Shown here one piece after another: positions 1-64,000 of a stretch of 64,000 nt of DNA. A program made the translations under genes and the position numbers. This stretch comes from Clostridia bacterium. Its GTDB lineage: Bacteria; Bacillota; Clostridia; UBA1381. The notes under the pieces are model-generated. The model had not been told where the DNA came from and searched no databases. It saw only the letters and a list, made by a program, of their open reading frames with translations. How positions within the stretch are numbered: position 1 is the stretch's first letter; each line of letters starts with the position of its first letter. The stretch spans positions 5,473 to 69,472 of the forward strand of contig JAGASE010000003.1 in assembly GCA_017621875.1 (NCBI GenBank). Reading direction: 5' to 3'.

Positions 1-566
1 TCAAGCTCATTTTTGACGTTTGCAACGCCGCTGTCGCACATGGACACAAGATATTCGGCAGTGTCCTTTGATATTTTCTTGCCTGCCTTTTGGACCTCCC
101 GCGAAACCCACGCGACAACCTCATAATCCTTCATGAACTTAAATTCCACGCAAAGACCGTACTTTGCCAAGGCCTTGTAAAGTACACTCCGCTTGTCCAC
201 CTCCTGCTCGTCGAAAATAAGCAGGACGTAGTCGGCAAGGGTGGAAAGGTGCGACTGCCAAAATTCCTTAACCTCGTCTGAGGCAGTCTTAAAAATACCG
301 CTGTTTTTTATTATAACCAGCTTTTTTTCCGCCATCATCGGAAAGGAATTTAAAGCGTCGTCAATTTTGTCAAAATCGGCATCCTTGCCATCTAAAAAAA
401 TGTGATTGAAATCCCCAAAGCCGTCATCGGGAATAAGCTTTTTCATCTGCTCAAGATACATATCCTTAACAAAGCCTTCCTCGCCAAAAAACAGATATAA
501 ATTGCCTGCAGAGCCATTCTTTAGCTGCTGCTTTAGTTTTAAAAAATTATCTTCCTTTGCTGCCAT
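1..566 (-). CDS. holA: DNA polymerase III delta subunit (HolA), N-terminal part; the gene runs off the left edge of the window
   Basis: Absent from the ORF track because it has no in-window stop. Manual minus-strand translation from the ATG at 566-564 (AGGAGG upstream) gives MAAKEDNFLKLKQQLKNGSAGNLYLFFGEEGFVKDMYLEQMKKLIP... and stays open to position 1. It lies directly downstream of comEC, the conserved Firmicute comEC-holA arrangement. Confidence 0.7.
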   Translation of the reverse strand, partial: MAAKEDNFLKLKQQLKNGSAGNLYLFFGEEGFVKDMYLEQMKKLIPDDGFGDFNHIFLDGKDADFDKIDDALNSFPMMAEKKLVIIKNSGIFKTASDEVKEFWQSHLSTLADYVLLIFDEQEVDKRSVLYKALAKYGLCVEFKFMKDYEVVAWVSREVQKAGKKISKDTAEYLVSMCDSGVANVKNEL

Positions 567-571
567 GGTTA

Positions 572-2887
572 TCAGCCTCCTTTTAGTGTGGTATACTTTA
601 TTTTACCGTTTTTCTTAATCTTGAAACGAATATCGCCGAGCTTGTCGGTACGCAGAATTTTTGAGCCTTCGTCGTTAAATCTTTGTAAAACTTCTTTTGA
701 TGGAAGTCCGTAGGAGTTATCCTCGCCAACACTGACTACAGCGTAAGCAGGGCTTAACTGTTTCACGTATTCCGGGAAACTGCCTGTGTCCGAGCCGTGA
801 TGTGCGACCTTTAAAATGTCGATATCGGCAGGATATTCTTCGCTTAATTTATCGGTGGAGTCGCCGGTAAAGACGGCACAAAATTCGCCGTAGCGAATCT
901 CGGCAACCAAAGACGTATCGTTAAGTTCAGGGCTTAACAGCTGATTCCGGTCGGGAGCAAGAAATTTTATTGTAAGCCCTGATTTAAAGCGGATTTCGTC
1001 GTTTTCCATCAAGTATCTGACGTTGATATTTTTCGCTTGTGCAATTTCTTCAAGCTTCAGTCGATACAAATTATCGGGAGAGCTGTCCGGCATTATAAGA
1101 GTATTTATTTTCAGATTTTCCGCGGCGGCGATTATTCCCTCAACGTGGTCCTTGTGATAATGCGAAACGATTGCCGTATCAATATCGGTAAAACCGTGGG
1201 AGATAAGATAGGGAAGGTATACCGCTTCGCCCAAGTTGTAGTCAGTCTGGTACTCGGCAGCACCACCGCCGTCAATTAAAATGGTGTCGCCGGCTGTTGT
1301 GCAAAGAACTGCACCGTCGCCCTGACCGACATTCACAAAGTAAATCGAAAGAGTATTAAAGCTATACTCCGATACAGAGGAAACCATAAGACCGCACATT
1401 ATAACCGAGAGAACACGCGTTTTGTCGGTCGCTGTCTGCAGGCTCAGGCGGCGTATACAAATCCACCAGCTGAGGCAGAAAATGATAATCGCTAAAAGCG
1501 ACGGAGTTTTGAGCGGCAGATAGTAAAACGGCAGCTTTTGTACCAAGTAGGGGATCCGCTCAAAAATCTGCAAAAGCTTGTCAATAACTGTGCCTATAAC
1601 GGGAGCAGTACCGAAGACTGTCAGCAATAAGAACAAAAATGGTGAAAGAGCAATGATGACAATTACCGCCGGCATTAAGAGCGTCATAAGCGGTATCGCG
1701 TATACTGATGAGCCGTTGTAATAGTAAGCCGAAAAGGGAAGCGTTCCTACAACTAAAATAATCCATATAGTGAGTGTTTGGTACAGTTTTGGGGATTTTA
1801 TACGGTGCTTTAGGAAAAAAGCGGATATTCTTTTGTAAAGCGTCGGGAAGGAGAGATACACCATCAGTGTGGAGATAACCGACATCGCAAAACCGCTGTT
1901 AAAGCACAGCATGGGGTCTATAACTGTCATAACGAGAACAATCAGCGACAAAACATCTGCCTTGTTTGCAAAGCCGAACAGACTTTTGCGGAAGATAATG
2001 ATGCCGGAAAGAGCTGCCGCCTTTAATATGGAGGGCGAGCCGCTGTTAAAAAGGGCATAAATTATAAGCAAAAGCATAGCGGTAAAGTCGCGGTTTTTCT
2101 TTGAGGAGCAGAGAAATGCTGCAATCAGAGAAATTAAAGTGATATGCAAATAGGATGCGTAAAGCACGCGTTTCATGCCCGTACGGGTAAGCAGCAGACT
2201 GTAGTCACGGGAAAACCCCGTTTTGTTGCCGGTTGTTATTGCTTTTAAGAATGCCGCACGATTGCCATCAAAATATGTATCTGTCAAATTGCATATTTTC
2301 TGCCGCAGTGTTCCGAAAAGAAACGCAGGAGAAAAAGAGGTCTTTTTGCCGACCTTGCTTATTTCATATGCGGTTAAACGGTTATAAATGCCCCGGCTTT
2401 TGTAGTAAAGCGAAAAATCGTACTCGTTTTCGTTGCTTATGCCTTCAAGCTCGGTTAAAAAGCCGGATGCGGTGATTTTGTCACCGAAATTAAAGGCTTC
2501 CTTTGTGCTTAAAATAATATTTGTATTTATTGAGTAGGTGGTTTGTAAATATGATATAGCGTCGGCTTTTAAGGTATATCTGTTTTGGTATGTATCCTCC
2601 GAGTATGCAGGCTGTGAATTGATAAAGCCGGTAACTGTCACATATTTTTCGGGAAATTCCTGATAAAGCCTATTCTGCGAAGCACCGTAATACCGCAGCG
2701 AGCCGAACGCGAAGGCAAGGCAGACGAACAGGAACGTAAATGCGGGGGCTTTTTTTATGAGACTGCGTATCAAAAATATAACGAAAACGGCGATTGCGGC
2801 AAACAATACTGCGGTCATGCCGATGTGGTGGGACAAAATTACGCCGAGAACGAATGCTATGGCAATAATCATGCAATCCGAAAACAT
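572..2887 (-). CDS. comEC: DNA internalisation competence protein ComEC/Rec2 (polytopic membrane domain plus C-terminal metallo-beta-lactamase domain)
   Basis: The ORF is open over 572-2959. It has many TM segments, and the C-terminal VNVGQGDGAV and VSHYHKDHVEG motifs are typical of the ComEC MBL domain. The start is placed at the internal ATG 2887 (MFSDCMII...) because GGTGG lies about 8 nt upstream. The longest ORF would start at 2959. Confidence 0.9.
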   Translation of the reverse strand: MFSDCMIIAIAFVLGVILSHHIGMTAVLFAAIAVFVIFLIRSLIKKAPAFTFLFVCLAFAFGSLRYYGASQNRLYQEFPEKYVTVTGFINSQPAYSEDTYQNRYTLKADAISYLQTTYSINTNIILSTKEAFNFGDKITASGFLTELEGISNENEYDFSLYYKSRGIYNRLTAYEISKVGKKTSFSPAFLFGTLRQKICNLTDTYFDGNRAAFLKAITTGNKTGFSRDYSLLLTRTGMKRVLYASYLHITLISLIAAFLCSSKKNRDFTAMLLLIIYALFNSGSPSILKAAALSGIIIFRKSLFGFANKADVLSLIVLVMTVIDPMLCFNSGFAMSVISTLMVYLSFPTLYKRISAFFLKHRIKSPKLYQTLTIWIILVVGTLPFSAYYYNGSSVYAIPLMTLLMPAVIVIIALSPFLFLLLTVFGTAPVIGTVIDKLLQIFERIPYLVQKLPFYYLPLKTPSLLAIIIFCLSWWICIRRLSLQTATDKTRVLSVIMCGLMVSSVSEYSFNTLSIYFVNVGQGDGAVLCTTAGDTILIDGGGAAEYQTDYNLGEAVYLPYLISHGFTDIDTAIVSHYHKDHVEGIIAAAENLKINTLIMPDSSPDNLYRLKLEEIAQAKNINVRYLMENDEIRFKSGLTIKFLAPDRNQLLSPELNDTSLVAEIRYGEFCAVFTGDSTDKLSEEYPADIDILKVAHHGSDTGSFPEYVKQLSPAYAVVSVGEDNSYGLPSKEVLQRFNDEGSKILRTDKLGDIRFKIKKNGKIKYTTLKGG

Positions 2888-2995
2888 ATTAATTTCCACC
2901 GCCCCTCTGTCTGCAAAATGATATGCATATATTGTATCATAAAAAGATATAAAGTGCAAATAAAAAAGGACAGATTACAATCTGTCCCTGAATTA

Positions 2996-4348
2996 CTACA
3001 TTACACGCTTAGCACCAACATATTTCAGTGAGCCGGTGAGCGAACTTAGCGACTGATAACGAACGGTTTTGCCTGCTCTCGGTGCGTGAAGTACCTGACC
3101 GTTGCCGGCGTATATGGCAACGTGGGATATACCGCCGCCGCGTGAGAAGAATACAAGGTCACCCGGCTGAAGGTTGCTTCTTGATACCGAAACTCCGCTT
3201 GAATACTGTGAGCTTGCGGAGCGGCCTATTGAAACGCCCAATTTTCTTAAAGAATACTGAACGAGTCCTGAACAGTCGAAACCTGACGGAGACGTTCCGC
3301 CGTAAACGTAGCGAGTACCGATGTATTTTGACGCCTCGTTAAGCAGCTTTGAGCCGCTGCCCGTTGCCGGAGCAGCCTGCTGTGTGCCGGCGGACTTAGC
3401 TGATTTAGCAGATTTTGCTGAATTAGCTGATTTATTTGCGGTCTTTGTTTGGGTGATAACCGAAACATTTGCGGTTTTTACGTATCCGATTTCGTTTGTT
3501 GCGGAAACGATAATTTTTGTCCAGTTTGTACCGCCGCTGATAACCTTGCAGTTTACCTTGTTTGCAAGTGTTGTTATAGTCTCGCTTTCATCGCTCGGAA
3601 GCACCTTTACGGGAACGGCTGCTTCGGTTGTGGTGATTTTTGCGTTTTTAGCCACAGCTGCAAGGCGGCTGTTTCTCTTTGCTGCGATATCGGTTCTTTT
3701 AACCATGTCGCCGATAGTAATGTACTGTGCCGAAACATAACCTATGTCGTAATTTTCACCGAAATATACCTTGTGCCAGCCGTTGTCGGTTGATTCGAGG
3801 ACAACAACCTCTTCGCCCTCTCCGATTTGTGCTAAAATCAAGGAATTTTCGTCTGCTGTGCCGCGGACGTTTATGCTTTGAACAGCTTTGCCCTCGCGGT
3901 ACATAACAGAATCTAAAAGAACGCTTTGTACTTTATTGTAATCAAGAGTTACAAATTCGGATTTTACATATCCTGTGTATTCGCCCTTTTCAATTTTGAA
4001 CCAATCCTCATCAATATCAATTATTTTAACCTGTGTGCCGACCTCAAGTACGTCTAAAATTGTGCTTTCTGTGTCCGCTGCGGCTCTTAAGTTGATACTG
4101 CCGCCGGAGGTTAAAATATATCCGTCATTTCCGACATAAATCTGCAGAGCAGGAGCGGAAATAGAGAAATCTGCGGTTTCGCCCTCGCCGTCGCCTGTTA
4201 AAACGGCAGGAGGTGCGTCAAAAGTTTCGATTTCCTGAGTGAGCTTGGTCGCTCTTACTGCTGAAAATTCAAGTGCCTGAACAGCAGCAAGTGAACCCAC
4301 TAACGATACTGCAGCAATGGCAGCCATCGCGTGCTTTAAGTTCCCCAT
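2996..4348 (-). CDS. Secreted NlpC/P60 peptidoglycan endopeptidase with SH3b-type repeats
   Basis: It has an N-terminal signal peptide (MGNLKHAMAAIAAVSLVGSLAAVQA). SH3-like repeats are present (W.KI..G..GYV). The C-terminal YVYGGTSPSGFDCSGLVQY...HVAIY is the NlpC/P60 Cys-His core. AGGAGG lies upstream. Confidence 0.85.
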   Translation of the reverse strand: MGNLKHAMAAIAAVSLVGSLAAVQALEFSAVRATKLTQEIETFDAPPAVLTGDGEGETADFSISAPALQIYVGNDGYILTSGGSINLRAAADTESTILDVLEVGTQVKIIDIDEDWFKIEKGEYTGYVKSEFVTLDYNKVQSVLLDSVMYREGKAVQSINVRGTADENSLILAQIGEGEEVVVLESTDNGWHKVYFGENYDIGYVSAQYITIGDMVKRTDIAAKRNSRLAAVAKNAKITTTEAAVPVKVLPSDESETITTLANKVNCKVISGGTNWTKIIVSATNEIGYVKTANVSVITQTKTANKSANSAKSAKSAKSAGTQQAAPATGSGSKLLNEASKYIGTRYVYGGTSPSGFDCSGLVQYSLRKLGVSIGRSASSQYSSGVSVSRSNLQPGDLVFFSRGGGISHVAIYAGNGQVLHAPRAGKTVRYQSLSSLTGSLKYVGAKRVM

Positions 4349-4625
4349 TATAATCCTCCTAAAAATATTTCTTAATTGTTACAAAATTATTATACAACAA
4401 AAAAGCTGATTTGTCAAACATTTTTAACAAGTTTTTAAAATTTTGTAACAATTAGGAATAAATTCTCACAAATAATTTTTTAAAAAATCGCATAGCTAAG
4501 CGGATTCTTGATGAAAAATAAATTTTTAATAATTTTAATAAAATTCTGTTATGTGAAGAAAAAAAGGAAATAATTGTTACAATATTACAATTTATTAAAA
4601 AATACGTCGTGAATGAAAATTAAGA

Positions 4626-4654
4626 TTGACAAACATAAAAAAATGGTGTATAAT
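4626..4654 (+). promoter_or_regulatory. Sigma-70 promoter for tRNA-Leu
   Basis: TTGACA (4626-4631), a 17 nt spacer, then TATAAT (4649-4654), about 40 nt upstream of the tRNA. Confidence 0.6.
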
Positions 4655-4694
4655 ATATAAGCAATTCAGAAATGAATAAATTAATTATTAATAT

Positions 4695-4781
4695 GCCGCT
4701 GTGATGGAATTGGCAGACGTGCGAGACTCAAAATCTCGTGGTAGTAATACCGTGTCGGTTCGACCCCGACCAGCGGCACCA
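4695..4781 (+). tRNA. tRNA-Leu (anticodon CAA), long variable arm, encoded CCA
   Basis: Cloverleaf read by eye. The acceptor stem is GCCGCTG/CAGCGGC. The anticodon loop is CTCAAAA. The long variable arm is GGTAGTAATACCGTG, the T-arm is TCGGTTCGACCCCGA, and the 3' end is ACCA. Confidence 0.9.
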
Positions 4782-4785
4782 CGTC

Positions 4786-4828
4786 GGAAATGGCTTAAAC
4801 ACTAGTGTTTTGAGCCATTTCCTTTTTT
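4786..4828 (+). terminator. Rho-independent terminator after tRNA-Leu
   Basis: The stem is GGAAATGGCT...AGCCATTTCC, followed by TTTTTT. Confidence 0.7.
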
Positions 4829-4942
4829 ATTTCTGCATGCAATTTTTATATTTTCTCGGTTTTTCCCCCAGTTTTCCCCCAGTTTCTTTTCAAGTAATGT
4901 ATTTATTACCATCCCTGCCTTTACCTTTTCGTTCATAAGCTG

Positions 4943-5728
4943 ATATTCTCGCCGGAATTTTTGAGAGAAGGCAGAGCACTTTTTGATAACCTTTATCCGT
5001 CAAGAATCATTGTTGGAGCAGTAGATGAATTAAAGGATAAGGCACATCAGTTTGCAGGTCTTTTAGCAGCGGGTGCAATTAAAGAGGATATTCCTGTTCT
5101 CATAATGAATACAACAGAAGCAGAGGCTGTTAAGCTGTTTGCAAACACATACTTAGCACTTCGTGTTTCATACTTCAATGAGCTTGATACATATGCTGAG
5201 GTAAGAGGACTCGATACAAAATCAATTATCGAGGGTGTAGGACTTGACCCGAGAATTGGCAGTCACTATAATAATCCGTCCTTCGGTTACGGCGGATACT
5301 GTCTACCAAAGGATACAAAACAGCTTCTAGCAAACTACAATAATGTTCCGAATAACATTATCGGTGCAATCGTTGATGCCAACAGAACAAGAAAGGATTA
5401 TATAGCCGACAGAATACTTCAATTAGCCGGCTTTGGAGTTAAGAAGAATCCTGTTGTTGGAATATACCGCCTTACGATGAAATCGGGAAGTGACAACTTC
5501 CGTCAAAGCTCTATTCAGGGTGTTATGAAGCGCATCAAGGCAAAGGGAGTTCAAGTTGTGGTATATGAGCCGACACTCGAAGCAGAAGATTTCTTCTCAT
5601 CAAAGGTGATGAAAGACATTGATGAATTTAAGAGCACTTGCGATGTTATAGTGGCAAACCGCTTTAGCAGTGAAATAGAAGATGTGATTAAAAAGGTTTA
5701 TACAAGAGATTTATTCTTCAGAGACTAA
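4943..5728 (+). pseudogene. ugd: 5'-truncated UDP-glucose 6-dehydrogenase fragment (central and C-terminal domains only)
   Basis: Homology starts abruptly at [25 protein letters not shown]. This motif sits roughly 130-140 residues into full-length UDP-glucose/GDP-mannose dehydrogenases. GGYCLPKD, the catalytic Cys motif, is present. No NAD-binding N-terminal domain, ATG or RBS is present, and the in-frame upstream sequence is unrelated. Confidence 0.7.
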
Positions 5729-5741
5729 TTGAATATATAAT

Positions 5742-5770
5742 AAAAACCTACGGACTTTCCGTGGGTTTTT
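5742..5770 (+). terminator. Rho-independent terminator after the ugd fragment
   Basis: AAAACCTACGGA-CTT-TCCGTGGGTTTTT. Confidence 0.65.
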
Positions 5771-5897
5771 AATTTGTCCCATATGTCCCGCACTATTATG
5801 TTATTATCTTCTACAGGAGAGAAGTATGAAGAGAGGATGATGCAACATGTGGGTATAAAATATTACTGAGAACAAAAAAGTAATAGGAGGAAAGAAA

Positions 5898-6457
5898 ATG
5901 GAATTTAATTTTGCGATAAAAAATGATATGCTTGTTTTAAAGGGACAGGCAAAATGTGTAACAGGAAATGTGAACTCATACATTTGTAAATTTGAAATTC
6001 TTACAAACAGCGAGCTTACATGGCTGTGCGTGTTTAAACAGGATGAAAATGCATATCAGCAGGTAATCGAAAACGGTAAATGTGTAATACCCAAAGAGGT
6101 GTTGGAGCAAGCAAAAGATATTCAAATTGGATGCTATGCTACCAATGGTGATATGCGAATCAGCACTAACTGGATTGAATTCAATGTGGTGAGGGGGCAT
6201 ATACCGAGGCAACTGCTCCTGATGAACCGACTCCGGATGTATGGGAAACACTTGTAATGCGTACACTCCCGTACATAGGCGAAAATGGGAATTGGTATGT
6301 ATATGATAAGGAAAACAATGAATATGTAGACAGCGGAAAAGTCGCAAAGGGCGAAAAAGGTGATATGCCGATAAAAGGCACGGACTACTGGACAGAGGAG
6401 GATAAAACAGAAATTAAAGCATATGTGGATGATGCCATTTTGGGAGGTGCATGGTAA
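5898..6457 (+). pseudogene. Phage tail-fibre-like protein split by a frameshift at a G5 tract
   Basis: ORF 5898-6257 (119 aa) ends in an out-of-frame tail. The -1 frame is open from 6179 and reads ...EGAYTEATAPDEPTPDVWETLVMRTLPYIGENGNWYVYDKENNEYVDSGKVAKGEKGD... through to 6457. The IGENGNW...GEKGD motif is typical of Firmicute phage tail fibres. The only homopolymer in the overlap window is GGGGG at 6193-6197. Confidence 0.55.
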
Positions 6458-7269
6458 TGAGTGTAAAAGAAAAGATGACTGCACTTGCAGATGAAATCCG
6501 TGCAAAAACCGGAGAGGATGAGCCCATGGCATTAGATGAAATGGCAAGTAAAATAGAAGATGTTTATAATATAGGAGTAGAAAAACAAAATAATATGTTT
6601 TGGGAATTATTTCAATGTGGAGGAAATAGAAATGCATATACATTTGCCTTTTCTTATTGGGATGCAGAAATGTTTTATCCTAAATATGATTTGAAAGTGG
6701 TCAGCGGGGACAGTATGTTTCGTTTTTTTGGACGAAGATTTGATGAGAACGGGACAATATACATTCCTGACAAGACTATTGATTTGACTGAACGATTGAA
6801 AAGCTGTGGAGTGAAACTCGATACATCAGAGTGGACATCTGGGGCTTTATTCACATTGCAGTCGGGATTTCATAGAATACCGGAGATAGATAGCAGGAAT
6901 ATAGATACTTTGTTAAATATATTTTCTTGGAATAGTCTTTTGGAAAAAATAGATAAAATAATATTAAAAAACGACGGAAGCCAGGTTTTTAGTGGCGTAT
7001 TTGTACATTGTTTAAAATTGAAAGACGTTATAATTGAAGGGAAGATAGGAAATGATTTTGACATTCATTGGTCTCCATTATCTAAAGAGAGTATATTATC
7101 AATTTTTAATGCACTTTTAGATATCAGTGAAGAAAAAAGCATATCACTTTCATTATCCGCAATCGATGAAGCATTTGAAACTACGGATGGTGCAGGAGAT
7201 GGCAGCACATCGGATGAGTGGAAAGAACTTTTAGGTACAAAATCGAATTGGACAGTTGTGTTGATGTAA
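6451..7269 (+). CDS. Phage tail-associated hypothetical protein
   Basis: It overlaps the preceding gene (ATGGTAATGA). The N-terminal KMTALADEIRAKTGEDEPMALDEMASKIEDV motif recurs in prophage tail-fibre-region proteins of gut Clostridia. This is from memory and was not searched. Confidence 0.55.
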   Translation: MVMSVKEKMTALADEIRAKTGEDEPMALDEMASKIEDVYNIGVEKQNNMFWELFQCGGNRNAYTFAFSYWDAEMFYPKYDLKVVSGDSMFRFFGRRFDENGTIYIPDKTIDLTERLKSCGVKLDTSEWTSGALFTLQSGFHRIPEIDSRNIDTLLNIFSWNSLLEKIDKIILKNDGSQVFSGVFVHCLKLKDVIIEGKIGNDFDIHWSPLSKESILSIFNALLDISEEKSISLSLSAIDEAFETTDGAGDGSTSDEWKELLGTKSNWTVVLM

Positions 7270-7282
7270 AGGGGTGCGTTAA

Positions 7283-7453
7283 ATGAAAATAAGAAAAATT
7301 TTATATGCTGAAGATGGAAAAATTCTTACTGATGGTAACATTTATGGTAAAGTAATATATCTTGCAAATAACCTGGATGAAAGTGATTTTTATGAAATTA
7401 CAGAAAGTGAATATGAGACGAAATTGGAAAAGACTTTAGAGGATATTGTGTAA
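7283..7453 (+). CDS. Small phage protein (56 aa) downstream of the tail-fibre genes
   Basis: Below the ORF-track cutoff. A GGGGTG RBS precedes the ATG at 7283. The product is MKIRKILYAEDGKILTDGNIYGKVIYLANNLDESDFYEITESEYETKLEKTLEDIV. Its position and style resemble the short ORFs that follow tail fibres in Firmicute prophages. Confidence 0.45.
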   Translation: MKIRKILYAEDGKILTDGNIYGKVIYLANNLDESDFYEITESEYETKLEKTLEDIV

Positions 7454-7560
7454 TTATAGTATTTGAATTTTTTATATTAACATATTTAGAACCAATCATA
7501 TTTACAGGAGCATTATCCAAAGGTTAATGCATAATTAAATTGACAAAATATTGTTGACGG

Positions 7561-7581
7561 ACTTTCTAACATTTTTCTAAC
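7561..7581 (+). repeat. Arm-type site candidate (2 x TTTCTAAC[A]); exact inverted copy of 28999-29019
   Basis: ACTTTCTAACATTTTTCTAAC is the exact reverse complement of GTTAGAAAAATGTTAGAAAGT at 28999-29019. Each contains two direct TGTTAGAAA units. Confidence 0.6.
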
Positions 7582-7638
7582 CAAACGTACTTTAATTGTA
7601 ATTTTAGTAAATGATTGATGGTGGCTGGGTTACTCTTG

Positions 7639-7741
7639 AAAAGTGGAAAAATTTCGCATCATTATGCGGGTTTTAGGTGATTTTACATAATGTTACTTAA
7701 TGCATTATAATATCACCTAAAACCGCCCTTTTTCCACTTTT
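7639..7741. repeat. About 100 bp long imperfect inverted repeat abutting and overlapping the att core
   Basis: The outer arms are AAAAGTGGAAAAA (7639-7651) and TTTTTCCACTTTT (7729-7741). The inner arms are GCGGGTTTTAGGTGAT (7666-7681) and ATCACCTAAAACCGC (7712-7726). Confidence 0.6.
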
Positions 7742-7781
7742 AATCAAGTTGTCCGGAGTTCGAATCTCCGATGGCTCACCA
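7736..7781 (+). mobile_element. attR-like 46 nt duplicate of the 3' part of tRNA-Lys(UUU)
   Basis: ACTTTTAATCAAGTTGTCCGGAGTTCGAATCTCCGATGGCTCACCA is identical to the anticodon-loop-to-CCA portion of the complete tRNA-Lys at 29086-29161, which is on the opposite strand. No 5' half is present here. Confidence 0.85.
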
Positions 7782-8046
7782 ATCAAAGACGCTTAAGCAC
7801 TATGTTTGAGCGACTTTTTGTTTGCAGATTTTTAAACAAAATATTTGGCATTACACAATTTGTTTTATATACCTACCCTATTGTTTGCCATAAAAACGAT
7901 AGAAAACTCCGAAATTACTCATCCCCGCTTTTATTATAAATATGCTGCGTGAAAAGACAGAAAGCGGCTTTACAGACTTGACAAGATTATTGAGTTGTGC
8001 TCAAAATTTCATCTTATAAAAGAATAAGTTTTGTACCCTATTTCCC

Positions 8047-8075
8047 TTGACAAAGACTGAACGCTGTGATATATT
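8047..8075 (+). promoter_or_regulatory. Sigma-70 promoter for the MFS transporter gene
   Basis: TTGACA, a 17 nt spacer, then TATATT. Confidence 0.5.
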
Positions 8076-8153
8076 ACATGTGTTTGAGTAAATATGTGGC
8101 AAATTTGAGCCTTAAAGAGCCCAATCCACGGAATCTGAACGGAGGAATGGTAT

Positions 8154-9362
8154 ATGCAATTATTCAAGGACACAGAGGTAAGAAAAGCATTTTACTTAGG
8201 AGCAATTTGTACGATTTCTTACATGGCAATTTATTTCGCAAGAAATATTCTCGGCGTAATAACGCCGGAAATGATTGAAACAACAGGCTTCACGATTGAA
8301 TTTATCGGCACACTCTCCACCTCCTGTATGATTTTTTATGCCGTAGGTCAGCTCATAAACGGCTTGGCAGGCGATATAATCAACGCAAAGTATATGGTCA
8401 GCGGCGGTTTGTTTTTGGCGGGAATATGTAATTTTATCGTTCCCTTTTCAAGCTCGTCTATGGTAATGCTTGCCGCATATAGCATGAGTGGCTTTTTCCT
8501 TTCTATGATTTATGCACCAATCACAAAGGTTGTTGCTGAAAACACACTCCCCGAATACGCCGTAAGATGCTGTTTGGGATATACGGTTGCGTCATTTTTG
8601 GGAGCTCCTGCAGCATCAATTGCGTCAATATTTTTTAATTGGAAAAATGTCTTTATATTATGCAGCCTTGTTCTTATGCTTATGGGAATCTCCTGCTTTA
8701 TCGTCTTTACAATATTCGAGAAAAACGACATAATACAATATAATCGGGTAAAAAAGGATAAAACCAAAGGCAGCGTCAAGGTTTTAATTCAAAATTCAAT
8801 CATAAAATTCACAATAGTTTCAGTTTTAACAGGTATTGTACGTACCTCGGTTGTTTTCTGGATTCCTACATATTTATCTCAGTATCTTGGATTTTCCTCC
8901 ACTGCAGCCGCCGCAATATTTACGGCTATAACTCTGATGAAATCGGCATCGCCGTTCTATAACGTATTTATATATGAAAGAATATTAAAGCGAAACATGA
9001 ATGCTATGCTGCTTCTTATGTTCAGCCTGAGTGCGGTATGCTTTGCCCTGATGTTTGTAATGCACAATCCGATACTAAACACCCTGTTTTTACTTCTTGC
9101 ACTGGTATCCTCGGCAGGTGCGTCCACAATGCTGTTCAGTGTATATTGCCCAAGTCTAAGCCATACCGGAATGGTTTCAAGTGCAACCGGCTTTCTCGAT
9201 TTTATGAGCTATGTTGCCGCAGCTACCGCGAATCAGCTGTTCGCCAATGCTGTTTCCGATATAGGCTGGGGAAACCTGATTCTTGTATGGGCAGCATTAA
9301 TGCTTGTCGGTGTTATCGCATCACTGCCGTTTAAAAAAACCAAGACCTTATCTGTTAAGTAA
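8154..9362 (+). CDS. MFS transporter (12 TM; organophosphate/sugar-phosphate antiporter-like)
   Basis: The 402 aa product has about 12 hydrophobic segments in a 6+6 layout with a basic central loop (RVKKDKTKGS). GGAGGA lies upstream of the ATG. Confidence 0.8.
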   Translation: MQLFKDTEVRKAFYLGAICTISYMAIYFARNILGVITPEMIETTGFTIEFIGTLSTSCMIFYAVGQLINGLAGDIINAKYMVSGGLFLAGICNFIVPFSSSSMVMLAAYSMSGFFLSMIYAPITKVVAENTLPEYAVRCCLGYTVASFLGAPAASIASIFFNWKNVFILCSLVLMLMGISCFIVFTIFEKNDIIQYNRVKKDKTKGSVKVLIQNSIIKFTIVSVLTGIVRTSVVFWIPTYLSQYLGFSSTAAAAIFTAITLMKSASPFYNVFIYERILKRNMNAMLLLMFSLSAVCFALMFVMHNPILNTLFLLLALVSSAGASTMLFSVYCPSLSHTGMVSSATGFLDFMSYVAAATANQLFANAVSDIGWGNLILVWAALMLVGVIASLPFKKTKTLSVK

Positions 9363-9401
9363 TTCTGTTTACATTTACCTGAACAATTTTTCGCTAAAGC
9401 A

Positions 9402-9430
9402 TTGACATTTACAAAAAATAAATTTATAAT
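9402..9430 (+). promoter_or_regulatory. Sigma-70 promoter upstream of hydG
   Basis: TTGACA (9402-9407), a 17 nt spacer, then TATAAT (9425-9430). This leaves a leader of about 130 nt. Confidence 0.55.
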
Positions 9431-9569
9431 TTAATTAGAAAATCAAATCTGACTCTGACGGTAAAGGGATTCCTGCACGGAAAGATGAAGGTGTCATTTA
9501 TATTATACAAGATACCTCTGTCTTTTTCGGCAGAGGTTATTATATTGGGAAAACGAAAGGAATGATTTT

Positions 9570-10988
9570 ATGTATAATCCGAAATCAATGAAGGCAGAGG
9601 AATTTATCTCTCATGACGAAGTTCTCGACACCCTCAAATATGCCGATGAAAATAAAGATAATTTTGAGCTTATTGACGCTCTTATCGAAAAAGCAGCCGA
9701 GAGAAAAGGACTTTCGCACCGAGAGGCATCTGTTCTGCTTGCCTGCGAGGACGAGGTGCGTATTCAAAAAATATACAGCCTTGCCGAACAGATTAAAAAG
9801 GACTTTTACGGCAACCGTATCGTAATGTTCGCACCGCTGTATCTGTCAAACTATTGCGTAAACGGCTGTACCTACTGCCCGTATCACGCAAAAAACAAGC
9901 ACATTGCTCGCAAAAAGCTTACGCAGGAGGATATCGTGCGTGAGGTAACGGCTCTGCAGGATATGGGACACAAGCGTCTTGCCATTGAGGCAGGCGAGCA
10001 CCCAACGATGAACCCGATTGAATATATCCTTGAATCAATTAATACCATCTATTCAATCAAGCACAAAAACGGTGCTATTCGTCGTGTTAACGTAAATATT
10101 GCGGCAACCACTGTTGAAAACTACAGAAAGCTCAAGGACGCCGGAATCGGAACATATATTCTTTTCCAGGAAACCTACCACAAGGAAAGCTATGAAAAGC
10201 TGCACCCGACAGGTCCTAAGCATGACTATGCGTACCACACCGAGGCAATGGACCGTGCCATGGAGGGCGGCATTGACGACGTAGGCTTGGGCGTACTGTT
10301 CGGACTGGAGCTTTATCGGTACGAGTTTGCGGCACTACTCATGCACGCAGAGCATCTTGAGGCAGTTCACAATGTAGGTCCGCACACAATCAGTGTTCCG
10401 CGAATTAAACATGCCGACGATATCGACCCTACCGCATTTGACAACAGCATCAGTGATGAAATATTTGCAAAGCTATGTGCACTTATCCGCATAAGCGTGC
10501 CGTATACAGGCATGATTATTTCCACACGCGAATCAAAAGAGGTACGCGAGAAGGTTATACGCCTTGGAGTATCGCAGATAAGCGGTGCATCCCGAACCAG
10601 CGTGGGCGGCTACGACGCTCCTGAAGAGGAGGACGATTGCTCCGAGCAGTTTGACGTAAGTGATAAGCGTACTCTTGACCAGGTTGTAAAATGGCTCATG
10701 GAGCTGGGATATATCCCGTCCTTCTGCACTGCCTGCTACCGCGAGGGACGTACCGGTGACCGCTTTATGACGCTGCTTAAAAACGGACAAATTCAGAACT
10801 GCTGTCACCCCAACGCTTTGATGACGCTTAAGGAATATTTGATGGATTACGCCTCGGAGGAAACAAGAGAAATCGGCGAAAAGCTTATTATTGCCGAGCT
10901 TGAAAATATCCCAAAGGAAAATGTGCGTAAAATATGCGAAGAAAACCTCAGAAAAATCGGCGAGGGTATCCGCGATTTCAGATTCTAA
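9570..10988 (+). CDS. hydG: [FeFe]-hydrogenase H-cluster maturase HydG (radical SAM tyrosine lyase)
   Basis: It has the radical SAM motif CVNGCTYCPY. It also has the HydG-type C-terminal cysteine cluster SFCTACYREGRTGDRFM...NCCHPNA. The length of 472 aa fits HydG rather than ThiH. Confidence 0.85.
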   Translation: MYNPKSMKAEEFISHDEVLDTLKYADENKDNFELIDALIEKAAERKGLSHREASVLLACEDEVRIQKIYSLAEQIKKDFYGNRIVMFAPLYLSNYCVNGCTYCPYHAKNKHIARKKLTQEDIVREVTALQDMGHKRLAIEAGEHPTMNPIEYILESINTIYSIKHKNGAIRRVNVNIAATTVENYRKLKDAGIGTYILFQETYHKESYEKLHPTGPKHDYAYHTEAMDRAMEGGIDDVGLGVLFGLELYRYEFAALLMHAEHLEAVHNVGPHTISVPRIKHADDIDPTAFDNSISDEIFAKLCALIRISVPYTGMIISTRESKEVREKVIRLGVSQISGASRTSVGGYDAPEEEDDCSEQFDVSDKRTLDQVVKWLMELGYIPSFCTACYREGRTGDRFMTLLKNGQIQNCCHPNALMTLKEYLMDYASEETREIGEKLIIAELENIPKENVRKICEENLRKIGEGIRDFRF

Positions 10989-11046
10989 AGATTTCATAAG
11001 TCAAAAAGTGCTGCACGAGCGTGCGGCACTTTTTAATTATATACTT

Positions 11047-13545
11047 TTATTTTTCCATTCTTTTGCTTACCGCCTTTTGCAGCTCCACAATAACAATAGG
11101 CAGCACCGACAATACTGCAACAATCACCCATTGTGTTCCCGTTAGCGGTGTTACTTTAAACAGCTTTGCCAAGACGCTTATGTTCACTACACAAGCCTGC
11201 ATCAAAATTCCTGCCGCAAGCGACACCAAAAGCATAGGGTTTCGGAAAAATTCTTTGTTTAAAACCGAGCCTTCGCTCCGCATATTAAACGCATGGAAAA
11301 GCTGCGACATTGACAGCACGCAAAACGCCATTGTTCTGGCGATTTGAGGTGACGTCCCCATATCGAACAGGTTATGCCCTATCGAAAATGCAAGAAGTGC
11401 AAGCGCTCCTATCATGCCGCCCTCAACGCAAATCGACGCCCACAAGCCATCCGCAAACAGACTTTTTTTCGGATTTCTCGGTTTTCTGAGCATTATCCCC
11501 TCATCAACCGGGTCAAGTCCCAGTGCAATCGCCGGCAAAGAATCGGTTACAAGGTTTACCCAAAGCAGCTGAATTGCCAAAAGCGGCGGCTCCCAGCCGA
11601 ACAGCATACCTATAAAAATCGTAATAACCTCGCCTATATTTGACGAAAGCAGGAATTGTATAGATTTTTTTATATTTTCAAAAATCCCTCTGCCCTCACG
11701 TACCGCCGCAACAATCGTTGCAAAATTATCGTCCGCCAGAACAAGGTCGGAAGCCTCCTTTGCAACATCTGTACCCTTCATTCCCATACTGCAGCCGATA
11801 TCTGCAGCTTTTAAAGCCGGTGCGTCGTTGACACCGTCACCCGTCATTGCCACAACATCTCCGTTTTTCTTAAATGCCTTGATAATCCGCATTTTATCCG
11901 CAGGTGTAACTCTGGCAAAAATTCTATACCCGCAAATTTCCTCATCGCTTTTTTCGGCAAGCTCCTCGCCGGTGAGAGCCTTGCCGCAGATTCCCACCTG
12001 CTGTGCAACAGCCTCCGCCGTAATTTTGTTATCGCCTGTAATCATAACAGGCTTTATGCCTGCACGAATACATTCGCTTACCGACCGCTGCACCTCCGGT
12101 CTCGGCGGATCCATCATTCCGATAAGCCCCGTAAAAACCAAGCCGCTTTCGCTTATGCTGCTCTGCATCGTGTCCTTATATGCCACGCCGATAACACGCA
12201 AAGCCGCCTCGCCCATTCGCCGCACGTCTGCAAGAATTTGTCTTCTTTTCGGCTCAGTCAGCTCGCACATCGCACCATTTTCGATGCAATGCGTACATTT
12301 TTTCAGCAAAATTTCCGCTGCACCCTTGGTTATTATTCGCCTTTTACCGTAGTACATAACCATAACGCTCATCAGCTTACGCTTGGAATCAAAGGGCAGC
12401 TCGCAAATGCGTGAATGTCCCTGCACATCGCTGATTCCGAGCCGCTTTGCTTCATTTAAAATTGCCGCCTCGGTAGGGTTTGCTGTGCCGTCGCAGCATA
12501 GCGACGCCATCTCAAACAGCTGCAGCTTATCCTCTGCCACACTTTCGGTAACGGTCATGCGATTTTGTGTGAGTGTCCCCGTTTTATCGGCACAAATTAC
12601 GGTTGCACCACCCAATGACTCCACAGCAGAGAGCTGCTTTACAATGGATTTTTTCTTTGCCATTCGCTGTACTCCCATTGCAAGCACCACCGTAACTATT
12701 GCCGGAAGTCCCTCAGGGATTGCCGCTACCGCAAGACTTACCGAAGTCAAAAACATTGAAAAAGGCGGCATATTTTTTAAAAGTCCCATAACGAAAATAA
12801 CTGCACAAATCGCAAGTGCTCCTATGCCTAAGTATTTGCCTGTTTCCGCCAGTTTTTTCTGCAGTGGTGTCGGCTCTTCCGCCTCGCTTGTCAGCATATC
12901 AGCAATTCTGCCCATTTCCGTGTCCATTCCTATTGCTGTAACAATCGCCTCCGCCTTTCCCTGTATAATGCAGGTGGAGGCAAAGACCATGTTCCGACGC
13001 TCGGCAAGAGGCGTAAATTCGTCAAGAACACAGTCACTTTCCTTGCCTGCCGGCATCGCCTCGCCTGTCAGGGTGGATTCATCGGCTTCGAGATTGACCG
13101 CCTTTAAAAGACGTGCATCGGCACTTACGCAGTCACCCGTTTTAAGCAGCAGTACATCGCCTATACGTACCTCCTCGGAGGGTATTGTCATAAGCTTTCC
13201 GCCGCGTCTTACCTCCGCCTGCGGCGATGACATTTTTTTGAGTGCCTCAATAGCGTTGTCCGCTTTGCTTTCCTCAAATACACCAAGTACCGCGTTTAAT
13301 ATCACAATCGCTAAAATTATTATAGGATCAAGAAAATCGCTCTCCTCTCCTATAACAGACACAAAAAAGGAGATAGCCGCGGCAATCAGCAGTATTATTG
13401 TCATAAAATCGGAAAACTGCATGAAAAATCGTTGTAAAAGACTTTTTTTCTTTTTTGTACGCAAACAATTTTTGACCCGTACATCAAAGCCTGTGCGGGA
13501 TATGTACTCTGCAGCTTCTGCTGCCGTCATCGCATAAAAGTTCAT
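11047..13545 (-). CDS. Calcium-translocating P-type ATPase (P2A/PMCA-SERCA-like)
   Basis: It has DKTGTLT, TGDN and GDGVNDAPALK motifs and 10 predicted TM segments. The start is chosen at ATG 13545 (MNFYAMTAAEA...), which has GAGGG upstream. The longest ORF extends to 13581. Confidence 0.9.
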   Translation of the reverse strand: MNFYAMTAAEAAEYISRTGFDVRVKNCLRTKKKKSLLQRFFMQFSDFMTIILLIAAAISFFVSVIGEESDFLDPIIILAIVILNAVLGVFEESKADNAIEALKKMSSPQAEVRRGGKLMTIPSEEVRIGDVLLLKTGDCVSADARLLKAVNLEADESTLTGEAMPAGKESDCVLDEFTPLAERRNMVFASTCIIQGKAEAIVTAIGMDTEMGRIADMLTSEAEEPTPLQKKLAETGKYLGIGALAICAVIFVMGLLKNMPPFSMFLTSVSLAVAAIPEGLPAIVTVVLAMGVQRMAKKKSIVKQLSAVESLGGATVICADKTGTLTQNRMTVTESVAEDKLQLFEMASLCCDGTANPTEAAILNEAKRLGISDVQGHSRICELPFDSKRKLMSVMVMYYGKRRIITKGAAEILLKKCTHCIENGAMCELTEPKRRQILADVRRMGEAALRVIGVAYKDTMQSSISESGLVFTGLIGMMDPPRPEVQRSVSECIRAGIKPVMITGDNKITAEAVAQQVGICGKALTGEELAEKSDEEICGYRIFARVTPADKMRIIKAFKKNGDVVAMTGDGVNDAPALKAADIGCSMGMKGTDVAKEASDLVLADDNFATIVAAVREGRGIFENIKKSIQFLLSSNIGEVITIFIGMLFGWEPPLLAIQLLWVNLVTDSLPAIALGLDPVDEGIMLRKPRNPKKSLFADGLWASICVEGGMIGALALLAFSIGHNLFDMGTSPQIARTMAFCVLSMSQLFHAFNMRSEGSVLNKEFFRNPMLLVSLAAGILMQACVVNISVLAKLFKVTPLTGTQWVIVAVLSVLPIVIVELQKAVSKRMEK

Positions 13546-13627
13546 TAAAATCAATCCCTCTCTGTTTATTCTTACTAACATTACTATGTTTTTTTAGTAT
13601 AATTATGCAAAGTTTTTTGTGTCCCTA

Positions 13628-13655
13628 TTGCAATTTCCAAAACCTGTGGTATAAT
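13628..13655 (+). promoter_or_regulatory. Sigma-70 promoter for the Y1-transposase-like gene
   Basis: TTGCAA, a 16 nt spacer, then TATAAT. It is flanked by two GTGTCCCTA boxes (about 13618 and about 13712). Confidence 0.45.
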
Positions 13656-13740
13656 AACAACAAGGGGTGCTGTACTGCAGCGAAAACGAGGTATAAATAA
13701 TTTAATTATTAGTGTCCCTAATAACAAAAGAGGTGATTAT

Positions 13741-14511
13741 ATGGCTCGAAAAGGCAGAGTTTTAAGTGACATAGGAATTTATCATATTCTTCTGCGCGGT
13801 GTAAACGTACTTTTTGAAAGCGACGCGGATTTTAATGAATTTACGGCTATTCTCCAAAGATATTCCGAGGATAAAAGCGTACAGATTTTTTCCTATACAC
13901 TTTTGAAAAACAGAATTCATTTGGTTATTTACTCAGACAGTGATATCGGCAAAGCGTTAAAGCCGATTTGTACAAGCTATGCAAGATACTTTAACCGCAC
14001 CTACGGCGGTAGCGGAAAACTGTTTTATGACCGTTTCAAAAGCGAGCCGATTAATTCAAATGATGAGCTTCGCAGTGCAGTTGGCTTTGTAAATGCAATT
14101 TCGGCAAAATCCGCCAGCGACTATCCCTACTGCTCCCTTTCGGACGCCGGCAGAAAAATTTGCACAGGAAGCGGCAGACTTACCGCTGCTGAACTCACCG
14201 CCGCTCAAGTTACCGAAATGTACATAGAGGACTATGATTGTCTGTCCCCAAAAGAAATTTCTGAATATATTACGGATATATGCGGCATCGCACCAAAGGA
14301 TTTCAAGACACTTGAAAAGCAGCAGCTTGATGCGGCTCTTGAAAGGCTTACAAAAAAGCGCTGGATTTCACGCACTAAGCTGTACGATATTTTGGGCATC
14401 AAAAAAATCCAGACAAAACCATCGGCTCCAAAGACCACGCCAAAGCCTGCTCCAAAGACTGAGCCGCAGCCGAGACAGCAGAAGCAGGAGCTGAGCGTTT
14501 GGCTTTTATAA
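13741..14511 (+). CDS. IS200/IS605-type Y1 (HUH) transposase-domain protein, apparently catalytically degenerate, with a basic and proline-rich C-terminal extension
   Basis: IYHILLRGVN...FSYTLLKNRIHLVIY...YARYFNRTYGGSGKLFYDRFKSEPI matches the Y1_Tnp / COG1943 fold pattern. No IS ends or partner tnpB are visible. Confidence 0.65.
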   Translation: MARKGRVLSDIGIYHILLRGVNVLFESDADFNEFTAILQRYSEDKSVQIFSYTLLKNRIHLVIYSDSDIGKALKPICTSYARYFNRTYGGSGKLFYDRFKSEPINSNDELRSAVGFVNAISAKSASDYPYCSLSDAGRKICTGSGRLTAAELTAAQVTEMYIEDYDCLSPKEISEYITDICGIAPKDFKTLEKQQLDAALERLTKKRWISRTKLYDILGIKKIQTKPSAPKTTPKPAPKTEPQPRQQKQELSVWLL

Positions 14512-14521
14512 GGAGGATAAC

Positions 14522-15100
14522 ATGAACAAAAAGCTTAAATACACAATTTTCGGACAAATACTTCATACACTCACATCACATGCCGGCATTGCGGTTATGT
14601 TTGCGTTTTTATGGCTCATTATGATTGCAGTGTGGACTACAAAAATAGGCGGTTATGCTTTTGGAATAATAGGCATACTTACATATTTCCTTGCAATATA
14701 TAACGCCGGCTGCGACGCTGCACTGGACGACAAAAAGCCGTATAGTCCGTTAACGCCAAAGCCTGCCAAAGGCTTAATTTTGCCGGTTCTGCTCACCGCC
14801 GTGAACATTTTATTCATCGTTCTTTACAAATGCTCATGGGCGTTTGGCTCTACTGACGGCTACATCAAGGAGGTGTGGGCAATTATAGGAAATATACTTT
14901 CAATATTGTGGTTTTCTATGTATAAAACCTTCCTTGGCATGGAAAGAGGACATTTTGAGCTTCAGGGATATCTAATCATTCTCATTCTGCCGTTTATCGC
15001 TTCGGCTTTGGGTTACTTTGCAGGATACAACGGATATGATATCTACGGCAAACTCAACAGCCTGGCTTATGAAAAAAGCAAAAAAAAGAAAAAGAAATAA
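14522..15100 (+). CDS. Hypothetical integral membrane protein (about 5 TM, poly-Lys tail)
   Basis: It has a hydrophobic segment pattern and appears translationally coupled to the upstream gene, with GGAGGA 5 nt upstream. Confidence 0.6.
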   Translation: MNKKLKYTIFGQILHTLTSHAGIAVMFAFLWLIMIAVWTTKIGGYAFGIIGILTYFLAIYNAGCDAALDDKKPYSPLTPKPAKGLILPVLLTAVNILFIVLYKCSWAFGSTDGYIKEVWAIIGNILSILWFSMYKTFLGMERGHFELQGYLIILILPFIASALGYFAGYNGYDIYGKLNSLAYEKSKKKKKK

Positions 15101-15113
15101 AATGTATCTGATC

Positions 15114-15150
15114 AAACGCAGGCCTATGCATAACCTGCGTTTTCTTTTTT
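15114..15150. terminator. Bidirectional terminator between convergent genes
   Basis: AAACGCAGG...CCTGCGTTT is followed by TCTTTTTT. Confidence 0.65.
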
Positions 15151-15173
15151 GCGTATATATAATAGGAAGAAAG

Positions 15174-15440
15174 TCAGACAAACCGCGATACTATAAATAT
15201 GCCCACGCCGAGCAAAATAACTCCTGCAGAGACTATTCCTGCAGCAAGCCGCGTATTATTCCTCGCAACCGGCTTTACCATGGTTTTTGTTCCCATATAT
15301 TTTTCAACAATCCTCTCTGCCTCAAGCATTACATTTGTGTCACTTTCCCCTGCAGTGTCCTTTAAAATTAAAATCGCCTGCGAAATTAAAGCTGAATTTA
15401 CATTTTTTAGTATAACAACCCTATGAGTAGTGTTTTTCAT
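15174..15440 (-). CDS. Hypothetical small protein with a C-terminal membrane anchor
   Basis: The 88 aa product has a soluble N-terminal region and a C-terminal TM segment (LAAGIVSAGVILLGVGIFIVSRFV). Confidence 0.5.
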   Translation of the reverse strand: MKNTTHRVVILKNVNSALISQAILILKDTAGESDTNVMLEAERIVEKYMGTKTMVKPVARNNTRLAAGIVSAGVILLGVGIFIVSRFV

Positions 15441-15734
15441 TCCAAAATTCCCCTTTCATATTCTATATGTAGTGGTTGTGCTTTTAACATTTTTGTAATA
15501 TTTATCTTTTTCTCTTAACACCCCTTATTATGGTCTAAAATTGCCGTTTATATACCATTTTTTCATGATTTTGCCGTATTTTCGAGCGAAAAAATGGGTG
15601 AAAATATTTTTTCCAATTATTCACATTTGTAAAAACTTCTAATTTTATTATGCAATATGCACAAAAACACCAAATATTTATGTCAAAAAATGTTGCTTAA
15701 TTCGGTCAAATGCAACAATTTTGTAATAAAATGC

Positions 15735-15763
15735 TTGACTTGTACATAATATAGTTATATAAT
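15735..15763 (+). promoter_or_regulatory. Sigma-70 promoter for the yabE-like gene
   Basis: TTGACT, a 17 nt spacer, then TATAAT. Confidence 0.55.
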
Positions 15764-15791
15764 ATGCGGGAAGGTATAGGAGGAAAGAAAA

Positions 15792-16853
15792 ATGTTTTTT
15801 AATAAAAAAGGCAGTAAGTCAGCAGCAATGCTTACTAAATTTATTGCCGTATTTATGTCAGCAGTAGTATTTAGCCTTCTGACCGGTGCAGTTATAGACC
15901 TGCAGGCAAAGCAGGTTACACTGGTTATGGTTGATGCATTTGCTGACAGCGAGAAAACACAGGAACTGACCACCAGACAAAACACCGTATCCGAATTTTT
16001 GGAGGAAAATGAAATAAAGCTCGGCGAGTTTGATAAGCTCAGCATGCTGCCGGAGGATGAGCTCTACAGCGGTGCAAGACTTATCATCAGAAAGGGCAGA
16101 AATTTTATCCTCAATATTGACGGAAATATAGAAATTATTACAACAACAAAGAAAACCATAAGAGAGGCCTTTGAGGAAGCCGGGGTTTCTGTCAGCGGAA
16201 TTGACAGAGTAGAGCCGTCTTTAGACAGCGAGGTCACTGAGGATATGCAGGTAAGCGTATTTCGCGTTGCTCATCAGGAAATCACCGAGGATAAGGAAAT
16301 TCCTTTCACAAGCAAGGAGGTTTCCGACTCAAGTCTTGAAAAGGGCAAAACAAGAATTAAAGTAAAAGGCGTTAACGGTCTTAAGCGGACAACCTACTCA
16401 GTTACAACAGAAAACGGTGTTGAAACAAAGCGTGAGGTCATTTCCGAGGTTACTGTAAAAGAGCCGACAGCTCAGGTTGTTGCTGTTGGTACAAAGGCAA
16501 AGGCGTCCTCGAGCGGCAAGAAGACTGTTACCACAGCTGCAGGCAAGAGCCTGAGCTATTCAAAAAAGCTTACCGTTACCGCAACAGCGTATACCGCTGC
16601 AGCAGGTAAGAAAACAGCTTCCGGCAGAGTTGCTGAATACGGCGTTATAGCGGTTGACCCGAAAGTAATTCCACTCGGAACAAAGCTGTACGTTGAATCT
16701 ACCGATGACGGTAAGTCATGGCAGTACGGATACTGCGTTGCAGGCGATACCGGCGGTGCCATAAAGGGAAACAAAATTGATTTGTATTATAATTCCAAAA
16801 GCCAATGCTTGCAATTTGGCAGAAGAAGTGCTATAGTATATGTATTAAATTAA
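15792..16853 (+). CDS. yabE: YabE/RpfB-like cell-wall protein (DUF348 repeats, G5 domain, C-terminal 3D domain)
   Basis: It has an N-terminal TM segment. The G5-like segment is KEIPFTSKEV..GKTRIKVKGVNGLKRTTYSVTTENGVE. The 3D-domain motifs are TATAYT...GVIAVDPKVIPLGTKLYVE...AGDTGGAIKGNKIDLY. It sits upstream of rsmA as in Bacillus. Confidence 0.8.
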   Translation: MFFNKKGSKSAAMLTKFIAVFMSAVVFSLLTGAVIDLQAKQVTLVMVDAFADSEKTQELTTRQNTVSEFLEENEIKLGEFDKLSMLPEDELYSGARLIIRKGRNFILNIDGNIEIITTTKKTIREAFEEAGVSVSGIDRVEPSLDSEVTEDMQVSVFRVAHQEITEDKEIPFTSKEVSDSSLEKGKTRIKVKGVNGLKRTTYSVTTENGVETKREVISEVTVKEPTAQVVAVGTKAKASSSGKKTVTTAAGKSLSYSKKLTVTATAYTAAAGKKTASGRVAEYGVIAVDPKVIPLGTKLYVESTDDGKSWQYGYCVAGDTGGAIKGNKIDLYYNSKSQCLQFGRRSAIVYVLN

Positions 16854-16884
16854 AAATGAGGATGATTTAATCATCCTCTTTTTT
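16854..16884 (+). terminator. Rho-independent terminator after the yabE-like gene
   Basis: GAGGATGA-TTTAA-TCATCCTC followed by TTTTTT. Confidence 0.7.
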
Positions 16885-16914
16885 GTTCATACAGAGATTT
16901 GAAAGGATAAAGCT

Positions 16915-17772
16915 ATGGATTTAACATCACCGAGAGTAATTAAGGATATTGCAGCGAGATTTGATTTTGGTTTTTCAAAGGGGTTGGGACAAAACTTTCT
17001 TTTAGATGATGGCGTGCTGGATAAAATTGTTGACGCTGCCGATATTGACTGTGGCGTGCTTGAGGTAGGTCCCGGCTTCGGCGTGCTTACAAAGCGGCTT
17101 TGCGAAACGGGCAAAAAGGTTGTTTCGGTAGAAATTGACAAGCGGCTTATACCTGTCCTCGATTTCACCCTTGCAGAGTTTGATAACGTGAAGATTATAG
17201 AAAAGGACATTTTAAAAACCGATGTTGCAGAGCTTATAAAAACCGAGTTTGGCGATGAAAAAATCAGCGTTGCGGCAAATCTGCCCTACTACATCACCAC
17301 TCCTATTATAACCAAGCTGATTGAAGAAAAGCTGCCTCTTAAAAACATTGTAGTAATGGTACAGCGTGAGGTTGCAGAGCGAATCTGTGCCAAGCCGGGC
17401 AAAAAGGATTACGGTGCAATCAGTGTGTTGTGTCAATACTACACAAACCCTTATCTTGTGACAATTGTTCCTGCCGGCAGCTTTTATCCACCGCCCAAGG
17501 TCGATTCCGCGGTTCTTTGCATGGAGGTATGCGAGACGCCCAACGTCAAAACAAAAGACGAAAAATTGTTCTTTAAGGTGGTAAAAGCAGCGTTTGCACA
17601 ACGCAGAAAAACTCTGCTCAACTGTCTTTCAAGCGGATTTTCTGCCGACAAGCAGACAATTTGCGAGCTGATTTCCGTGGCCGGAATCGAGCCGGGTATA
17701 CGCGGCGAAAAGCTGGGGCTTGCGGAATTTGCAAAAATTGCAGACGTATTTTTTGATGCAGGCATCGAATAA
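16915..17772 (+). CDS. rsmA: 16S rRNA (adenine1518/1519-N6)-dimethyltransferase RsmA/KsgA
   Basis: It has FSKGLGQNFL, VLEVGPGFGVLT (the SAM motif) and ANLPYYITTPI. Confidence 0.92.
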   Translation: MDLTSPRVIKDIAARFDFGFSKGLGQNFLLDDGVLDKIVDAADIDCGVLEVGPGFGVLTKRLCETGKKVVSVEIDKRLIPVLDFTLAEFDNVKIIEKDILKTDVAELIKTEFGDEKISVAANLPYYITTPIITKLIEEKLPLKNIVVMVQREVAERICAKPGKKDYGAISVLCQYYTNPYLVTIVPAGSFYPPPKVDSAVLCMEVCETPNVKTKDEKLFFKVVKAAFAQRRKTLLNCLSSGFSADKQTICELISVAGIEPGIRGEKLGLAEFAKIADVFFDAGIE

Positions 17773-17834
17773 TTCGCATCACGTTACAATCAGCAATAAT
17801 ACGGGTATAAATATCTATAAGGAGTGTGACTGAA

Positions 17835-19739
17835 ATGAAAAGAATTATCGCAATTTTGTGCATAGCGTCTCTTGCCTTGGGTATTACATCAACTGCCCTT
17901 GCCTATACGGCAGAAACTACGCCCAATTACTTTTTTGCGGGAGAACGCTACGGAATTTCAAACATTGATACAAACGGCGAAATTTTTGTCGGTATAAACC
18001 AAAACAAAATTGCGGTCAGCCGCGATTTTGAAAACTGGGAAGTGCTTCACGAACTGGATGACGTGACTGCTGTGCAGTATTTACAGGGAAGGTTTTGTGC
18101 CTTCACAAAGGGCTATACTTATGTATCGTCGGACGGAGCAACATGGAATAAGGTTGAAAATAACTTAACATTAATTCCTCAGAACGAGTACATTATAAAA
18201 AATAATGGCTCTGTCGTACTTTTTGCACGCGATGAAAATTACGCAAACGCCGGAACATACCAAACCTTTGACGGAATTACCTGGAAAAGAGTTCAAAATA
18301 TCCCCGACGGAATATGGATGAGCCATGTTAACGGTATGATTATGTTTGAATCTACAGGCTATATGAGGGGCTTTTACTATTCCGAAACCGGCGAGGAATT
18401 TACTCACCTTACAATAGACGGCTATGACGAATCTTACGGCGGATTTAATCTTGAATTTAACGGCAACGAATATACCGTCTGTGATTTTTGGAGAAGCGGC
18501 GATTCTGAGCCGGGCTATCTCTATCGATCCGCTGACCTAAAGGAATGGCCAACCGAACGCATACCGAGAAATGACACCGTAAATTTGAACAACCCTAACG
18601 GACACTATATAAATATCAACGGAGAATGGCATGCACTTTCACAAAACGGCTATGACTGGGTATATAAAGACGGTGGCTGGCAGCAGGGACAGTACCACGG
18701 CATGACGGGACTTATTGAATATAGCCCTGATGATAGTGTAATTCCCAATCAGGCTTATGTTTACTACAACTTTACCGATTACGGTATATTTGCATGGTCA
18801 ACCAACAACAATTCTGCATTTATCAAAAACAACGGCGAAATGCTACAATACAACGGTCAGGAACGCAATATAAGCAGCTTTTTTGTCAAAGACGGTAAAT
18901 TTATCGGTCAGAATTGGTCGCTCGAAGGTCAGTGGGAAAGCGAAAACGGCAAGGATTGGATAAAAACCAATACCAAAGACGACTACGGCTCATACCACCG
19001 CAGCGTAAAGTCCAACAACGGCAGCTCAGACCTTGAAAGTGAAATTATTGAACGCGGCAGTTGGCGATATCACGAGGACAACAAGGAAATCACCGCAGTT
19101 CTTACCGAAAATGGCGGAAGTACAAAGAAGATTTTCTACGAGGGTACAAAAAGCAGCGACTGCGTCACCGTTTTCGGCGGAAACGGCTACTATATCATGG
19201 GAAATGACGAGGGACGGTATTGGCTCTCACGCGACGGTATAACGAGGGACGAGTATATAGAATTTCCCGACAGTACGACAAACCTATATGCGAATGATAA
19301 ATACTTCTTCTGCAGCACACAAAGCGGAATCCTTCACATAGGTGAAATGTCGCAGTTTGAAGGCTTGCCGTCTGATAACGCTGTAAAGGTTAGGCTTGGC
19401 GATGAATACCTGAGCTTTGAGATATCTCCCGTTATCGACCGCAGCAGAACACTGGTTTCAGCACGCTTCCTGTTTGAGAAGATGGGTGCAAAAGTCGGTT
19501 GGAACGATGAGAAAAAAGCGGCTTATATACACTTTGGCGAAAATTTTGATAACTACATCGAGGTTGCAATCGGCAGTAATACGGCACTGGTAAACGGCGA
19601 GGAAAAGCCTCTTGACTGCCCTGCACAGCTTATAAATGAAAAAACCATGCTTCCTCTTAGATTTATCGCAGAGGAAATGGGCTACACTGTAAATTATGAT
19701 GCAAATACAAAAACGGCAGAAGTCACTGATGCAGATTGA
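17835..19739 (+). CDS. Secreted protein with Asp-box/BNR-like repeats and a C-terminal copper-amine-oxidase-N-like (stalk) domain
   Basis: It has a signal peptide. Repeated S.DG..W motifs are present (SSDGATWNKV, TFDGITWKRV, SENGKDW). The C-terminal ARFLFEKMGAKVGWNDEKKAAYI...MLPLRFIAEEMGYTVNYD is typical of the Cu-amine-oxidase N-terminal-like domain. The start is moved to ATG 17835, which has AAGGAG upstream. Confidence 0.65.
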   Translation: MKRIIAILCIASLALGITSTALAYTAETTPNYFFAGERYGISNIDTNGEIFVGINQNKIAVSRDFENWEVLHELDDVTAVQYLQGRFCAFTKGYTYVSSDGATWNKVENNLTLIPQNEYIIKNNGSVVLFARDENYANAGTYQTFDGITWKRVQNIPDGIWMSHVNGMIMFESTGYMRGFYYSETGEEFTHLTIDGYDESYGGFNLEFNGNEYTVCDFWRSGDSEPGYLYRSADLKEWPTERIPRNDTVNLNNPNGHYININGEWHALSQNGYDWVYKDGGWQQGQYHGMTGLIEYSPDDSVIPNQAYVYYNFTDYGIFAWSTNNNSAFIKNNGEMLQYNGQERNISSFFVKDGKFIGQNWSLEGQWESENGKDWIKTNTKDDYGSYHRSVKSNNGSSDLESEIIERGSWRYHEDNKEITAVLTENGGSTKKIFYEGTKSSDCVTVFGGNGYYIMGNDEGRYWLSRDGITRDEYIEFPDSTTNLYANDKYFFCSTQSGILHIGEMSQFEGLPSDNAVKVRLGDEYLSFEISPVIDRSRTLVSARFLFEKMGAKVGWNDEKKAAYIHFGENFDNYIEVAIGSNTALVNGEEKPLDCPAQLINEKTMLPLRFIAEEMGYTVNYDANTKTAEVTDAD

Positions 19740-19752
19740 GTTTGGATAAAGC

Positions 19753-19788
19753 AAAAGGATTATCCTCATTGTTGGGATAATCCTTTTT
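19753..19788. terminator. Bidirectional terminator between convergent genes
   Basis: AAAAGGATTATCC...GGATAATCCTTTTT. Confidence 0.7.
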
Positions 19789-19796
19789 ATTATACA

Positions 19797-22700
19797 TTAT
19801 TTATAAACGGGCATTTTGAGCACTTCCTGTTCACGCACGCCGCAAAGCCGCGGGAAGGAATAGCCGCGAATACTATTCTGCGTCCAGATTTCCTCGCCGT
19901 ATTTATCACTTCCCCAACCCAACAGTCCGCCTTCGGATATGGGCTTATAGTAAAAATCTGTATTTTTCAGCACCGACAGGCTCTTTACAGTACCGTTATT
20001 AACGCTGCTCAGAATATACTTTGAATTTATCAGAGTTTTGTCGCAGCTGTAATTATCGCTTACCTCGCTAAGCTCATATTCACCGACAATAGCACCGATA
20101 GAGCCAAGACCGTTTATTGCCGAATTAAGCGAAACGTTCTGCATCACAAAGCCATTCTCGGCATATCCGCAGATTCCGCCGACGGCAAGCTCACCAACAG
20201 TAACCACATTCCCCGATGAATACGTATTCTGCACATTTGAAGCAGAATTACATCCAACGATACCGCCTGCGTAGCCTCCTTCAGCTGACACGTAAATATC
20301 GGTATTTGAAAAGCAGTTATACACGGTAGCCTCCTGAACAAGACCACAGATTCCGCCGATATACACATTATCTGCATCGTCCGAAACAATCCTTCCCGCC
20401 GATGCACATTTGTAAACTCCTGCCGCCTCATTTATTCCGCAGATTCCACCGACATAGCCCGACGCAAGTCCGCCCAAAATTTCCGCCCCGGAAAAGCACT
20501 CAAAAATATCTCCGCCGGCATTATAGCCGCAAATTCCGCCCGCCACCGCATTCTCGCCGCTTAAGGTTATCACTCCGCGGTACACCGAATCGGTAATTCT
20601 TCCGCCGTTTTCGGCACAAATTCCGCCGACAGTAATGTTGTTATTGTTGATGTTTATATCAATCACCACGTCACAGCCGTCGATTTCGCCATGATTTTCG
20701 CCCGCAATACCGCCCACGTATCCGCTCTTTTTTGTATCAATTTTTCCGTATATTTTACAGTTTATTATATATCCGTAATTGCACGCAGTAAGTATTGCAC
20801 CGCTTGTTCCCAAAGACGCTTTTACATCTCTTAGCGTTAAATTCCTTACCGTACCGCCGGTAATGTTGGAAAACATTCCTGCCTCGCTCTTTAAATTGAG
20901 GCTATAAATGGTGTGACCGTCTCCGTCCAGGCTGCCCGAAAAGCCGTTTTTCGCACAAATAGTCTTCCATGGCAAGTCAATCGTTATATCCTTTGTCAGA
21001 ATATAGTGCCCCGCCTCATTTTCATCTATCGCACGAAGCTCTGCCGCACTTGTTACAGCCTTAGGGAAATACATTGTTTTTCCTGCCAAAAGCTGCGGCT
21101 CGGACACATTTTTCGGACAAATCAGCCTAAAGCCGCCTTTAACCGCAGTCCACGCACCTTGAGCGAAGCCGATTCCCTCATAAAAGCTCATAGTGCACAG
21201 CTCTTGCCACGATACGTCATAGCCGTTCTGTGAAAACCGTCCGGGCTCCTCATATGACGCATTTGAATTGACGTCCTCATAGCAGTAGTTATTTTTCGTT
21301 ATTCCGCTTTTCTTATTTGTAGTAAGCCTTCCGCTGTTTTTTGTCAGCGTATCGTAAACCGTCATGCACGCAGAAACGCAGGTATCAATACGTCCGTTGT
21401 CGTTAGTGCCGCAGATTCCTCCGGCATACATATCTGCCGCCACAACCTCAACCGCGGCAATGCAGTTTTCTACCGTCCCAAAATTCTGTCCTGCAATTCC
21501 GCCGGCAAACGAGCCTGCAACAACAGAATACACAGCAGACAGACAATTCCTTATTGTTCCGCTGTTTGTTCCGCAAATTCCGCCTGCGTTATCGGTATTT
21601 GCCGAAACACTTCCGGTCACGCTGCAGTTAAGTATACTTCCGCCCTCGTTTTTACCTGCAATAATTCCTGCATTCTTTTTTGTATTAATGACGGCGTCAA
21701 CCGCCAGATTTTTAACCGTTCCGCCTGTTATCTTTTTAAAAAGGCCGACAGCCTCTGCGTTTTTATCAATCGTTATTCCGCTTATTCTGTATCCGTTTCC
21801 GTCAAAAGTACCTGAAAAATCCTCAACTCCGTTCCAGCTTCCGCTCACCTCTATATCCGAGCCGAGCCGATAGCACTTATCAGGTCTTGCCGAAACCTGT
21901 GCAAGCTGCTGCTCTGTATATATCACATACGGCATATCCTCACTGCCGTCACCTGCGGCAATCGCAAACGGCTGCACATTTTTTATAACCGCAGTACCGC
22001 CGGAAATACCGTCAGCTGTTACCGCTTTCAAATACACATCATAGGTTACATTTGAGTTCGCACCAATGCTTACACTTACCGCCGCCTTCGGGTTGGTAAT
22101 CTCGCAAAGCTTGGTATCTGCATTGTAGTACGGGGCTCCTGCCTCCGCAAGTCCGTAGTAGATGGTACATGGCTTATTCGTTCTAACCTCGATGGATATG
22201 TGATTAAAAACTCCCTCCGATGCCAACCGCGGATATTTTGTTAAAAAACGCACCTTAGCCGTACTCTGTATATCATAGTCATACATCAGCTTTACAAGCT
22301 CGCCCTTTGTCACGAACTCCTGCGGAGCTTTTTCGTTTTGAGTGTCCAGCAGATTATTTTCAAGTGCATATGCGTAGTACCCGACCGCATACTCCGAAAC
22401 GCCCTCGGTTTCGGCACGATTTTCACTTTCTGCAGCAAACCACCGTCCGAGAATTGTTATGGCGTCCTGACGGCTTATCAAATCCTGCGGCTTTGCTCTT
22501 CCGTATTCATCGCCCACAATCAGCCCGTGATAATTTGCCGCGGAAAGTGCGTCCGCATACCAATCCCCGTCCCTCACATCGGAAAAAACGTTCATTCCTC
22601 CGTCTATATTCAAAAACCTCGTCAGCATAACCGCAAATTCTGCACGCGTGGCAGCTTTGTCGGCATGAAAATTACCGCTTTCATCACCCGAAATCACGCC

Positions 22701-22802
22701 GTCGGAAAACGCAGTCGCAATATACTCCGACATTGAATATTCTGCCGAAGCCTTCGGGATAAAAGCCGCAAAAAGCAGCAATAAAATCAAAACTTTTTTC
22801 AC
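19797..22802 (-). CDS. Large cell-surface protein: signal peptide, SLH-like N-terminal region, many GLUG-motif repeats
   Basis: The signal peptide is MKKVLILLLLFAAFIPKASA. SLH-like segments are present (FSDV.DGDWY, ATRAEFAVMLTRFL). About 20 GG(I/L)(A/C/V)G motifs occur (GGICG, GGIAG, GGIVG), as in the GLUG repeat family. Confidence 0.7.
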   Translation of the reverse strand: MKKVLILLLLFAAFIPKASAEYSMSEYIATAFSDGVISGDESGNFHADKAATRAEFAVMLTRFLNIDGGMNVFSDVRDGDWYADALSAANYHGLIVGDEYGRAKPQDLISRQDAITILGRWFAAESENRAETEGVSEYAVGYYAYALENNLLDTQNEKAPQEFVTKGELVKLMYDYDIQSTAKVRFLTKYPRLASEGVFNHISIEVRTNKPCTIYYGLAEAGAPYYNADTKLCEITNPKAAVSVSIGANSNVTYDVYLKAVTADGISGGTAVIKNVQPFAIAAGDGSEDMPYVIYTEQQLAQVSARPDKCYRLGSDIEVSGSWNGVEDFSGTFDGNGYRISGITIDKNAEAVGLFKKITGGTVKNLAVDAVINTKKNAGIIAGKNEGGSILNCSVTGSVSANTDNAGGICGTNSGTIRNCLSAVYSVVAGSFAGGIAGQNFGTVENCIAAVEVVAADMYAGGICGTNDNGRIDTCVSACMTVYDTLTKNSGRLTTNKKSGITKNNYCYEDVNSNASYEEPGRFSQNGYDVSWQELCTMSFYEGIGFAQGAWTAVKGGFRLICPKNVSEPQLLAGKTMYFPKAVTSAAELRAIDENEAGHYILTKDITIDLPWKTICAKNGFSGSLDGDGHTIYSLNLKSEAGMFSNITGGTVRNLTLRDVKASLGTSGAILTACNYGYIINCKIYGKIDTKKSGYVGGIAGENHGEIDGCDVVIDININNNNITVGGICAENGGRITDSVYRGVITLSGENAVAGGICGYNAGGDIFECFSGAEILGGLASGYVGGICGINEAAGVYKCASAGRIVSDDADNVYIGGICGLVQEATVYNCFSNTDIYVSAEGGYAGGIVGCNSASNVQNTYSSGNVVTVGELAVGGICGYAENGFVMQNVSLNSAINGLGSIGAIVGEYELSEVSDNYSCDKTLINSKYILSSVNNGTVKSLSVLKNTDFYYKPISEGGLLGWGSDKYGEEIWTQNSIRGYSFPRLCGVREQEVLKMPVYK

Positions 22803-22813
22803 ATTTGCACCTC

Positions 22814-24232
22814 CTACATAATAGGTGAAAATAATCTGAAAAAACCTTCCTTAATCATTTTTATAATTCCGCGTTTTTTATACGCCTCTATAGTCAGCTC
22901 ATTGCACACCGACTGATCTTTTTCAAAAATTCTACGACATTCGATTGCTTTTTTGTCGCTGTACATAAACGCATTCAGTTCAAACAGCAGACGGAAGCTG
23001 CGGATATCAATATTAGTGCTTCCTATAGTACATATGTGGTCATCTACAGTCATGGTTTTGGAATGTATAAAGCCGGGATACAGATATACCTTAACACCTG
23101 CCTCCAAAAGCTCGCCCATATATGACATTGTCGTGTTGTAAACATATTTTTTATCAGGGATTCCCGGAATCATCACACGCACGTCCACGCCTGACTTTGC
23201 CGCAGAGGAAACCGCCGTCAAAAACGCATCATCAGGAACAAAGTACGGGGTTTGTATATAGGCATACTGTTTTGCACCATAAAGCATTCTTATCATACCG
23301 CACTTAATTTCTTCACTCTCAGAGTCAGGACCCGATGCGACAATCTGCATAGCGGTATCTCCTGCCGCAGCCGCATCTCCGCCTGTCTTTACCGGGATTT
23401 TCTTACCTGTGGAAAATTCCCAGTCCATCGCAAAGCATCGCTGTACGTATTCCACAGCATCGCCCTCAAAGCGGATATGCGTATCTCGCCAGGGCAAATT
23501 CTTTTTATTTCTTCCCATGTATTCATCGCCGATATTCATGCCGCCGAGATATGCGATTTTATCGTCCACCACAACAATTTTGCGGTGGTTTCTGTGATTT
23601 ATTTTAGACATTGAGAAAATCCGCACCGGGAAAAATTCCTCAACCTCGCTCGACTCCACTGCACGAAGTCTGTTAAAAAGCCTCCGCGGCGTCAATATTG
23701 AGCCGAAGCCGTCATACATAAGGCGGACCTTGACTCCCTCTCTTGCCTTTTCGCACAAAAGGTCGATAAGGCGGTTTCCGATGTTGTCGTTTCTTATTAT
23801 AAAATACAGGATATTTATGCTTTCCTTTGCATTTTTGATGTCCTCTAAAAGAGCGTCATACTTTTTTTCCGCATCGGCGAAAATTTCTACCGAGTTATTT
23901 GCACAGTAAACACAATTATAGTTAAGGAAATATTTTATCATTCCCGAATGAGGCAGCTCTTCACCGCGTTGCTCGCGAATCAGCTCCTTTTGCTTTTTAA
24001 GGATAGATTTCTCGTTCATTTCCAATTTTTCCATATATTTTCGCCTTGTATACGCCTTTATACCCACGCCGAAAATCAGAAACAAAATTCCGCCAACCGT
24101 AGGCACTAAAATGAGAAATAAAATCCACGCCATAGAGGAAATCGGATTTCGTCTTTGAAAACATACGATTGTTATTATTATGATAATATTAAGCAGATAC
24201 GATATCCAAATAAGATTTGTCAAGGCTTCCAT
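22814..24232 (-). CDS. cls: Cardiolipin synthase (PLD superfamily)
   Basis: It has two N-terminal TM segments and two HKD motifs (HRKIVVVDD and HSKTMTVDD). Confidence 0.9.
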   Translation of the reverse strand: MEALTNLIWISYLLNIIIIITIVCFQRRNPISSMAWILFLILVPTVGGILFLIFGVGIKAYTRRKYMEKLEMNEKSILKKQKELIREQRGEELPHSGMIKYFLNYNCVYCANNSVEIFADAEKKYDALLEDIKNAKESINILYFIIRNDNIGNRLIDLLCEKAREGVKVRLMYDGFGSILTPRRLFNRLRAVESSEVEEFFPVRIFSMSKINHRNHRKIVVVDDKIAYLGGMNIGDEYMGRNKKNLPWRDTHIRFEGDAVEYVQRCFAMDWEFSTGKKIPVKTGGDAAAAGDTAMQIVASGPDSESEEIKCGMIRMLYGAKQYAYIQTPYFVPDDAFLTAVSSAAKSGVDVRVMIPGIPDKKYVYNTTMSYMGELLEAGVKVYLYPGFIHSKTMTVDDHICTIGSTNIDIRSFRLLFELNAFMYSDKKAIECRRIFEKDQSVCNELTIEAYKKRGIIKMIKEGFFRLFSPIM

Positions 24233-24261
24233 CGCTCTTCGACCTCCCTAAAATAGCGATT

Positions 24262-24690
24262 TTATTTTCTCCTGAATTTGTACGAAACTCCCGCAACAGC
24301 CGTTCCGACTATAGTTCCGATAAAATCTATAAACACGTCCTGTATCATGCCTGCCCGCCCATACGAGAAAAGCTGGATATACTCGTCAATGCACGCAGTA
24401 AGCAGTCCGAAAAACAGTATGTAAATTATTCGGCGGTTATACGGCATTTCAAAGCAGTTCGCAAGGAGAATCCCATGAAGTGTAAATTCGGCAATATGTG
24501 CCGTTTTACGCACTATCAGTATTACAAGCTCCCTATCCGGGGCTTGTCCGAGCAGCCCGAAAATCCACAGGATTCTGTCCGCAATGCCTCCACTGTTTTG
24601 CGAGGATATCTCGGCAGTCTGCATTGAATTGCTGAATATAAATAATGTTGCTATCACCGTAGCAACAATAAACGGTAAACGTCTTTTCAC
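24262..24690 (-). CDS. VanZ-family membrane protein
   Basis: It has 4 TM segments. RKTAHIAEF and DEYIQLF...D...D..G are VanZ-like signatures. Confidence 0.7.
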   Translation of the reverse strand: MKRRLPFIVATVIATLFIFSNSMQTAEISSQNSGGIADRILWIFGLLGQAPDRELVILIVRKTAHIAEFTLHGILLANCFEMPYNRRIIYILFFGLLTACIDEYIQLFSYGRAGMIQDVFIDFIGTIVGTAVAGVSYKFRRK

Positions 24691-24864
24691 AATCTTTTCT
24701 TCCTTATTATTAGTATATATAAGTTTATTATATCACAAATTTGCGATTTGGGAATAGCTTTTGCGGTTTTTTAGTAAAAATTTATTATTTTGCAGCAAAA
24801 AAGAGGCTGAAGAAGGGTCAGCCTCTGTGAGTTATAGAAGTGGCATCGCAGACAATACCAAAGA

Positions 24865-25053
24865 TTACAACCTGTTTTTTATTCTGCTCACTATTTTATT
24901 ATATTCTCCCAAATAATACTGATAGATAGGACATTCGTCCGTATTACAGCTGCTGCAAAATTTTTCGTGCATTTCATCGGTTATTGACTTTCCGCCCAAT
25001 TCGCAATAATAACCGCTTTCTGTCTTCGAGCAAGAGCTACATTTTTCAGCCAT
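24865..25053 (-). CDS. Small Cys-rich (zinc-ribbon-like) hypothetical protein
   Basis: The 62 aa product has CSSC...C and CSSCNTDEC pairs, GGAGG upstream and its own terminator at about 24801-24835. It is divergent from an XRE gene. Confidence 0.5.
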   Translation of the reverse strand: MAEKCSSCSKTESGYYCELGGKSITDEMHEKFCSSCNTDECPIYQYYLGEYNKIVSRIKNRL

Positions 25054-25179
25054 ATTACAGCCTCCTTTTTAATATATCTTCATTTTAACACAAATAATAG
25101 CGTATGTCAATAATTTTATACAAGCATTGATATTTTTAATTCGATAATTGTATATTATAGTTAACATAAGGTGATAGTT

Positions 25180-25476
25180 ATGTATAAACTCAGTGAAAGA
25201 TTAAAAGAGCTTAGAAAACGTAATAACATTAGTCAAAATGCACTTGCAAAACAAATGAATTTGACAAGAGCAACCATAAATGCATGGGAAATGGGGATAA
25301 ATTATCCCACCGCTCAATCTCTTATTATGCTTGCAGATTTTTTCAACGTAACTTCTGACTATATTTTGGGCTTGGATTCTGTTGAAACAATAAACATCAG
25401 CAAACTAAATGACGCAGAAAAGAAAATGATTTGTGACATGGTTAAATATTTAGGTGATATAAAATCGGATATGTAA
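25180..25476 (+). CDS. XRE-family HTH transcriptional regulator
   Basis: LKELRKRNNISQNALAKQMNLTRATINAWEMG is a classic HTH_3 motif. The start is placed at ATG 25180, which has AAGGTGA upstream. Confidence 0.8.
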   Translation: MYKLSERLKELRKRNNISQNALAKQMNLTRATINAWEMGINYPTAQSLIMLADFFNVTSDYILGLDSVETINISKLNDAEKKMICDMVKYLGDIKSDM

Positions 25477-25553
25477 AACGTGCGACCAATTTCTGTCGCC
25501 TGCTTGTATTTCCGACTCTTGACAAATCGCCCAATATGCTATATAATAAAAAT

Positions 25554-25638
25554 ACAAAAGGCAAGACCTCAAACGGTTATGCCAAAAGAATGTATTTATA
25601 AAAATAACGCTTCATTTGACCGTGGGCGTTATTTTTTT
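25554..25638 (+). ncRNA. Candidate antisense sRNA (antitoxin-like), copy 1
   Basis: A perfect TTGACA (25519-25524), 17 nt spacer and TATAAT (25542-25547) are present. The hairpin AATAACGC/GCGTTATT (25603-25633) plus U5 follows about 85 nt downstream. It is convergent with, and overlaps the 3' end of, the 22-codon ORF. It is homologous to the minus-strand unit at 33819-33906. Confidence 0.5.
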
Positions 25639-25697
25639 ATGGAAATTACTAAAAGTAACAGAATTATCATAAATGATATTATGTATTCATTATCCAT
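25629..25697 (-). CDS. 22-aa hydrophobic peptide MDNEYIISFMIILLLLVISIKK (type I toxin-like), copy 1
   Basis: Too short for the ORF track. A GGGGGTGA RBS lies 5 nt before the ATG at 25697. It has a single TM-like core and a KK tail. It is a paralogue of the ORF at 33760-33828, with 17 of 22 residues identical by eye. Confidence 0.5.
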   Translation of the reverse strand: MDNEYIISFMIILLLLVISIKK

Positions 25698-25773
25698 AGC
25701 TATCACCCCCTTTGCAAGAGATGATGGCATAACCGCCCAGCTTTTACGCTTGTTTTGGTCTTACCCGATAAAT

Positions 25774-25802
25774 ATTATACCCCAATTCTACAATTTTTGC
25801 AA
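25774..25802 (-). promoter_or_regulatory. Sigma-70 promoter for the small-peptide mRNA, copy 1
   Basis: On the minus strand: TTGCAA (25802-25797), a 17 nt spacer, then TATAAT (25779-25774). This gives a 5' UTR of about 70 nt. Confidence 0.5.
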
Positions 25803-26028
25803 TATGACATTCTTCAATTTATCCATTTGCAGTTTTCTATATAATAAATTTATAATTTATCAATATATTTACCCCGATTTTTATGCAAAATTTGCAAAAA
25901 ATGAAAAAAACGTCAAAAAAATAACGTAATAGGCTTGTATATTTTGCATTTTTGGTGTAAAATATAGTAAGATAAGCAAGGAATGGTTTTTTCTTGTTTA
26001 AAATATTATGTATTGGAGGACTTTTAAC

Positions 26029-27060
26029 ATGGCAGTTAAAGTTGCAATTAACGGTTTTGGACGTATCGGCCGTCTGGCATTCCGTCAGATGTTCGGTGCA
26101 GAGGGATATGAAATTGTTGCTATCAACGATTTGACAGATCCAAAAATGTTGGCTAACCTTCTTAAGTATGACACAGCTCAGGGCGGTTACTGCGGAAGAC
26201 TTGGCGAAGGCTTACACACAGTTGAAGCAGGCGAAGGCTCAATCACAGTTGACGGTAAAAAAATCACAATCTACGCTGAAAAGGACGCTAAGGATCTTCC
26301 TTGGGGCGAACTGGGTGTAGACGTTGTTTTAGAGTGTACAGGTTTCTACTGCTCAAAGGCTAAATCACAGGCTCACATCGATGCAGGTGCTAAGAAGGTT
26401 GTTATTTCCGCTCCTGCTGGCAATGACCTCCCAACAGTTGTTTACAGCGTAAACGAAGGTACATTAACAGCTGATGATACTATCATTTCAGCAGCTTCCT
26501 GTACTACAAACTGCTTGGCTCCTATGGCTAAGGCTCTTAACGATTACGCTCCTATCCAGTCAGGTATCATGTCAACAATCCACGCTTACACAGGCGACCA
26601 GATGATTCTTGACGGTCCGCACAGAAAGGGTGACCTTCGTCGTGCAAGAGCAGGTGCTGCTAACATCGTTCCTAACTCAACAGGTGCTGCAAAGGCTATC
26701 GGTCTTGTAATTCCTGAGCTGAATGGTAAGCTTATCGGTTCTGCACAGAGAGTTCCTGTTCCTACAGGTTCAACAACTATCCTTACAGCTGTTGTTAAGG
26801 GTACAGACGTTACTGTTGACGGCATCAACGCTGCTATGAAGGCAGCCGCTTCTGAAAGTTTCGGCTACAATGAGGATCAGATCGTTTCTTCAGACGTTAT
26901 CGGCATGAGATACGGCTCACTCTTCGATGCTACTCAGACAATGGTATCTAAGGTTGCTGATGACCTCTATGAGGTACAGGTTGTTTCTTGGTATGATAAC
27001 GAAAATTCATACACAAGCCAGATGGTTAGAACAATTAAGTACTTCGCTGAACTTAACTAA
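26029..27060 (+). CDS. gap: Type I glyceraldehyde-3-phosphate dehydrogenase
   Basis: It has [15 protein letters not shown] and the active site SCTTNCLAP. The start is placed at ATG 26029, which has GGAGGA upstream. Confidence 0.95.
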
Positions 27061-27074
27061 TTACAGCATTTTAA

Positions 27075-27100
27075 AAGAACCGGTTCGCCGGTTCTTTTTT
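27075..27100 (+). terminator. gap terminator
   Basis: GAACCGG-TTCG-CCGGTTC followed by TTTTTT. Confidence 0.8.
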
Positions 27101-27196
27101 ATTATGCAGGAAATTGCGTACAGCAATGACGGAATAACAAAACTGCTACCTTATTCCTACGCCCGCAGGCGGGGCTTTTATCAAAAGCTTTTTTAT
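27101..27196 (+). repeat. About 96 bp intergenic repeat element, copy A (second copy at 50230-50325)
   Basis: ATTATGCAGGAAA...AGCAATGACGGAATAACAAAA.TGCTACC....TCCTACGCCCGCAGGCGGGGCTT.TATCA.AAGCTTTTTTAT. Roughly nine positions in ten are shared with the copy at 50230-50325, which has the same orientation. Both copies begin immediately after a terminator T-run. Confidence 0.8.
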
Positions 27197-27204
27197 ACAT
27201 TATT

Positions 27205-27366
27205 TTATTGAGGTAATTCCTTTTCTTGTTTTTTCTTTAAATGAATTTTTAAAACCATATTTATATATTGAGAAAAAGAGCGTTCGGAATTTTCAGCCAA
27301 GTCCTTTATTTCGTTAATAACATTTTCATCTAACGTAATACTAACCTTTTGCTTTAGCGGTCTCAT
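27205..27366 (-). CDS. Ribbon-helix-helix (CopG/Arc/MetJ-like) DNA-binding protein, 53 aa
   Basis: Below the ORF-track cutoff. AGGTGA lies 6 nt before the ATG at 27366. In MRPLKQKVSITLDENVINEIKDLAENSERSFSQYINMVLKIHLKKKQEKELPQ, the KVSITLDE beta-strand plus the two-helix pattern is typical RHH. Confidence 0.6.
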   Translation of the reverse strand: MRPLKQKVSITLDENVINEIKDLAENSERSFSQYINMVLKIHLKKKQEKELPQ

Positions 27367-27411
27367 TTTTATCACCTCTGTCACTATAATACTACAAAAT
27401 AAAACAAAATA

Positions 27412-27442
27412 TTGACTTTTCTTATAAAGTAGTATAAAGTAG
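27412..27442 (+). promoter_or_regulatory. Promoter with a tandem 10-mer operator candidate (TATAAAGTAG x2) between the divergent RHH and Zn-ribbon ORFs
   Basis: TTGACT lies at 27412-27417. Perfect tandem repeats at 27423-27432 and 27433-27442 cover the spacer and -10 region. RHH proteins typically bind tandem repeats. Confidence 0.4.
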
Positions 27443-27456
27443 TATTAAAAGGGAGG

Positions 27457-27696
27457 GTGAGAATTTTGGCAGAATTTTGTTTGGACTGTTATAACAAATT
27501 TTTTTCAAGTAGTGATGAAAATTTAACAGAAAATGATATTATCTCCGATTTAGACTTATGTGAAGGCTGCGGAGAATATAAGCTTTGTATTATTAAAATA
27601 AAAGAAGACTATCTTCATAAGGTGACAAAGAAACGAAATACTAAATGGTATAGTTTTTTGAAGAAGCTTAGTACGAGGATATTTGGCAAATGCTAA
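27457..27696 (+). CDS. Small zinc-ribbon hypothetical protein (79 aa)
   Basis: It has a GTG start with GGGAGG upstream. CLDC...CEGC pairs and a basic C-terminus are present. Confidence 0.45.
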   Translation: MRILAEFCLDCYNKFFSSSDENLTENDIISDLDLCEGCGEYKLCIIKIKEDYLHKVTKKRNTKWYSFLKKLSTRIFGKC

Positions 27697-27717
27697 CCAT
27701 GAGATATTTATGTTTTA

Positions 27718-27851
27718 GCTAAATTTTGCAACAAGTCGCAAAGCTAAATTATCTCATTCCATTCGATAGCTAAATTGTTTTTTCAAAACAGCTAAATTAA
27801 ATTCGCCGTTAGCTGACCGCAGGTCAATTTAGCTACGAAGTAATTTAGCTA
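27718..27851. repeat. Array of six AGCTAAATT 9-mers (4 direct, then 2 inverted)
   Basis: AGCTAAATT occurs at 27718, 27743, 27769 and 27791. The reverse complement AATTTAGCT occurs at 27827 and 27843. A degenerate TAGCTGACC lies at 27811. Confidence 0.8.
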
Positions 27852-28568
27852 ATGTACATTTGTTTTCGATGGCAGAAAACAAATATAAAAGGATTAAAGC
27901 TTAAAAATGCTTGCAACATTTTTACGAGGATAAATCATATATTTCTGAAAAAGGTTCACAGTAATATATGATTGGTTGATAATTAAATAAGAGAAAAATC
28001 AGAATGTAGAAATTATCAAAGAGGATACCTACAATCTTTTTTTATCCTGATTTAGTTTGAAAGGTAAACGGGCCAAAAAAGGAAAACAACATTAGAAAGT
28101 CCTATCGGCACTTTTATACTGTCTTATAAAAGATGTACGGACAAAGGATGAAGATTAATATATAGAGGTTGGAATAAACGCAGAGTTTTCCATCGGATTT
28201 ATATGCGTAGACTTACAAAAACCGAAGAGGTAGGACAGTAGCTCAAACACGTTAGCGGACGTGGATAATATTACACATATGTCACCGCTATGACATATTT
28301 CAGTATCGGACGTATAGTCGCTTGAGTTTAGCAGGTAGGGATGTAACCGCAGGATTTTATCCAACCCAAATAAGCGGGAATATTACTAACCGGGCAATAT
28401 GCCGATAAAAGAATAAAGACCTCATATAAATGGAGACGAGTAAGATTTGGATGAAGATAAAGCTCGAATCTGTGCGGTTTGTAGGTATTTCATACAGGGA
28501 AATACAGTGGTAACTCATATAAAAACACCTACTACAACTATGTCCGATGTGCGAAAGAAAGGATTAAA

Positions 28569-28996
28569 ATGAATAATACATATAAAAATTTGGAAGTACA
28601 ATTTAACAAACTATTCCGTCATATAAATGTCGGAAGCTACAAAACAAGCGAGCGATATGCAAAAGCCTTTAAAAGATTTATGGCGGGTTGTCCTCGCGGA
28701 CAATCAAAATTGAAAGCCAATATGTCTTTACGCGTGAAGACGGCAGAATGTATTATCCAAGCTACCCGACTGAAATGCTTACAAAATGTCTCAAAAAGAA
28801 TAACATGCCTCACATACGCTGGCATGATTTAAGGCACTCATGTGCAAGCCTGCTTATACTGAAAGGTTGGCAGATGAAAGAAATATCCGAGTGGTTAGGT
28901 CATGCAGATATTGAAACAACAATGAACATTTACGGCCACTTAAATCTTGTGCACAAGCGCAAATTGGGCGATACACTAAATGGTTTACTTGGATAA
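28569..28996 (+). pseudogene. int: Tyrosine recombinase (phage integrase) remnant
   Basis: Frame 28688-28996 encodes only the C-terminal catalytic part, ...QYVFTREDGRMYYP...IRWHDLRHSCASLLILKG...LGHADIETTMNIYGHL (HxLRH and the Tyr box). An out-of-frame 38-aa N-terminal stub starts at 28569. The roughly 200 residues of core-binding domain and box I are missing. Confidence 0.75.
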
Positions 28997-28998
28997 AT

Positions 28999-29019
28999 GT
29001 TAGAAAAATGTTAGAAAGT
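28999..29019 (+). repeat. Arm-type site candidate (TGTTAGAAA x2) between int and the tRNA-Lys att core
   Basis: It is the exact reverse complement of 7561-7581. Confidence 0.6.
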
Positions 29020-29085
29020 GAAAAATCAAGGGTTTTACGAAAAAAGAAAAATCGCTCAAAACCCTTGGTTTTAAGCGATTTTTAC

Positions 29086-29161
29086 TGGTGAGCCATCGGA
29101 GATTCGAACTCCGGACAACTTGATTAAAAGTCAAGTGCTCTGCCAACTGAGCTAATGGCCC
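29086..29161 (-). tRNA. tRNA-Lys (anticodon UUU), encoded CCA
   Basis: The reverse complement is GGGCCATTAGCTCAGTTGGCAGAGCACTTGACTTTTAATCAAGTTGTCCGGAGTTCGAATCTCCGATGGCTCACCA, which folds as a cloverleaf with anticodon loop CTTTTAA. Confidence 0.92.
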
Positions 29162-29237
29162 TGGCAGGGATAGCAGGATTTGAACCTACGAAATGCCGGA
29201 ATCAAAATCCGGTGCCTTACCGCTTGGCTATATCCCT
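29162..29237 (-). tRNA. tRNA-Gln (anticodon UUG)
   Basis: The reverse complement is AGGGATATAGCCAAGCGGTAAGGCACCGGATTTTGATTCCGGCATTTCGTAGGTTCAAATCCTGCTATCCCTGCCA. It directly abuts tRNA-Lys. Confidence 0.9.
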
Positions 29238-29383
29238 AAATAACAAACCGAAAACCGCATATTTATGCTGCTTACGGCTTACAGGATACTTCTCCTGCTC
29301 TTTATTTATCTTGGAATCTTGTCCCAAAATCCAACCTTTTTTACACAGAAATTTCTGAAAATAAAAAAGGATGTTTGTAAAAG

Positions 29384-29461
29384 TGGGGTGGATAGTGGGA
29401 TTCGAACCCACGACATTCAGTGCCACAAACTGACGCTCTAACCAGCTGAACTATATCCACC
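29384..29461 (-). tRNA. tRNA-His (anticodon GUG) with G-1
   Basis: The reverse complement is GGTGGATATAGTTCAGCTGGTTAGAGCGTCAGTTTGTGGCACTGAATGTCGTGGGTTCGAATCCCACTATCCACCCCA. Confidence 0.88.
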
Positions 29462-29473
29462 ATATCAAAAAAG

Positions 29474-29550
<77 letters not shown>

Positions 29551-29563
29551 GTATTAAAAAATA

Positions 29564-29638
29564 TGGAGCGGGTGATGGGAATCGAACCCACACAGCCAGC
29601 TTGGAAGGCTGGAATTCTAGCCATTGAACTACACCCGC
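29564..29638 (-). tRNA. tRNA-Gly (anticodon UCC)
   Basis: The reverse complement is GCGGGTGTAGTTCAATGGCTAGAATTCCAGCCTTCCAAGCTGGCTGTGTGGGTTCGATTCCCATCACCCGCTCCA. Confidence 0.9.
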
Positions 29639-29677
29639 ATATAATTATGAATTTATCCAAATCAGTTGACCTTGTCT

Positions 29678-29706
29678 ATTATAGCAGAATATGCCTCATT
29701 TGTCAA
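29678..29706 (-). promoter_or_regulatory. Consensus sigma-70 promoter of the Gly-Arg-His-Gln-Lys tRNA operon
   Basis: On the minus strand: TTGACA (29706-29701), a 17 nt spacer, then TATAAT (29683-29678), about 40 nt upstream of tRNA-Gly. Confidence 0.7.
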
Positions 29707-29806
29707 CACTTTTTTTGATTTTTTTTTCAGCTCTTTTCAAAGGGGCTTATTGCATATATTCTTGATACGATTCATATTAAAATTTTGCAAAAGCCCCATG
29801 ATGATA

Positions 29807-30937
29807 TTATCTACTGTCCGCTGCTATTTTATTCACCGCAAAAAGAAGCTTTTCTGCCTCTGCCTTGGTGGAGAACAGCCCAAAACCAATGCGAACGGCT
29901 CCACTTTTTTCGCTGCCGATGCTCCGGTGTGCGATATATGAGCAGTGATATCCGCCGCGTGTTGCGATTCCGAATTTTCTATTCAGAATATCCGCCGCCT
30001 CCTGAGAATCCATATCTCCTATATTGAACGCAACAGTGCCGTTGCGGTTTCCTGTGGCAAGACCGTATACAGTTACTCCTTTAATATTCATAAGCCCTTC
30101 AAAGAGCTTCTGTGCAAGAAAACGCTCCTTTCGGTCGATGTTTTCTATCCCTATATTTCTGATATACTTTACTGCTGTGGAAAGCGTCATAATTGCAGGA
30201 GTATTTAAAGTCCCCGAATGAAGCATATCGGGCATGGAATCGGGCTGATTTTTGTTTTTGGATTCCGTCCCGGTGCCGCCGACAATTACAGGATTCAGCT
30301 TGATTCCCTCCCGTACGTACAGTCCGCCTGTGCCTAAGGGCCCCATAAGTCCCTTGTGTCCGGAAAAGGCAAGAAGTGATATATTCATTGCCTCGGCGTC
30401 TATCGGAATTATTCCTGCTGTTTGTGCCGAGTCCACAAGATACGGAATGCTGTATTTCCTGCAAATTTCTCCGATTTTTCGGACAGGCATAATTGTGCCG
30501 CACACGTTGGAGGCGTGAGTGGTTATCACAAGCCGTGTATTTTTGCGTATTGCACGCTCAATATCGGCAGGATTTATTTCTCCCGCTTGGTTTGCCTGAA
30601 CCATTGTATAGCTGCAAATGCGATGAACCGGACGCAGTACACTGTTATGCTCCATGGAGGTTATAATAGCGTGGTCGCCGGGTTTTAAAATTCCGCCGAT
30701 TGCCATGTTTAGGGCGTAGGTGGCGTTTTGAGTAAAGGCTATGCGTTCGGGATTTGTAATATTAAAAAGCCCGGCAAGCTCCTCCTGTGCCTCGGCAATA
30801 CCCTCAGCACCTGCAATGCTTGCCCAATGTCCTCCTCTGCCGGCATTTACGCTGTATCTGACGGTGTTTCTGTACATCGCGTCATACACAACCGACGGCT
30901 TCTGCATGCTTGTAGCGGGGTTATCAAGATATATCAT
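29807..30937 (-). CDS. Class V aminotransferase / cysteine desulfurase-family protein
   Basis: It has a PLP fold. The SGHKGLMGPLGTGGLY lysine motif is present, and a C-terminal RGGYHCS active-site Cys loop. Confidence 0.8.
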   Translation of the reverse strand: MIYLDNPATSMQKPSVVYDAMYRNTVRYSVNAGRGGHWASIAGAEGIAEAQEELAGLFNITNPERIAFTQNATYALNMAIGGILKPGDHAIITSMEHNSVLRPVHRICSYTMVQANQAGEINPADIERAIRKNTRLVITTHASNVCGTIMPVRKIGEICRKYSIPYLVDSAQTAGIIPIDAEAMNISLLAFSGHKGLMGPLGTGGLYVREGIKLNPVIVGGTGTESKNKNQPDSMPDMLHSGTLNTPAIMTLSTAVKYIRNIGIENIDRKERFLAQKLFEGLMNIKGVTVYGLATGNRNGTVAFNIGDMDSQEAADILNRKFGIATRGGYHCSYIAHRSIGSEKSGAVRIGFGLFSTKAEAEKLLFAVNKIAADSR

Positions 30938-31181
30938 AGTAATATTTCTCCTTCCCGTCAGTTTCTTCTATATAAATTTTTTTAATGGTTATTCCATGAA
31001 GATTATTTCTTATAAGCTGCTCATCAGAGCGTGGGGCACGAACTGAATAGGAGCATCCGCTGCCGCCCAGGGCTGCCGGAGTATTTATTACGCGTGCATT
31101 TGAATTACCGTATTTGGCAAGACGTTTTGCAAGCCGCGTTGCACTTGTAATTGAGCCGACTACAACTAAAATCTCGGACAT
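30924..31181 (-). CDS. DUF3343-like small protein (putative S/Se carrier partner of the desulfurase)
   Basis: The product is MSEILVVVGSITSATRLAKRL...GGSGCSYSVR. AGGAG lies upstream of ATG 31181. It overlaps the desulfurase start by 14 nt. The longer ORF call to 31292 has no RBS. Confidence 0.55.
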   Translation of the reverse strand: MSEILVVVGSITSATRLAKRLAKYGNSNARVINTPAALGGSGCSYSVRAPRSDEQLIRNNLHGITIKKIYIEETDGKEKYYYDIS

Positions 31182-31326
31182 TTTTCCACTCCTTTCAAAA
31201 ATCGTACTGATATATAATATGAAAGAAATCGGAAATGGTGTGTTGGGATAATTAATATCGTTCCAAAGAAAAATAAGACAACATAAGAGCATGCCCTTAT
31301 ACTGTCTTATTTTTTATTACATATAA

Positions 31327-31548
31327 TTAAGACCTTTTTCTTGGATATGGCTTATTGTCATCAGTTAAATCCATTAAAAAATCAATGCTTGTATTATAAA
31401 ATTTTGCCAATATCACAAGATTGTCTCCTGTAGGTATAAGCTCGCCGCGTTCATATTTTGAAAGCACGCTTTGACTTATTCCTGTTTCCATTTGTACTTT
31501 AAGCTGTGTATAATCCTTTGTTACACGAATTAATTTTAAATTTTTCAT
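31327..31548 (-). CDS. XRE-family HTH transcriptional regulator (73 aa)
   Basis: It has the HTH_3 motif TQLKVQMETGISQSVLSKYERG. A strong terminator hairpin lies at about 31267-31310. Confidence 0.8.
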   Translation of the reverse strand: MKNLKLIRVTKDYTQLKVQMETGISQSVLSKYERGELIPTGDNLVILAKFYNTSIDFLMDLTDDNKPYPRKRS

Positions 31549-31588
31549 ATCTACAACTCCTTATATTCAATTATGTCATAAAATATTC

Positions 31589-31617
31589 TTGACATTCATA
31601 AATATTTGGAATATAAT
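31589..31617 (+). promoter_or_regulatory. Consensus sigma-70 promoter divergent from the XRE gene
   Basis: TTGACA, a 17 nt spacer, then TATAAT. It lies about 480 nt upstream of the 402-aa ORF. Confidence 0.55.
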
Positions 31618-32095
31618 ATTCACATAATGACTATTTACTATAATATCTGCAAGGAAAGGAAAAGAAGATAAAATGATTATTTTTTACGAAATACCCACAT
31701 AAAAGCGATAAAAAATGCAGAAAAATTTTTTGTTGTCATTTTACTGAACCTTTATAAAATGTATTGATAAACAAAATAGTGATATAATAATTATGCCAAA
31801 TTACTTTAATAATTTATTTTAGGTATTCTATACGAGATAGCTGTATATTTTTTATGCTATTTTACAAACTACCAATGAATTTTGTTAAAAACGCAATTTC
31901 CATTTGGTAGGATGTGTAAAAGTATACCTATCTATTAAAGGAGTTTGGCGACTATCGGAGTTTGCGTTTTTTTATGCGTCTACTCTGGTAGGTGCATTTT
32001 TTAATTTGTAAATAAGTAGTGAAGGAGGTTTTAATTTTTTTTTCAAATTGGAATTTGTGCAACATATATTTTTAATGTAGAAAGGATTTGATATT

Positions 32096-33304
32096 ATGAA
32101 AAGAAAAATTTCTTTGATTTTAACATTTATTCTAATGTTATCAACCATTTTTAGTGTAAATGTATTTGCTGCGAGTTATCCATCAATATCTTCTAGTAAA
32201 TATATTGAATTTAAGGCACAACAAAATATAAATGTATACAAAGACACAAACTGTAAAACACGAGGAACAAGTAGTCCTTCAAAAAAGTACAATGCTTCAA
32301 TTTCAAGTGGTGATACATGCTATATATACAAAATAGAGAAAAACTATATACAAGTAAATTACCCGACCTCATCCGGAAGACGTACGGGATATATAAAAAG
32401 AAATGCATTATTTGATAAAACTGCACCTATAAATTATATCTCATCTTCAAAAGCTAAAGTTACTATTCACAAATCTTCAAGCGGTAGTTGTGTAGCAAAA
32501 GGAGATAAAGTATGGGAAGTAGATACTAAAAAAGAATTTAGTGGATATAAAGCTGTGATATATGAGGCTAAATCAGGTAAACGTGCATATAAATTGGGAT
32601 ATGTTACAGAAAGCGACTTAAACAAAATTAAAGGAAACAAATCCACTCAAAAAACTAACACATCAAAGAATGATGTGCCTGATAGCGTGAAACTTGAATT
32701 TAAATTGACAATGTTACATAATGCAGCGGCTAATTTGTCATCAAAAAAAGCAAATGCGGAAAGTGTAATAGATGTTGCTTGTGATGCAGAATTAATGAAA
32801 AACATTCAAAAAACCCTTGGTGTCTCAACTATTGCAGTTGCTACACTAAATCCAACTAAAATGTTGGAAGTTTTGGATACTAGTGCAGCTTCAGGAGTAG
32901 TTGCTCTTACAATAACAAATGCCTTTTATGAAAGTGCGGTTGAGTCTCACAATAAATATCTTAAAGCTGCAAAAAATATTACAACGATAAAACAAGCAGA
33001 CACAGCATTCAAATATTGCGTTGATGCTCTCTCAAAATACAATGCTGTTATCGATGCTAATATAGACACAGTTAAAAGATATACAAGTTTAGCAAATTGT
33101 ACGATTGATATGTTAGAAAGCTACTGTTCTTCTGTTGCAAATGCAGCTATTCCGGGTAATGAATATAAAGCAATCTTGAATGCTTGTGAAATAGCAACTA
33201 CGGTCGCAGAGTTAGGCGATTTAGTTGGAGATAAATATGCTGGATATGATGCATTGAAGAATACAGTGAATACTTGGTATGCTTCTTGGAATAAAATAAA
33301 ATAG
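32096..33304 (+). CDS. Secreted hypothetical protein: signal peptide, two SH3b-like modules, Ala-rich helical C-terminal domain
   Basis: The signal peptide is MKRKISLILTFILMLSTIFSVNVFA. SH3b-like GYIKRNALF and GYVTESDL repeats are present. The roughly 200-aa helical C-terminal half has no motif I recognise. It lies in an AT-rich islet. Confidence 0.6.
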   Translation: MKRKISLILTFILMLSTIFSVNVFAASYPSISSSKYIEFKAQQNINVYKDTNCKTRGTSSPSKKYNASISSGDTCYIYKIEKNYIQVNYPTSSGRRTGYIKRNALFDKTAPINYISSSKAKVTIHKSSSGSCVAKGDKVWEVDTKKEFSGYKAVIYEAKSGKRAYKLGYVTESDLNKIKGNKSTQKTNTSKNDVPDSVKLEFKLTMLHNAAANLSSKKANAESVIDVACDAELMKNIQKTLGVSTIAVATLNPTKMLEVLDTSAASGVVALTITNAFYESAVESHNKYLKAAKNITTIKQADTAFKYCVDALSKYNAVIDANIDTVKRYTSLANCTIDMLESYCSSVANAAIPGNEYKAILNACEIATTVAELGDLVGDKYAGYDALKNTVNTWYASWNKIK

Positions 33305-33759
33305 TATACTTTATAGCAAAAAGAAACAGGCAAGTCAAGGGTAAATGCACGAGCTTACGCTCGCCTTTGACAAACCTGTTCTTTTTTGCAGTATGCCAAT
33401 TAAGGGGATTTAAGTCAAAAGCGGACTTAAATTTCTTTTTTCAAAAAGTGTTGATTTTTAGGTTTTTGTCCCGCAATAGAACCCCATCTTCGAGATGTTG
33501 AATATAAAACCATTACCTTGTGCGTTTTAACACTTTTAAACCGCTAAAACATGGCATTTTCAACCTCTATTGCGTGACATAAATGCCATATTTGAAAAGT
33601 GTAATAATATAACCCATTTTCTGCTAAAATTCTTGCCTTTTCTTATAAACTATGTTCAAATACCATTGTTGGAGAAATCCAACTTGATGTTGGGCAAGTT
33701 CGAGGGCGGTTAGCCACCTTTTTTATTCTGCTGACTTCAGCAGGGATTGGGGTGGTTTT

Positions 33760-33828
33760 ATGGAAAACGAATACATAATTTATTTTATGATAGTTCTATT
33801 ACTTCTAGTAATAACCATAAAAAAATAA
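33760..33828 (+). CDS. 22-aa hydrophobic peptide MENEYIIYFMIVLLLLVITIKK (type I toxin-like), copy 2
   Basis: A GGGGTGG RBS lies 4 nt before the ATG at 33760. The stop codon is embedded in the hairpin at 33824-33859. It is a paralogue of 25629-25697. Confidence 0.5.
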   Translation: MENEYIIYFMIVLLLLVITIKK

Positions 33829-33906
33829 CTGCGCCTCCCGTCAAGATGAAGCAGTTATTTTAACTAAATCTCTTGGCTAACCGCTTTACGGTCTTGCCCT
33901 TTATCT
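33819..33906 (-). ncRNA. Candidate antisense sRNA (antitoxin-like), copy 2
   Basis: On the minus strand there is a perfect TTGACA (33941-33936), a 17 nt spacer and TATAAT (33918-33913). The hairpin GCAGTTATT/AATAACTGC plus U5 follows about 87 nt downstream. The sequence is conserved with the copy 1 sRNA (GGCAAGACC, CGGTTA.GCCAA.AGA, AAAATAAC.GCTTCAT.TTGAC). Confidence 0.5.
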
Positions 33907-34093
33907 GTTTATATTATAATCCAAATATTTGATTTTGTCAATAAAAATTACGAAAAAAGCTATGCGGACGAAAAATCGTCTGTATAGCTTTTATTCTCTG
34001 CAACCCTTTGAGGCCGTCGATACCTATACTGTTTTATTGAGGCTGTCATATTAGGTGCTTTTTTGATAGTTGTTGGCTATGGTGAATGGTTAA

Positions 34094-34882
34094 TTACTTA
34101 TTTAAAATCAATCTTTCCAGTGCCTTTGCAACGCCGTCATTTTCGCAGGTATCGGTGACGATGGTAGCAATGCTCTTTACCTCGTCCGAGGCATTGCCCA
34201 TTGCTACACTGATTCCTGCGGCGGTCATAACGTCGATATCATTTACCGAATCGCCTACAGCGATACAGTTTTCTATTTTAACGCCGAGCTTTTCTGCCGC
34301 CATTTTCATTCCGCCGGCTTTGGAATTGCCGCGATTCCAGCCCTCAACGTAAAAGCTGTGATAATATACCGAAAAATTATCTTCAAAAAGCTTTCTCTGA
34401 GAGTCGGTTATTTCTGATGCAAAAATTTCAACCTTTTGAATGTTCGCATTGGGATATTTTTTATCAAAATCGTCCGCAGCGGTTATTTTGATAAATTCCG
34501 GCGAATCCCATTCTCCGTCGGGATTTGCCACAAAAACATTTTCCATTCCGCCGAACATTACAGTTTTTCCTGCCGGAAGAACCTCCTCCAAAACGCGTCT
34601 TAAAGTTTTTCTGTCCACAAAATCCTCAAAAAGACTTTCACCTCTGAAGATGATGCTTGTTCCTATTCCCGAAACAACGCCGTCATATTCCGCACCGTTT
34701 AAAACCGGCTTGGGAATCCAACCGTAGGCTCTTCCCGTATTGATAAAAACGTAATGCCCAAGCTCGCGTACAGCCTTTATTACACGTGCATTCTCCGCGG
34801 AAACCTTTCCTCCGAAGGGGAAGTTGTCGGGGAATGCGAGAGTCCCGTCAACATCAAGAAAAATTGCATATTTGTCTGTCAT
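34094..34882 (-). CDS. Cof-type HAD-IIB phosphatase
   Basis: It has the FLDVDGTL motif I, the TGR motif and the C-terminal GDSVNDIDVM motif. Confidence 0.85.
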   Translation of the reverse strand: MTDKYAIFLDVDGTLAFPDNFPFGGKVSAENARVIKAVRELGHYVFINTGRAYGWIPKPVLNGAEYDGVVSGIGTSIIFRGESLFEDFVDRKTLRRVLEEVLPAGKTVMFGGMENVFVANPDGEWDSPEFIKITAADDFDKKYPNANIQKVEIFASEITDSQRKLFEDNFSVYYHSFYVEGWNRGNSKAGGMKMAAEKLGVKIENCIAVGDSVNDIDVMTAAGISVAMGNASDEVKSIATIVTDTCENDGVAKALERLILNK

Positions 34883-34892
34883 AATTCCACTC

Positions 34893-35666
34893 CTATTTTA
34901 TTATATCTCCCACGCCGTTCAAAATATATTTGGGGCGGTAGGGGAATTTATCTATGTTTTCCATGCTTGTTACACCTGTAAGCACTAAAACGGTATCAAC
35001 ATTTGACTCAATTCCTGCTATAATATCGGTGTCCATTCTGTCGCCGATAAACGCGATTTCGTCACTGTGGCAATTCAGCTTTTTAAGTCCGTGACGAAGC
35101 ATGAGCGGATTCGGCTTGCCGACAAAATACGCTTTTTTGCCGGTTGCGATTTCAATCGGAGCAATCAGCGAGCCGGTTGCGGGCATAACTCCGCGTTCGG
35201 TAGGCCCTGTTATGTCGGGATTTGTGCCGATAAGCTTTGCACCCTTGTTTACAAGCTCAATAGCCTTCTCAAGCTTTTCAAAGTTATATGTTCTAGTTTC
35301 GCCCACAACCACGTAGTCGGGGTTTACGTCGTTCATATAAATTCCCTGGTCGTAAAGTGCCTTGGTAAGAGCCGCTTCACCGATAACATAGGCGGTACAG
35401 CCCGGATTCTGGCTATGTAAAAACTCCGCCGTTGCCATGGCACTTGTATAAAAATGCTCCGCAGAAACTGAAAGCCCCATTCTTTGAAGCTTCATGCTCA
35501 GCTCATGAGGAGTTTTTTCCGGGCTGTTTGTTAGGAACACAAATTTTTTGTCGTTATCAATCATCCAGTTTACAAATTCTGCAACGCCGTCCAAAATTTT
35601 GTTGCCGTGATAGATAACACCGTCCATATCGCTTATAAAGCCTACTTTGTTCAAAATTTCTCTCAT
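34893..35666 (-). CDS. HAD-IIA family hydrolase (NagD-like sugar phosphatase)
   Basis: It has ISDMDGVIYHG, FLTNS and IGDRMDTDI motifs. Confidence 0.85.
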   Translation of the reverse strand: MREILNKVGFISDMDGVIYHGNKILDGVAEFVNWMIDNDKKFVFLTNSPEKTPHELSMKLQRMGLSVSAEHFYTSAMATAEFLHSQNPGCTAYVIGEAALTKALYDQGIYMNDVNPDYVVVGETRTYNFEKLEKAIELVNKGAKLIGTNPDITGPTERGVMPATGSLIAPIEIATGKKAYFVGKPNPLMLRHGLKKLNCHSDEIAFIGDRMDTDIIAGIESNVDTVLVLTGVTSMENIDKFPYRPKYILNGVGDIIK

Positions 35667-35716
35667 AATTACTAACCTTCTTTCTGTTCTATTATTTCTC
35701 TTTTGTCCTTGTTTTA

Positions 35717-36550
35717 TTATATATTGTGATATTCACTATAAACATCTCTTTTTGCAAGACCTCTGTCCTTTGCGGTCAGCTTTACCGCCTCTTTTGAGTC
35801 TATGCCCTCCGAAATGTATTTTTCCACATGCTCGGTTATAGATATGTCCTCCCACCAGACGGTCCGGGGTTCGGGAGCGGACGCGCCCTCGATAACTATT
35901 ACATATTCGCCCTTGGGCGATTTTTCGGTATATAAATCCTGTGCCGCCAAAAGCGTTGTGCGTATTATTTCCTCATGGAGTTTTGTAAGCTCGCGGCAAA
36001 GGGCAATCCGCCTGTCGCCGAAAATATCCAGCATATCCTTTAAGGTATATGTCAGCTTGTGCGGTGCCTCATAAAAAATCAGTGTGTGGGTGTCATTTTT
36101 CACACTTTCCAGATGCTCGCGTCTGTGACGCTTATTCACCGATAAAAAGCCCTCAAACGCAAATCTGCGGGTGGGAAGCCCCGACACAATCAACGCGTTT
36201 ATGCCTGCCACGCAGCCGGGGATTGAGGTTACTGCAAGCCCATTTTCGATACAGAGCTTAACCAAATCCTCGCCGGGGTCGGAGATTGCCGGAGTGCCGG
36301 CGTCGGATACCAACGCGACGTCTTTGCCCTCCTTTAAAAGTCCGATTATATATTCGCCTTTTTCATGCTTGTTATGCTCGTGATAGCTTGTGAGCTGCTT
36401 TTTAATCCCGAAATAGTTTAAAAGCTGCACCGTTCTTCTGGTGTCCTCACATGCAATCAAATCAACGCTTTTAAATACCTCAAGACATCTTGAGGACACA
36501 TCGCCCAAGTTGCCGATGGGTGTTGCACATAAATATAAAGTTCCGTTCAT
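35717..36550 (-). CDS. rsmI: 16S rRNA (cytidine1402-2'-O)-methyltransferase RsmI
   Basis: It has LYLCATPIGNLGDVSSRCLEVFKSVDLIACEDTR and SDAGTPAISDPG, the tetrapyrrole-methylase fold. Its ATGA overlaps the upstream gene. Confidence 0.9.
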   Translation of the reverse strand: MNGTLYLCATPIGNLGDVSSRCLEVFKSVDLIACEDTRRTVQLLNYFGIKKQLTSYHEHNKHEKGEYIIGLLKEGKDVALVSDAGTPAISDPGEDLVKLCIENGLAVTSIPGCVAGINALIVSGLPTRRFAFEGFLSVNKRHRREHLESVKNDTHTLIFYEAPHKLTYTLKDMLDIFGDRRIALCRELTKLHEEIIRTTLLAAQDLYTEKSPKGEYVIVIEGASAPEPRTVWWEDISITEHVEKYISEGIDSKEAVKLTAKDRGLAKRDVYSEYHNI

Positions 36551-37281
36551 CGTCCGTAAATCCTTCTCAATTCCTCGGTTTCCGAGCCGTCCTCGTTATA
36601 CAGATACAGCGGAGGCAAAATTTTAAGCTCAACTCCGCCCTTGTATGCACCGTCTGCAAGCAGCAGACTCGGCTCGCTCCCGATTTTTTTATGTATAAAC
36701 CGTATTCGTTTCGGTTCAATGTCATATTTTCTCATTCCTGCCAGTATATCCACAAGCCTTGACGGCTTATGCACCAGCATCAGGTGTCCCTGCTGCTTTA
36801 AAAGCTGTGCCGCTGCCGAAAGCACGTCCTCTAAGCTGCACATTATTTCATGCCGGGCGATTATTTTTGTGTCAAGCTCGTTTTTTATGCCGCAGTCTGC
36901 CGGCATATACGGCGGATTGCAGGTGATTAAGTCAAAGCTGCGTTTTCCGTAAACGGCTGCGGCATTTTTCAGGTCGCCGTTTTCTATAAAAATCCTGTCT
37001 TCAAGCCCGTTCATAATAACCGAGCGGCATGCTGTTTCAGCAATTTCCTGCTGTATTTCGATGCCGCAGATGCGGCTTATGTGGGATTTGTGCGACAGGA
37101 GTATAGGAATAATTCCGCTGCCGGTACACATATCAAGAGCTTCTGCGGCACGTGCGTCTTTTGCAAAGTCGGCAAGCAGCACCGCGTCAACTCCGAAACG
37201 GAAACCGTCTTTTTTCTGAATAAGCCGAAGTCCTCCTGCCTGAAGGTCCTCAAGCGTTTCATTTTCCTTTAAAAAATCCAT
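36547..37281 (-). CDS. tRNA1(Val) (adenine37-N6)-methyltransferase-like SAM MTase (YabB/TrmN6 family)
   Basis: It has the FRFGVDAVLLADFA, DMCTGSGIIP and NPPY motifs. The start is placed at ATG 37281, just after the mreB stop. Confidence 0.75.
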   Translation of the reverse strand: MDFLKENETLEDLQAGGLRLIQKKDGFRFGVDAVLLADFAKDARAAEALDMCTGSGIIPILLSHKSHISRICGIEIQQEIAETACRSVIMNGLEDRIFIENGDLKNAAAVYGKRSFDLITCNPPYMPADCGIKNELDTKIIARHEIMCSLEDVLSAAAQLLKQQGHLMLVHKPSRLVDILAGMRKYDIEPKRIRFIHKKIGSEPSLLLADGAYKGGVELKILPPLYLYNEDGSETEELRRIYGR

Positions 37282-37282
37282 A

Positions 37283-38296
37283 TCAGCATTTGGTGAAAAC
37301 ATATGTGTTTTCTGACATTTTATCCATGTTATCTGTTACCGAGCCTGCACCGCGTGCCACGCAAAGGTCTGCATTTTCGGCGAGAAATACCTTAACGCCA
37401 AGCTCAATACGAAGCTTTTTTGCAAGCCCGTACAGCATTGCACCGCCGCCGATTAAGAGGATTCCGTCCTCCATTATATCACCCAAAAGCTCGGTAGGCA
37501 TTTCGTCAAGTGCCGAACGGATTTGGGCGGCGATTTTTTCGGTAAGTCCCGAAAATGCCTCGCGTGTTTCCTCGGAATATATCAGAATTTTTTCCGGCTT
37601 GCGTGTTTTTGTGTTGTATCCGCCGATTAAAATTGAATCGTTGTTATCACGCTGAAAAGCACAGCCGACCTCTTTTTTGATTTTTTCCGCAGTCTGCTCG
37701 CCGATAAGCATATCATGCTTTTCCATAACGTAATCAATAAGAGCGTTTGTAAAGTCTCCGCCGCCGATTTTTACCGAGCGGCCGATAACCGTCTGACCGA
37801 GCGAAATTGCCGCGATGTTGCACTTTCCGCCGCCGATATCAACAAGCATCATGCCTCTGGCGAGGCTTACGTCGCAGTTTGCTCCGATTGCACCTGCGAT
37901 TGGTGCCTCGATAAGATATACGTCGCGGATTTCCGATGCCTTTACCGCATCGCAGACCGCACGGCGTTCAACATCGGTAATTCCGCATGGTACGCTTATC
38001 ATAACACGCGGCTTTAAAACGCCGCCGATAACCTTGTTTAAAAATCCGTTTATCATACGGCAGGCAAGGTCAAAATCAGTTATTACGCCCTTGGAGAGCG
38101 GTTTAACAACGGTTATCGCGTCGGGGCATCTGCCCATCATTTCCTCAGCCTCCTTGCCGAGTGCCACGATTGTACCGTCGTAGGTGTCGTATGCTATCAC
38201 CGAAGGCTCGTCAATTATAGTTCCTTTATAGTAAATACGAGTGTTGTCTGTTCCCAAATCTATTGCAACGTCATTTGTAAGAGTTCCAAACCTCAT
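37283..38296 (-). CDS. mreB: Rod-shape-determining actin homologue MreB/Mbl
   Basis: It has DVAIDLGTDNTRIY, MLVDIGGG and LIGGGA nucleotide-binding motifs. GGAGGAG lies upstream. Confidence 0.9.
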   Translation of the reverse strand: MRFGTLTNDVAIDLGTDNTRIYYKGTIIDEPSVIAYDTYDGTIVALGKEAEEMMGRCPDAITVVKPLSKGVITDFDLACRMINGFLNKVIGGVLKPRVMISVPCGITDVERRAVCDAVKASEIRDVYLIEAPIAGAIGANCDVSLARGMMLVDIGGGKCNIAAISLGQTVIGRSVKIGGGDFTNALIDYVMEKHDMLIGEQTAEKIKKEVGCAFQRDNNDSILIGGYNTKTRKPEKILIYSEETREAFSGLTEKIAAQIRSALDEMPTELLGDIMEDGILLIGGGAMLYGLAKKLRIELGVKVFLAENADLCVARGAGSVTDNMDKMSENTYVFTKC

Positions 38297-38364
38297 CAAA
38301 TTCTCCTCCTATTATATCATACTTACATTTTAACTCAACTTGAGTAAAAAATCAACAAAAACTA

Positions 38365-38393
38365 TTGAATTTACAATATTTGAATGTTATAAT
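38365..38393 (+). promoter_or_regulatory. Sigma-70 promoter for the SNF2 helicase gene
   Basis: TTGAAT, a 17 nt spacer, then TATAAT. Confidence 0.5.
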
Positions 38394-38425
38394 AAAAGGA
38401 TACAGCGGAAAAGAGGTGAGTTTTT

Positions 38426-41400
38426 GTGAAAATTTCCGAAAATGATATTAAAAAAATATGTTCTCCCGGCATATACAGGTCCGGCGTGGACTATTTTAAG
38501 GAGGGACGCGTGCATATCCGCGTGCGTGATAAAAACAGCATTGTCGCATCGGTTGACAGCGACAAGCTTTATAATGTGCATATCGGCTTTGACGATGAAG
38601 AGCATATCTCGGAAACCTTCTGCACCTGTCCGTATTACCAGACTATGGGTGCAAACTGCAAGCATATTGCGGCGACATTAAAAATGCGGCAGAAGGAGCT
38701 TGAGGCAGGAGAGGACTTTGCAGACGATAATGACCGCGTCGCAAAGGATTTGTGCCGCGAGTTTGAGCTGCTAAGGGACGACAAGCAGACGCTTCATGCA
38801 GGCTTCATTTTCAGAATAAACACAAATCACAAAAGGGAGTGCAGCTACTCGGTGTCGATAACGCTCGGCGAGTCCGAAACGCCGATTGCCGCGGTGGAGA
38901 GCTTTCTTGAGGCATTCCTTTCCGGCGGAGAATACAAGCTTTCAAAGCATAAGGCTTTTTCGACGTCACGCTTTTCCTTTTCGGGACTTGAGGAAAATAT
39001 TCTAAAGATTTTGGCAGAGGCTTATCAGAATAAATCCGAAACACTGGCTGTTTATACACCAAAGCTTACCGCCTGTGATTTCGGCTGGTATACCGCAAAG
39101 CGTCTTATTCCGCTTTTAAAAAATGCGGACTGCAAATTTGTGATTAACGGCATGACGCAGCAGGGCTTGCTAATCAGGGACGAGGACCCCGACATTCTCA
39201 TTGACGTAACCGCTACCGACGACAACATTAATATATCCATACCTCAGAGCGGACTTGCCGTTACTCCGGACGGAAGCTGGTTTTTATATGACGGCGATCT
39301 TTATGGCACAAGCTGCGAGTGGCAGAACTGGTTTATGCCGCTTTATAACGCACTGGCGACCGAAAGCCGCACGCAGATTGATTTCAAAGGTACAAATTCC
39401 ATCGCATTTGCCGCGAATGTTTTACCGCTTTTAAAAGACCGCCGCGGAGTTGTTCTGCAGGGTGTGGAAAATGTGGTGGTTGATGATAAGCCGGGATTTG
39501 ACATATATTTTGACCGGTTTGATGACGGCATTTCTGCAGTAATAACGGCAAGCTACGGCAAAATCTGCATAAGACTGCCCGATCCGGGAGAGGAGCAGGA
39601 AAAGATAATTGTCCGCGACTACAATGCCGAACGCTATATTCTGTCCTTTTTCGAGGAATTTTCGGCAAGCGGTCAGACCTTATATATGAGCGGAAATGAC
39701 GAGCTTTACGAGTTTTTGACATCGGGAATAAAGCGGCTTTCGCAGATGGCACACATACACACCTCGGAAAGCTTTGATAAAATGACGGTTTCTGTGCCGC
39801 CGATGGTAAGCGGCAGGGTTTCGTACGACACAAAAATTGACCTTCTTGAGGTTGGCTTTGAGAGTGATTTGTCGCCGTCCGAAATAATGGGAATCCTGCA
39901 CGCAATCCGCCATAAAAAGCGGTATTATCGTATGCGTGACGGTGCGTTTTTGAGCATGACCGACGAGCTTTCCGTTTTTGAAATGCTGAGTAATCTTGAT
40001 TTTTCATACGGCGATGTAAGGGACGGTAAAAAGCTCCTTACTAAACACAATGCACTATATCTTTCGGGACTTTCGGAAAGCGGCTTGGTAGCCTCGGACG
40101 CGGGATTTGACGGGCTGATTGAAAAAATACGCAGCCTTCGTGCCGATATCCCCGATTATCTTGAAAATGTACTGCGTGATTATCAGAAAACGGGCGTTCA
40201 CTGGATGAAGCAGCTTTCCGAGCTTGGCTTTGGCGGAATACTTGCGGACGATATGGGCTTGGGAAAAACGATTGAGGTTATTGCGTTTGTTATGAGCGAA
40301 AAGCCCGAAAAGCCGGCACTTGTTGTAACGCCCAGTGCGTTAACGTATAACTGGCTCTCCGAAATAAAAAAATTCGCACCCAAGGCACGTGCAAAAATTA
40401 TTGACGGAACAAAAGAGGAACGCACAAGAGAGCTTGCCGATGTTTCGGGATATGATTTTATAATAACGTCTTATCCGCTTTTACGGCGTGACATTTACGA
40501 ATATGGCGAGCATACATTTTCCTACTGCTTTATAGACGAGGCACAGCATATAAAAAATCCGAAAACCTTAAGTGCAAAGGCGGTTAAAAAAATCCATGCC
40601 GAAAAATGCTTTGCCCTAAGCGGTACGCCGATTGAAAATTCACTCGGAGAGCTGTGGTCGATTTTTGATTTTGTTATGCCGGGTTATCTTCTTTCGCGTC
40701 AGCAGTTTTCGGACAGGTATGAAAAGCCGATTTCGCATGATGACGAATCGGCAAGAGAATCGCTTCGGAGTAAAATAAGACCGTTCATTCTTCGGAGAAT
40801 GAAATATGAGGTGCTGTCCGAGCTTCCCGATAAAATCGAAAATACCTTCTTCGCCGAGCTTGATTCCTCGCAGAAGAAGATATATTCAGCGTATCTTGCC
40901 GCAGCAAGACGTGAGGCACGTGAGCTGGTGGAGTACGGCGATAATATACGGATTTTGTCACTGCTTATGCGACTGCGACAAATCTGCTGTCACCCTAAGC
41001 TGATTGATGAGGAGTATGACAAGGACAGCGGAAAGCTGCAGCTTTTGGAGGATTTAGTGAGAAATGGTATTGATGCGGGACACAGAATACTTATTTTTTC
41101 ACAGTTTACCTCCATGCTCTCAATAATTCGGGAGCGGCTCGCTGCGTTGGGAATTGACGCTTTTTACCTTGACGGCAGCACGCCTGCACCCCTTCGCACA
41201 GAGCTTGCGGACAGGTTTAACGGCGGCGAACGCAGTGTGTTTTTGATTTCCTTAAAGGCAGGCGGAACGGGACTTAATCTTATCGGAGCGGATATGGTTA
41301 TCCATTATGACCCGTGGTGGAATCCTGCGGCGGTAAATCAGGCGTCCGACCGTGCGTACAGAATAGGTCAGACGAAGGCGGTGCATGTTATAAAGCTTGC

Positions 41401-41536
41401 CGCAAAGGGTACTATTGAGGAGCAAATTATAAAGCTTCAGGCAAAAAAACAAAATCTTGCAGATGATTTGATACAAAAAAATTCCTCTATGCTTTCAAGT
41501 CTTTCAAAAGAGGAAATAATGAATCTTTTTAAATAA
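38426..41536 (+). CDS. SWIM-zinc-finger / SNF2-family helicase (YwqA-like)
   Basis: The N-terminal SWIM motif is FCTCPYYQTMGANCKHIAA. Helicase motifs are LADDMGLGKT, DEAQHIKN and the C-terminal ISLKAGGTGLNL...QASDRAYRIGQ. Confidence 0.88.
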   Translation: MKISENDIKKICSPGIYRSGVDYFKEGRVHIRVRDKNSIVASVDSDKLYNVHIGFDDEEHISETFCTCPYYQTMGANCKHIAATLKMRQKELEAGEDFADDNDRVAKDLCREFELLRDDKQTLHAGFIFRINTNHKRECSYSVSITLGESETPIAAVESFLEAFLSGGEYKLSKHKAFSTSRFSFSGLEENILKILAEAYQNKSETLAVYTPKLTACDFGWYTAKRLIPLLKNADCKFVINGMTQQGLLIRDEDPDILIDVTATDDNINISIPQSGLAVTPDGSWFLYDGDLYGTSCEWQNWFMPLYNALATESRTQIDFKGTNSIAFAANVLPLLKDRRGVVLQGVENVVVDDKPGFDIYFDRFDDGISAVITASYGKICIRLPDPGEEQEKIIVRDYNAERYILSFFEEFSASGQTLYMSGNDELYEFLTSGIKRLSQMAHIHTSESFDKMTVSVPPMVSGRVSYDTKIDLLEVGFESDLSPSEIMGILHAIRHKKRYYRMRDGAFLSMTDELSVFEMLSNLDFSYGDVRDGKKLLTKHNALYLSGLSESGLVASDAGFDGLIEKIRSLRADIPDYLENVLRDYQKTGVHWMKQLSELGFGGILADDMGLGKTIEVIAFVMSEKPEKPALVVTPSALTYNWLSEIKKFAPKARAKIIDGTKEERTRELADVSGYDFIITSYPLLRRDIYEYGEHTFSYCFIDEAQHIKNPKTLSAKAVKKIHAEKCFALSGTPIENSLGELWSIFDFVMPGYLLSRQQFSDRYEKPISHDDESARESLRSKIRPFILRRMKYEVLSELPDKIENTFFAELDSSQKKIYSAYLAAARREARELVEYGDNIRILSLLMRLRQICCHPKLIDEEYDKDSGKLQLLEDLVRNGIDAGHRILIFSQFTSMLSIIRERLAALGIDAFYLDGSTPAPLRTELADRFNGGERSVFLISLKAGGTGLNLIGADMVIHYDPWWNPAAVNQASDRAYRIGQTKAVHVIKLAAKGTIEEQIIKLQAKKQNLADDLIQKNSSMLSSLSKEEIMNLFK

Positions 41537-41609
41537 AAAGGGACATATAAATGCCGCAGCTTTGGCAATAATCTATGCCACGCTGCGGTGTTGTTATTTT
41601 TATGTCCCT

Positions 41610-42377
41610 TTATACATATTTTCGCATGTGCTTTAACGCACTTTTCTCAAGCCGTGAAACCTGGGCTTGGGATATGCCTATTTCGTCTGCAACCTCCATT
41701 TGAGTTTTGCCCTGAAAAAAGCGGAGGTCGAGAATGTGCTTTTCGCGTTCGCCCAAATGCTTCATTGCCTCGGAAATGGCGATGTTCCGGAGCCAGTTTT
41801 CGTCGGTATTTTTGGAATCCTTCACCTGGTCCATAACATAAATTGCCTCTCCGCCATCGTGATAAACCGGCTCGAAAAGGCTTACCGGATCAGCAATTGC
41901 ATCAAGTGCAAAAACAACGTCCTCCTTTGGAATATCAAGCTTTTTTGCAATTTCGGCAATGGTCGGCTCCTTTGAATTTTTGTTCATAAGGCTTTCCTTT
42001 GCGTAAAGTGCCTTATACGCAATATCCTTTAAGGAACGGCTTACACGTATTGAGTTGTTATCTCTTAAATATCGTCTTATTTCACCTATAATCATCGGTA
42101 CGGCATATGTGGAAAACTGTACGTTTTGAGAAAGGTCAAAATTATCAATCGCTTTAATCAGTCCGACACAGCCGACCTGAAACAGGTCATCGGCATTTTC
42201 GCCTCGGTTGGAAAACCGCTGAATAACGCTTAAAACAAGCCTTAGATTTCCGTGGATAAATTCTTCTCTTGCCTTTTCGTCGCCCTGCTTTATTTTAATA
42301 AAAAGCTCTTCCTTACGCTGACGGGAAAGTACCGGCAGTTTAGATGTGTTTACTCCGCAGATTTCTACTTTATTCAT
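41610..42377 (-). CDS. sigG: Sporulation sigma factor SigG
   Basis: By eye it matches the remembered B. subtilis SigG sequence closely throughout (NKVEICGV.TSKLPVL, GNLRLVLSVIQRF.NRGE..DDLFQVGC.GL.K.IDNFDLS.NV.FSTYAVPMIIGEIRRYLRDNN.IRVSRSL, FFQGKTQMEVA.EIGISQAQVSRLEK). Confidence 0.9.
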   Translation of the reverse strand: MNKVEICGVNTSKLPVLSRQRKEELFIKIKQGDEKAREEFIHGNLRLVLSVIQRFSNRGENADDLFQVGCVGLIKAIDNFDLSQNVQFSTYAVPMIIGEIRRYLRDNNSIRVSRSLKDIAYKALYAKESLMNKNSKEPTIAEIAKKLDIPKEDVVFALDAIADPVSLFEPVYHDGGEAIYVMDQVKDSKNTDENWLRNIAISEAMKHLGEREKHILDLRFFQGKTQMEVADEIGISQAQVSRLEKSALKHMRKYV

Positions 42378-42534
42378 TGCACAAGTCCCCTTTTATTTTG
42401 AAATATGTACTGTCTTAGGGACATATAATAGGGAAGAGCTTCGGCAGGAAAAGCCCTGCCGAAGTTCTTGATTTATTTGTTTATACAGCCTTCTGATTCT
42501 CACACTTTTTGACGGAGTTTTTTGCAGAAGTCTT

Positions 42535-44121
42535 TTATAATATATCCTCTATCTGTGATTTTATAACCGTAACCTTAGGACCATAGATAACCTGAACGCC
42601 GTTGCCTTTTTTGATAACGCCCGAAGCACCGCTTCGCTTTAAGGTGGCGTCGGTCACCTTTGATGAATCCTTTACGGTAACTCTCAGACGTGTTGCACAG
42701 CAGTCGAGGTCGGCAATGTTGTCCTTACCGCCAAGTCCGTCCAAAATCATCTTTGCACGCTCATAGTCGCCGCCTGCCTGTTTTTCCTTATAATCCTTTT
42801 TGGTATAAAGCTTTGTTTCCTCGCCTTCGTCCTCGCGTCCCGGTGTTTTCAGATTGAATTTTCTGATTACAAATTTGAACAGGAAGTAGTAGATGAAGAA
42901 ATAGATTACACCTACGGGAATTGCATACAGCCAGTGCGTTTTTGCCTGTCCCTGCATGATACCAAACAGCAGAAAATCAATAAATCCGCCCGAGAAGGTC
43001 ATTCCGATTGCCACGCCCAAAATATGCATGAGCATAAATGACAGACCGGCAAGAACGCAGTGTATACCGTAATAAAGCACCGGTGCAACGAACAGGAAGG
43101 TAAATTCAAGCGGTTCGGTAATACCTGTTAAAAAGCTTGTAAGTGCGGCAGAAAAGAGCAGCGAGCCTACCACCTTCCGTTTTTCGGGCTTGGCACATTG
43201 ATACATGGCAAGTGCAGCTCCGGGCAGACCGAACATCATAAACGGGAATTTACCCGTCATAAATCTTGCTGCGTCTACGCTGAATCTTGTGGTTGACGGA
43301 GACGCAAGCTCGGCAAAAAAGATGTTTTGGGCACCTGTAATTGTTGCTCCGTCGATAATTTTTGTGCCTCCGAGTCCCGTCTGCCAGAAGGGCAGATAGA
43401 ACACGTGATGAAGTCCGAAAGGAATCAATGCTCTTTCGATATAACCGTAAATCAGCGTACCGAAGTAGCCTGCACTGGTTACAAGGTTACCGAGGGCGTA
43501 GATTCCGCTTTGGATAATCGGCCATAAATAGTACATTATTATTCCGACTAAAGTATACACAAGAGTTGAAATAATCGGAATAAATCTCGTACCGCCGAAG
43601 AAGGACAGCATCTGCGGAAGCTCTATCTTGTAAAATCTGTTATGAAGAGCCGCAACACCCAGTCCGACTATAATACCGCCGAATACGCCCATCTGCAGCG
43701 TTTCGATGCCCAAAACACTTGCCACAGCACCGTCTGCCAGACTGTCCGCACTGCCGGTAATTGCCAGCAGCGAGGAAATGGTAATATTCATTACAAGGAA
43801 TGCTATTGCAGCGGAAAGCGTTGCAATCTCCTTCTCCTTCTTTGCCATACCGAGGGCAACTCCCATTGCGAATATAAGCGGCAGATTGTCGAAAATAACA
43901 CCGCCCACCTTGGAAAATATGGTAAGAAGTCCGAATAAAAATGTACCTTCGCCAAGCAGCCATTCAAGGCCGTATTTTGCAACTGTAGTCTGATTTGAAA
44001 AGGACGAGCCTATTCCCAAAAGCAATCCCGCCACCGGCAAAAGAGCTATCGGAAACATGAAGCTCCGTCCGACTCTTTGAAGGACGCCGAAAACGCCGCC
44101 TTCGTTATTTTTATTGCTCAT
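42535..44121 (-). CDS. PTS sugar transporter EIICB (glucose/N-acetylglucosamine family)
   Basis: It has a polytopic EIIC domain and a C-terminal EIIB domain with CATRLRV. The start is placed at ATG 44121, which has AAGGAG upstream. Confidence 0.85.
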   Translation of the reverse strand: MSNKNNEGGVFGVLQRVGRSFMFPIALLPVAGLLLGIGSSFSNQTTVAKYGLEWLLGEGTFLFGLLTIFSKVGGVIFDNLPLIFAMGVALGMAKKEKEIATLSAAIAFLVMNITISSLLAITGSADSLADGAVASVLGIETLQMGVFGGIIVGLGVAALHNRFYKIELPQMLSFFGGTRFIPIISTLVYTLVGIIMYYLWPIIQSGIYALGNLVTSAGYFGTLIYGYIERALIPFGLHHVFYLPFWQTGLGGTKIIDGATITGAQNIFFAELASPSTTRFSVDAARFMTGKFPFMMFGLPGAALAMYQCAKPEKRKVVGSLLFSAALTSFLTGITEPLEFTFLFVAPVLYYGIHCVLAGLSFMLMHILGVAIGMTFSGGFIDFLLFGIMQGQAKTHWLYAIPVGVIYFFIYYFLFKFVIRKFNLKTPGREDEGEETKLYTKKDYKEKQAGGDYERAKMILDGLGGKDNIADLDCCATRLRVTVKDSSKVTDATLKRSGASGVIKKGNGVQVIYGPKVTVIKSQIEDIL

Positions 44122-44365
44122 AAACTTTCTCCTTTTTTGTTTATTTGCTGTTAGTATTTTCAACTTTTGCAACACTTATACTTTTCTTATCAGTTATTTT
44201 TTTAACATAATGCATAAAAATACGAAATATTACAAATTTATCACAAATAATTATTGATTTTAGAGCAGAAAAGTGCTATTATATATTATGTATGGATTTT
44301 ATTAATTAATTCTTGCAAAAACAGGATTTTATAAATCCGAACCAATAAAAAGGAGGAAAATTTTC

Positions 44366-47300
44366 ATGGGAAGAAAAATGAAAACCATGGATGGTAACAC
44401 CGCTGCCGCATATGCTTCTTATGCGTTTACGGACGTGGCTGCTATCTATCCTATCACCCCGTCATCAAACATGGCAGAGGTTACTGACAAATGGGCTACT
44501 GCCGGACAGAAGAACATCTTCGGCAGAACCGTGCAGGTAACCGAAATGCAGTCAGAAGCAGGTGCTTCGGGTACAGTTCACGGCTCACTTGCAGCAGGTG
44601 CACTCACCACAACCTACACGGCATCACAGGGACTTCTTTTGATGATACCTAATATGTACAAAATTGCAGGTGAGCTTCTGCCTTGCGTATTTAACGTATC
44701 TGCAAGAGCTCTTGCATCACACGCACTTTCAATTTTCGGCGATCATCAGGACGTTATGGCTTGCCGTCAGACAGGCTTTGCTATGCTCGCATCAACAAAC
44801 CCGCAGGAGGCTATGGACTTAGGTGCCGTTGCTCACCTTACAACAATTAAGGGTAAGGTTCCGTTCCTTCACTTCTTCGACGGCTTCAGAACAAGCCACG
44901 AGTATCAGAAGGTTGCTTGCTGGGATTATGCTGATCTTGCAGAAATGGTTGACTGGGACGCTATCAATGAGTTCAGACAGAATGCATTGAATCCTGCTCA
45001 CCCTGTTCAGAGAGGTACTGCACAGAATCCTGATATATTCTTCCAGGCAAAGGAAGCTTCAAACAAGTATTATGAGGCTATTCCGGAGCTTACACAGCAG
45101 TATATGGACAAGGTTAACGCTAAAATCGGTACAGATTATAAGCTGTTCAACTACTATGGTGCAAGCGATGCTGAAACAGTTATCATCGCAATGGGCTCTG
45201 TAAACGACACAATTTCAGAGACTGTTGACTATATGAACGCAAACGGTGAAAAGGTTGGTATGATTAAGGTTCGTCTTTACAGACCTTTCTCTGTAAAGCA
45301 CTTTGTTGAATCTATTCCTGCATCAGTTAAGAGAATTGTTGTTCTTGACAGAACAAAGGAATCAGGTTCAGTAGGCGAGCCGCTTTACCTTGACGTTGTT
45401 GCAGCCCTCGGCGGCACACAGTTTGCTAACGTTCCTGTTTTTGCGGGTCGTTACGGTCTGGGTTCAAAGGATACAACTCCTGCACAGATTATCGCAGCAT
45501 TCAGAAACACCGAGAAGAAGCAATTCACAATCGGTATCTGCGATGATGTTACAAATCTGTCACTTGAAATTAAAGAAAATCCGAACACAACTCCTGAGGG
45601 CATCAAGAGCTGTAAGTTCTGGGGACTGGGTGCAGACGGTACTGTTGGTGCTAACAAGAACTCAGTTAAGATTATCGGTGACCACACCGACATGAACGTT
45701 CAGGCTTACTTTGATTATGACTCAAAGAAGTCAGGCGGTCTTACAGTTTCTCACCTTCGTTTCGGTAACGCTAAAATCACATCTACCTACCTTATCAACA
45801 AGGCTGATTTCGTAGCTTGTCACAAGGCTTCTTATATCAGACAGTATGATATGGTTCAGGATGTAAAGCCGGGCGGAGTATTCCTGTTAAACTGCTCATG
45901 GGATGCAGCAGAACTGGAAACACATCTTCCGGGTCAGGTTAAGAGATATATCGCTGAAAACAACATTCAGTTCTATACAATCGATGGTGTTAAGATTGGT
46001 AAGGAAATCGGTCTTGGCAACAGAATTAATACGGTTCTTCAGTCAGCATTCTTCAAGCTTGCAGACATTATCCCTGCAGAGGACGCTATCCGCTACATGA
46101 AGGAAGCGGCTACAGCTTCTTACTCAAAGAAGGGTGACGCTATCGTTAAGATGAACCATGACGCTATTGACGCAGGTGCAGAAGCTATCGTTAAGGTTGA
46201 GGTTCCTGCTTCATGGAAGGACGCAAAGGACGAGGATTTGTCAGTTAAGCATGAAGGCGAAGGCAAGTTGGTTGATTACGTAAATAACGTGCTTGTTCCG
46301 GTTAACGGCTTCCGCGGCATGCAACTGCCTGTATCAACATTTGTTCCTTATGCAAACGGCGAGGTTCCGCTCGGCTCATCAGCATATGAGAAGAGAGGTA
46401 TCGCTATAGATGTTCCTACTTGGAACGGCGACGTATGTCTGCAGTGCGGACTTTGTTCATATGTATGTCCACACGCTTGTATCCGTCCTGTAGTTCTTAC
46501 AGAGGAAGAAATGAACAATGCTCCTGAGGGCATCAAGTACGTTAAGATGAAGCAGCTTGACGGCTATTACTACGGTATGGCTATCTCTGTTCTTGACTGT
46601 ACAGGCTGTGGCTCATGTGTAAACGTATGTCCTGAGGTTAAGGGTACAAAGGCTCTGTCTATGTCACCGCTTGACATGAATCTTAACGAGCAGAAGGGCT
46701 TCGACTACGGCATTAAGCTTGCTACAAAGCCATCAGTGCTTGAAAAGTTCCCGCTCACAACAGTTAAGGGCTCACAGTTCAGAACTCCTTACCTTGAGTT
46801 CTCCGGTGCTTGTGCAGGCTGTGGCGAAACACCTTACGCTAAGCTGATAACACAGCTGTTCGGTGACAGAATGTATATCGCAAACGCAACAGGCTGTTCA
46901 TCAATCTGGGGCGGCTCAGCTCCTTCAACACCTTACACAACCGACGAATGCGGCAGAGGTCCTGCATGGGCTAACTCACTCTTTGAGGATAATGCTGAAT
47001 ACGGCTACGGTATGTTCTTAGGTCAGAAGGCTATCCGCGAAAAGAATATTGAAAAGCTTGAAAAGCTTGCAGAAGATGAGCCATCAGTTAAGTCTGCAGT
47101 TGACAAGTTCATCGAAACAAAGGATTGCGGCACAGCAAACCGTGTTGCTACAGATGAGCTGTTAAAGGCTATCGCTAACTTAAATTCACAGGAAGCTAAG
47201 GACGTTCTTGCTGATAAGGACTTCTTGAATAAGAAATCTGTATGGATCTTCGGTGGAGACGGTTGGGCATACGATATCGGCTTCGGTGGTCTTGACCACG

Positions 47301-47878
47301 TTCTTGCATCAGGCGAAGACGTAAACGTAATGGTATTCGATACCGAAGTTTACTCAAATACAGGCGGTCAGTCTTCAAAGGCTACACCTACAGGTGCAAT
47401 CGCTCAGTTTGCAGCAGCAGGTAAGGCTGTTAAGAAGAAGGATTTGGCTGCAATCGCTATGAGCTATGGCTACGTTTACGTTGCACAGATTGCTCAGGGT
47501 GCTGATTACAACCAGTGCTTAAAGGCTATGCTTGAGGCTGAAAGTTACAACGGTCCGTCACTTATCATCGGTTATGCTCCATGTATCAACCACGGTATCA
47601 AGGGCGGCATGAGTATCGCTCAGACAGAGGAGAAGAAGGCTGTTGAAGCAGGCTACTGGCACCTCTTCAGATATGACCCAAGACTTGCTCTTGAGGGTAA
47701 GAATCCGTTCCAGCTCGATTCAAAAGAGCCTAAGGGTAATTATGAAGACTTCATCATGGGCGAAGTTCGTTACAATTCACTTGTTCGTGCTAACCCTGAA
47801 AGAGCAAAGGCTCTGTTTGAAAAGGCTCAGGCTGATGCAAAGGCTAAATATGATAAGCTGGTTGAGCTTGCAAAATAA
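44366..47878 (+). CDS. nifJ: Pyruvate:ferredoxin (flavodoxin) oxidoreductase
   Basis: The 1170 aa product has two 4Fe-4S ferredoxin motifs (CLQCGLCSYVCPH and CTGCGSCVNVCPE) and a TPP-binding GGDGWAYDIG motif. Confidence 0.95.
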   Translation: MGRKMKTMDGNTAAAYASYAFTDVAAIYPITPSSNMAEVTDKWATAGQKNIFGRTVQVTEMQSEAGASGTVHGSLAAGALTTTYTASQGLLLMIPNMYKIAGELLPCVFNVSARALASHALSIFGDHQDVMACRQTGFAMLASTNPQEAMDLGAVAHLTTIKGKVPFLHFFDGFRTSHEYQKVACWDYADLAEMVDWDAINEFRQNALNPAHPVQRGTAQNPDIFFQAKEASNKYYEAIPELTQQYMDKVNAKIGTDYKLFNYYGASDAETVIIAMGSVNDTISETVDYMNANGEKVGMIKVRLYRPFSVKHFVESIPASVKRIVVLDRTKESGSVGEPLYLDVVAALGGTQFANVPVFAGRYGLGSKDTTPAQIIAAFRNTEKKQFTIGICDDVTNLSLEIKENPNTTPEGIKSCKFWGLGADGTVGANKNSVKIIGDHTDMNVQAYFDYDSKKSGGLTVSHLRFGNAKITSTYLINKADFVACHKASYIRQYDMVQDVKPGGVFLLNCSWDAAELETHLPGQVKRYIAENNIQFYTIDGVKIGKEIGLGNRINTVLQSAFFKLADIIPAEDAIRYMKEAATASYSKKGDAIVKMNHDAIDAGAEAIVKVEVPASWKDAKDEDLSVKHEGEGKLVDYVNNVLVPVNGFRGMQLPVSTFVPYANGEVPLGSSAYEKRGIAIDVPTWNGDVCLQCGLCSYVCPHACIRPVVLTEEEMNNAPEGIKYVKMKQLDGYYYGMAISVLDCTGCGSCVNVCPEVKGTKALSMSPLDMNLNEQKGFDYGIKLATKPSVLEKFPLTTVKGSQFRTPYLEFSGACAGCGETPYAKLITQLFGDRMYIANATGCSSIWGGSAPSTPYTTDECGRGPAWANSLFEDNAEYGYGMFLGQKAIREKNIEKLEKLAEDEPSVKSAVDKFIETKDCGTANRVATDELLKAIANLNSQEAKDVLADKDFLNKKSVWIFGGDGWAYDIGFGGLDHVLASGEDVNVMVFDTEVYSNTGGQSSKATPTGAIAQFAAAGKAVKKKDLAAIAMSYGYVYVAQIAQGADYNQCLKAMLEAESYNGPSLIIGYAPCINHGIKGGMSIAQTEEKKAVEAGYWHLFRYDPRLALEGKNPFQLDSKEPKGNYEDFIMGEVRYNSLVRANPERAKALFEKAQADAKAKYDKLVELAK

Positions 47879-47897
47879 TCAAATAAAGCTATAATTG

Positions 47898-47929
47898 AAA
47901 AAGTCCGAATTTTCGGGCTTTTTCTTTTT
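47898..47929 (+). terminator. PFOR terminator
   Basis: AAGTCCGA-ATTT-TCGGGCTT followed by a T-run. Confidence 0.7.
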
Positions 47930-47960
47930 GTATAAAGTCTACGGGAAGGAGATAAAACTG

Positions 47961-47989
47961 TTGACTTTAGCGGTAAAATGAAATATAAT
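47961..47989 (+). promoter_or_regulatory. Sigma-70 promoter for the GH65 gene
   Basis: TTGACT, a 17 nt spacer, then TATAAT. Confidence 0.55.
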
Positions 47990-48028
47990 ATATGAATAGG
48001 AAAGAAATGGGACGGAAAGGACATTGAA

Positions 48029-50188
48029 ATGAGAGCTTTTACAATAACAGCAGATAAATTTACGGCAGAAAATATTCCGCACTGCGGAAATAAATTTCTG
48101 ATAGGCAACGGATATTTTGGTATCCGCGGCACAATGGAGGAGTACACAAAGGAGCATATGCCTGCGGTGAATATGGCAGGAATTTACGATAAGGTCGGAG
48201 ATGCATGGCGTGAATCGGTGAATGCACCAAATCCGCTTTCTACATATGTAAAAATCAACGGAAAAAAGCTTGCCCTGCCTGATGCAGAGCCGATTTCGCA
48301 CAAGCAGGAGCTTGATATCGCAAAGGGTATTCACACACGCTGCACAACATGGCAGACCGAGGGCGGAGAAGTATGCGTAACCTGCGAACGCTTTGCAGAC
48401 ATGGCACGCCGAAACGCCGTTGGTATGCGGTATACGCTTAAAACGGATTTTGATTGCACTGCGGAAATCACAACAGGAATTGACGGCGACGTATGGGATA
48501 TAAACGGACCTCACTTTGTAAAGATTGATACTGCGAGCCGCGGCGATATAGAAGCGGTTTCGGGAACAACAGGCGAAAAAGGAATCATTGTAACTGCACA
48601 GGAGTGCGTAAGCTACCGATTTGACGGAGAAATCAATGTCAGATGTGGCGAAAAGCAGGTGTTAAAAACAATCACCTTTACAGCAAAAGCAAATACCGAG
48701 TATTGCTTTGAAAAAACAGCACTTATTTACGCCTCCTGCGATGAAAAGCCATGTACCGATGCGGCAGACGAATTGAATTATGCTGATTTAAAAAGAGAGC
48801 ATATCGCTGCTTGGGAGAGAATATGGGACGTTTCCGAGGTTGAAATCGACGGCGATGATGAGGCGATGCTTGCACTCAATTATTCGATTTATCATTTGAA
48901 TTGTATTGCCCCCAGAGGCTTGTCGGGAATTTCCATTCCGGCACGCGGTCTGTCGGGACAGGTTTATAAGGGTGCGGTGTTCTGGGACACCGAAATGTTT
49001 ATGATAGATTATTACATTCACACCGAGCCTGCAGTTGCCAAAACGCTTTTGCAGTACAGAATTGACACCCTTTGCGGTGCAAAAACAAAGGCGGCGGAAT
49101 ATGGACTTGACGGTGCATATTATGCATGGGAAAGCCAGGAGGGCGGTTTTGAGGCATGCTCGGATTATAACGTGGTAGACGTATTCACAAAGCGTCCTAT
49201 GCGTACCTATTTCCGCGATAAACAGTATCACGTTTCGGCGGCTGTTGTGTATGGAATTATGAAATACATAAATGCGACGGGTGATACGGGCATTTTATCA
49301 GAGGGAGCATTAGAGGTAATTATAGAATGTGCAAGAATGTACCGCTCGCTGCTTATTAAAAAGGCGGACGGAAGTCAATATGAAATCCGCGACGTTGTCG
49401 GACCGGACGAGTACCATGAGCGTGTCAGCAATAATGCCTATACCAACAAAATGGCACAGTTTGTCTTTAAAACCGCATATGACATGATTAAGGCACTGGA
49501 TAATGACAGCTACGATGAGCTGAATAAAAGATACGACCTCGAAAAGCTGCTTGATGTCTTTAAGGATTCCTATGAAAATATGTATATACCGCAGCCGAGC
49601 GAGGATACAGGTCTTATAGAGCAGTTTGACGGATATTTTAAGCTTGAGGACGTAAGCGTAGACGAGGTGCGTTCACGGCTTTTAGATCCAAAGGAATACT
49701 GGGGCGGTGCATACGGCGTTGCAGCGGATACGCAGGTTTTGAAGCAGGCGGACGTTGTGGCTATGCTCAGTATGTTTAAAAATGATTATAACGCAGAGAT
49801 TATGCGTAAAAACTGGGAGTATTACGAGCCGAGAACTGAGCATGGCTCATCTCTTTCGGCATGTATGTACTCGCTGCTTTCCTGCCACATTGGAAATCCC
49901 GACGCGGCATATCCGCTGTTTATGAAGTCGGCGTCTGCCGACATGAATCCGGGCGGTAAGGAATGGGCAGGCGGAATCTATATCGGAGGAACGCACCCGG
50001 CATCAGAGGGCGGTGCGTGGATTGTTGCAGTCAAGGGCTTTGCAGGAATTGATATTGCAGACGGCGAGCTTGTGTGTAATCCGAATTTGCCGAAGAAGTG
50101 GAAAAAGCTGAGCTTTAAGCTGATGTTTAAGGGCGAGCTGTACTGTATCTCTATCGAAAATGGCAAAGGAACAATAAATAAAATATGA
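48029..50188 (+). CDS. Glycoside hydrolase family 65 disaccharide phosphorylase (maltose/kojibiose/trehalose-phosphorylase-like)
   Basis: The GH65 N-terminal pattern FLIGNGYFGIRGTMEE is present. The central (alpha/alpha)6 region has LSGQVYKGAVFWDTEMF and a C-terminal beta domain follows. Substrate cannot be assigned from sequence alone. Confidence 0.8.
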   Translation: MRAFTITADKFTAENIPHCGNKFLIGNGYFGIRGTMEEYTKEHMPAVNMAGIYDKVGDAWRESVNAPNPLSTYVKINGKKLALPDAEPISHKQELDIAKGIHTRCTTWQTEGGEVCVTCERFADMARRNAVGMRYTLKTDFDCTAEITTGIDGDVWDINGPHFVKIDTASRGDIEAVSGTTGEKGIIVTAQECVSYRFDGEINVRCGEKQVLKTITFTAKANTEYCFEKTALIYASCDEKPCTDAADELNYADLKREHIAAWERIWDVSEVEIDGDDEAMLALNYSIYHLNCIAPRGLSGISIPARGLSGQVYKGAVFWDTEMFMIDYYIHTEPAVAKTLLQYRIDTLCGAKTKAAEYGLDGAYYAWESQEGGFEACSDYNVVDVFTKRPMRTYFRDKQYHVSAAVVYGIMKYINATGDTGILSEGALEVIIECARMYRSLLIKKADGSQYEIRDVVGPDEYHERVSNNAYTNKMAQFVFKTAYDMIKALDNDSYDELNKRYDLEKLLDVFKDSYENMYIPQPSEDTGLIEQFDGYFKLEDVSVDEVRSRLLDPKEYWGGAYGVAADTQVLKQADVVAMLSMFKNDYNAEIMRKNWEYYEPRTEHGSSLSACMYSLLSCHIGNPDAAYPLFMKSASADMNPGGKEWAGGIYIGGTHPASEGGAWIVAVKGFAGIDIADGELVCNPNLPKKWKKLSFKLMFKGELYCISIENGKGTINKI

Positions 50189-50229
50189 GCTAAGATAAAA
50201 ACACTATCCCGATACGGGATGGTGTTTTT

Positions 50230-50325
50230 ATTATGCAGGAAACCTGCGTTTAGCAATGACGGAATAACAAAATTGCTACCAAAATCCTACGCCCGCAGGC
50301 GGGGCTTCTATCAGAAGCTTTTTTA
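50230..50325 (+). repeat. About 96 bp intergenic repeat element, copy B
   Basis: See 27101-27196. It starts right after the GH65 terminator T-run and ends 2 nt before the DeoR stop codon. Confidence 0.8.
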
Positions 50326-50327
50326 TC

Positions 50328-51071
50328 TTAAACTTCTATAAAATTAACGGTTTTATACTTATTTTTTACCTCATCGGAAAATCCGAAATCACTTATCACT
50401 CCGGATACATCTGAAAGAGTGCCGCGATACTCGCCGCAGGGGCGGTCGACCTTTTCGTGGTCGATAAGAAAATAGCTCTCGGAGGAATTATCTATCATCA
50501 TGTTTATAATGAGAGAATAAATTCCGCCGCCCGATATTTTCCCGTCGCTTGTAACCACGGCTGCAGAAAAGAACATCTTGTCCGCGTGATACCGCTGTGC
50601 ATATTCGGCGGTTTCGGCACTGCAAATAACCGATGGAGGGTCGGATATTTTTCCACCGAGGCAGATGACCTCTATATTATATTCGCTCAGGAATGCCGCA
50701 AGCGAGAGATTGTTGGTTATAACTCTTAAATTTTTTCTGTCCGTAATATATTTGCCTATGTACTGGGAGGTGGTTGACGCATCAATAAAAACGATATCAC
50801 CGTCGCAAATAAGCTCTGCTGCCTTTTTTGCTATTTTGTTTTTTGCCGGTCGCATTTTGTTGTAGCGGAAGATGAATGGAACTGCTTTGGATTTAACCGG
50901 CTCCGCACCGCCGTAGCTGCGTTTTATAAGCTTTTGCTTCTGCATAACGTTCAGGTCGCGGTTTATGGTTGCGGTGCTGTAATGCAGCTCCTCGGTCAGA
51001 AATTTCACCGTCACAAATCCGTTCTTTTTTAATATGTCCTCTATAAGCTTTATACGCTCTTTTTGATGCAT
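50328..51071 (-). CDS. DeoR/GlpR-family transcriptional repressor
   Basis: It has an N-terminal DeoR HTH (VTVKFLTEELHYSTATINRDL) and a C-terminal sugar-phosphate-binding domain. Confidence 0.85.
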   Translation of the reverse strand: MHQKERIKLIEDILKKNGFVTVKFLTEELHYSTATINRDLNVMQKQKLIKRSYGGAEPVKSKAVPFIFRYNKMRPAKNKIAKKAAELICDGDIVFIDASTTSQYIGKYITDRKNLRVITNNLSLAAFLSEYNIEVICLGGKISDPPSVICSAETAEYAQRYHADKMFFSAAVVTSDGKISGGGIYSLIINMMIDNSSESYFLIDHEKVDRPCGEYRGTLSDVSGVISDFGFSDEVKNKYKTVNFIEV

Positions 51072-51216
51072 TCTGTGACACCTCTTTTGATAAAAGTTGA
51101 GAAATCTTCAATATTTTTGACTGTATTGAAAAATGTTGAGAAAGATTATATAATAATTATACTTGATTGTCAAAAAAAGTCAAGGGCAAAATATAAACCC
51201 TGCGGAGGATAACACG

Positions 51217-52566
51217 ATGAAAAAGCTGACTGAAGGAAATCTTTACAAAAACTTTATTTTATTTGCGATACCGATAGTGCTGTCGGGGCTTCTGTCGCAG
51301 GGGTATACGATAATAAACACTATTATCGCAGGAAAATTTCTCGGAAATGACGGACTTTCGGCGGTTGGCTCATGCTCCTCGCTTGTGACCTTTATATCCT
51401 CGATTTTTTGGGGCTACAGTGCGGGTTATTCCATATATGTGGCAAAGCTTTTCGGTGCAGGTGATAACAAGGAGCTTAAAAAGGTTGTTTGCAATAACAT
51501 CGCGGCAATATTTTCGGTCACAATATTTGTTTCGGCGGTTGTGATATTGTTTCGCAATCAAATTCTTGATTTTTTGAAGGTTGATGAATCAATAAGAAGT
51601 CAGGCGGCTGTTTATATGACTACGATTTTCTGCGGCTTGTGCCTTGCAACGGTGAATACAAGCTGCGTGTTTGTGATGCAGGCGATAGGACTTAGTACCT
51701 TTCCTTTCGTAATGTCGGCAATTTCCGCAGTAACCACTATTATCGGGAATGTTTTTACCGTAACAGTCCTTGAGTGGGGAGTTTTCGGGATAGCCATTTC
51801 ATCTATAGCAGCGTCGGTCATTGTGAGCATCTGCTACGGCATAAAGATTAAAAAGTGCTTTGCCGAGTTGGGAGTGGAGAAACACAGAGTCTCCTTTGAC
51901 ATAAAGGTATTTAAGGAATCCTTTCCCTACAGCGTTCCGACTATGCTCCAGCAGATGGTTATGTATTTTGCTACCCTGCTCATCGCTCCGATGGTGAATG
52001 CAATAGGAAGTGCTGCCACTGCAAGCTACGTTGTAGTGCAAAAGGTGTATGACTTAAATGCCGGAGTTTACCAAAACTCGGCAAAATCAGTGAGCAACTA
52101 TACTGCACAGTCTGTCGGTGCAAGAAGATTTAAAAATCTCAAAAAGGGTGTGAAGGTAGGGTTTATTCAGGGCGTGGTGCTTTTGTCACCGATGCTTCTT
52201 GGGTGCGTATTTTTTGCTGAGCCGGTGTGTAAGCTTTTCTTCCCGAAAAACGGCGGTGCGGAGGCTCTTGAATACTCGCTGATTTTTTCAAGAATATACC
52301 TGCCATTTATTTACATAAATGTAATAAACAATCTGTTTCACGCATTTTTCCGCGGTACTGCGTCTATGAAGCTGCTGTTTACATCAACGGCTATAGGTGC
52401 TGTGTCAAGACTGATTTTTACCGCTTTGTTTGTGGAAAAATTCGCGATGTCGGGCGTATTTATAGGCTGGGTTATTTCGTGGGCAGTTGAGGCAGTTTTT
52501 GCTGTGGCGATGTACCTGTCCGGCAGATGGAAAAAGAATATTAAGGGCTACAGCCTGCAGCAGTAG
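51217..52566 (+). CDS. MATE-family efflux transporter
   Basis: It has 12 TM segments. The N-terminal LTEGNLYKNFILFAIPIVLSGLLSQ is typical of MATE proteins. The start is placed at ATG 51217, which has GGAGGA upstream. Confidence 0.8.
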   Translation: MKKLTEGNLYKNFILFAIPIVLSGLLSQGYTIINTIIAGKFLGNDGLSAVGSCSSLVTFISSIFWGYSAGYSIYVAKLFGAGDNKELKKVVCNNIAAIFSVTIFVSAVVILFRNQILDFLKVDESIRSQAAVYMTTIFCGLCLATVNTSCVFVMQAIGLSTFPFVMSAISAVTTIIGNVFTVTVLEWGVFGIAISSIAASVIVSICYGIKIKKCFAELGVEKHRVSFDIKVFKESFPYSVPTMLQQMVMYFATLLIAPMVNAIGSAATASYVVVQKVYDLNAGVYQNSAKSVSNYTAQSVGARRFKNLKKGVKVGFIQGVVLLSPMLLGCVFFAEPVCKLFFPKNGGAEALEYSLIFSRIYLPFIYINVINNLFHAFFRGTASMKLLFTSTAIGAVSRLIFTALFVEKFAMSGVFIGWVISWAVEAVFAVAMYLSGRWKKNIKGYSLQQ

Positions 52567-52699
52567 ATTGTTGTATTTACTATCCCCAAGGTCTTGAAAA
52601 AAGCTTGGGGACTTTTCATTTTTAGCCGATAAAGATATTGACATTGTCATAGGGGCGTGATATAATCTTGAAAAATTTAACTGTTTATGAGGTGTGGTA

Positions 52700-55015
52700 A
52701 TGAGAGTTGTATATTCTGACAAAGCATGCGGAGCTATATCTGAAATAGAAGCAAACGGTATAAGAGTTCCATTTTATGAGAATTTAGGACCTTCCTTTTA
52801 CTATAAAGAGAATAGAAAGCAAAAGCCGGTAATTCTTGAACAAACGGACGGAATATACACCGCAGAGATTGGCGGAGTGCGTTTTTCTTTAGAGCATATA
52901 ATTTCGGACGACACGCTCACTTTAAAGGCTGTGATAAAGAATAATGCGGAAAGTGATTTTGCTCCCGAGGCGATAGGCTTAAAGCTCGGAATCAACTCCT
53001 ATATGGTGGAATATCCGCAGTGGAACGATAAATTTTTTCCGAGCTTTTTAAGGTGCGAAAAAACTCATTTTACGGGATATTTTATGTCCCCGCTTGAAAA
53101 TGCTGTTGCCGTAACCTGCGATTCGCCTGTTGCGGCATGGGAGCTTGACTATAACACCATTGGCTGTGATAACGACCTTGAATGTCATTTCGGTCACAGA
53201 ATTTTTACGGGAAATCTTCTGCTGACGGTAAATGATAGGCTGCCGGAGCGTCACCCGGATAATTTGAGGGGGATAAAAGCGGGAGAGGAAAAAAGCTGGA
53301 CTGTGAGTATAACGCCATTTGACGACGTAAAGGACTTTAAAAAAATGGTTTCGCAAAGGTTTGGACTGCCGATGCTTGAATTTGAGGCGTATACCTTGGC
53401 AAAGGGAGAGACGGCAAGACTGTCGGTATTCAGCAGGGAGAATTATACCGTTAAGGTAAAAAGTCCGAGCGGCAAAATAAGCAGCGGTGAGAGCTTTGTG
53501 CCTTGTGAATACGGCGTATATACGGCGGAGGTTACAACTGCAAGCGGCAAAATAAGCGAGGCAAAGCTTTACTGCCGCCATGACTACGGTTGGTATTTAA
53601 GAGCTGCACGAAAAAATGCGGTATACAAGCCGCAGAAGGCTACCACGCATACCGAAAGCTGGTACGGGCATTTTTCTGCCGCTCTTGCAAAAAAGCACTA
53701 TCCGAATAAAAAGCTTGACAGCTTGGCAAAGGCAAATTTTGACGAGATAATGCCGTTTATGTATGATTTTGAAAAGGGCGAGGCTATTGTTATTCCGAAC
53801 AGGATTCAGAATACGGCTTGCCTTATAGGTCTGCTTACGGATATCTATGAGGCTGACCCTGAGGGCTGCGAAATTTATCTTGACTATGCAAATAACATGG
53901 CGGAGGACCTTTTGGCACGGCAAACCGAGGACGGTGCGTACAGAAACCGTGACGAGCATTATACTTCGGTAATTTATATTGCAAAAAGTGTTCTTGAACT
54001 GGCTTTGTGCGAGAAGGAACTGGCAAATAGGGACATAAAATATAAGGAAAGATATGAGCGGCATTATAACTCCGTAAAAGCGGCAGCAGACGACCTTTTA
54101 AAGCTTGGCGAGAGAATAGGCACCGAGGGTGAGCATACGCTGGAGGACGGCATGATTACCTGCTCGGCACTGCAGCTTGGATATTTTGCACTTACGCTTC
54201 CTGAAAGTGAAAGAGCTCCGTATATTGAGGCAGCCGAGCATCTTATGTCGGTTCACAAGTGCCTTGAGGAGCTTGAAACTCCGGACTGCAGAACAAAAGG
54301 TGCAACCTTAAGGTTCTGGGAGGCACAGTACGATGTGATGATAAGAGGAAATATGATGAATACTCCTCATGGCTGGACTTCATGGAAAAATTATGCTACA
54401 TATTACCTATATCTCCTTACCGGCAAGGAGGAATATCTTAAAGACACGATTGACACAATGGGAGCGTGCCTACAGATGGTGGACGAAGATGAAAATTTGC
54501 ACTGGGCGTTTATAAAGGACCCGTATAATAAGGTTAAGGTCATGATTCCTGACCTTAATGAACCGCTTGAGGACGGATATGAGAGCGTTCCGAAGGACAT
54601 TGAGCCTGCATACAGAGGCAGGTATGTGGAAAAGGTCTTAGGCGAGGAATATGTTGACCTTGTTTCAGGCTGGTACAGAGCAGGAGAACAGAAGATGATG
54701 GGCGGCTATCAGCTTTGTCCGCTTATTTACGAGGATTATTCGGTAGATGTTGATAATCAGGGCGGTGCCTGCGACAATGACGTTCATGAGCATTTTAAAT
54801 GTCTTGAGGAAACCCTGCTCAAAAAAGCGTTTTTGATAGTGAGAGATGAGGTTAAGGGTTATAACTGTGCTGCTTTAAAAAGCGGCGATATTATCAAGGT
54901 ATCGTTGTTTGAGGAGTGCGAGTATATCCACATAAACGCCGACAGACCTGTTATCGTAAACGTAAATGGGAAAGAGATAAAGGCTGATAAGGGACTTCAT
55001 ATGATAAAGCTGTGA
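52700..55015 (+). CDS. Large cytoplasmic hypothetical protein, possibly an (alpha/alpha)6-barrel carbohydrate-active enzyme
   Basis: It is about 771 aa with no signal peptide. A beta-rich N-terminal half is followed by a helical repeat half. It lies in a GH65/DeoR/MATE cluster. I recognise no family motif. Confidence 0.5.
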   Translation: MRVVYSDKACGAISEIEANGIRVPFYENLGPSFYYKENRKQKPVILEQTDGIYTAEIGGVRFSLEHIISDDTLTLKAVIKNNAESDFAPEAIGLKLGINSYMVEYPQWNDKFFPSFLRCEKTHFTGYFMSPLENAVAVTCDSPVAAWELDYNTIGCDNDLECHFGHRIFTGNLLLTVNDRLPERHPDNLRGIKAGEEKSWTVSITPFDDVKDFKKMVSQRFGLPMLEFEAYTLAKGETARLSVFSRENYTVKVKSPSGKISSGESFVPCEYGVYTAEVTTASGKISEAKLYCRHDYGWYLRAARKNAVYKPQKATTHTESWYGHFSAALAKKHYPNKKLDSLAKANFDEIMPFMYDFEKGEAIVIPNRIQNTACLIGLLTDIYEADPEGCEIYLDYANNMAEDLLARQTEDGAYRNRDEHYTSVIYIAKSVLELALCEKELANRDIKYKERYERHYNSVKAAADDLLKLGERIGTEGEHTLEDGMITCSALQLGYFALTLPESERAPYIEAAEHLMSVHKCLEELETPDCRTKGATLRFWEAQYDVMIRGNMMNTPHGWTSWKNYATYYLYLLTGKEEYLKDTIDTMGACLQMVDEDENLHWAFIKDPYNKVKVMIPDLNEPLEDGYESVPKDIEPAYRGRYVEKVLGEEYVDLVSGWYRAGEQKMMGGYQLCPLIYEDYSVDVDNQGGACDNDVHEHFKCLEETLLKKAFLIVRDEVKGYNCAALKSGDIIKVSLFEECEYIHINADRPVIVNVNGKEIKADKGLHMIKL

Positions 55016-55076
55016 GGGAATTAAAACGGATTTGGACTGATGCTCAAAAAAGGGGACTGAAATTTTCGACAGTCTG

Positions 55077-55110
55077 AACAAAGCGGTGTAGGAACTACAC
55101 CGCTTTGTGT
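55077..55110. terminator. Bidirectional terminator (hypothetical gene / spoIIID)
   Basis: ACAAAGCGGTGTAG-GAA-CTACACCGCTTTGT. Confidence 0.75.
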
Positions 55111-55123
55111 TTAAATATTCAGG

Positions 55124-55384
55124 TCATGTAGTGCGTGCAAGACGCAGATATTTTTCTTTTGTAGCCATGCCTCCTCTGATGTGGCGTTCTGCCTTGTTTT
55201 TGTCGAGTACACTGTGTACTTGTGCCGCCAATACAGGATTTACGTCCTGCAGCCTTTCGGTGATGTCTTTATGTACAGTCGATTTAGATATATTAAACCT
55301 TTTAGCGGCTTTTCTGACAGTGGATTCATTTTCCAGAATGTAGTGTGCGAGTTCCAAAACCCGCTCTTCGATATAATCCTTCAT
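55124..55384 (-). CDS. spoIIID: Stage III sporulation protein D (mother-cell transcription regulator)
   Basis: The product, MKDYIEERVLELAHYILENESTVRKAAKRFNISKSTVHKDITERL, matches the SpoIIID signature almost exactly. Confidence 0.92.
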   Translation of the reverse strand: MKDYIEERVLELAHYILENESTVRKAAKRFNISKSTVHKDITERLQDVNPVLAAQVHSVLDKNKAERHIRGGMATKEKYLRLARTT

Positions 55385-55412
55385 TTTTCTCCCCCATAAT
55401 CATCGTTGTTAA

Positions 55413-55442
55413 ATTTATATGCCATGATACTGCGGATTATGA
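55413..55442 (-). promoter_or_regulatory. SigE-type promoter candidate for spoIIID
   Basis: On the minus strand: TCATAAT, a 14 nt spacer, then CATATAAAT. This resembles the SigE consensus (..ATA.. 14 nt CATACA.T), and spoIIID is SigE-dependent in Bacillus. Confidence 0.4.
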
Positions 55443-55629
55443 TTAATGTGAGGGCGGAATTGGTTAAATAGATTTGATAAAAATAACGTCTTGAGAAGAT
55501 AATTTAAAAGGCGGCATAAGGGGAATATAAGGTCAGAATATTTAATTTTTTATGAAACGGCAAAGTAAAAACACATCTGATGAAAGCAGATGTGTTTGAA
55601 TTTTGACTTCTGTCTATATTATTGTTAAA

Positions 55630-56247
55630 TTATCGTATAAAGTTAGTAGGTGTTGCAGGCTCTTTTTCCGGCACGCCGTATTCTTTCTTGCCGAGAGCAA
55701 TGCTTTTCATTAAAAATACCATATTTCTTGCAAGTGTACGCATGGTCTGCATACCTTCGGCGTCCTGACAAGCCTCGCCCGCGTTTCTGCCGTGAACGCT
55801 GTTCCAGTATTGGCTGGACGCAACAGGCATACCGCTGATGGTAAAATATTTATTAAGCTCGTCAAAGGTTGCGGAGCAGCCGCCGCGTCTTGCTACGGCA
55901 ACGCTTGCACCGACCTTCATGGTTTTATCGAAGCCTGTGCTGTAAAACAGGCGGTCTAAAAATGAAATCAAGGTGCCGTTTGCAGAAGCATAGTAAACCG
56001 GGCTTGCAATAACCATTCCGTCACATTCTTCAAGTTTGGGAGCAATCTCGTTTACGATATCATCAAATACGCATTTGCCTGAATTTTTGCAGGAATAACA
56101 CCCAATGCAGCCTCTTATGTCCTTATGTCCGACCAGTACGATTTCGGTGTCTATTCCTTCGCTTGCAAAAATCTTTTCCATTTCAGCAAGAGCGATAGCG
56201 GTGTTGCCGTCTGAATGAGGACTTCCGTTAATCATTAATACTTTCAT
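55630..56247 (-). CDS. Flavodoxin-like NADPH-dependent FMN reductase / iron-sulfur flavoprotein
   Basis: It has MKVLMINGSPHSDGNT and a CIGCYSCKNSGKC cysteine cluster. GGAGG lies upstream of ATG 56247. Confidence 0.75.
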   Translation of the reverse strand: MKVLMINGSPHSDGNTAIALAEMEKIFASEGIDTEIVLVGHKDIRGCIGCYSCKNSGKCVFDDIVNEIAPKLEECDGMVIASPVYYASANGTLISFLDRLFYSTGFDKTMKVGASVAVARRGGCSATFDELNKYFTISGMPVASSQYWNSVHGRNAGEACQDAEGMQTMRTLARNMVFLMKSIALGKKEYGVPEKEPATPTNFIR

Positions 56248-56363
56248 TTTAATTACCTCCGATGACAAATATTATTTATAGTTATTATATACCTTTTTTA
56301 CGCAGTCGTCAACGGAGATTGAGGCTTTTGGGATAAAAATGAACATATGATATTGTTTGACTG

Positions 56364-57665
56364 TTAAATATTTGCATCACCTGTTGCGGGATTATCGATG
56401 AGCGTACCGTTTTCTTCAAAGCGTGAGCCGTGGCAGGGACAGTCCCAGGTATGCTCCGCCTTATTCCATTTAAGAGCACAGCCCAGGTGCGGACAGCGTT
56501 TTGGAGTGGGTGTAAGCAGATTTTTTGTTGCCTCAAAACCGTTTGCAAAAAGTTGCGGCTTTAGCATACTTCTTTGGGGCGAAAATACCTCGGCAAAGTC
56601 GTTTGTTTTATCCTGCACCATATCTGAAAGTATCATGGCAGCTGCCATTGATGAGGTTATGCCCCATTTATTAAAGCCCGACGCCACATACATATTCGGT
56701 GTGTTTTTTGAATACTGTCCGATATATGGGATTTCGTCAAGGCTCATGCAGTCCTGTGTTGCCCATTGGTACTTGAGCTGTGATGAGGGATAATATTTTT
56801 CGGCAAAGCTTACGATTTCACGCCATGCACTGCCTTGCTTTCCTGTCCGGTGTCCGCCTCCACCGATAAACAAAAGCTTATCGTGGTTTCTAAAGGACAT
56901 TCCATTGCTTGCCTCATCGACGTACATTCCGTTTATATCAGCGGCGTTTTCAAATGCTGCAACATAGGAGCGGTGCTGATATAGCTTTAAAAAATAGCTG
57001 CCGTGCTTATTGATAAACGGAAAATGTGTCGCAACAATAATTTTATCCGCAAAAATTTTGCCGCAGTCGGTGATTGCGGCGTTAGGTGTTAGCTCGCGAA
57101 TCGGAGTATTTTCATATATATTAAGCCCTTTTGCAATTTCGGATAAAAATTTGAGCGGATGAAACTGTGCCTGATTTTTGAACCGTATTGCTCCCTTTGT
57201 GCGAAACGGAAGCTCGGTTTCCTCCGCAAAATCGGCGTCAAAGCCGAGGCTGTTAACGGCAGCGACCTCCGCCTCAATCTTTGCCCTGTCAATTAGGGAA
57301 TAGGTGTAGGCGTCCTTTTTTTCAAAATTGCAGTCGATGCTTTGGCACAGCTTTTCGTATTCCGCCAAGGCTTTTTGATTTGCGGCTAAATACATATGAG
57401 CCTTCTCTTTTCCGCAGTTGCGAATGAGCTTTTCATAGATAAGTCCGTGCTGCGAAGTGATTTTCGCGGTGGTGTTTTTTGTTATACCTCCGGCGATTGT
57501 GCTTGCCTCGCAGAGAATATAATCAATTCCCGACTGCTGAAGATAATAAGCACACAATATGCCGCAAATACCTCCGCCTATTATCAGGACGCCGGTTTTT
57601 TCATCGTTGCATAAAGCTTTAAATTCCGGCAGATTTGCATTGGCTGTCCATACCGATTCTTTCAT
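56364..57665 (-). CDS. FAD-dependent oxidoreductase fused to a C-terminal Rieske [2Fe-2S] domain
   Basis: It has the GVLIIGGGICGILCAY dinucleotide motif. The C-terminal CPHLGC...CPCHGS is a Rieske motif. The start is placed at ATG 57665, which has GGGAGGA upstream. Confidence 0.75.
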   Translation of the reverse strand: MKESVWTANANLPEFKALCNDEKTGVLIIGGGICGILCAYYLQQSGIDYILCEASTIAGGITKNTTAKITSQHGLIYEKLIRNCGKEKAHMYLAANQKALAEYEKLCQSIDCNFEKKDAYTYSLIDRAKIEAEVAAVNSLGFDADFAEETELPFRTKGAIRFKNQAQFHPLKFLSEIAKGLNIYENTPIRELTPNAAITDCGKIFADKIIVATHFPFINKHGSYFLKLYQHRSYVAAFENAADINGMYVDEASNGMSFRNHDKLLFIGGGGHRTGKQGSAWREIVSFAEKYYPSSQLKYQWATQDCMSLDEIPYIGQYSKNTPNMYVASGFNKWGITSSMAAAMILSDMVQDKTNDFAEVFSPQRSMLKPQLFANGFEATKNLLTPTPKRCPHLGCALKWNKAEHTWDCPCHGSRFEENGTLIDNPATGDANI

Positions 57666-57809
57666 AGCATATCCTCCCAAATATAATTTTTTAATAGTAT
57701 GCACCGGTTTTATTTTCGTAATCAGAAAAAGCGACAGATAAAATTAAATTTTTACATAAAAAAACCGAGAGCATAGCTCTCGGTTATGAAAAGTCAATTA
57801 TACGCAAAA

Positions 57810-58283
57810 TCAAAAAGATATTCCTGATTTTTTTATTGCTGTGTAAAGAATTGTACCCAAAATCCCACAGGAAAGTATTTCTCCGATTCCGACTGTCAGC
57901 ATAAAATACGGGATTCCGCCCTCAAAGCCGTAGGCATAGGAAAGCACGAACGGAATTATAAGGGTGTTGGACAAAATCGGCGGGAGTGTTGCCAAAATCG
58001 GGTATGTTTTTAATTTTGCGGTAAAAAATGCACCGATTAATGTGGCAAGACTGCCGAAAATCACGTCCCAGACAACGGCACCTGCGAGAATGTTGGACAA
58101 CACGCAGCCTATAAACAGTCCGGGAACGGCGGCAGGCGTAAAGCAGGGAAGAATACAGAGTGCTTCGGAAAAGCGAACCTGTATCACGCCGCTGTCCAGT
58201 CCAAACAGTCTTGAAACCATGGTCAGAATTACGTACAGTGCTGCAATAATTGCAGCTTGGGTGAGTTGTTTTGTGTTTTTCAT
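57810..58283 (-). CDS. queT: Queuosine-precursor transporter QueT (ECF S-component)
   Basis: It has about 5 TM segments. The QueT-like TQAAIIAALYVILT...VQVRFSEAL motif is present. A preQ1-type riboswitch lies immediately upstream. Confidence 0.7.
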   Translation of the reverse strand: MKNTKQLTQAAIIAALYVILTMVSRLFGLDSGVIQVRFSEALCILPCFTPAAVPGLFIGCVLSNILAGAVVWDVIFGSLATLIGAFFTAKLKTYPILATLPPILSNTLIIPFVLSYAYGFEGGIPYFMLTVGIGEILSCGILGTILYTAIKKSGISF

Positions 58284-58292
58284 ATTAAATTT

Positions 58293-58337
58293 CTCCTTTA
58301 GTTTTGATTTAAGTGAGGAAGGTTTCGAACTCACTGC
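58293..58337 (-). promoter_or_regulatory. preQ1-I riboswitch (translational, SD-sequestering)
   Basis: The minus strand reads GCAGUGAG-UUC-GAAACCUUC-CUCACU-UAAAUCAAAACUAAAGGAG. This gives a 5-6 bp P1, UUC after the P1 5' strand and an A-rich tail. The loop CCUU is able to pair with AAGG of the SD, as in known class I preQ1 aptamers. Confidence 0.65.
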
Positions 58338-58342
58338 ATTAA

Positions 58343-58371
58343 ATAATATCACAAAAAAGAGAAAAATGCAA
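58343..58371 (-). promoter_or_regulatory. Sigma-70 promoter for the preQ1 riboswitch and queT
   Basis: On the minus strand: TTGCAT, a 17 nt spacer, then TATTAT. It lies directly after the bioY stop. Confidence 0.5.
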
Positions 58372-58908
58372 TCATTTTATGAATTTTTCTGCCTTTTTTG
58401 AACATAGTGTTGCCAAAAAAACTTTTATTATGTCGGGGATAATAAAAGGAAGTACGCACGAGGAAAGTACTGCACCCAGACTTTTCGGTGCGGAGAGGTA
58501 AACTGCCATGTACCATGCCGTACCAAAGGCATAGCACACCAAAAGACCTGCCGTCATGGAAATAAGCATAACCGGCAGTTTCCTTCCAAAGCGGCTGCAG
58601 AAAAAGCCGGGAATTGCCGCAAGTGGTATAAAGCCTAACGTATAACCGCCTGTTGCACCCAATAAAACCGCTGCACCCGATTTAAAGCCCGAAAAAACGG
58701 GAAGACCGATAATTCCCAAAAGTATGTATATGCAAACAGCTGCCGCACCGCGTTTTGCACCCAAAAGTACGCCACACAAGGAAACTGCAAAGGTTTGCAT
58801 TGTAAAAGGCACTGCGGCAGGAATGCAAATCCATGCGGATACACAGATAAGTGCTGCAAAAAATGCCGGAAATACCGCGGCTTTTGATGATAATGCTTTT
58901 TTCTTCAT
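58372..58908 (-). CDS. bioY: Biotin transporter BioY (ECF S-component)
   Basis: It has 6 TM segments and a BioY-like TMQTFAV.L.G.LLG...G and GATGGYTLGF signature. Confidence 0.8.
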   Translation of the reverse strand: MKKKALSSKAAVFPAFFAALICVSAWICIPAAVPFTMQTFAVSLCGVLLGAKRGAAAVCIYILLGIIGLPVFSGFKSGAAVLLGATGGYTLGFIPLAAIPGFFCSRFGRKLPVMLISMTAGLLVCYAFGTAWYMAVYLSAPKSLGAVLSSCVLPFIIPDIIKVFLATLCSKKAEKFIK

Positions 58909-58962
58909 ATATAATAATCTCCGTTTGATTTATTTTGTGTAAAAACCGACAGTTTTATTTTA

Positions 58963-58979
58963 ACATCAATATATTGTGT
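58963..58979. promoter_or_regulatory. NrdR-box-like palindrome (distal)
   Basis: ACATCAATATATTGTGT. It is far from the nrdD promoter and adjacent to the BirA box. Confidence 0.35.
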
Positions 58980-59009
58980 TGTCAACCTATTTTTTAAAAG
59001 GGTTGACAA
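58979..59009. promoter_or_regulatory. BirA operator candidate upstream of bioY
   Basis: TTGTCAACC, a 13 nt spacer, then GGTTGACAA. This is a perfect 9-bp inverted repeat matching the Firmicute BirA box pattern TGT.AACC-N-GGTT.ACA. Confidence 0.65.
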
Positions 59010-59082
59010 TGCTGCAAACGCATAGAATGCAGACCTTAGCGGACTTTGTGAAAAAAAACGTTAAATGAAACATAATTGTAAC

Positions 59083-59098
59083 ACACAATATATAGAAA
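59083..59098. promoter_or_regulatory. NrdR box candidate just upstream of the nrdD -35
   Basis: ACACAATATATAGAAA is a left half-site and centre match to the consensus acaC.AtATaT.Gtgt. Confidence 0.45.
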
Positions 59099-59114
59099 AA
59101 TTTTAAAATAATGC

Positions 59115-59142
59115 TTGCATTTATAACAAGATGTGGTATAAT
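59115..59142 (+). promoter_or_regulatory. Sigma-70 promoter for nrdDG
   Basis: TTGCAT, a 16 nt spacer, then TATAAT, with an upstream TG. Confidence 0.55.
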
Positions 59143-59248
59143 AAGAATTGCCCTTACATAAGACATCAAATTATTGACATATATTGGCAAATGAAAAATG
59201 ATAAAAAGAAAGAGGAAAGGATTGCAAAGAAATAATTCGTAAGGCTAT

Positions 59249-59264
59249 ACACAATATATAGTGT
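59249..59264. promoter_or_regulatory. NrdR box in the nrdD 5' UTR
   Basis: ACACAATATATAGTGT is a full-length match to the NrdR box consensus. Confidence 0.6.
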
Positions 59265-59293
59265 GGGAATTATTTCGGGAATGGTAGAAAAAA

Positions 59294-61471
59294 ATGAAGA
59301 TTATTAAAAGAAACGGGACTGAGGTTATCTTTGATTTAAGCAAGATTAAAACCGCTATCAAAAAAGCGAATGACGGAGTTTTGGAAAGCGAGAGAATGAC
59401 TGCCGAGCAGATTGAGCTGATTTCAGAAAACGTGGCGAATGCCTGTGCAAACGTTAAGAGATCGCTGAATGTGGAAGAAATTCAGGATATGGTGGAGGAC
59501 CAAATCATGAATCAGAAGGCGTTTTCTGTAGCACGTAACTACATTACATATCGTTATGTGCGTTCCTTGGTTCGTAAGTCTAACACAACCGATGAACAGA
59601 TTTTGTCGCTCATCGAGTGCAATAATGAAGAGGTAAAGCAGGAAAATTCAAATAAAAATCCTACAGTAAACAGCGTTCAGCGTGATTACATGGCAGGAGA
59701 GGTGAGTAAGGATATCACAAAAAGACTGCTGCTTCCGCAGGAGGTTGTTGAAGCACACGAGGACGGACGTATTCACTTCCACGATGCGGACTATTTTGCA
59801 CAGCATATGCATAACTGCGACCTTGTAAACCTTGAGGATATGCTGCAGAACGGAACTGTTATTTCGGGAACGATGATTGAAACTCCGCACAGCTTCTCAA
59901 CCGCGTGCAACATTTCAACGCAGATTATCGCACAGGTGGCGTCCAGCCAGTACGGCGGACAGAGTATTTCGCTTACCCATCTTGCACCGTTTGTTGATGT
60001 AAGCCGAAGGAAAATCCGCAAGGACGTTGAAAGCGAAATTGAGGCACTCGGAGCAACTGCGTCGGAGGAGTCGATTTCGGATATCGTTGAAAAGCGTCTT
60101 CGTGAGGAGATTAAAAAGGGCTGCCAGATGATACAATATCAGGTGGTTACTCTTATGACAACGAACGGACAGGCACCGTTTGTAACGGTATTTATGTATT
60201 TGAACGAGGCGAAGGACGAAAAGACAAAGCACGACCTTGCAATGATTATCGAGGAAATGCTGAATCAACGTATTGTCGGCGTAAAAAATGAATCCGGTGT
60301 GTGGATTACACCTGCATTCCCTAAGCTTATTTATGTTCTTGAAGAGGACAATATTCACGAGGATTCAAAGTATTACTATCTCACAAAGCTTGCAGCAAAG
60401 TGTACGGCAAAGCGTATGGTTCCTGACTATATCTCGGAGAAAATGATGCTGAAGCTCAAGATAGACAAAAACGGCGAGGGACACTGCTACACCTGTATGG
60501 GCTGCCGCTCATTCCTCACACCGTATGTGGACGAAGAAGGAAAGCCGAAATATTACGGACGCTTTAATCAGGGCGTTGTAACGATAAACCTTGTGGATAT
60601 AGCACTTTCGTCGGGCGGAGACAGGGATAAGTTCTGGCAGATATTTGATGAAAGACTGGAAATCTGCTATACCGCGTTGATGTGCCGCCACAACCGCTTA
60701 AAGGGTACTCTTTCGGACGCTGCTCCGATTTTGTGGCAGTACGGAGCGTTGGCACGTCTGGAAAAGGGCGAGACCATTGACAAGCTGCTTTACGGCGGAT
60801 ATTCAACAATTTCTCTCGGCTATGCCGGACTTTATGAGTGCGTGAAGTATATGACGGGAAAATCTCATACCGAGCCTACCGCAACGCCGTTTGCACTGGA
60901 GGTTATGCAGTACCTGAATGCTGCCACCAAGAAGTGGAAGGAAAAGCACAATATTGATTTCAGCCTGTACGGAACTCCGCTTGAAAGCACAACATATAAG
61001 TTTGCGAAGTGCCTGCAGATGCGTTTCGGTATAGTTCCGGGCGTTACCGACAAGAATTATATCACAAATAGCTATCATGTTCATGTAACCGAGGAAATTG
61101 ACGCATTTGAAAAGCTTGCGTTTGAGTCACAGTTCCAGCAGCTGTCGCCGGGCGGTGCTATCAGCTATGTTGAAGTGCCGAATATGCAGAATAACCTTGA
61201 GGCAGTTTTAGATGTTATGAAGTTTATTTATGACAATATTATGTATGCTGAGCTTAACACAAAGTCGGATTATTGTCAGGTTTGCGGCTTTGACGGCGAA
61301 ATTCAAATTGGCGAGGACGAGGACGGAAAGCTTATCTGGACCTGTCCGAAATGCGGTAACACTGATGAAAGCAAGCTGAATGTTGCAAGAAGAACCTGCG
61401 GATATATAGGAACGCAGTTCTGGAATCAGGGAAGAACACAGGAAATAAAGGAAAGGGTTCTGCATCTGTAA
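59294..61471 (+). CDS. nrdD: Anaerobic ribonucleoside-triphosphate reductase (class III)
   Basis: It has an N-terminal ATP-cone, a C-terminal Zn site (CQVCG...CPKCG) and the glycyl-radical motif RRTCGYIG. Confidence 0.95.
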   Translation: MKIIKRNGTEVIFDLSKIKTAIKKANDGVLESERMTAEQIELISENVANACANVKRSLNVEEIQDMVEDQIMNQKAFSVARNYITYRYVRSLVRKSNTTDEQILSLIECNNEEVKQENSNKNPTVNSVQRDYMAGEVSKDITKRLLLPQEVVEAHEDGRIHFHDADYFAQHMHNCDLVNLEDMLQNGTVISGTMIETPHSFSTACNISTQIIAQVASSQYGGQSISLTHLAPFVDVSRRKIRKDVESEIEALGATASEESISDIVEKRLREEIKKGCQMIQYQVVTLMTTNGQAPFVTVFMYLNEAKDEKTKHDLAMIIEEMLNQRIVGVKNESGVWITPAFPKLIYVLEEDNIHEDSKYYYLTKLAAKCTAKRMVPDYISEKMMLKLKIDKNGEGHCYTCMGCRSFLTPYVDEEGKPKYYGRFNQGVVTINLVDIALSSGGDRDKFWQIFDERLEICYTALMCRHNRLKGTLSDAAPILWQYGALARLEKGETIDKLLYGGYSTISLGYAGLYECVKYMTGKSHTEPTATPFALEVMQYLNAATKKWKEKHNIDFSLYGTPLESTTYKFAKCLQMRFGIVPGVTDKNYITNSYHVHVTEEIDAFEKLAFESQFQQLSPGGAISYVEVPNMQNNLEAVLDVMKFIYDNIMYAELNTKSDYCQVCGFDGEIQIGEDEDGKLIWTCPKCGNTDESKLNVARRTCGYIGTQFWNQGRTQEIKERVLHL

Positions 61472-61542
61472 GAAATTTCAAATTGCCGCTTTTAAAAAAG
61501 GCGGCAATTTAAACGTAAAAAGCAGAGGGCGAAGATAGAAAA

Positions 61543-62064
61543 ATGAATTATTGCGGTATAAAAAAATGCGATATTGCCAACGGCATCGGCGTTCGGGTTA
61601 CGCTGTTTGTGTCGGGCTGCACACACCACTGCAAGGGCTGTTTTCAGCCTGAAACGTGGGATTTTGACTATGGCGAGGAATTTACCGAGGAAACCGAAAC
61701 TGAGCTTATTGAGGCACTCTCGCCGTCCTATATTCACGGTCTTACGCTTCTTGGCGGCGAGCCTTTTGAGCCGGACAATCAACGCAAGCTTATCGGCTTT
61801 TTAAAGAAGGTAAAAGAGACATATCCCCAAAAGACAATATGGTGCTATACGGGATATCTGCTTGATGAGGAGCTTTTAAAAAAGTCGCGTGCAAGATGCG
61901 AGGTAACGGACGAGATGCTGGGACTTATTGACGTTTTGGTGGACGGAGAATTTGTACTGGAAAAGAAAAATATCAGCCTGCAGTTTTGCGGTTCGGAAAA
62001 TCAGCGATTGATTGATATGAACGAAACAAGAAAGGCAGGAAGGATAGTGCTGTGGCGAGAATAG
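61543..62064 (+). CDS. nrdG: Anaerobic RNR activating protein (radical SAM)
   Basis: It has the GCTHHCKGCFQPETW (CxxxCxxC) motif and lies directly downstream of nrdD. Confidence 0.9.
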   Translation: MNYCGIKKCDIANGIGVRVTLFVSGCTHHCKGCFQPETWDFDYGEEFTEETETELIEALSPSYIHGLTLLGGEPFEPDNQRKLIGFLKKVKETYPQKTIWCYTGYLLDEELLKKSRARCEVTDEMLGLIDVLVDGEFVLEKKNISLQFCGSENQRLIDMNETRKAGRIVLWRE

Positions 62065-62091
62065 TTTTCGCCAAGGGAAAGGGAATAGATT

Positions 62092-62526
62092 ATGAAGATT
62101 GAAATAAAGAAATTGAGGGAAAATGCAACCATACCTACAAGAGGCTCGCAGCAGGCGGCAGGCTATGACCTTTATGCCGCAATTGACGATGCGGTTACGA
62201 TAAAGCCGCATACCACCGAAAAAATAGGTACGGGACTGGCAATCGCTGTGCCGGACGGCTATTTCGGTGCGATTTTTGCACGCAGCGGTCTTGCGGCAAA
62301 GCAGGGACTTCGCCCGGCAAACTGCGTGGGTGTTGCGGACAGCGATTATCGCGGCGAATATATCGTGGCACTGCATAACGATACCGACGAAGACCGTACA
62401 ATAGAGCCGAATGAGCGTATTGCACAGCTGGTTGTAATGCCGTATCTTTCGGTGGAATTTGAGGAAACCGATACCTTGAGCGAAACTGCACGCGGAGCAG
62501 GCGGCTTTGGCAGTACGGGAAAATAA
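62092..62526 (+). CDS. dut: dUTP diphosphatase
   Basis: It has AAGYDL, ARSGLA, VADSDYRGE and GAGGFGSTG motifs. Confidence 0.92.
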   Translation: MKIEIKKLRENATIPTRGSQQAAGYDLYAAIDDAVTIKPHTTEKIGTGLAIAVPDGYFGAIFARSGLAAKQGLRPANCVGVADSDYRGEYIVALHNDTDEDRTIEPNERIAQLVVMPYLSVEFEETDTLSETARGAGGFGSTGK

Positions 62527-62611
62527 AGACGGGATTTTAAGAGAAAAGAAATACTGCAAAAAATAAGGACAGCAGGGCTGAGTAAGCCCGGCTGTCCTTT
62601 TGGGTTTTACA

Positions 62612-63070
62612 TTAATATCTGCTGTAAAGCCAGATAAAAAAATTAAGATAAGCCGCAAAGGTTGCCCATAACAAATATGGTATCTGAAGAAATGCGGCTA
62701 TTTTGTTGATTTTGTAAAACTCAACAATCATGGCGATAATCAGCACCCACAAAAGCACAAGCCAGATAAGTGCAAAAAGATACGCCTGCATATTAAAGAA
62801 AATTATCGGCCACAGGAAGTTTACAAAAAGCTGCAGCCAGTAAATAAACGGTACACGGCTCTCGGTTTTGTGAACAATTCCGCTGCTTATACCCATGAGG
62901 ATATACAAAATGCTCCATACTATGGGAAAAACAATAGGCGGCGGAGCAAGTGCAGGCTTTATGACTTCATCGTATACGCTGAAGTTTCCCATAACGGCAA
63001 GTGCAGAAAGACCACCCACAGCCAGTGCGATAAGTATTTGAATTATATATGATTTGTATTTTGAAAACAT
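62612..63070 (-). CDS. tspO: TspO/MBR-family tryptophan-rich sensory protein
   Basis: It has 5 TM segments and is Trp-rich (FPIVWSILYILMG, WLQLFVNFLWPIIFF, PYLLWATFAAYLN). The start is placed at ATG 63070, which has GAGGTG upstream. Confidence 0.8.
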   Translation of the reverse strand: MFSKYKSYIIQILIALAVGGLSALAVMGNFSVYDEVIKPALAPPPIVFPIVWSILYILMGISSGIVHKTESRVPFIYWLQLFVNFLWPIIFFNMQAYLFALIWLVLLWVLIIAMIVEFYKINKIAAFLQIPYLLWATFAAYLNFFIWLYSRY

Positions 63071-63254
63071 GAATGTCACCTCACACGTTAGTATATGATC
63101 TGATATAAAAAAATTATGCAGATATTGTAAAAATATTCCAATTTATCTTCAAAAATGCATATCTTGTGGATAAAAAAATAAAAAAAGCAAAAAAACTACA
63201 ATATTTATTAAGAAAAGACTTGAAATTTGTATATAGGTATGCTATAATATAAAT

Positions 63255-63328
63255 GTAGAAGGAAATTACTTTCTACCCTTTTATCCTATACATATCAAGC
63301 CTAAAAGCATCGAGCCTCGATGCTTTTT
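63255..63328 (+). ncRNA. Orphan promoter-hairpin-terminator unit; candidate small RNA
   Basis: TTGAAA (63220-63225), a 17 nt spacer and TATAAT (63243-63248) are present. A hairpin GTAGAA...TTCTAC (63255-63276) follows, then an intrinsic terminator GCATCG-AGCCT-CGATGC plus T5 (63307-63328). No ORF with an RBS is present. Confidence 0.35.
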
Positions 63329-63595
63329 CGTTTTGTATGCCGAAAATAAAAAAACTGCCGCATAAGGCACCTGTTCTTAAGGACAGTTAAAAGGCAGAAA
63401 CGGAATTAATCGTTTCTGCCTTTTTCGTAGGGTTCGGCGGTTTCCGACGAATCGCATCGCCCCCTACGATTATTTTGGATAACTATTCTTTTCGGTCTTT
63501 TGCACATATCGTTATAAAATATGCTCTGGTGTTGAATAATCATACCCTTTTAATCTTGTTGGGTTTCGTTTTGGTAGATTCATAATATAAACAAC

Positions 63596-63796
63596 CTATT
63601 TTAAATATTTTTCGTTTGACAATCCTAATATATAATCTGTGGAAACGTTATAGTATTTAGCTATTTTTATCAGCATATCTATTGGGAGTTGTCTTTGCCC
63701 ATTCTCATATTGTGAATATGTGTTTTGCTTAATATGCAAATATTCGGCAATTTCTTTCTGCTTTAAATCATTATCTTCTCGTAAATCTTTTAATCT
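63596..63796 (-). CDS. XRE-family HTH transcriptional regulator (66 aa)
   Basis: It has LKQKEIAEYLHIKQNTYSQYENG. AAGGAGA lies upstream of ATG 63796. A divergent TTGACT-17-TATTAT promoter is embedded in an inverted repeat (TCACAATGAGAT / ATCTCAAATTGTGA) at about 63835-63875. Confidence 0.8.
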   Translation of the reverse strand, partial: RLKDLREDNDLKQKEIAEYLHIKQNTYSQYENGQRQLPIDMLIKIAKYYNVSTDYILGLSNEKYLK

Positions 63797-64000
63797 CATA
63801 ACACATTCTCCTTGCCAAAATATTATATGAAATCTCACAATGAGATATTGACTTTTATCTCAAATTGTGATATTATATTGCTATAATATTAGGTAGTGTA
63901 AAGTTAAAATGAAAGAATGGCATAACAATTTCACAAAATATCGCAGATTTTCGCCTGAAAGCTTGTAAATGCTCGACTGCAATTTGTCAAGGGTAAAATA

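Follow-up and report, generated by a model that had tools for sequence, protein, structure and literature searches.

A tRNA-Lys(UUU) island with inverted att sites, probably split by a chromosomal inversion

Lambda-type tyrosine-integrase elements have P and P' arm sites, and a classification of tRNA integration by Williams in 2002 reportedly includes an anticodon-loop class. Chromosomal inversions with breakpoints in prophages or islands are known from Streptococcus pyogenes and Staphylococcus aureus, where homologous recombination between a pair of similar prophages or IS copies is the usual cause. Inverted att sites have also been described. The Thermococcus pTN3 integrase drives inversions between inverted tRNA-derived att sites (PMC5495485), and the tripartite ICE3 of Mesorhizobium has inverted att sites together with active integrases and RDFs (PMC5882170).

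We analyzed a window of 64,000 nucleotides (the whole stretch taken from contig JAGASE010000003.1 of Clostridia bacterium assembly GCA_017621875.1), and all coordinates are those of this window. The source genome is referred to as G000 and its relatives by similar handles, with contigs given after a colon. Two copies of the 3' portion of tRNA-Lys(UUU) were found, in the following setting:

29086..29161, minus strand: complete tRNA-Lys(UUU) (ARAGORN; Rfam RF00005, 70.8 bits)
29086-29131, minus strand: attL core, the 3' 46 nt of tRNA-Lys(UUU), within the complete tRNA
28999..29085, minus strand: P' arm of attL, with a doublet at 28999-29019 and an island-borne tRNA terminator (92% identical to the G008 attL; flank alignment)
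7545..7735, plus strand: P arm of attR, with the doublet ACTTTCTAACATTTTTCTAAC at 7561-7581 (76% identical to the G008 P arm; also G006:C125)
7736..7781, plus strand: att core, the displaced 3' 46 nt of tRNA-Lys(UUU), an exact copy of 29086-29131
7782..7823, plus strand: B' flank, a terminator hairpin after the tRNA fragment (inverted-repeat and flank alignments)

The tRNA-Lys(UUU) gene ends a Gly-Arg-His-Gln-Lys tRNA array, and the duplicated 46 nt span its anticodon loop to its 3' end. The match runs on into the terminator, giving a 61-nt inverted repeat of 93% identity (7736-7796 vs 29071-29131). When the whole 2-Mb genome was searched, the 3' 26 nt of the core were found at two sites only, at 7.7 kb and 29 kb, and dinucleotide-preserving shuffles gave 0 expected matches for a 45-nt core pattern with up to 3 mismatches. 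As in tRNA-integrating islands, the tRNA 3' end is duplicated, with the full tRNA on the integrase-proximal side (29086-29161) and the fragment on the distal side (7736-7781), but attL and attR stand in inverted orientation and enclose a conserved block of the chromosome. Direct att sites bounding element DNA were present in relatives (G008, G004, G009 and L100), and G000 was the sole inverted case among the 20 genomes of the genus searched. An earlier note on this DNA had recognized attL in the complete tRNA with its adjoining element DNA, attR in the 46-nt copy, and an inverted arrangement of the two around housekeeping genes. These assignments were confirmed by ARAGORN and the P' arm for attL, by the exact repeat and the related P arm of the G008 island for attR, and by the exact inverted repeats around Pfam-annotated core genes for the arrangement.

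The 21-nt doublet ACTTTCTAACATTTTTCTAAC occurs as an exact inverted pair at 7561-7581 (plus strand) and 28999-29019 (minus strand), and at no other place in the 2-Mb genome, with 0 matches expected in dinucleotide-preserving shuffles at up to 2 mismatches. The exact 20-mer TGTTAGAAA-AA-TGTTAGAAA was confined to the 29-kb copy in the whole genome because the 7.6-kb copy starts with GGTTAGAAA. In tRNA orientation both doublets share the same polarity: at 7.7 kb the doublet precedes the core by 154 nt, and at 29 kb it follows the tRNA at a distance of 66 nt. The proposal that they are the P and P' arm sites of a single attP agrees with the G008 island, where the doublets also share one polarity and the cores are direct. 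G000 and G008 have the same 21-nt sequence on each of their two arms, a tRNA-Pro mini-island has a variant of it on both, and the P-arm motif TTGTTGACGGACTTTCTAACATTTTTCTAAC is kept beside other tRNA fragments in other MAGs. Judged by conservation only, the doublet is a candidate arm-type integrase site. The stem of the B' hairpin, CGCTTAA/TTGAGCG, resembles that of the island-borne P' terminator.

On the right-hand side, the DNA next to the P' arm consists of:

27852..28568, plus strand: non-coding island DNA (upstream region of the G008 second recombinase, 85% identity)
28569..28697, plus strand: first 43 codons of a second tyrosine recombinase, rec2 (86% identical to the G008 rec2 N-terminus)
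28709..28996, plus strand: integrase remnant, last 95 residues (94.7% identity with the G008 Int of 348 aa over its residues 254-348)

The start of rec2 is fused to the 3' end of int through a 1.85-kb deletion; the G008 rec2 has 290 aa with PF00589 and SAM-like domains. An integrase remnant beside tRNA-Lys had been noted before, and 28688-28996 indeed matched PF00589 (1.6e-14) and phrog_1 (1.4e-23). The match is limited to positions 90-169 of the 172 of PF00589, so that this is not a complete tyrosine recombinase: the HxxR box and the catalytic Tyr region are kept, deletion has removed the SAM-like domain and the region of the first catalytic Arg, and N-terminal and arm-binding domains are absent. 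To judge from its sequence, the int remnant is a pseudogene. No cognate integrase was found elsewhere in the G000 genome, where the best other integrases were 25-27% identical. With Int cut to a 95-residue C-terminal stub the arrangement is frozen, and with the cognate integrase gone it is an inert scar. The expectation that recombination would now invert the 21-kb segment was thus not borne out, as no resident enzyme could do so. The int-proximal module, which had been placed at 27.1-29.1 kb, is island DNA from 27852 on, whereas 27.1-27.85 kb is chromosomal.

The left module, the block between the att sites and the junctions comprise:

4695..4781, plus strand: tRNA-Leu(CAA), chromosomal, at the left rearrangement junction (ARAGORN)
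4782..4936, no strand: junction J2, tRNA-Leu trailer to ~4868 (common to G006), then ~65 nt of filler
4937..5728, plus strand: ugd', 5'-truncated UDP-glucose 6-dehydrogenase (PF00984, PF03720; PHROG profile positions 152-376 of 382)
5898..6457, plus strand: tail-fibre-like N-terminal gene in two pieces, ORFs of 119 aa and 66 aa (homologues in relatives)
6451..7453, plus strand: two further genes of this phage late (distal tail) cassette, 272 aa and 56 aa (gene order in G015, G021 and G025)
7782..27850, no strand: chromosomal block between the inverted att sites (Pfam; collinearity with relatives)
27710..27850, plus strand: 'repeat2', a AGCTAAAT-rich dispersed repeat cut at its tRNA-proximal end exactly at junction J1 (sequence comparison)

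The ugd' gene starts at about codon 146 of a ~397-codon gene and aligns with the full-length ugd of G006 and G001. The cassette of four genes occurs in G006:C125 as one unit with the P arm and an untruncated ugd, which ties the left module to this att family. The description of 5898-7453 as phage tail genes was upheld by synteny in G015, G021 and G025, but not by domain content, since there was no Pfam match and the single PHROG match was to a family of unknown function. Homologues of the cassette come after terminase, portal, major capsid, tape measure, Dit and minor tail protein genes in G015; in G021 and G025 an Amidase_2 endolysin follows them. The tail-fibre-like gene is an unsplit ORF of 189-227 aa in G006, G008 and G015. 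A 47-56% paralogue forms the N-terminal part of a 355-aa gene closing a prophage structural module in G000:C9, and a 708-aa protein of Butyrivibrio virus Ceridwen, encoded downstream of its tail genes, gave a weak match. A phage origin of the cassette therefore holds only by synteny, and of a Caudoviricetes prophage nothing but this four-ORF distal-tail cassette remains.

An orthologous island of ~22 kb is integrated at the same tRNA-Lys(UUU) in G008, a member of the same genus (contig C25, JAZQEC010000025.1). It shares with G000 the tRNA, the 46-nt core, the identical doublets (on both arms, with the same polarity) and a related Int, identities being 94.7% for the Int protein and, at the DNA level, 92% for the P' arm and 76% for the P arm. 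It differs in being intact, with direct cores ~22 kb apart, and in carrying two recombinases, an IrrE-like protein and RHS-repeat proteins without ugd or the tail cassette. From its predicted gene content it is an RHS-toxin genomic island and no evident prophage. The identification of the G000 element as a prophage gains no support from its ortholog, which has two recombinases and no phage structural genes. Further afield, the same doublet flanks a 3.9-kb mini-island with the two-arm layout at tRNA-Pro(CGG) in an Acutalibacteraceae MAG, precedes, in further MAGs, the 3' fragments of other tRNAs by ~170 nt, and is found with related integrases beside other tRNAs in other gut Clostridia MAGs. 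In G004 and G009 the tRNA-Lys site carries different islands, both with direct repeats of 46-47 nt. By these comparisons, both G000 sites qualify as true att junctions of one integrase/att family.

We consider it somewhat better than an even chance (about 0.55) that a tRNA-Lys island was split by a ~22.9-kb inversion (4937-27850) and then reduced by deletions, an order of events, with a single last inversion, that we infer. A tyrosine-integrase island would have entered the anticodon-loop-to-3'-end segment of tRNA-Lys(UUU), and islands of this family would recognize the TTTCTAAC doublet on both attP arms. Both ends would have been normal after the insertion, attL running from the tRNA through terminator and doublet to an int directed back towards the tRNA, and attR from cargo through the doublet, a stretch of 154 nt and the 46-nt tRNA fragment to the host flank. 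The later inversion would have cut the island within its ugd cargo gene and the chromosome at a point flanked by tRNA-Leu(CAA) and the AGCTAAAT repeat that lies downstream of gap. It would have turned round the adjacent core block and, with it, the island's attR half, so that 21 kb of housekeeping genes now separate two att sites in inverted orientation. The island middle would have been lost to subsequent deletions, including the 5' half of ugd and the 1.85 kb spanning rec2 and most of int.

The att architecture, the homology to intact islands, the truncations and the junction positions are observed directly. At J1 (27850/27852) the truncated repeat2 meets G008-like island DNA, and at J2 (~4868-4936) the tRNA-Leu trailer meets ugd at codon ~146. 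Both G000-specific junctions thus join island to chromosome, as one inversion with a single in-island breakpoint predicts. The J2 filler includes a GTTTTCCCCCA tandem and had no match in G008 or G006 island DNA. Nothing like an att site or a transposon end was seen at J1 or J2, nor an inverted repeat at the breakpoints. The single inversion put forward in the earlier note gains from the fact that undoing 4937-27850 yields a canonical island and a convergent gap and tRNA-Leu(CAA) pair, an adjacency present in G001:C113 as tRNA-Leu(CAA), repeat2 and the gap 3' end. The junctions are not reciprocal, however: neither holds the ugd 5' half, the island middle or the first ~45 nt of repeat2, so that extra deletions must be assumed. 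In addition, as repeat2 is a dispersed element, its place in the G001 adjacency may be coincidence, and the unequal identities of the P' and P arms to G008 (92% vs 76%) mean that the two halves could stem from different island lineages.

The block contains MFS, HydG-like radical SAM, P-type ATPase, YabE-like, RsmA, cardiolipin synthase and GAPDH genes, and ends past GAPDH with an RHH protein (27205-27384), a 79-aa protein (27457-27696) and the truncated AGCTAAAT repeat; the RHH gene and the 79-aa ORF are chromosomal neighbours of gap, as in G001:C8. The ATPase-to-gap part is collinear in G001 and G008, with parts found in G003, G006 and G013, and tRNA-Leu(CAA) is kept with NlpC/P60 and ComEC in G001, G003, G006, G008 and G013. 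The neighbourhood is heavily rearranged across the genus: G003 has an inversion of the three genes upstream of gap, G013 has the tRNA-array block turned round with respect to the block beside it, and the gap-tRNA-Tyr adjacency kept in G001, G006 and G008 is broken in G000. As to whether the gap-to-MFS block is flipped relative to the tRNA operon, G008 has it in the same orientation as G000 but on the other side of the array, while G001:C113 has the predicted adjacency of gap and tRNA-Leu. A tRNA-Lys followed by the MFS flank was seen in no relative examined, and neither an empty attB nor the B' flank was found in two metagenome scans.

Such a neighbourhood could be a hot spot bounded by tRNAs, REP-like repeats and mobile elements, in which at least two inversions or a block transposition gave the same split island. 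We regard this as possible but unlikely. It fits the varied surroundings of gap, which adjoins tRNA-Tyr in G001, G006 and G008, C21-like genes in G013 and tRNA-Leu in G001:C113, of the ATPase, which adjoins C18:4000-like genes in G001 and G008, and of the C15-like flank, which abuts tRNA-Leu in G008 and tRNA-Tyr in G000; a G008/G006-like order would need at least two adjacent inversions. Island DNA is nevertheless present in two G000 junctions only, as a single final island event predicts, and the remaining differences may predate integration or belong to the lineages of the relatives. If islands of one family had integrated independently, and in opposite orientation, at two tRNA-Lys(UUU) copies, with later loss of the attR half from the right island and of the attL half and its tRNA from the left, this would account for the different distances of the P arm (76%) and P' arm (92%) from the G008 island. 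Moreover repeat2, elsewhere just after tRNA terminators (G000:C14, G001:C113), points toward tRNA-Lys, so that one deletion could explain J1. This reading requires two integrations and two complementary deletions. G000 has one tRNA-Lys(UUU) only, the sole candidate for a second copy in the genus search was an 89% match in G011 (other extra matches were 80-85%), and no tRNA-Lys 5' part or attL trace lies between tRNA-Leu and ugd'; we judge it quite improbable.

An integrase could also have made the inversion, if an ectopic island with its attP between gap and tRNA-Leu recombined with an inverted attB 21 kb away. If the DNA between the cores is flipped, attB becomes intact and an exact attP (cassette-P-core-P'-int) reappears; integrases are known to invert DNA between inverted att sites (PMC5495485). 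We hold this origin to be highly doubtful, since it needs a circularly permuted fragment with a truncated ugd at its end at a non-att site, and J1 and J2 are without att-like or transposon-like ends. That the pair forms a latent invertible segment, with Int and a directionality factor supplied in trans by a related island, is very unlikely; the G008 Int is 95% identical over the part kept in G000. If it were so, the 21-kb MFS-to-gap block would flip, regenerating attP beside the tail cassette and an intact attB, and an incoming mobile element could reshape the core chromosome. Least credible is that contig C7 misjoins flanks at the 46-nt repeat, whether through an assembly error or because the population is mixed. 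The genome is a 24-contig metagenome bin, and Logan contigs (k=31) from three runs break at the 46-nt core, where the pairing of flanks is unresolvable; C7, on the other hand, runs unbroken through both sites and no contig carries the alternative junction. As contig overlaps are of 141 nt (k141 type), a repeat of 46-61 nt should not cause a misjoin.

Taken as an island split by inversion, the locus is a case of genome archaeology and no new kind of system. With tRNA-targeting lambda-type islands and prophages it shares a duplicated core from the anticodon loop to the tRNA 3' end, an int that adjoins and converges on the regenerated tRNA, an island-supplied terminator and a short repeated motif of the same polarity on both arms; it differs in that the att sites are inverted, not direct, and the integrase is reduced to 95 residues. 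As in the S. pyogenes and S. aureus inversions, a mobile element lies at an inversion endpoint with its halves separated, but here a single island copy is evident, with no inverted repeat at the breakpoints. Like pTN3 and ICE3, it has inverted att sites flanking chromosomal DNA, between which site-specific recombination would invert and not excise. In those systems the integrases are active and inversions are part of their biology, whereas the G000 enzyme is dead and the proposed inversion has its breakpoints away from the att cores.

A 61-nt inverted repeat with 93% identity was detected by the repeat finder between 7736-7796 and 29071-29131, and its exact part, the first 46 nt, corresponds to tRNA-Lys(UUU) from the anticodon loop to the 3' end (the core). 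Beside each core lies a perfect 21-nt inverted match, the doublet, at 7561-7581 and 28999-29019. In shuffled sequence the expected number of matches was zero for both the doublet and the core motif. The 3' 26 nt of the core occurred at just these two sites in the genome (1.99 Mb, 24 contigs), which encodes one tRNA-Lys(UUU) and one tRNA-Lys(CUU). The inverted pair of core and doublet, recognized in an earlier note from the sequence alone, was thus borne out by the repeat finder, the shuffles and the whole-genome uniqueness. An Rfam search of 27.0-29.2 kb returned the tRNA as the sole match. The features on which the analysis is based are listed here, G000 being the genome under study, G001 to G025 the comparator genomes and C a contig:

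4695-4781, plus strand: tRNA-Leu(CAA), found by ARAGORN
about 4868-4936: left island-chromosome junction (J2), native tRNA-Leu trailer (also in G006) plus 65-nt filler against codon ~146 of ugd, the UDP-glucose 6-dehydrogenase gene
27205-27384: RHH gene, homologue directly downstream of gap in G001:C8
27457-27696: 79-aa ORF, homologue directly downstream of gap in G001:C8
27850/27852: right junction (J1), 5'-truncated copy of a AGCTAAAT-rich dispersed repeat (repeat2) against G008-like island DNA
27852: start of island DNA by alignment
27852-28568: conserved non-coding island DNA
after 28568: codons 1-43 of a second tyrosine recombinase, whose G008 counterpart has 290 aa
29086-29161, minus strand: tRNA-Lys(UUU), found by ARAGORN, final member of a Gly-Arg-His-Gln-Lys array
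G008:C25:43782-65752 (L064/L065): intact 22-kb island at tRNA-Lys in G008

On the right-hand side, the ORF at 28688-28996 encodes the C-terminal part of a tyrosine recombinase (PF00589, 1.6e-14; phrog_1, 1.4e-23). Through a 1.85-kb deletion the start of the second recombinase now runs, in a different frame, into the final 95 codons of int, and the int remnant is followed by the doublet, an island-borne terminator and the tRNA. The RHH gene and the 79-aa ORF, which the earlier note had assigned to the element, are chromosomal and were ruled out as island genes, since G001 carries both downstream of gap without an island.

By alignment, the G008 island is the orthologue of the G000 element. Its integrase (348 aa) and the G000 remnant share 94.7% identity. 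At the DNA level attL matches 28709-29238 at 92%, another 837 nt match 27858-28683 at 85%, and the attR P arm matches 7545-7782 at 76%. Each G008 arm has the identical doublet; the two doublets point the same way and lie on the strand that carries both cores. Besides two tyrosine recombinases and an IrrE-like M78 protein, the island encodes a 1567-aa RHS-repeat protein whose C-terminus is PGAP1-like, a further RHS fragment and several large proteins without Pfam match; no phage structural genes were found in it. For the G000 element, the label genomic island with mosaic cargo is safer than prophage.

Four ORFs (119, 66, 272 and 56 aa; 5898-7453) stand before the left P arm, none of which had a Pfam match; a single PHROG match was to a family of unknown function. 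In the INPHARED phage collection the 272-aa protein had no match and the 119-aa protein one weak match. In G015, homologues of these ORFs come last in a module with genes for terminase, portal, major capsid, tape measure, Dit and a minor tail protein; in G021 and G025 an Amidase_2 endolysin comes after them. The 119/66-aa pair is considered split in G000 because it is a single gene in other genomes. A phage-tail origin of the cassette has support from genomic context only. Outside the window, a same-strand ORF run (C9:8513-20189) resembles the G015 prophage structural module in layout only; its last gene (355 aa) is, in its N-terminal part, a 47-56% paralogue of the 119/66-aa pair.

Upstream of the cassette, ugd begins at about codon 146 (4937), and full-length genes are present in G006 and G001. 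In G006:C125 a full-length ugd, the four-ORF cassette and a P arm with one doublet unit and no core form a unit ending a long polysaccharide-type operon, which links the left module to the doublet att family in two species. The ugd products of G000 and G006 are 95.7% identical, most core proteins being about 75% identical, which suggests that the ugd-cassette unit was transferred. In three species the tail-fibre-like cassette (window 4937-7453) stands beside polysaccharide-synthesis genes with no other phage genes, its neighbours being ugd in G000, the ugd closing the long operon in G006:C125 (L014/L095/L098) and the end of an epimerase/glycosyltransferase cluster in G008:C22 (L070).

The tRNA array was found in 20/20 genus genomes searched. 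A 46-nt fragment lies downstream of the tRNA in direct orientation in three of them, at ~6.6 kb in G004, ~8.7 kb in G009 and ~22 kb in G008, and the inverted arrangement was seen in G000 only. The integrase at tRNA-Lys(UUU) in G004 and G009 is a different one (310 aa), accompanied by a WYL regulator and a resolvase; because these islands use the site too, it is a hot spot for integration. A second tRNA-targeted island was observed at the corresponding neighbourhood in a relative, G001:C8:15017-17859 (L079), where a 57-nt tRNA-Tyr 3' fragment downstream of gap-RHH-72aa is followed by an island that encodes a tyrosine recombinase of 300 aa and has two HTH genes.

The DNA between the att sites is core chromosome, with genes (by Pfam) for an MFS transporter, a HydG-like radical-SAM protein, a P-type ATPase, a YabE-like protein, RsmA, cardiolipin synthase and GAPDH; the gene at 13741-14511 had no Pfam match at 1e-5. 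The ATPase-to-gap block is collinear in G001 and G008 and partly present in G003, G006 and G013; in G003 the three genes that precede gap are inverted. G001 and G008 lack MFS and hydG in this block. Over its C-terminal 257 residues the HydG-like protein (9570-10988) is 98% identical between G000 and G013 (C83/C58), against 73% for the adjoining ATPase. The MFS/hydG portion is accessory and was possibly recently exchanged. MFS homologues (at most 64% identical) were found in unrelated catabolic operons and were uninformative on the ancestral tRNA-Lys flank.

Two dispersed repeats were noticed. A REP-like intergenic repeat of ~100 nt (80-92% identity, often tandem) occurs at 27094-27200, directly past the gap terminator, at 50225-50326 and at more than 25 places on other contigs. 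Repeat2 (~140-200 nt) occurs at 27710-27850, G000:C14:7803-8016 and G000:C23:8510-8660, with 1-4 copies per genome in those genus genomes that carry it; it directly follows the tRNA-Arg(CCG) terminator in G000:C14 and the tRNA-Leu(CAA) terminator in G001. It had no Rfam match and might be an iteron-like binding array or a small mobile element.

Both G000 junctions join island to chromosomal DNA and are shared by no relative, the comparators all being other species with core proteins mostly ~50-85% identical and a few, such as gap, above 95%. The 65-nt filler at J2 had no match in G008 or G006 island DNA, and the two breakpoints showed neither an inverted repeat nor microhomology. One inversion (a flip of 4937-27850), with one breakpoint within the island and one in the chromosome, would predict exactly such a pair. 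If undone, it would restore a canonical island with attL and attR in direct orientation and would place gap-RHH-79aa-repeat2 convergent with tRNA-Leu(CAA). In G001:C113 the order is tRNA-Leu(CAA), repeat2 and the gap 3' end on the opposite strand, and this adjacency is the strongest comparative support for the inversion model, although repeat2 could be there by chance, being dispersed in 8/20 genomes. Further deletions must be assumed, because the 5' half of ugd, the island middle and the first ~45 nt of repeat2 are at neither junction. The earlier reading of an island split by inversion is partly supported: it draws on the junction pair, the restored island and the G001 adjacency, and is weakened by the added deletions and by rearrangement across the genus. 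We give a single inversion as the last step a probability of roughly 0.55. GC skew tracked gene strand and was uninformative on inversion; a tRNA-Lys then MFS flank was seen in no relative, whose native trailers differ. Two metagenome scans, for the empty attB and for the B' flank respectively, gave no match, and no same-species or attB sequence was found in metagenome and viral collections.

The same split island could have arisen by multi-step rearrangement, which we hold to be rather improbable. In its favour, gap lies beside the tRNA-Tyr-Thr-Val-Pro array in G006 and G008, that array being 30 kb away in G000 (C7:3272-3640), and the gap neighbourhood of G001 has the 57-nt tRNA-Tyr fragment beside another integrase island. 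In G008 the block is on the other side of the tRNA-Lys array with the relative orientation of G000, and its C15-like flank adjoins tRNA-Leu, whereas in G000 C15 meets the contig start upstream of tRNA-Tyr; in G013 C21-like genes adjoin gap, and the block with the tRNA array is inverted with respect to its neighbour. Two independent islands are an unlikely source of the two sides.

Less likely again is an Int-mediated attP x attB inversion of an ectopic island copy. An assembly artefact is very improbable, because 141-nt contig overlaps indicate k=141, contig C7 traverses both 46-nt repeats and the assembly holds no alternative junction contig. Logan contigs from three runs were 100% identical to the window and stopped at the core as k=31 predicts, confirming each flank individually and silent on flank pairing; the contig of a second strain (99.75% identical, SRR31277381) stops short of the att site.

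A 21-mer scan of one genome per species gave seven contigs. In an Acutalibacteraceae MAG the doublet and tRNA-Pro(CGG) adjoin the end of a 48%-identical integrase, and 3.9 kb off lies a tRNA-Pro 3' fragment in direct orientation with a variant doublet ~150 nt upstream. The P-arm motif TTGTTGACGGACTTTCTAACATTTTTCTAAC lies ~170 nt upstream of the 3' fragments of other tRNAs in two further MAGs. The doublet is thus conserved on both arms in a family of tRNA-targeting integrases whose targets differ among members (Lys-UUU, Pro-CGG and others), and it is a putative arm-type binding site. This att/integrase family of uncultured gut Clostridia, with the TTTCTAAC doublet on both arms, is previously undescribed, and the signature could aid island delimitation in MAGs. 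None of the G008 integrase, the 272-aa protein and the doublet had a match in IMG/VR. At 2017-2150 of L099 (JAZRKP010000022.1), a doublet with the P-arm left flank (TTGTTGACGG...) is joined directly to the last 25 codons of an integrase, which looks like core loss via recombination between two direct attP doublets.

The locus is a clean, well-bounded case of how chromosomal rearrangement can break at an integrated island and leave its two att scars in inverted orientation on either side of core genes. In principle, DNA that lies between inverted att sites is inverted when these recombine, as has been shown for the pTN3 integrase (PMC5495485) and is used by tripartite ICEs (PMC5882170). The G000 integrase retains the last 95 residues only, and the other tyrosine recombinases of the genome are just 25-27% identical to G008 Int. 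The pair is best interpreted as a frozen scar; a related island entering the cell might activate it in trans, which is speculative. The feature is a decayed, split tRNA-Lys island that reveals no new mechanism.

Follow-up and report, generated by a model that had tools for sequence, protein, structure and literature searches.

Two cassettes of convergent genes in a gut Clostridia genome

We identified two unannotated cassettes of ~330 bp in this gut Clostridia genome, each combining a gene for a 22-residue membrane peptide with a convergent gene for a small antisense RNA. [quoted passage not shown] Related cassettes, ~130 in total, were found in gut and rumen Clostridia MAGs and in the cultured Monoglobus pectinilyticus. 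Within the window, i.e. the whole 64-kb stretch of DNA that was analysed, nhmmer matched only copies 1 and 2. Copy 1 is organized as follows:

25774..25802, minus strand: toxin-mRNA promoter TTGCAA-17-TATAAT, 10/12 match (motif score)
25726..25766, minus strand: mRNA 5' hairpin GGGTAAGACC ... GGTTATGCC, homologous to the 5' hairpin of the antisense RNA (predicted fold, conserved in alignments)
25702..25725, minus strand: SD-sequestering hairpin, anti-SD AUCAUCUCU (25725-25717) with SD GGGGGUGAU (MFE fold, pairing probabilities)
25710-25702, minus strand: SD region GGGGGTGAT, 4 nt 5' of ATG 25697
25629..25697, minus strand: ORF of 22 codons plus stop, encoding MDNEYIISFMIILLLLVISIKK (ORF reading, comparative coding tests)
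25600..25640, both strands: bidirectional terminator, hairpin at about 25600-25636 with the stop codon (25629-25631) inside
25554..25638, plus strand: predicted antisense RNA of ~85 nt (predicted ends) with 5' hairpin (25560-25583), variable spacer and terminator
25519..25547, plus strand: antisense-RNA promoter, perfect TTGACA-17-TATAAT

The initial annotation of this region had described a minus-strand promoter, a leader of ~70 nt, an RBS and the ATG, opposed by a perfect plus-strand promoter, and each of these elements was found in the sequence. The ORF stop codon indeed lies inside the hairpin, and the antisense U-tract is supplied by the Lys-Lys codons of the ORF. This tract comprises 6–7 U instead of the five counted before, and by comparison of relatives the shared hairpin is, as had been claimed, the better terminator in the antisense direction (median 7/8 U vs. 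5/8 in the sense direction). The antisense RNA of copy 1 has a fold z of −4.3 and an nhmmer E of 6e-20. In subtype-A homologous loci, the toxin promoter reads TTGAAA-17-TATAAT and is located 75–101 nt from the ATG.

The second cassette, at 33633-33993, had been described as a near-identical copy 8 kb away. It does exist, but it is inverted relative to copy 1 and shares only 76% DNA identity and 82% peptide identity, and was therefore assigned to a different subtype. Its features are:

33633..33661, plus strand: candidate toxin-mRNA promoter TTGCCT-17-TCAAAT, weak, 8/12
33668..33683, plus strand: 5'-terminal stem-loop of the toxin mRNA, GTTGGAGAAATCCAAC (conserved, changes keep pairing)
33692..33758, plus strand: 5' UTR with hairpin GGGCAAG...GGTTAGCC, anti-SD GCCACC, inserted hairpin CTGCTGA/TCAGCAG and SD GGGGTGG
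33760..33828, plus strand: ORF of 22 codons plus stop (33826-33828), encoding MENEYIIYFMIVLLLLVITIKK
33819..33906, minus strand: predicted antisense RNA of ~88 nt, with 5' hairpin 33875-33898 and a terminator common to the ORF 3' end
33913..33941, minus strand: antisense-RNA promoter, perfect TTGACA-17-TATAAT
33955..33993, both strands: further terminator-like hairpin, bidirectional, immediately beyond the antisense promoter (conserved only in subtype B)

At the position of the copy 2 toxin promoter, subtype-B relatives carry TTGCAT-17-TAAAAT. The copy 2 antisense RNA has a fold z of −3.4 and an nhmmer E of 1e-13.

Local motifs alone are weak evidence, since the 64-kb window contains nine perfect promoters. 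What places the cassette beyond chance is that promoter position, ORF frame, length and start codon are conserved across homologous loci. Further candidates were rejected. The perfect promoters at 4417 and 31589 belong to ordinary genes or leaders with no relation to the cassettes; a hairpin-like match at 30056-30079 lies within a class-V aminotransferase gene, has no promoter and was regarded as a chance match; and the upstream in-frame ATG 25730, which would give a 33-aa version of the peptide, falls within an arm of the 5' hairpin and lacks an SD, with the upstream open frame of relatives spanning 23–85 codons.

A conserved 22-codon reading frame

The peptide comprises 22 aa with a mean hydropathy of about 1.4–1.5, an acidic N-terminus, a hydrophobic helix of 15–16 residues and a Lys-Lys C-terminus. 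It falls among the small (<60 aa) hydrophobic proteins with a predicted TM segment and a charged C-terminus by which type I toxins are recognized; the hydrophobic stretch is short for a membrane span, which counts against a toxin. A search of Clostridia with a degenerate peptide pattern yielded ~75 cassettes, spread over some 60 genomes. Frame, length and start codon of the ORF are retained across these relatives, with exactly 22 codons in all 58 unique subtype-1 coding sequences. The pN/pS of 0.33 in the ORF frame is the lowest of the six frames, and this is the sole frame open in 57/57 sequences, while the other five show values of 0.48–2.55 and contain stops. Codons 12–22, the part left free by the peptide search pattern, vary mostly synonymously; for example, Leu13 is written with at least four codons and Leu16 as TTA or CTT. 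Judged by this comparative evidence, the 22-codon ORF is coding and under frame-specific purifying selection.

A loss of frame or start codon in relatives, named in the initial annotation as an argument against the cassette, was looked for at loci picked by the antisense hairpin alone, and the ORF held up. The strand opposite these hairpins carries GGAGG 7–9 nt 5' of a short hydrophobic ORF, which ends 40–55 nt from the hairpin and encodes diverged peptides such as MEYVYIIIFMITMITLVLSIKK, MEIAYIIAMAVIAVVAILAHRNMKK and MKKYILRIIFFTIVFLIAFTIKVK. As a point against the toxin-antitoxin reading, a frameshifted tail occurs in 7 of ~75 ORFs, and 4 of 61 unique coding sequences have a one-base-shorter A-run giving a KNN... 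ending; the latter could be due to sequencing error, decay or tolerance.

A conserved antisense unit opposes the peptide gene

A perfect 12/12 match of the antisense promoter (TTGACA-17/18-TATAAT) is found at 66/74 homologous loci from other genomes and an 11/12 match at five more, always 78–89 nt past the ORF stop. Only 3/74 intact ORFs have no antisense promoter scoring at least 11/12, and, as a further point against the toxin-antitoxin reading, at least one intact, promoter-bearing ORF (locus L083) lacks both the antisense promoter and the 5' hairpin. By consensus match, the antisense promoter is much stronger than the toxin promoter, an asymmetry that favours the antisense unit.

The convergent sRNA of about 85 nt proposed for copy 1 recurs in relatives as a predicted two-hairpin RNA of ~87 nt behind the conserved promoter. 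Among 128 unique antisense sequences, the 5' hairpin is present in the MFE fold of 124, and 115 end with a hairpin and U-tract (median length 87 nt, 79 distinct outer helices). The terminator stem covaries, with RNAalifold reporting compensatory changes at 8/13 pairs; one pair alone occurs as GC (39), CG (26), UA (20), AU (8) and UG (7). Its apical loop contains a UUGR motif in 69 of 103 cases, compared to 15.7 expected. Across cassettes with completely diverged peptides, the 5' hairpin (GGCAAGACC-loop-GGTTAYGCC) hardly changes, and the single-stranded spacer is the most variable part of the RNA. This near-invariance exceeds what a simple 3'-overlap mechanism explains. The predicted 3' end of the antisense RNA lies in the last 3–4 codons of the ORF. 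As the antisense RNA stops at the hairpin holding the ORF stop, both RNAs would be fully complementary over the terminator hairpin and the last codons. On the basis of sequence, the cassette has the antisense RNA gene complementary to the toxin mRNA that characterizes type I systems.

Structure of the predicted toxin mRNA

The leader element just 5' of the RBS had been suggested to sequester the SD. This pairing between AUCAUCUCU and the SD is part of the MFE fold, and occlusion is retained among relatives by changing means, as the SD is fully sequestered in 66/88 sequences via 44 distinct helices. The mean pairing probability of the SD is 0.92, compared to 0.58 for shuffled upstream controls. 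The toxin mRNA is therefore predicted to be structured in a way that represses translation.

Toxin mRNA and antisense RNA begin with homologous, non-complementary hairpins, which form inverted repeats in the DNA, and the mRNA hairpin changes together with the antisense hairpin from class to class (T, C and deletion). A par- or SprA1-like interaction between the antisense 5' domain and the translation start of the mRNA was considered and rejected; RNAduplex found no significant pairing between the 5' parts of the two RNAs (median z −0.7). Because homologous hairpins occupy both RNA 5' ends, a toxin mRNA reading through the terminator could instead close 5' to 3'. Strong 5'-3' pairing is predicted only for this read-through transcript (−68.4 and −87 kcal/mol, z −5.7 and −7.7), and cognate duplexes average −37.7 compared to −19.1 for shuffled sequences.

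These hairpins also allow a further reaching interpretation, which we consider possible, if rather doubtful: the cassettes may form a modular superfamily with a novel regulatory logic, in which the 5' hairpin of the antitoxin mimics that of the mRNA and competes with it for the mRNA 3' extension. One near-invariant antitoxin scaffold (perfect promoter, 5' hairpin and terminator) would then serve four or more widely differing hydrophobic peptides. On read-through, the toxin mRNA would be locked by its own 5'-3' pairing, and competition between the antisense RNA and the mRNA 5' end would determine whether the mRNA stays stable, inert and locked or is cleaved or activated. If true, this would be the mirror image of par, whose 5' repeats are direct and whose RNAs pair 5' to 5'.

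Genomic distribution and context

Several genomes contain two to five or more cassettes, and tandem arrays occur. In M. pectinilyticus, cassettes lie around NZ_OY725742.1:153.7-154.3 kb. Their surroundings are variable: the 596 ORFs neighbouring 132 cassettes fall into 497 clusters, the commonest of which adjoins only 7/132 cassettes, and no conserved partner gene was found among them. Sequence conservation stops sharply at the two promoters, and no terminal repeats or target duplications were seen beyond them. Cassettes with a common antisense scaffold carry very different peptides, and intact orphan antisense units adjoin 5'-truncated toxin genes. Unlike many Gram-positive type I systems, the cassettes showed no link to prophages or plasmids. 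Phage genomes (tblastn, blastn) and IMG/VR (peptide pattern) gave no match, so that a phage origin is unsupported. As a side observation on the neighbourhood in this genome, the ATG-start form of the neighbouring XRE protein was found in a protein look-up and the GTG-start form was not.

Comparison with known systems

The statement that no described family contains this peptide agrees with our database and literature searches. An Rfam scan of the window at gathering scores returned only tRNAs; none of the families of antitoxins and toxin mRNAs, among them RatA, SR4/BsrG, Sib, Sok, RNA II and the C. difficile sRNAs, reached its gathering score. Scans of both cassettes at E<=10 gave BsrG (15.4 bits, gathering 55), RAGATH-35 (17.3, gathering 38.9) and n00280 (17, gathering 65) as best matches. 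Nine representative peptides yielded nothing credible in Pfam, NCBIfam and PHROGs, with no Pfam or NCBIfam match at E<=10. None of six representative family peptides was present in a collection of 15 billion proteins by exact look-up, and a full-text literature search for the peptide and hairpin strings gave no match.

Among known systems, the cassette resembles par (Fst/RNA II of Enterococcus faecalis pAD1, Fst/Ldr superfamily), in which the convergent RNA I and RNA II have a bidirectional terminator in common and carry 5' repeats (PMC8167048). Shared features are the convergent genes, the common bidirectional intrinsic terminator, repeats at the 5' ends of both genes, a small peptide with one TM helix, a 5' structure in the mRNA and a terminator loop as the likely first contact point (PMC8167048). 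However, the 5' repeats of par are direct, making RNA II complementary to the RNA I translation start, whereas those of the cassette are inverted, so that both RNAs carry the same 5' sequence. The proposed likeness to par/Fst consequently holds for convergence and terminator but not for the repeats, a defining point. Furthermore, Fst has about 33 aa and a long charged tail, compared to 22 aa and a KK tail only, and no Fst-like toxin sequence was recognized (Pfam and NCBIfam at E<=10 and the Rfam antitoxin families gave no match).

Similarly, the Bacillus subtilis systems txpA/RatA, bsrG/SR4, bsrE/SR5 and yonT/SR6 encode membrane peptide toxins, with decay as the likely outcome (PMC8594479, PMC8167048). 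Their toxins are longer (28–60 aa), mostly prophage-borne and have longer overlaps, whereas the cassette overlap consists of the terminator and last codons unless the mRNA reads through; there is no sequence or covariance-model similarity (BsrG at 15 bits vs. gathering 55). The likeness to Ibs/Sib of E. coli stands for the very short (18–19 aa), highly hydrophobic toxin and the multicopy chromosomal cassettes. It fails for the antisense RNA, as Sib spans the whole ibs ORF inside the mRNA (PMC8594479) and the cassette antisense RNA reaches only the last 3–4 codons; Ibs/Sib is Gram-negative, and no sequence relation was found. C. difficile CD2517.1/RCd8 and relatives are likewise from Clostridia and combine convergent toxin and antisense genes with toxins that are hydrophobic toward the N-terminus and rich in Lys at the C-terminus (PMC6563280). 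In contrast to the cassette, these toxins have 34–59 aa and are located beside CRISPR arrays or in prophages; no sequence similarity was detected, n00280 being the only C. difficile sRNA match (17 bits vs. gathering 65). Finally, hok/sok and Helicobacter aapA1/IsoA1 resemble the cassette in that the full-length toxin mRNA might be closed by long-distance 5'-3' pairing and the SD is sequestered in the primary transcript (PMC8167048). There, locking has been proven and the antisense RNA is located at the 5' side, whereas a lock in the cassette would require read-through of the common terminator.

Proposed mechanism and alternative explanations

The match to type I systems, for which a TM peptide, SD occlusion and a convergent sRNA had been put forward, survives comparative testing of each structural feature. 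We infer that both RNAs are transcribed, that the peptide is toxic and that a nuclease takes part in its control, with a physiological role for the system. A moderate or weak promoter would drive a short toxin mRNA beginning with one or two stem-loops, whose SD is locked in a local hairpin, resulting in low basal translation. For the 22-residue peptide, we predict membrane insertion and harmful effects on overproduction. From the other side, a perfect sigma-70-type promoter would drive the ~87-nt antisense RNA toward the ORF, ending at the stop-codon hairpin. Excess antisense RNA could then meet the 3' hairpin of the mRNA loop-to-loop, using the U-turn-type UUGR motif in the antisense loop; a U-turn loop is also present in the par terminator. 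RNase III-type cleavage of the resulting duplex, followed by decay, would complete the process in the manner of txpA/RatA and bsrG/SR4 of B. subtilis.

In one possible alternative, the peptide would be a harmless small membrane protein, for example a regulator or membrane-complex subunit, tuned by a cis-antisense RNA outside any toxin-antitoxin system. The coding constraint and the antisense unit fit this equally well, and many conserved bacterial membrane peptides of 20–30 residues are nontoxic. We nevertheless consider it unlikely, as the cassettes have no conserved neighbour gene or operon partner and occur in multiple, tandem copies per genome, very different peptides share one antisense scaffold, the SD is predicted to be tightly locked against a much stronger opposing promoter, and antisense units outlive toxin genes. 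Multiple copies, scaffold swaps, SD locks and orphan antisense units are what one expects of addictive or selfish modules rather than of small proteins with housekeeping roles. The perfect promoter and a 5' hairpin conserved beyond the needs of cis-antisense pairing could also indicate that an abundant sRNA is the main product, trans-acting or protein-binding via this hairpin, with the ORF as a secondary cis partner. This is very unlikely given that the spacer, the usual site of trans-acting seeds, is the most variable part and that the unit almost always comes with a hydrophobic ORF or what is left of one; the insignificant pairing to the 5' region of the cognate mRNA (see above) argues against it as well.

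A non-autonomous, MITE-like mobile or repetitive element with incidental repeats and promoters and functionless products would account for the multiple copies at variable intergenic sites, the ~25-bp inverted repeat near each end and the sharp end of conservation at both promoters. It would leave unexplained the frame-specific purifying selection on the ORF and the covariation of terminator and SD helices at the RNA level; the repeats lie inside transcribed regions rather than at element ends, and neither target-site duplication nor transposase association was seen, which makes this explanation highly improbable. That the annotated 149-aa ORF (25480-25929, plus strand) is the real gene, with the small ORF and promoters arising by chance, is almost certainly wrong. 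Its frame is open, and gene calls in public assemblies of this contig include it. However, it starts with GTG without an SD, confirming the earlier remark on its missing RBS, crosses two promoters and a terminator, and the called product has no Pfam family; antisense frames over the small ORF have stops in 22–57 of 57 relatives and higher pN/pS.

Implications

Apart from a few homologues of known families, type I systems in Clostridia are essentially those of C. difficile (2019 review, T1TAdb). The cassette family would add a widespread multicopy system to the uncultured Oscillospirales and Monoglobales dominating gut and rumen communities. It also reveals an annotation gap, in which the 22-codon ORF escapes gene callers and the annotation places a spurious ORF of 149 aa across the cassette. 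The near-invariant antisense hairpin provides a ready probe for finding diverse mini-toxins. The peptides would be among the shortest candidate toxins and may be of use as compact peptides acting on membranes or as markers for counter-selection in anaerobes that are hard to engineer. Finally, the arrangement of the 5' hairpins as inverted repeats points to a variant form of antisense control, and the cultured M. pectinilyticus carries the cassette.

Two convergent cassettes in the window

In the interval that separates gap (GAPDH, starting at ~26029) from an XRE-type HTH gene (25180-25476), the window carries a short hydrophobic peptide ORF converging with a predicted antisense RNA gene, as the initial annotation had proposed. 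Both promoters, the leader, the Shine-Dalgarno (SD) sequence, the 22-codon ORF and a stop-containing hairpin are all found in the sequence at 25519-25802 (copy 1):

25802-25774, minus: promoter of the putative toxin mRNA, TTGCAA-17-TATAAT, read from sequence
minus: mRNA leader of ~70 nt
4 nt before ATG 25697, minus: SD, GGGGGTGAT
ATG 25697, stop 25629-25631, minus: ORF of 22 codons, MDNEYIISFMIILLLLVISIKK
25519-25547, plus: perfect antisense promoter, TTGACA-17-TATAAT, directed at the ORF

The hairpin downstream of the antisense promoter encloses the ORF stop codon. The predicted 85-nt antisense RNA consists of a 5' hairpin and a terminator (-24.2 kcal/mol, z -4.3). In the predicted mRNA fold, a 5' hairpin is followed by one that sequesters the SD (AUCAUCUCU/GGGGGUGAU) and by the terminator. 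A second cassette 8 kb away (copy 2, 33633-33993) had been described as near-identical, but shares only 76% DNA identity with copy 1 and lies on the opposite strand; it encodes MENEYIIYFMIVLLLLVITIKK, and its antisense promoter is likewise perfect. An nhmmer search of the 64-kb window revealed no copies beyond these two. Since the window contains nine perfect promoters, such local motifs by themselves prove little. Just upstream of the XRE gene and divergent from it, a 62-aa Cys-rich ORF (24865-25053, minus; CSSC ... CSSC ... C) is a gene call in public assemblies and has no Pfam match.

Relatives, subtypes and coding constraint

Scanning one genome per GTDB species with a degenerate DNA pattern for NEYIIxFMI yielded 89 loci, ~75 of them true cassettes. 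These belong to MAGs labelled Clostridia, Eubacteriales, Oscillospiraceae, Acutalibacteraceae, 'Ruminococcus', Ructibacterium and Lachnospiraceae; named sources are goat, water buffalo, deer and yak gut samples and a Hadza sample, and others are UMGS-labelled. Copy number reaches 2-5 or more in several genomes, with some copies in tandem. In codons 12-22, outside the search pattern, changes are mostly synonymous or conservative; Leu13 is written with at least 4 codons, Leu16 is encoded by either TTA or CTT, and position 12 is I, V or L.

To avoid circularity, metagenome contigs were searched with the antisense 5' hairpin alone (GGCAAGACC-N5-6-CGGTTA-N0-1-GCC), giving at least 125 matches. Among the matches listed, ~65 have a consensus promoter 10-15 nt upstream, and their opposite strand carries a short hydrophobic ORF, with GGAGG 7-9 nt before it and its end 40-55 nt from the hairpin. 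Some peptides of the matches listed are closely related and others very different; they include 20-22-mers (MEYVYIIIFMITMITLVLSIKK, MDREYILTLIIVLIVLINSVKK, MGEYILYLSILLLLVLIIRK), 24-mers (MKKYILRIIFFTIVFLIAFTIKVK) and 25-31-mers (MEIAYIIAMAVIAVVAILAHRNMKK, MWVAIICITVISIVAMLVVLAASKNVKK).

The ORF is 22 codons long in 58/58 unique subtype-1 coding sequences. Its frame, the sole one open in 57/57, has a pN/pS of 0.33 (0.37 in the 24-mer group), while the other five frames contain stops and range from 0.48 to 2.55. Loss of the frame or start codon in relatives had been named beforehand as the outcome that would speak against the cassette; in loci picked by the antisense hairpin alone, the ORF is retained. 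Among the failing frames is that of a 149-aa ORF annotated over copy 1 in public assemblies of the contig (25480-25929, plus), which starts with GTG, lacks an SD, as noted earlier, and traverses the terminator as well as the two promoters. The call is almost certainly spurious and hides the cassette.

In seven loci (L015, L017, L018, L040, L066, L072, L074) the tail is frameshifted. Where the tail could be read, and in four unique coding sequences, an A6 run replaces A7 across the Lys-Lys codons, turning KK-stop into KNN... and lengthening the tail by about 10-15 residues, which could reflect sequencing error, decay or slippage-based switching.

The relatives fall into two subtypes, and the window has one of each. 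Subtype A combines a sense promoter TTGAAA-17-TATAAT with the anti-SD segment AUCAUCUC; subtype B has a weaker sense promoter (TTGCAT-17-TAAAAT), the anti-SD GCCACC plus an inserted hairpin, and an additional bidirectional terminator outside the antisense promoter. Such a terminator-like hairpin (AAAAGCTATGCGGACGA ... TCGTCTGTATAGCTTTT) lies at 33955-33993, just beyond the copy 2 antisense promoter; conserved solely among subtype-B cassettes, it could serve to insulate the cassette or to stop read-through in the sense direction. In a fourth group of metagenome loci (L097, L112, L116, L168, L169, L177, L188, L194), the SD-proximal ATGs are part of a perfect hairpin (ATGCTTA/TAAGCAT); the frame they open is 41 aa long and non-hydrophobic (MKSKHCTYGKK...). 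A conserved hydrophobic 24-mer, M[AVR]KKLLFAILEIIILLIIFSIKAQ, begins in the +1 frame ~22 nt farther downstream, and either start is a candidate.

Predicted antisense RNA, shared terminator and mRNA leader

The antisense-strand promoter scores 12/12 in 66/74 loci and 11/12 in 5 more, always 78-89 nt past the ORF stop. The MFE fold includes the 5' hairpin in 124/128 unique antisense sequences, and 115/128 finish with a hairpin and U-tract, built from 79 distinct outer helices. The predicted median length of 87 nt fits the earlier estimate of ~85 nt. RNAalifold recovered the terminator (alignment A3, 101 sequences) with compensatory changes at 8/13 pairs, one of which occurs as GC 39, CG 26, UA 20, AU 8 and UG 7. 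The complement of the Lys-Lys-stop codons (AAAAAATAA) supplies the U-tract of this terminator. After the core stem, a median of 7/8 nucleotides are U in the antisense direction vs 5/8 in the sense direction, in line with the proposed antisense preference. UUGR, a U-turn-type motif typical of antisense recognition loops, occurs in the apical loop (median 15 nt) of 69/103 sequences vs 15.7 expected.

SD occlusion, also proposed initially, is borne out by folding predictions: across 88 unique leaders the mean SD pairing probability is 0.92, vs 0.58 with the upstream sequence shuffled. In 66/88 the SD is predicted to be fully sequestered, through 44 different helices including AUCAUCUCC, AGCCACCUUU, AUCCUCUC, GCCACACUCC and CACUUCC. 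Most leaders start with a short 5'-terminal stem-loop (GUCGGAGAAAUCCGAC or pairing-preserving variants), which is present in copy 2 (33668-33683) and absent from copy 1.

Homologous 5' hairpins

The 5' hairpins of the mRNA (GGYAAGAYY ... CGGTTATGCC) and of the antisense RNA (GGCAAGACC-loop-GGTTATGCC) show same-sense homology, weakly detected by nhmmer. They co-vary by cassette: GGTTATGCC occurs with GGTTATGCC, GGTTACGCC with GGTTACGC/TC, and GGTTAGCC with GGTTAG(T)CC. The 5' part of the antisense RNA shows no significant trans pairing with the 5' region of the mRNA. A hypothetical toxin transcript reading past the shared hairpin would carry a 3' extension complementary to its own 5' UTR, and two such RNAs are predicted to close by a 5'-3' helix (-68.4 kcal/mol, z -5.7; -87 kcal/mol, z -7.7). 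The mean energy of cognate 5' UTR/3' extension duplexes is -37.7 kcal/mol vs -19.1 for shuffled ones, and class-matched pairs outdo mismatched pairs. U-to-C changes in the 3' arm, which represent few independent events, lose the intramolecular pair in both hairpins and are compensated in the 5'-3' helix. One possible explanation could be a lock like that of the hok and aapA1 toxin mRNAs, formed in the read-through mRNA, for which the antisense RNA would compete; we regard it as conceivable but rather unlikely. The homologous hairpins may instead be a shared protein or RNase site, or reflect concerted evolution for another reason.

Genomic context and orphan antisense units

The conserved unit extends from promoter to promoter (~330 bp). 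Its 596 neighbouring ORFs fall into 497 clusters, the commonest adjoining only 7/132 cassettes. Neighbours include housekeeping-type genes, some resembling UvrB and tRNA synthetases on reading, and in the window HAD hydrolases and GAPDH. The stretch separating the two window cassettes contains a tRNA cluster and a class-V aminotransferase gene. Phage genomes and IMG/VR gave no cassette match.

In L120, L193, L144 and L180 only the last codons of the toxin gene remain next to an intact antisense unit, and other intact units stand beside frameshifted toxin genes, while only 3/74 intact ORFs have no antisense promoter scoring at least 11/12. Such an asymmetry is expected of a peptide that does harm when the RNA is absent, but is suggestive only, because ascertainment differs between the two sets. 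Perfect promoters are intact in these four orphan units and in L133, L195 and L189, where either the final codons are all that is left of the toxin gene or different sequence has taken its place; the L189 unit comes after a hydrophobic ORF of 59 aa that is unrelated.

Also in the window, a 59-aa CopG/DUF6364-like ORF and a 102-aa phage-integrase fragment adjoining a five-tRNA-gene cluster (27205-27384, minus; 28688-28996, plus; 29089-29638, minus) lie between the cassettes and look like the remnant of an integrated element. An 82-nt direct repeat (27115-27196 and 50245-50326, 90% identical), one copy directly after gap, has GC-rich hairpins (CCCGCAGGCGGG) and T-runs and may represent a 3' UTR, terminator or small RNA common to both sites.

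Relationship to known type I systems

No Rfam family reaches half its gathering score, and Pfam, NCBIfam and PHROGs hold no credible family for the peptides. None of six representative peptides was found in a 15-billion-protein collection, and a literature search found the cassette sequences in no paper, in agreement with the initial annotation, which knew of no described family. T1TAdb lists 24 families, and apart from a few Fst- or TxpA-like hits, all type I systems described in a 2019 review of Clostridia are from C. difficile and have toxins of 34-59 aa (PMC8594479, PMC6563280). By architecture the cassette groups with those systems of Gram-positive bacteria that place the antisense RNA 3' of the toxin gene, namely txpA/RatA and bsrG/SR4 of Bacillus subtilis and par of Enterococcus faecalis pAD1. 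With par it shares a bidirectional terminator and repeats at both 5' ends; however, the par repeats are direct, rendering its RNAs complementary (PMC8167048), whereas those of the cassette are inverted. These mirror-image repeats may make the family a mechanistic variant.

Altogether, the cassette is confirmed and its type I toxin-antitoxin-like interpretation supported. The cassettes quite probably belong to an undescribed, widespread family of such modules, for which we infer toxicity, both transcripts and a nuclease step; it is a new family within a known kind. Tandem unannotated cassettes encoding MEYVYIIIFMIVFITLIESIKK, with the variant antisense hairpin GGTAACCG-TTAAA-CGGTTAGCC, are present in Monoglobus pectinilyticus (L214; NZ_OY725742.1, ~153.7-154.3 kb). 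This cultured species is a tractable host and offers a direct experimental route.

Follow-up and report, generated by a model that had tools for sequence, protein, structure and literature searches.

In hok/Sok (through the fbi element) and AapA1/IsoA1, pairing between the 5′ and 3′ ends closes the toxin mRNA and buries the Shine-Dalgarno sequence (SD) in the full-length form, which is inert and stable. Both are Gram-negative systems activated by 3′ trimming, with antisense RNAs directed at the 5′ region or the open reading frame (ORF); the folding of AapA1 mRNA from Helicobacter pylori is described in PMC6733600. Among Gram-positive type I systems, for which T1TAdb documents an architecture with 3′ overlap, TxpA/RatA and BsrG/SR4 of Bacillus subtilis combine convergent genes, a 3′-side antisense RNA over the end of the ORF and the 3′ untranslated region (UTR), a small hydrophobic toxin (28-60 aa) with a charged C-terminus, a partly sequestered SD and prophage or island locations. 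The par locus of Enterococcus faecalis pAD1 (Fst/RNA II) has convergent promoters, a bidirectional terminator hairpin, complementary stem-loops, a stem-loop that hides the SD and an intramolecular helix (5′-UH) that sequesters the 5′ end of the toxin mRNA; its direct repeats DRa and DRb, transcribed in opposite directions, give RNA II a stretch complementary to the region of the toxin start. The Ibs toxins of Enterobacteria are very short and hydrophobic (18-19 aa) and are encoded in multiple copies per genome with strong constitutive antisense genes, Sib spanning the entire ibs ORF in full overlap with the mRNA. Tandem arrays, decayed toxins, an orphan antisense half and a location in prophage-like tail modules are typical of type I toxin-antitoxin (TA) loci.

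Two loci in the window (the whole 64-kb stretch of DNA analyzed) share features with these systems, and we consider it probable that both belong to a large, unannotated type I TA-like family of gut Clostridia. Copy 2 is a compact two-gene cassette of about 380 bp in which the gene for a 22-residue membrane-type peptide lies opposite a small antisense RNA gene. By blastn, its conserved “type A” block, running from the toxin promoter to an outer terminator (33616..33992), is 85-95% identical to about 20 loci from metagenome-assembled genomes (MAGs) in non-syntenic contexts, with sharp edges at approximately 33616-33626 and at 33992. The toxin (sense) promoter, TTGCCT-17-TCAAAT with TG at -15/-14 (33633..33661, plus strand), was the best guess of the first-pass annotation, and it aligns with a conserved TTGCAT-17-(TGt)TAAAAT element in the roughly 20 relatives. 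Its -10 box is weakened by a C at position 2 where relatives have TAAAAT, and copy 2 may therefore be poorly expressed. Next on the plus strand come a hairpin at the 5′ terminus of the toxin mRNA (P0, GTTGGAGAAATCCAAC, 33668..33683; many relatives keep GTYGGAGNAATCCRA, and copy 1 lacks the hairpin) and, supported by folds and family covariation, the 5′ strands of an end-to-end pairing (33692..33716), namely P1 (GGGCAAG, 33692-33698) and P3 (GGGCGGTTAGCCA, 33704-33716). The element that sequesters the SD (33712..33755) consists of an anti-SD (AGCCACCTT, 33712-33720), a small hairpin (33728-33743) and the SD itself (GGGGTGG, 33749-33755), as indicated by minimum free energy and centroid folds and by covariation.

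The toxin-like ORF of copy 2 (MENEYIIYFMIVLLLLVITIKK; 22 aa, 33760..33828, plus strand), assigned from the sequence and its coding signal, begins at the ATG at 33760; this ORF and its SD had been correctly located before. Its stop codon (33826-33828) lies, as had also been claimed, inside a hairpin, T1 (33822..33861), built on an 11-bp inverted repeat (33822-33832/33851-33861) with a covarying stem. T1 is followed by U7 on the minus strand, where it serves as the antisense RNA terminator, and by U4 in the sense direction, in which it is probably leaky; the antisense RNA had been described as ending at this hairpin plus five U, and the hairpin end stands, whereas the U count does not. The 3′ arm (33874..33906, plus strand; folds and covariation) carries the 3′ strands of P3 (TGGCTAACCGC) and P1 (CTTGCCC) and then a U-rich tail; it forms an imperfect hairpin by itself and is probably T2, the terminator of the toxin mRNA. 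On the minus strand, the perfect TTGACA-17-TATAAT reported at 33913..33941 is indeed present; it is the sole 12/12 promoter match in a 900-nt scan, and the element is near-universal in relatives. From promoter position, fold and nhmmer, an antisense (antitoxin) RNA of about 90 nt is predicted (33816..33906, minus strand; fold z = -3.3, nhmmer E = 9e-17), with a 5′ hairpin, a single-stranded spacer and T1; its ends, as well as RNA ends, relative abundances and half-lives throughout, are predictions from sequence. Its 91-nt complementarity to the toxin mRNA is complete, and the RNA overlaps the 3′ UTR and, of the ORF, just the last ~4 codons. An outer bidirectional terminator hairpin, an inverted repeat within the type A block (33955..33992), probably keeps the cassette insulated from the HAD gene that converges on it. 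Synteny was considered as the cause of its conservation and rejected: type A loci keep the hairpin with no HAD or 402-aa homologues beside them, so this terminator is part of the cassette.

Copy 1, a “type B” cassette (25515..25802, minus strand), was delineated from sequence, folds and a profile match, and corresponds to the paralogue reported near 25.6 kb. Its toxin promoter (25802-25774), mRNA (about 25767-25554), ORF (MDNEYIISFMIILLLLVISIKK, 25697-25629), T1 arms (25639-25626 and 25610-25597) and 3′ arm (25584-25561) all lie on the minus strand; the plus strand carries its antisense promoter, also a 12/12 match (25519-25547). Gene callers put a spurious 149-aa ORF over it. The peptides of copies 1 and 2 are identical at 18 of 22 residues, one more than the 17 counted by eye. 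Profile HMMs built from relatives matched exactly two places in the window (E = 3e-54 and 5.5e-58) and detected no third cassette there (next best E > 0.2). The sense RNAs of both copies fold far better than shuffled sequences (z = -8.4 and -5.7), and the antisense RNAs also beat shuffles (z = -3.3 and -3.8); together with the two profile matches, this bears out the view that the cassette is not chance sequence. The flanks of the two copies are unrelated, and both copies sit in AT-rich islets (GC 0.26-0.36 vs 0.42 for the window), as the first-pass annotation had noted. Its claim that both adjoin XRE-family regulators held for copy 1, which abuts one, but not for copy 2, which lies 2.1 kb from the nearest XRE gene (31327-31548). 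XRE linkage was rejected as a family trait, tblastn with both XRE proteins of the window having revealed one neighbor among ~125 loci.

More than 120 related cassettes were found in Clostridia MAGs, gut metagenomes, phage-like contigs and the cultured Monoglobus pectinilyticus; by source, there were 40 genome, 6 viral and 81 metagenome loci in addition to M. pectinilyticus, which has at least three tandem copies at about 153.2-154.2 kb of NZ_OY725742.1. The cassette is present several times per genome, tandem arrays were seen, and the contexts are unrelated and lack a conserved partner gene, in agreement with the earlier description of a selected, self-contained, multi-copy unit. Toxin-inactivated (decayed) copies retain the antisense promoter, and one orphan antisense half was found. 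On viral contigs, class-2 relatives occur within PBSX-like tail modules and point the same way as the tail genes; a tape-measure gene flanks them on one side and a LysM/endolysin-like gene on the other. Around the copies in the window and most MAG copies, which occupy intergenic islets of chromosomes, the sequence examined contained no phage genes. A peptide-pattern scan of viral contigs returned zero matches, a search of GenBank phages gave no relevant match, and an exact look-up showed the peptides to be absent from a collection of 15 billion proteins.

The copy 2 peptide (MENEYIIYFMIVLLLLVITIKK; GRAVY 1.4) is acidic at its N-terminus, is hydrophobic over a core of 15 residues and ends in KK. 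A core of 15 residues is short for a membrane span, which counts against a membrane-toxin reading. In class 1, to which 32 unique sequences contribute, the proposed frame alone is open in all of them; nucleotide diversity at the three codon positions is 0.117/0.075/0.217 and dN/dS is ~0.22. At least four peptide classes exist, all of them hydrophobic and with coding-type substitution patterns; in the three others, codon position 2 is the most constrained and dN/dS is 0.27-0.32. No class contains proline or the PXXXG(C) motif. Codon-position bias, the check that had been proposed for the ORF, thus showed coding-type constraint, and the cassette encodes what is expected of a type I TA toxin gene, a small (<60 aa) hydrophobic ORF with a charged terminus under coding-type selection. 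We also recovered 63 cassettes by a search anchored on the antisense gene alone. A hydrophobic ORF of 17-33 aa lay in the right place in 52 of them; on the opposite strand, one did so in 1 of 63.

The toxin 5′ UTR pairs over ~25 bp with a region past the T1 hairpin, inside the antisense gene. This pairing is found in about all loci, with a mean duplex energy of -32 kcal/mol, 378 G.U pairs against 5 A.C mismatches, and 98.1% of helix cells paired, compared with 32-52% when the partner was slid. Double changes occur in 14 cells of the helix, a number reached by 0 of 500 shuffles; because the loci were found through the 3′ arm, variation on that side is seen only in part. The mismatches are G.U in the sense orientation only, which points to pairing at the RNA level. 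Both RNAs had been proposed to stop at the shared hairpin; covariation instead puts the partner of the 5′ UTR beyond it, so the toxin mRNA must read through to the second terminator. We therefore predict a toxin mRNA of ~215-240 nt that probably ends at the second hairpin and its U-tract, to whose entire 3′ end the ~90-nt antisense RNA would be complementary. The hairpin after the stop codon is also a decent terminator in the sense direction, and the long mRNA might thus be a minor species.

The anti-SD partner suggested by the first-pass annotation is backed by conservation and by covariation of ACC/GGU with AUC/GAU. The unpaired probability of the SD and AUG is ~0.09 in copy 2 and ~0.11 in the family, vs 0.32 overall; the predicted occlusion is constitutive, and no activation route was evident. 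Folding did not support a BsrG/SR4-like switch in which antisense binding changes SD accessibility: when the 3′ UTR was masked or the RNA truncated at the first hairpin in 72 family mRNAs, SD and AUG accessibility did not change consistently (0.115, 0.133 and 0.109). Since antisense binding had no in silico effect on the SD, degradation is favored over a translational switch. The antisense gene itself, with its own 12/12 promoter and covarying terminator, is kept in more than 100 loci at the level of sequence evidence, ATTATA-17-TGTCAA being exact in nearly all. Across 102 relatives, the T1 terminator stem occurs in 75 different sequences, among which Watson-Crick pairs are swapped for one another. 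These were counted with stems in register, which replaced RNAalifold on a MAFFT alignment of the 102 antisense RNAs; in the latter, misalignment of the variable terminator stems left just 3 pairs, all invariant.

The cassette matches the Gram-positive layout with 3′ overlap and is best read from its sequence as that layout combined with an end-to-end lock like that of hok and AapA1. It shares with TxpA/RatA and BsrG/SR4 the gene arrangement, toxin type, partial SD sequestration and locations given above. By contrast, it has no peptide or RNA sequence similarity to them, its peptide is shorter (22 aa), the 3′ strand of the end-to-end mRNA helix is part of what its antisense RNA targets, and the antisense-induced tightening of the SD helix known for SR4 is not predicted. 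For TxpA/RatA, BsrG/SR4, BsrE/SR5, YonT/SR6, SprA1 and SprG, we found neither toxin homology nor an antitoxin match in Rfam. The cassette also has the convergent promoters, shared bidirectional terminator, complementary stem-loops, SD-hiding stem-loop and sequestered 5′ end of par. Unlike in par, however, the partner of the 5′ end is the distal 3′ end, past the hairpin that both RNAs share, and the peptide lacks the PXXXG(C) motif that Fst has in its hydrophobic domain. Direct repeats of the par kind were sought at the start region and found in neither copy: the sole direct repeat of copy 2 lies in the untranscribed -35 region, and the repeats that link the 5′ UTR with the antisense gene have an inverted arrangement in the DNA, so that the antisense RNA has the same sequence as the 5′ UTR segment and not its complement. 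The closed mRNA and buried SD recall hok/Sok and AapA1/IsoA1, to which the cassette has no homology and from which it differs in directing its antisense RNA at the 3′ arm. Membership in Hok/Sok was not indicated, with no Pfam Hok match, no mok-like leader ORF and an antisense RNA at the 3′ end; only the 5′-3′ fold-back is alike. Ibs/Sib resembles the cassette in toxin length, copy number and antisense gene strength, but Sib differs in its full overlap, and Ibs/Sib has no end-to-end helix, no homology and a host in another phylum. More widely, Rfam gave no antitoxin family match at the gathering threshold or at E up to 10, the peptides matched no known toxin family in Pfam and NCBIfam, and the literature searched contained neither the peptide strings nor anything relevant on type I TA in gut metagenomes.

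The ORF could be incidental to a purely non-coding element, such as convergent small RNAs, a MITE-like inverted-repeat mobile element or a transcriptional insulator. Such an element would account for an RNA scaffold better conserved across the family than the peptide, for the inverted repeats and two or three terminator-like hairpins inside the cassette and for the sharp block boundaries. We nevertheless judge it extremely improbable: the 52 of 63 cassettes with an ORF and a properly spaced SD were found without reference to the ORF, the four peptide classes are uniformly hydrophobic with second codon positions most conserved, and the inverted repeats are internal, not terminal, with G.U mismatches in the sense orientation only, and the ends of the block showed neither terminal repeats nor target duplications. 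An accessory module of phages or tailocins scattered into chromosomes, encoding a holin-like, lysis-timing or superinfection-exclusion peptide and not a stand-alone TA system, would explain the class-2 relatives in viral tail modules. This origin is quite improbable given the phage-free chromosomal islets of the other copies; moreover, holins normally exceed 22 aa by far and lack a dedicated antisense gene with a consensus promoter, and residence in a prophage is in any case typical for type I TA loci.

The cassette could instead encode a small membrane peptide that is harmless, for example a micropeptide with a regulatory or accessory task; the cis-antisense RNA and the structured mRNA would then tune its expression, and it would play no part in addiction or growth arrest. 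Purifying selection on a hydrophobic ORF, an antisense gene and a structured mRNA does not itself prove toxicity, the peptide is very short, and it has no homology to known toxins. We hold a harmless peptide to be unlikely, because the autonomy of the cassette in unrelated contexts without a partner gene, its arrays and multiple copies per genome, the antisense promoters and orphan antisense half that outlast the toxin, and an antisense promoter of perfect consensus alongside a heavily occluded SD all fit a product that needs to stay off.

Under the type I TA reading, we infer toxin and antitoxin functions for the cassette, with steps on mRNA stability, decay and toxicity drawn by analogy with hok, AapA1, the Fst 5′-UH, TxpA/RatA and BsrG/SR4. 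Two convergent sigma-70-type promoters are present; the sense one would yield an mRNA that encodes the hydrophobic 22-aa peptide with its charged end, and the opposite, perfect-consensus one the ~90-nt antisense RNA, which would end at the hairpin over the stop codon. With its SD and AUG hidden by the covarying anti-SD helix, the closed mRNA would be translationally inert and protected at both ends, and hence long-lived. An abundant antisense RNA would pair with its last ~90 nt, a stretch that takes in the final codons, T1, the spacer and the 3′ strand of the end-to-end helix. The complementary hairpin loops or the single-stranded spacer are the probable sites at which this pairing would begin. 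RNase III would cut the sense-antisense duplex, and loss of the 3′ strand would lay the 5′ end of the mRNA open to RNase J1/Y, such that the toxin mRNA would be destroyed. If the antisense supply fell, surviving mRNA may be translated, and the peptide would enter the membrane and cause cell arrest or death.

A further proposal, which we rate as rather unlikely, is that the conserved unit is an RNA “chassis” and not the toxin, with a translation-sensing feedback added by the placement of the stop codon. The chassis would comprise the two promoters, the end-to-end 5′-3′ helix, the SD lock and the antisense gene, and its cargo would be the at least four interchangeable classes of hydrophobic peptide. 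With the stop codon embedded in the left arm of T1, a ribosome that translates the ORF would keep this hairpin from forming, and transcription would have to continue into the 3′ arm. The segment through which an mRNA both locks itself again and becomes a target of the antitoxin would then be gained by translated mRNAs alone. To our knowledge, feedback of this kind has not been described for type I systems.

A type I TA system of this sort was absent from the databases and literature searched for the Oscillospirales, Monoglobales and their relatives. If confirmed, the family would add a widespread type I TA system to a major gut and rumen group (Oscillospirales, Monoglobales and relatives), and its 22-aa toxin, if truly one, would be among the shortest known. 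The genes of the cassette are invisible to current annotation, and the family marks islets and prophage modules in MAGs. Its compact regulatory parts, of ~250-380 bp, may be of use for engineering anaerobic Firmicutes. M. pectinilyticus is a cultivable carrier of tandem copies, so the model is directly testable in a member of the group.

Copy 2 of the cassette (33616-33992) carries a toxin-like ORF on the plus strand (33760-33828), which encodes MENEYIIYFMIVLLLLVITIKK and lies downstream of an SD sequence, GGGGTGG (33749-33755, +). A perfect 11-bp inverted repeat (33822-33832/33851-33861), hereafter the first hairpin, contains the stop codon (33826-33828, +) in its left arm, and an antisense promoter on the minus strand (TTGACA-17-TATAAT, 33941-33913) gave the only 12/12 match in the 900 nt scanned. 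A first-pass annotation of 33633-33941 had listed these elements, all of which were present, and the paralogue it had placed at 25.6 kb, copy 1, is real: the copy 1 ORF (25697-25629, minus strand) encodes MDNEYIISFMIILLLLVISIKK, its stop codon is likewise covered by a hairpin, and a separate antisense promoter, also a 12/12 match, lies at 25519-25547 (plus strand). The two peptides are identical at 18 of 22 residues, not the 17 claimed, and the 12 nucleotide differences between the ORFs alter five codons silently and cause conservative amino acid replacements in four. Unrelated flanks and AT-rich islets had also been described; in agreement, pairwise similarity was confined to the interval from the SD through the antisense -10 box, and GC content at both copies was 0.26-0.36 versus 0.42 for the window. 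When profile HMMs built from relatives were run against the window, these two copies were the only ones detected (E = 3e-54 and 5.5e-58).

Public gene calls on the source scaffold, which is of metagenomic origin, put a 149-aa ORF without a Pfam match (25480-25929, plus strand) across copy 1; this call is almost certainly spurious and masks the cassette. The XRE gene next to copy 1 is adjoined by a 62-aa cysteine-rich ORF (24865-25053, minus strand) with several CxxC-like motifs and no Pfam family, also present in the gene calls of the source scaffold. Between gap (GAPDH) and five tRNA genes (29086-29638) lies an AT-rich, nearly ORF-free 2 kb (27000-29000, 28-39% GC). An islet of 26-33% GC beside copy 2 (31300-33304) contains an XRE gene and encodes a 402-aa protein that starts with a signal-peptide-like segment and has no Pfam family. 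Relatives with DNA similarity from 33313 onward lack this islet, which is therefore probably a strain-specific insertion.

A peptide-based search turned up a single locus in viral contigs and 40 in species-representative genomes. The latter were all MAGs of Clostridia from the guts of ruminants and humans (Oscillospiraceae, Acutalibacteraceae, Ruminococcus and a few Lachnospiraceae), and several of these genomes contained two or three cassettes. Because such a search selects for the peptide, we ran a second one using a 24-nt pattern drawn solely from the antisense gene, independent of the ORF. This produced five viral and 81 metagenome loci, some being tandem arrays of 2-4.

In the antisense-pattern set, a hydrophobic ORF of 17-33 aa, with its end 35-62 nt upstream of the 3' arm (the downstream segment inside the antisense gene), occurred in 52 of 63 unique cassettes, compared with 1 of 63 on the opposite strand. 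Only the proposed frame was open throughout the 32 unique sequences of class 1, the peptide class of both window copies. Codon-position bias was looked for in the ORF and was present, with diversities of 0.117, 0.075 and 0.217 at positions 1, 2 and 3 and a dN/dS of about 0.22. At least four peptide classes, which may be divergent homologues, were recognized (NEYII...IKK, MEYVYIM...IKK, MKKYILR...IKVR and MAKKLLFAIL...IKAE). In each of the three non-window classes, codon position 2 was the most conserved (0.13-0.15 versus 0.37-0.40 at position 3), with dN/dS of 0.27-0.32. The terminal codons ATA AAA AAA TAA are near-invariant in DNA and double as the U-tract and stem base of the antisense terminator. 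On this evidence, the ORF is genuinely coding.

In class 3 relatives (L058:292-561, L062:2794-3059, L052, L085, L119 and L124; L052 comprises four tandem copies), the AUG of the hydrophobic ORF follows the SD at a distance of about 25 nt, with a hairpin, ATGCTTA-N7-TAAGCAT, between the two. A conserved-looking, non-hydrophobic ORF of 41-45 aa begins at this SD in another frame; codon-position statistics favoured the 24-aa hydrophobic frame over it. The longer ORF may be coupled to that frame or serve as an upstream ORF.

In both window copies, an inverted repeat joins the toxin 5' UTR with a segment past the first hairpin, within the antisense gene. The repeat pairs are GCGGTTAGCCA/TGGCTAACCGC plus GGGCAAG/CTTGCCC in copy 2 (3' arm, 33874-33906) and CGGTTATGCCA/TGGCATAACCG plus GGTAAGACC/GGTCTTGCC in copy 1; the sequences are unlike, yet complementarity is maintained in each. 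The pairing is contiguous in nearly all family loci (mean -32 kcal/mol). The non-Watson-Crick positions, read on the sense strand, comprised 378 G.U and only 5 A.C, an asymmetry that neither DNA-level repeats nor plain homology of the 5' UTR to the antisense RNA can explain. Paired cells made up 98.1% of an alignment of 49 distinct arm pairs, versus 32-52% with the partner slid, and both-sided changes were found in 5 pairs and 14 cells, counts reached by at most 1 of 500 and 0 of 500 shuffles, respectively. A double change in locus L025 leaves the long-distance helix intact but disrupts both of the local hairpins that could form instead. The long-distance pairing therefore implies a toxin mRNA that runs past the first hairpin, which corrects the RNA boundaries originally claimed. 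Since the 3' arm also forms an imperfect hairpin of its own, with a U-tract behind it, it is probably a second terminator. Counted from the first paired base, the predicted mRNA is 214 nt in both copies, or about 239 nt in copy 2 with an extra 5' hairpin included. Predicted toxin mRNAs folded much more stably than shuffles (z = -8.4 and -5.7).

In predicted folds of the family mRNAs, the SD and AUG are buried (unpaired probability about 0.11 versus 0.32 overall). The anti-SD pairing that had been proposed, AGCCACCUU/GGGGUGGUU, is supported by covariation across subfamilies (ACC/GGU versus AUC/GAU). The first hairpin has 75 distinct stems in 102 loci, with many Watson-Crick swaps, and nearly all loci have an antisense promoter that matches the consensus exactly. 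The predicted antisense RNA of ~90 nt begins with a conserved hairpin and closes with the terminator, the two separated by a variable, single-stranded spacer (z = -3.3 and -3.8 against shuffles), and its whole length is complementary to the final ~90 nt of the predicted mRNA. The antisense RNAs of the two copies (33816-33906, minus strand; 25554-25644, plus strand) each retain 70-75 paired nt with the non-cognate mRNA 3' UTR (-78 to -91 kcal/mol), so cross-talk between copies is possible.

Copy 2 is a type A cassette, with a conserved block (33616-33992) that is 85-95% identical in about 20 MAGs. This block includes an outer bidirectional terminator (33955-33992) and the toxin promoter, in line with the earlier guess at its location; relatives have TTGCAT-17-TGtTAAAAT, and copy 2 has a weakened -10 box, TCAAAT. 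The block is a portable unit rather than conserved synteny, since neither the HAD gene convergent with copy 2 nor the 402-aa gene was found beside type A relatives. Copy 1 represents type B (conserved block about 25515-25785) and has a strong toxin promoter, TTGCAA-17-TATAAT, whose predicted start site falls on the first paired base of the mRNA. The suggested association with XRE regulators held for copy 1, which abuts an XRE gene, but not for copy 2, 2.1 kb away; with one such neighbour among about 125 loci, XRE genes are no family neighbour. Apart from this link and the RNA boundaries, the first-pass interpretation was largely right.

Some members have decayed: L033 and L043 lost the toxin ATG, and L105 is frameshifted by loss of one A from an A7 run. 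Copies lacking the start codon or frameshifted still retain the antisense promoter, and at L091, which may be an orphan antitoxin, the antisense half alone remains. In viral contigs (IMG/VR, L044:~13389-13609 and L046:~1097-1331), class-2 cassettes occur within PBSX-like contractile-tail modules, in the orientation of the tail genes, flanked by the tape-measure gene on one side and a LysM/endolysin-like (XkdP-like) gene on the other. Tail-module locations and decayed or orphan copies are both common among type I loci.

No Rfam family matched at the gathering threshold, and relaxing the limit to E up to 10 brought up nothing but weak matches, each to an unrelated RNA and well under its gathering score. 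No Pfam or NCBIfam family matched the peptides, ten representative peptides including both window peptides were absent from 15 billion predicted proteins, GenBank phages gave no match, and neither the peptide strings nor gut type I systems yielded anything in literature searches. In gene layout, the cassette follows the Gram-positive type I families. The cassette resembles par in its convergent promoters, shared hairpin, SD stem-loop and 5'-end sequestration, but lacks the defining PXXXG motif and DRa/DRb direct repeats. Its end-to-end helix is like those of hok and AapA1, except that the antisense RNA would attack the 3' arm instead.

At the level of sequence, the cassette combines convergent promoters with a hydrophobic peptide ORF that is coding, an mRNA helix joining both ends, and an SD lock and antisense terminator that both covary; it is probably a type I toxin-antitoxin-like module. 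By analogy with hok fbi, AapA1 and the 5' upstream helix of Fst RNA I, the closed toxin mRNA would be inert and long-lived. As in TxpA/RatA and BsrG/SR4, abundant antisense RNA would bind the mRNA 3' UTR to create an RNase III substrate, and pairing would peel the 3' strand off the 5' UTR, opening the mRNA to 5' decay. SR4 also tightens the SD helix of its target; antisense binding had no consistent effect of this kind in predicted folds of the cassette, so we favour control by degradation. If the antisense supply were lost, a membrane-damaging peptide would, by the same analogies, be translated.

These cassettes would constitute a new family within the type I toxin-antitoxin-like kind. A blastn search of plasmid records revealed at least three tandem copies, ~335 nt apart and with no annotated feature beneath, in the cultured Monoglobus pectinilyticus (L130:~1750-2700; NZ_OY725742.1, about 153.2-154.2 kb), with peptides MEYVYIIIFMIVFITLIESIKK or MDYMYIIIFMIIFITLIESIKK. 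M. pectinilyticus is thus a cultivable host of the cassette, open to experiments.
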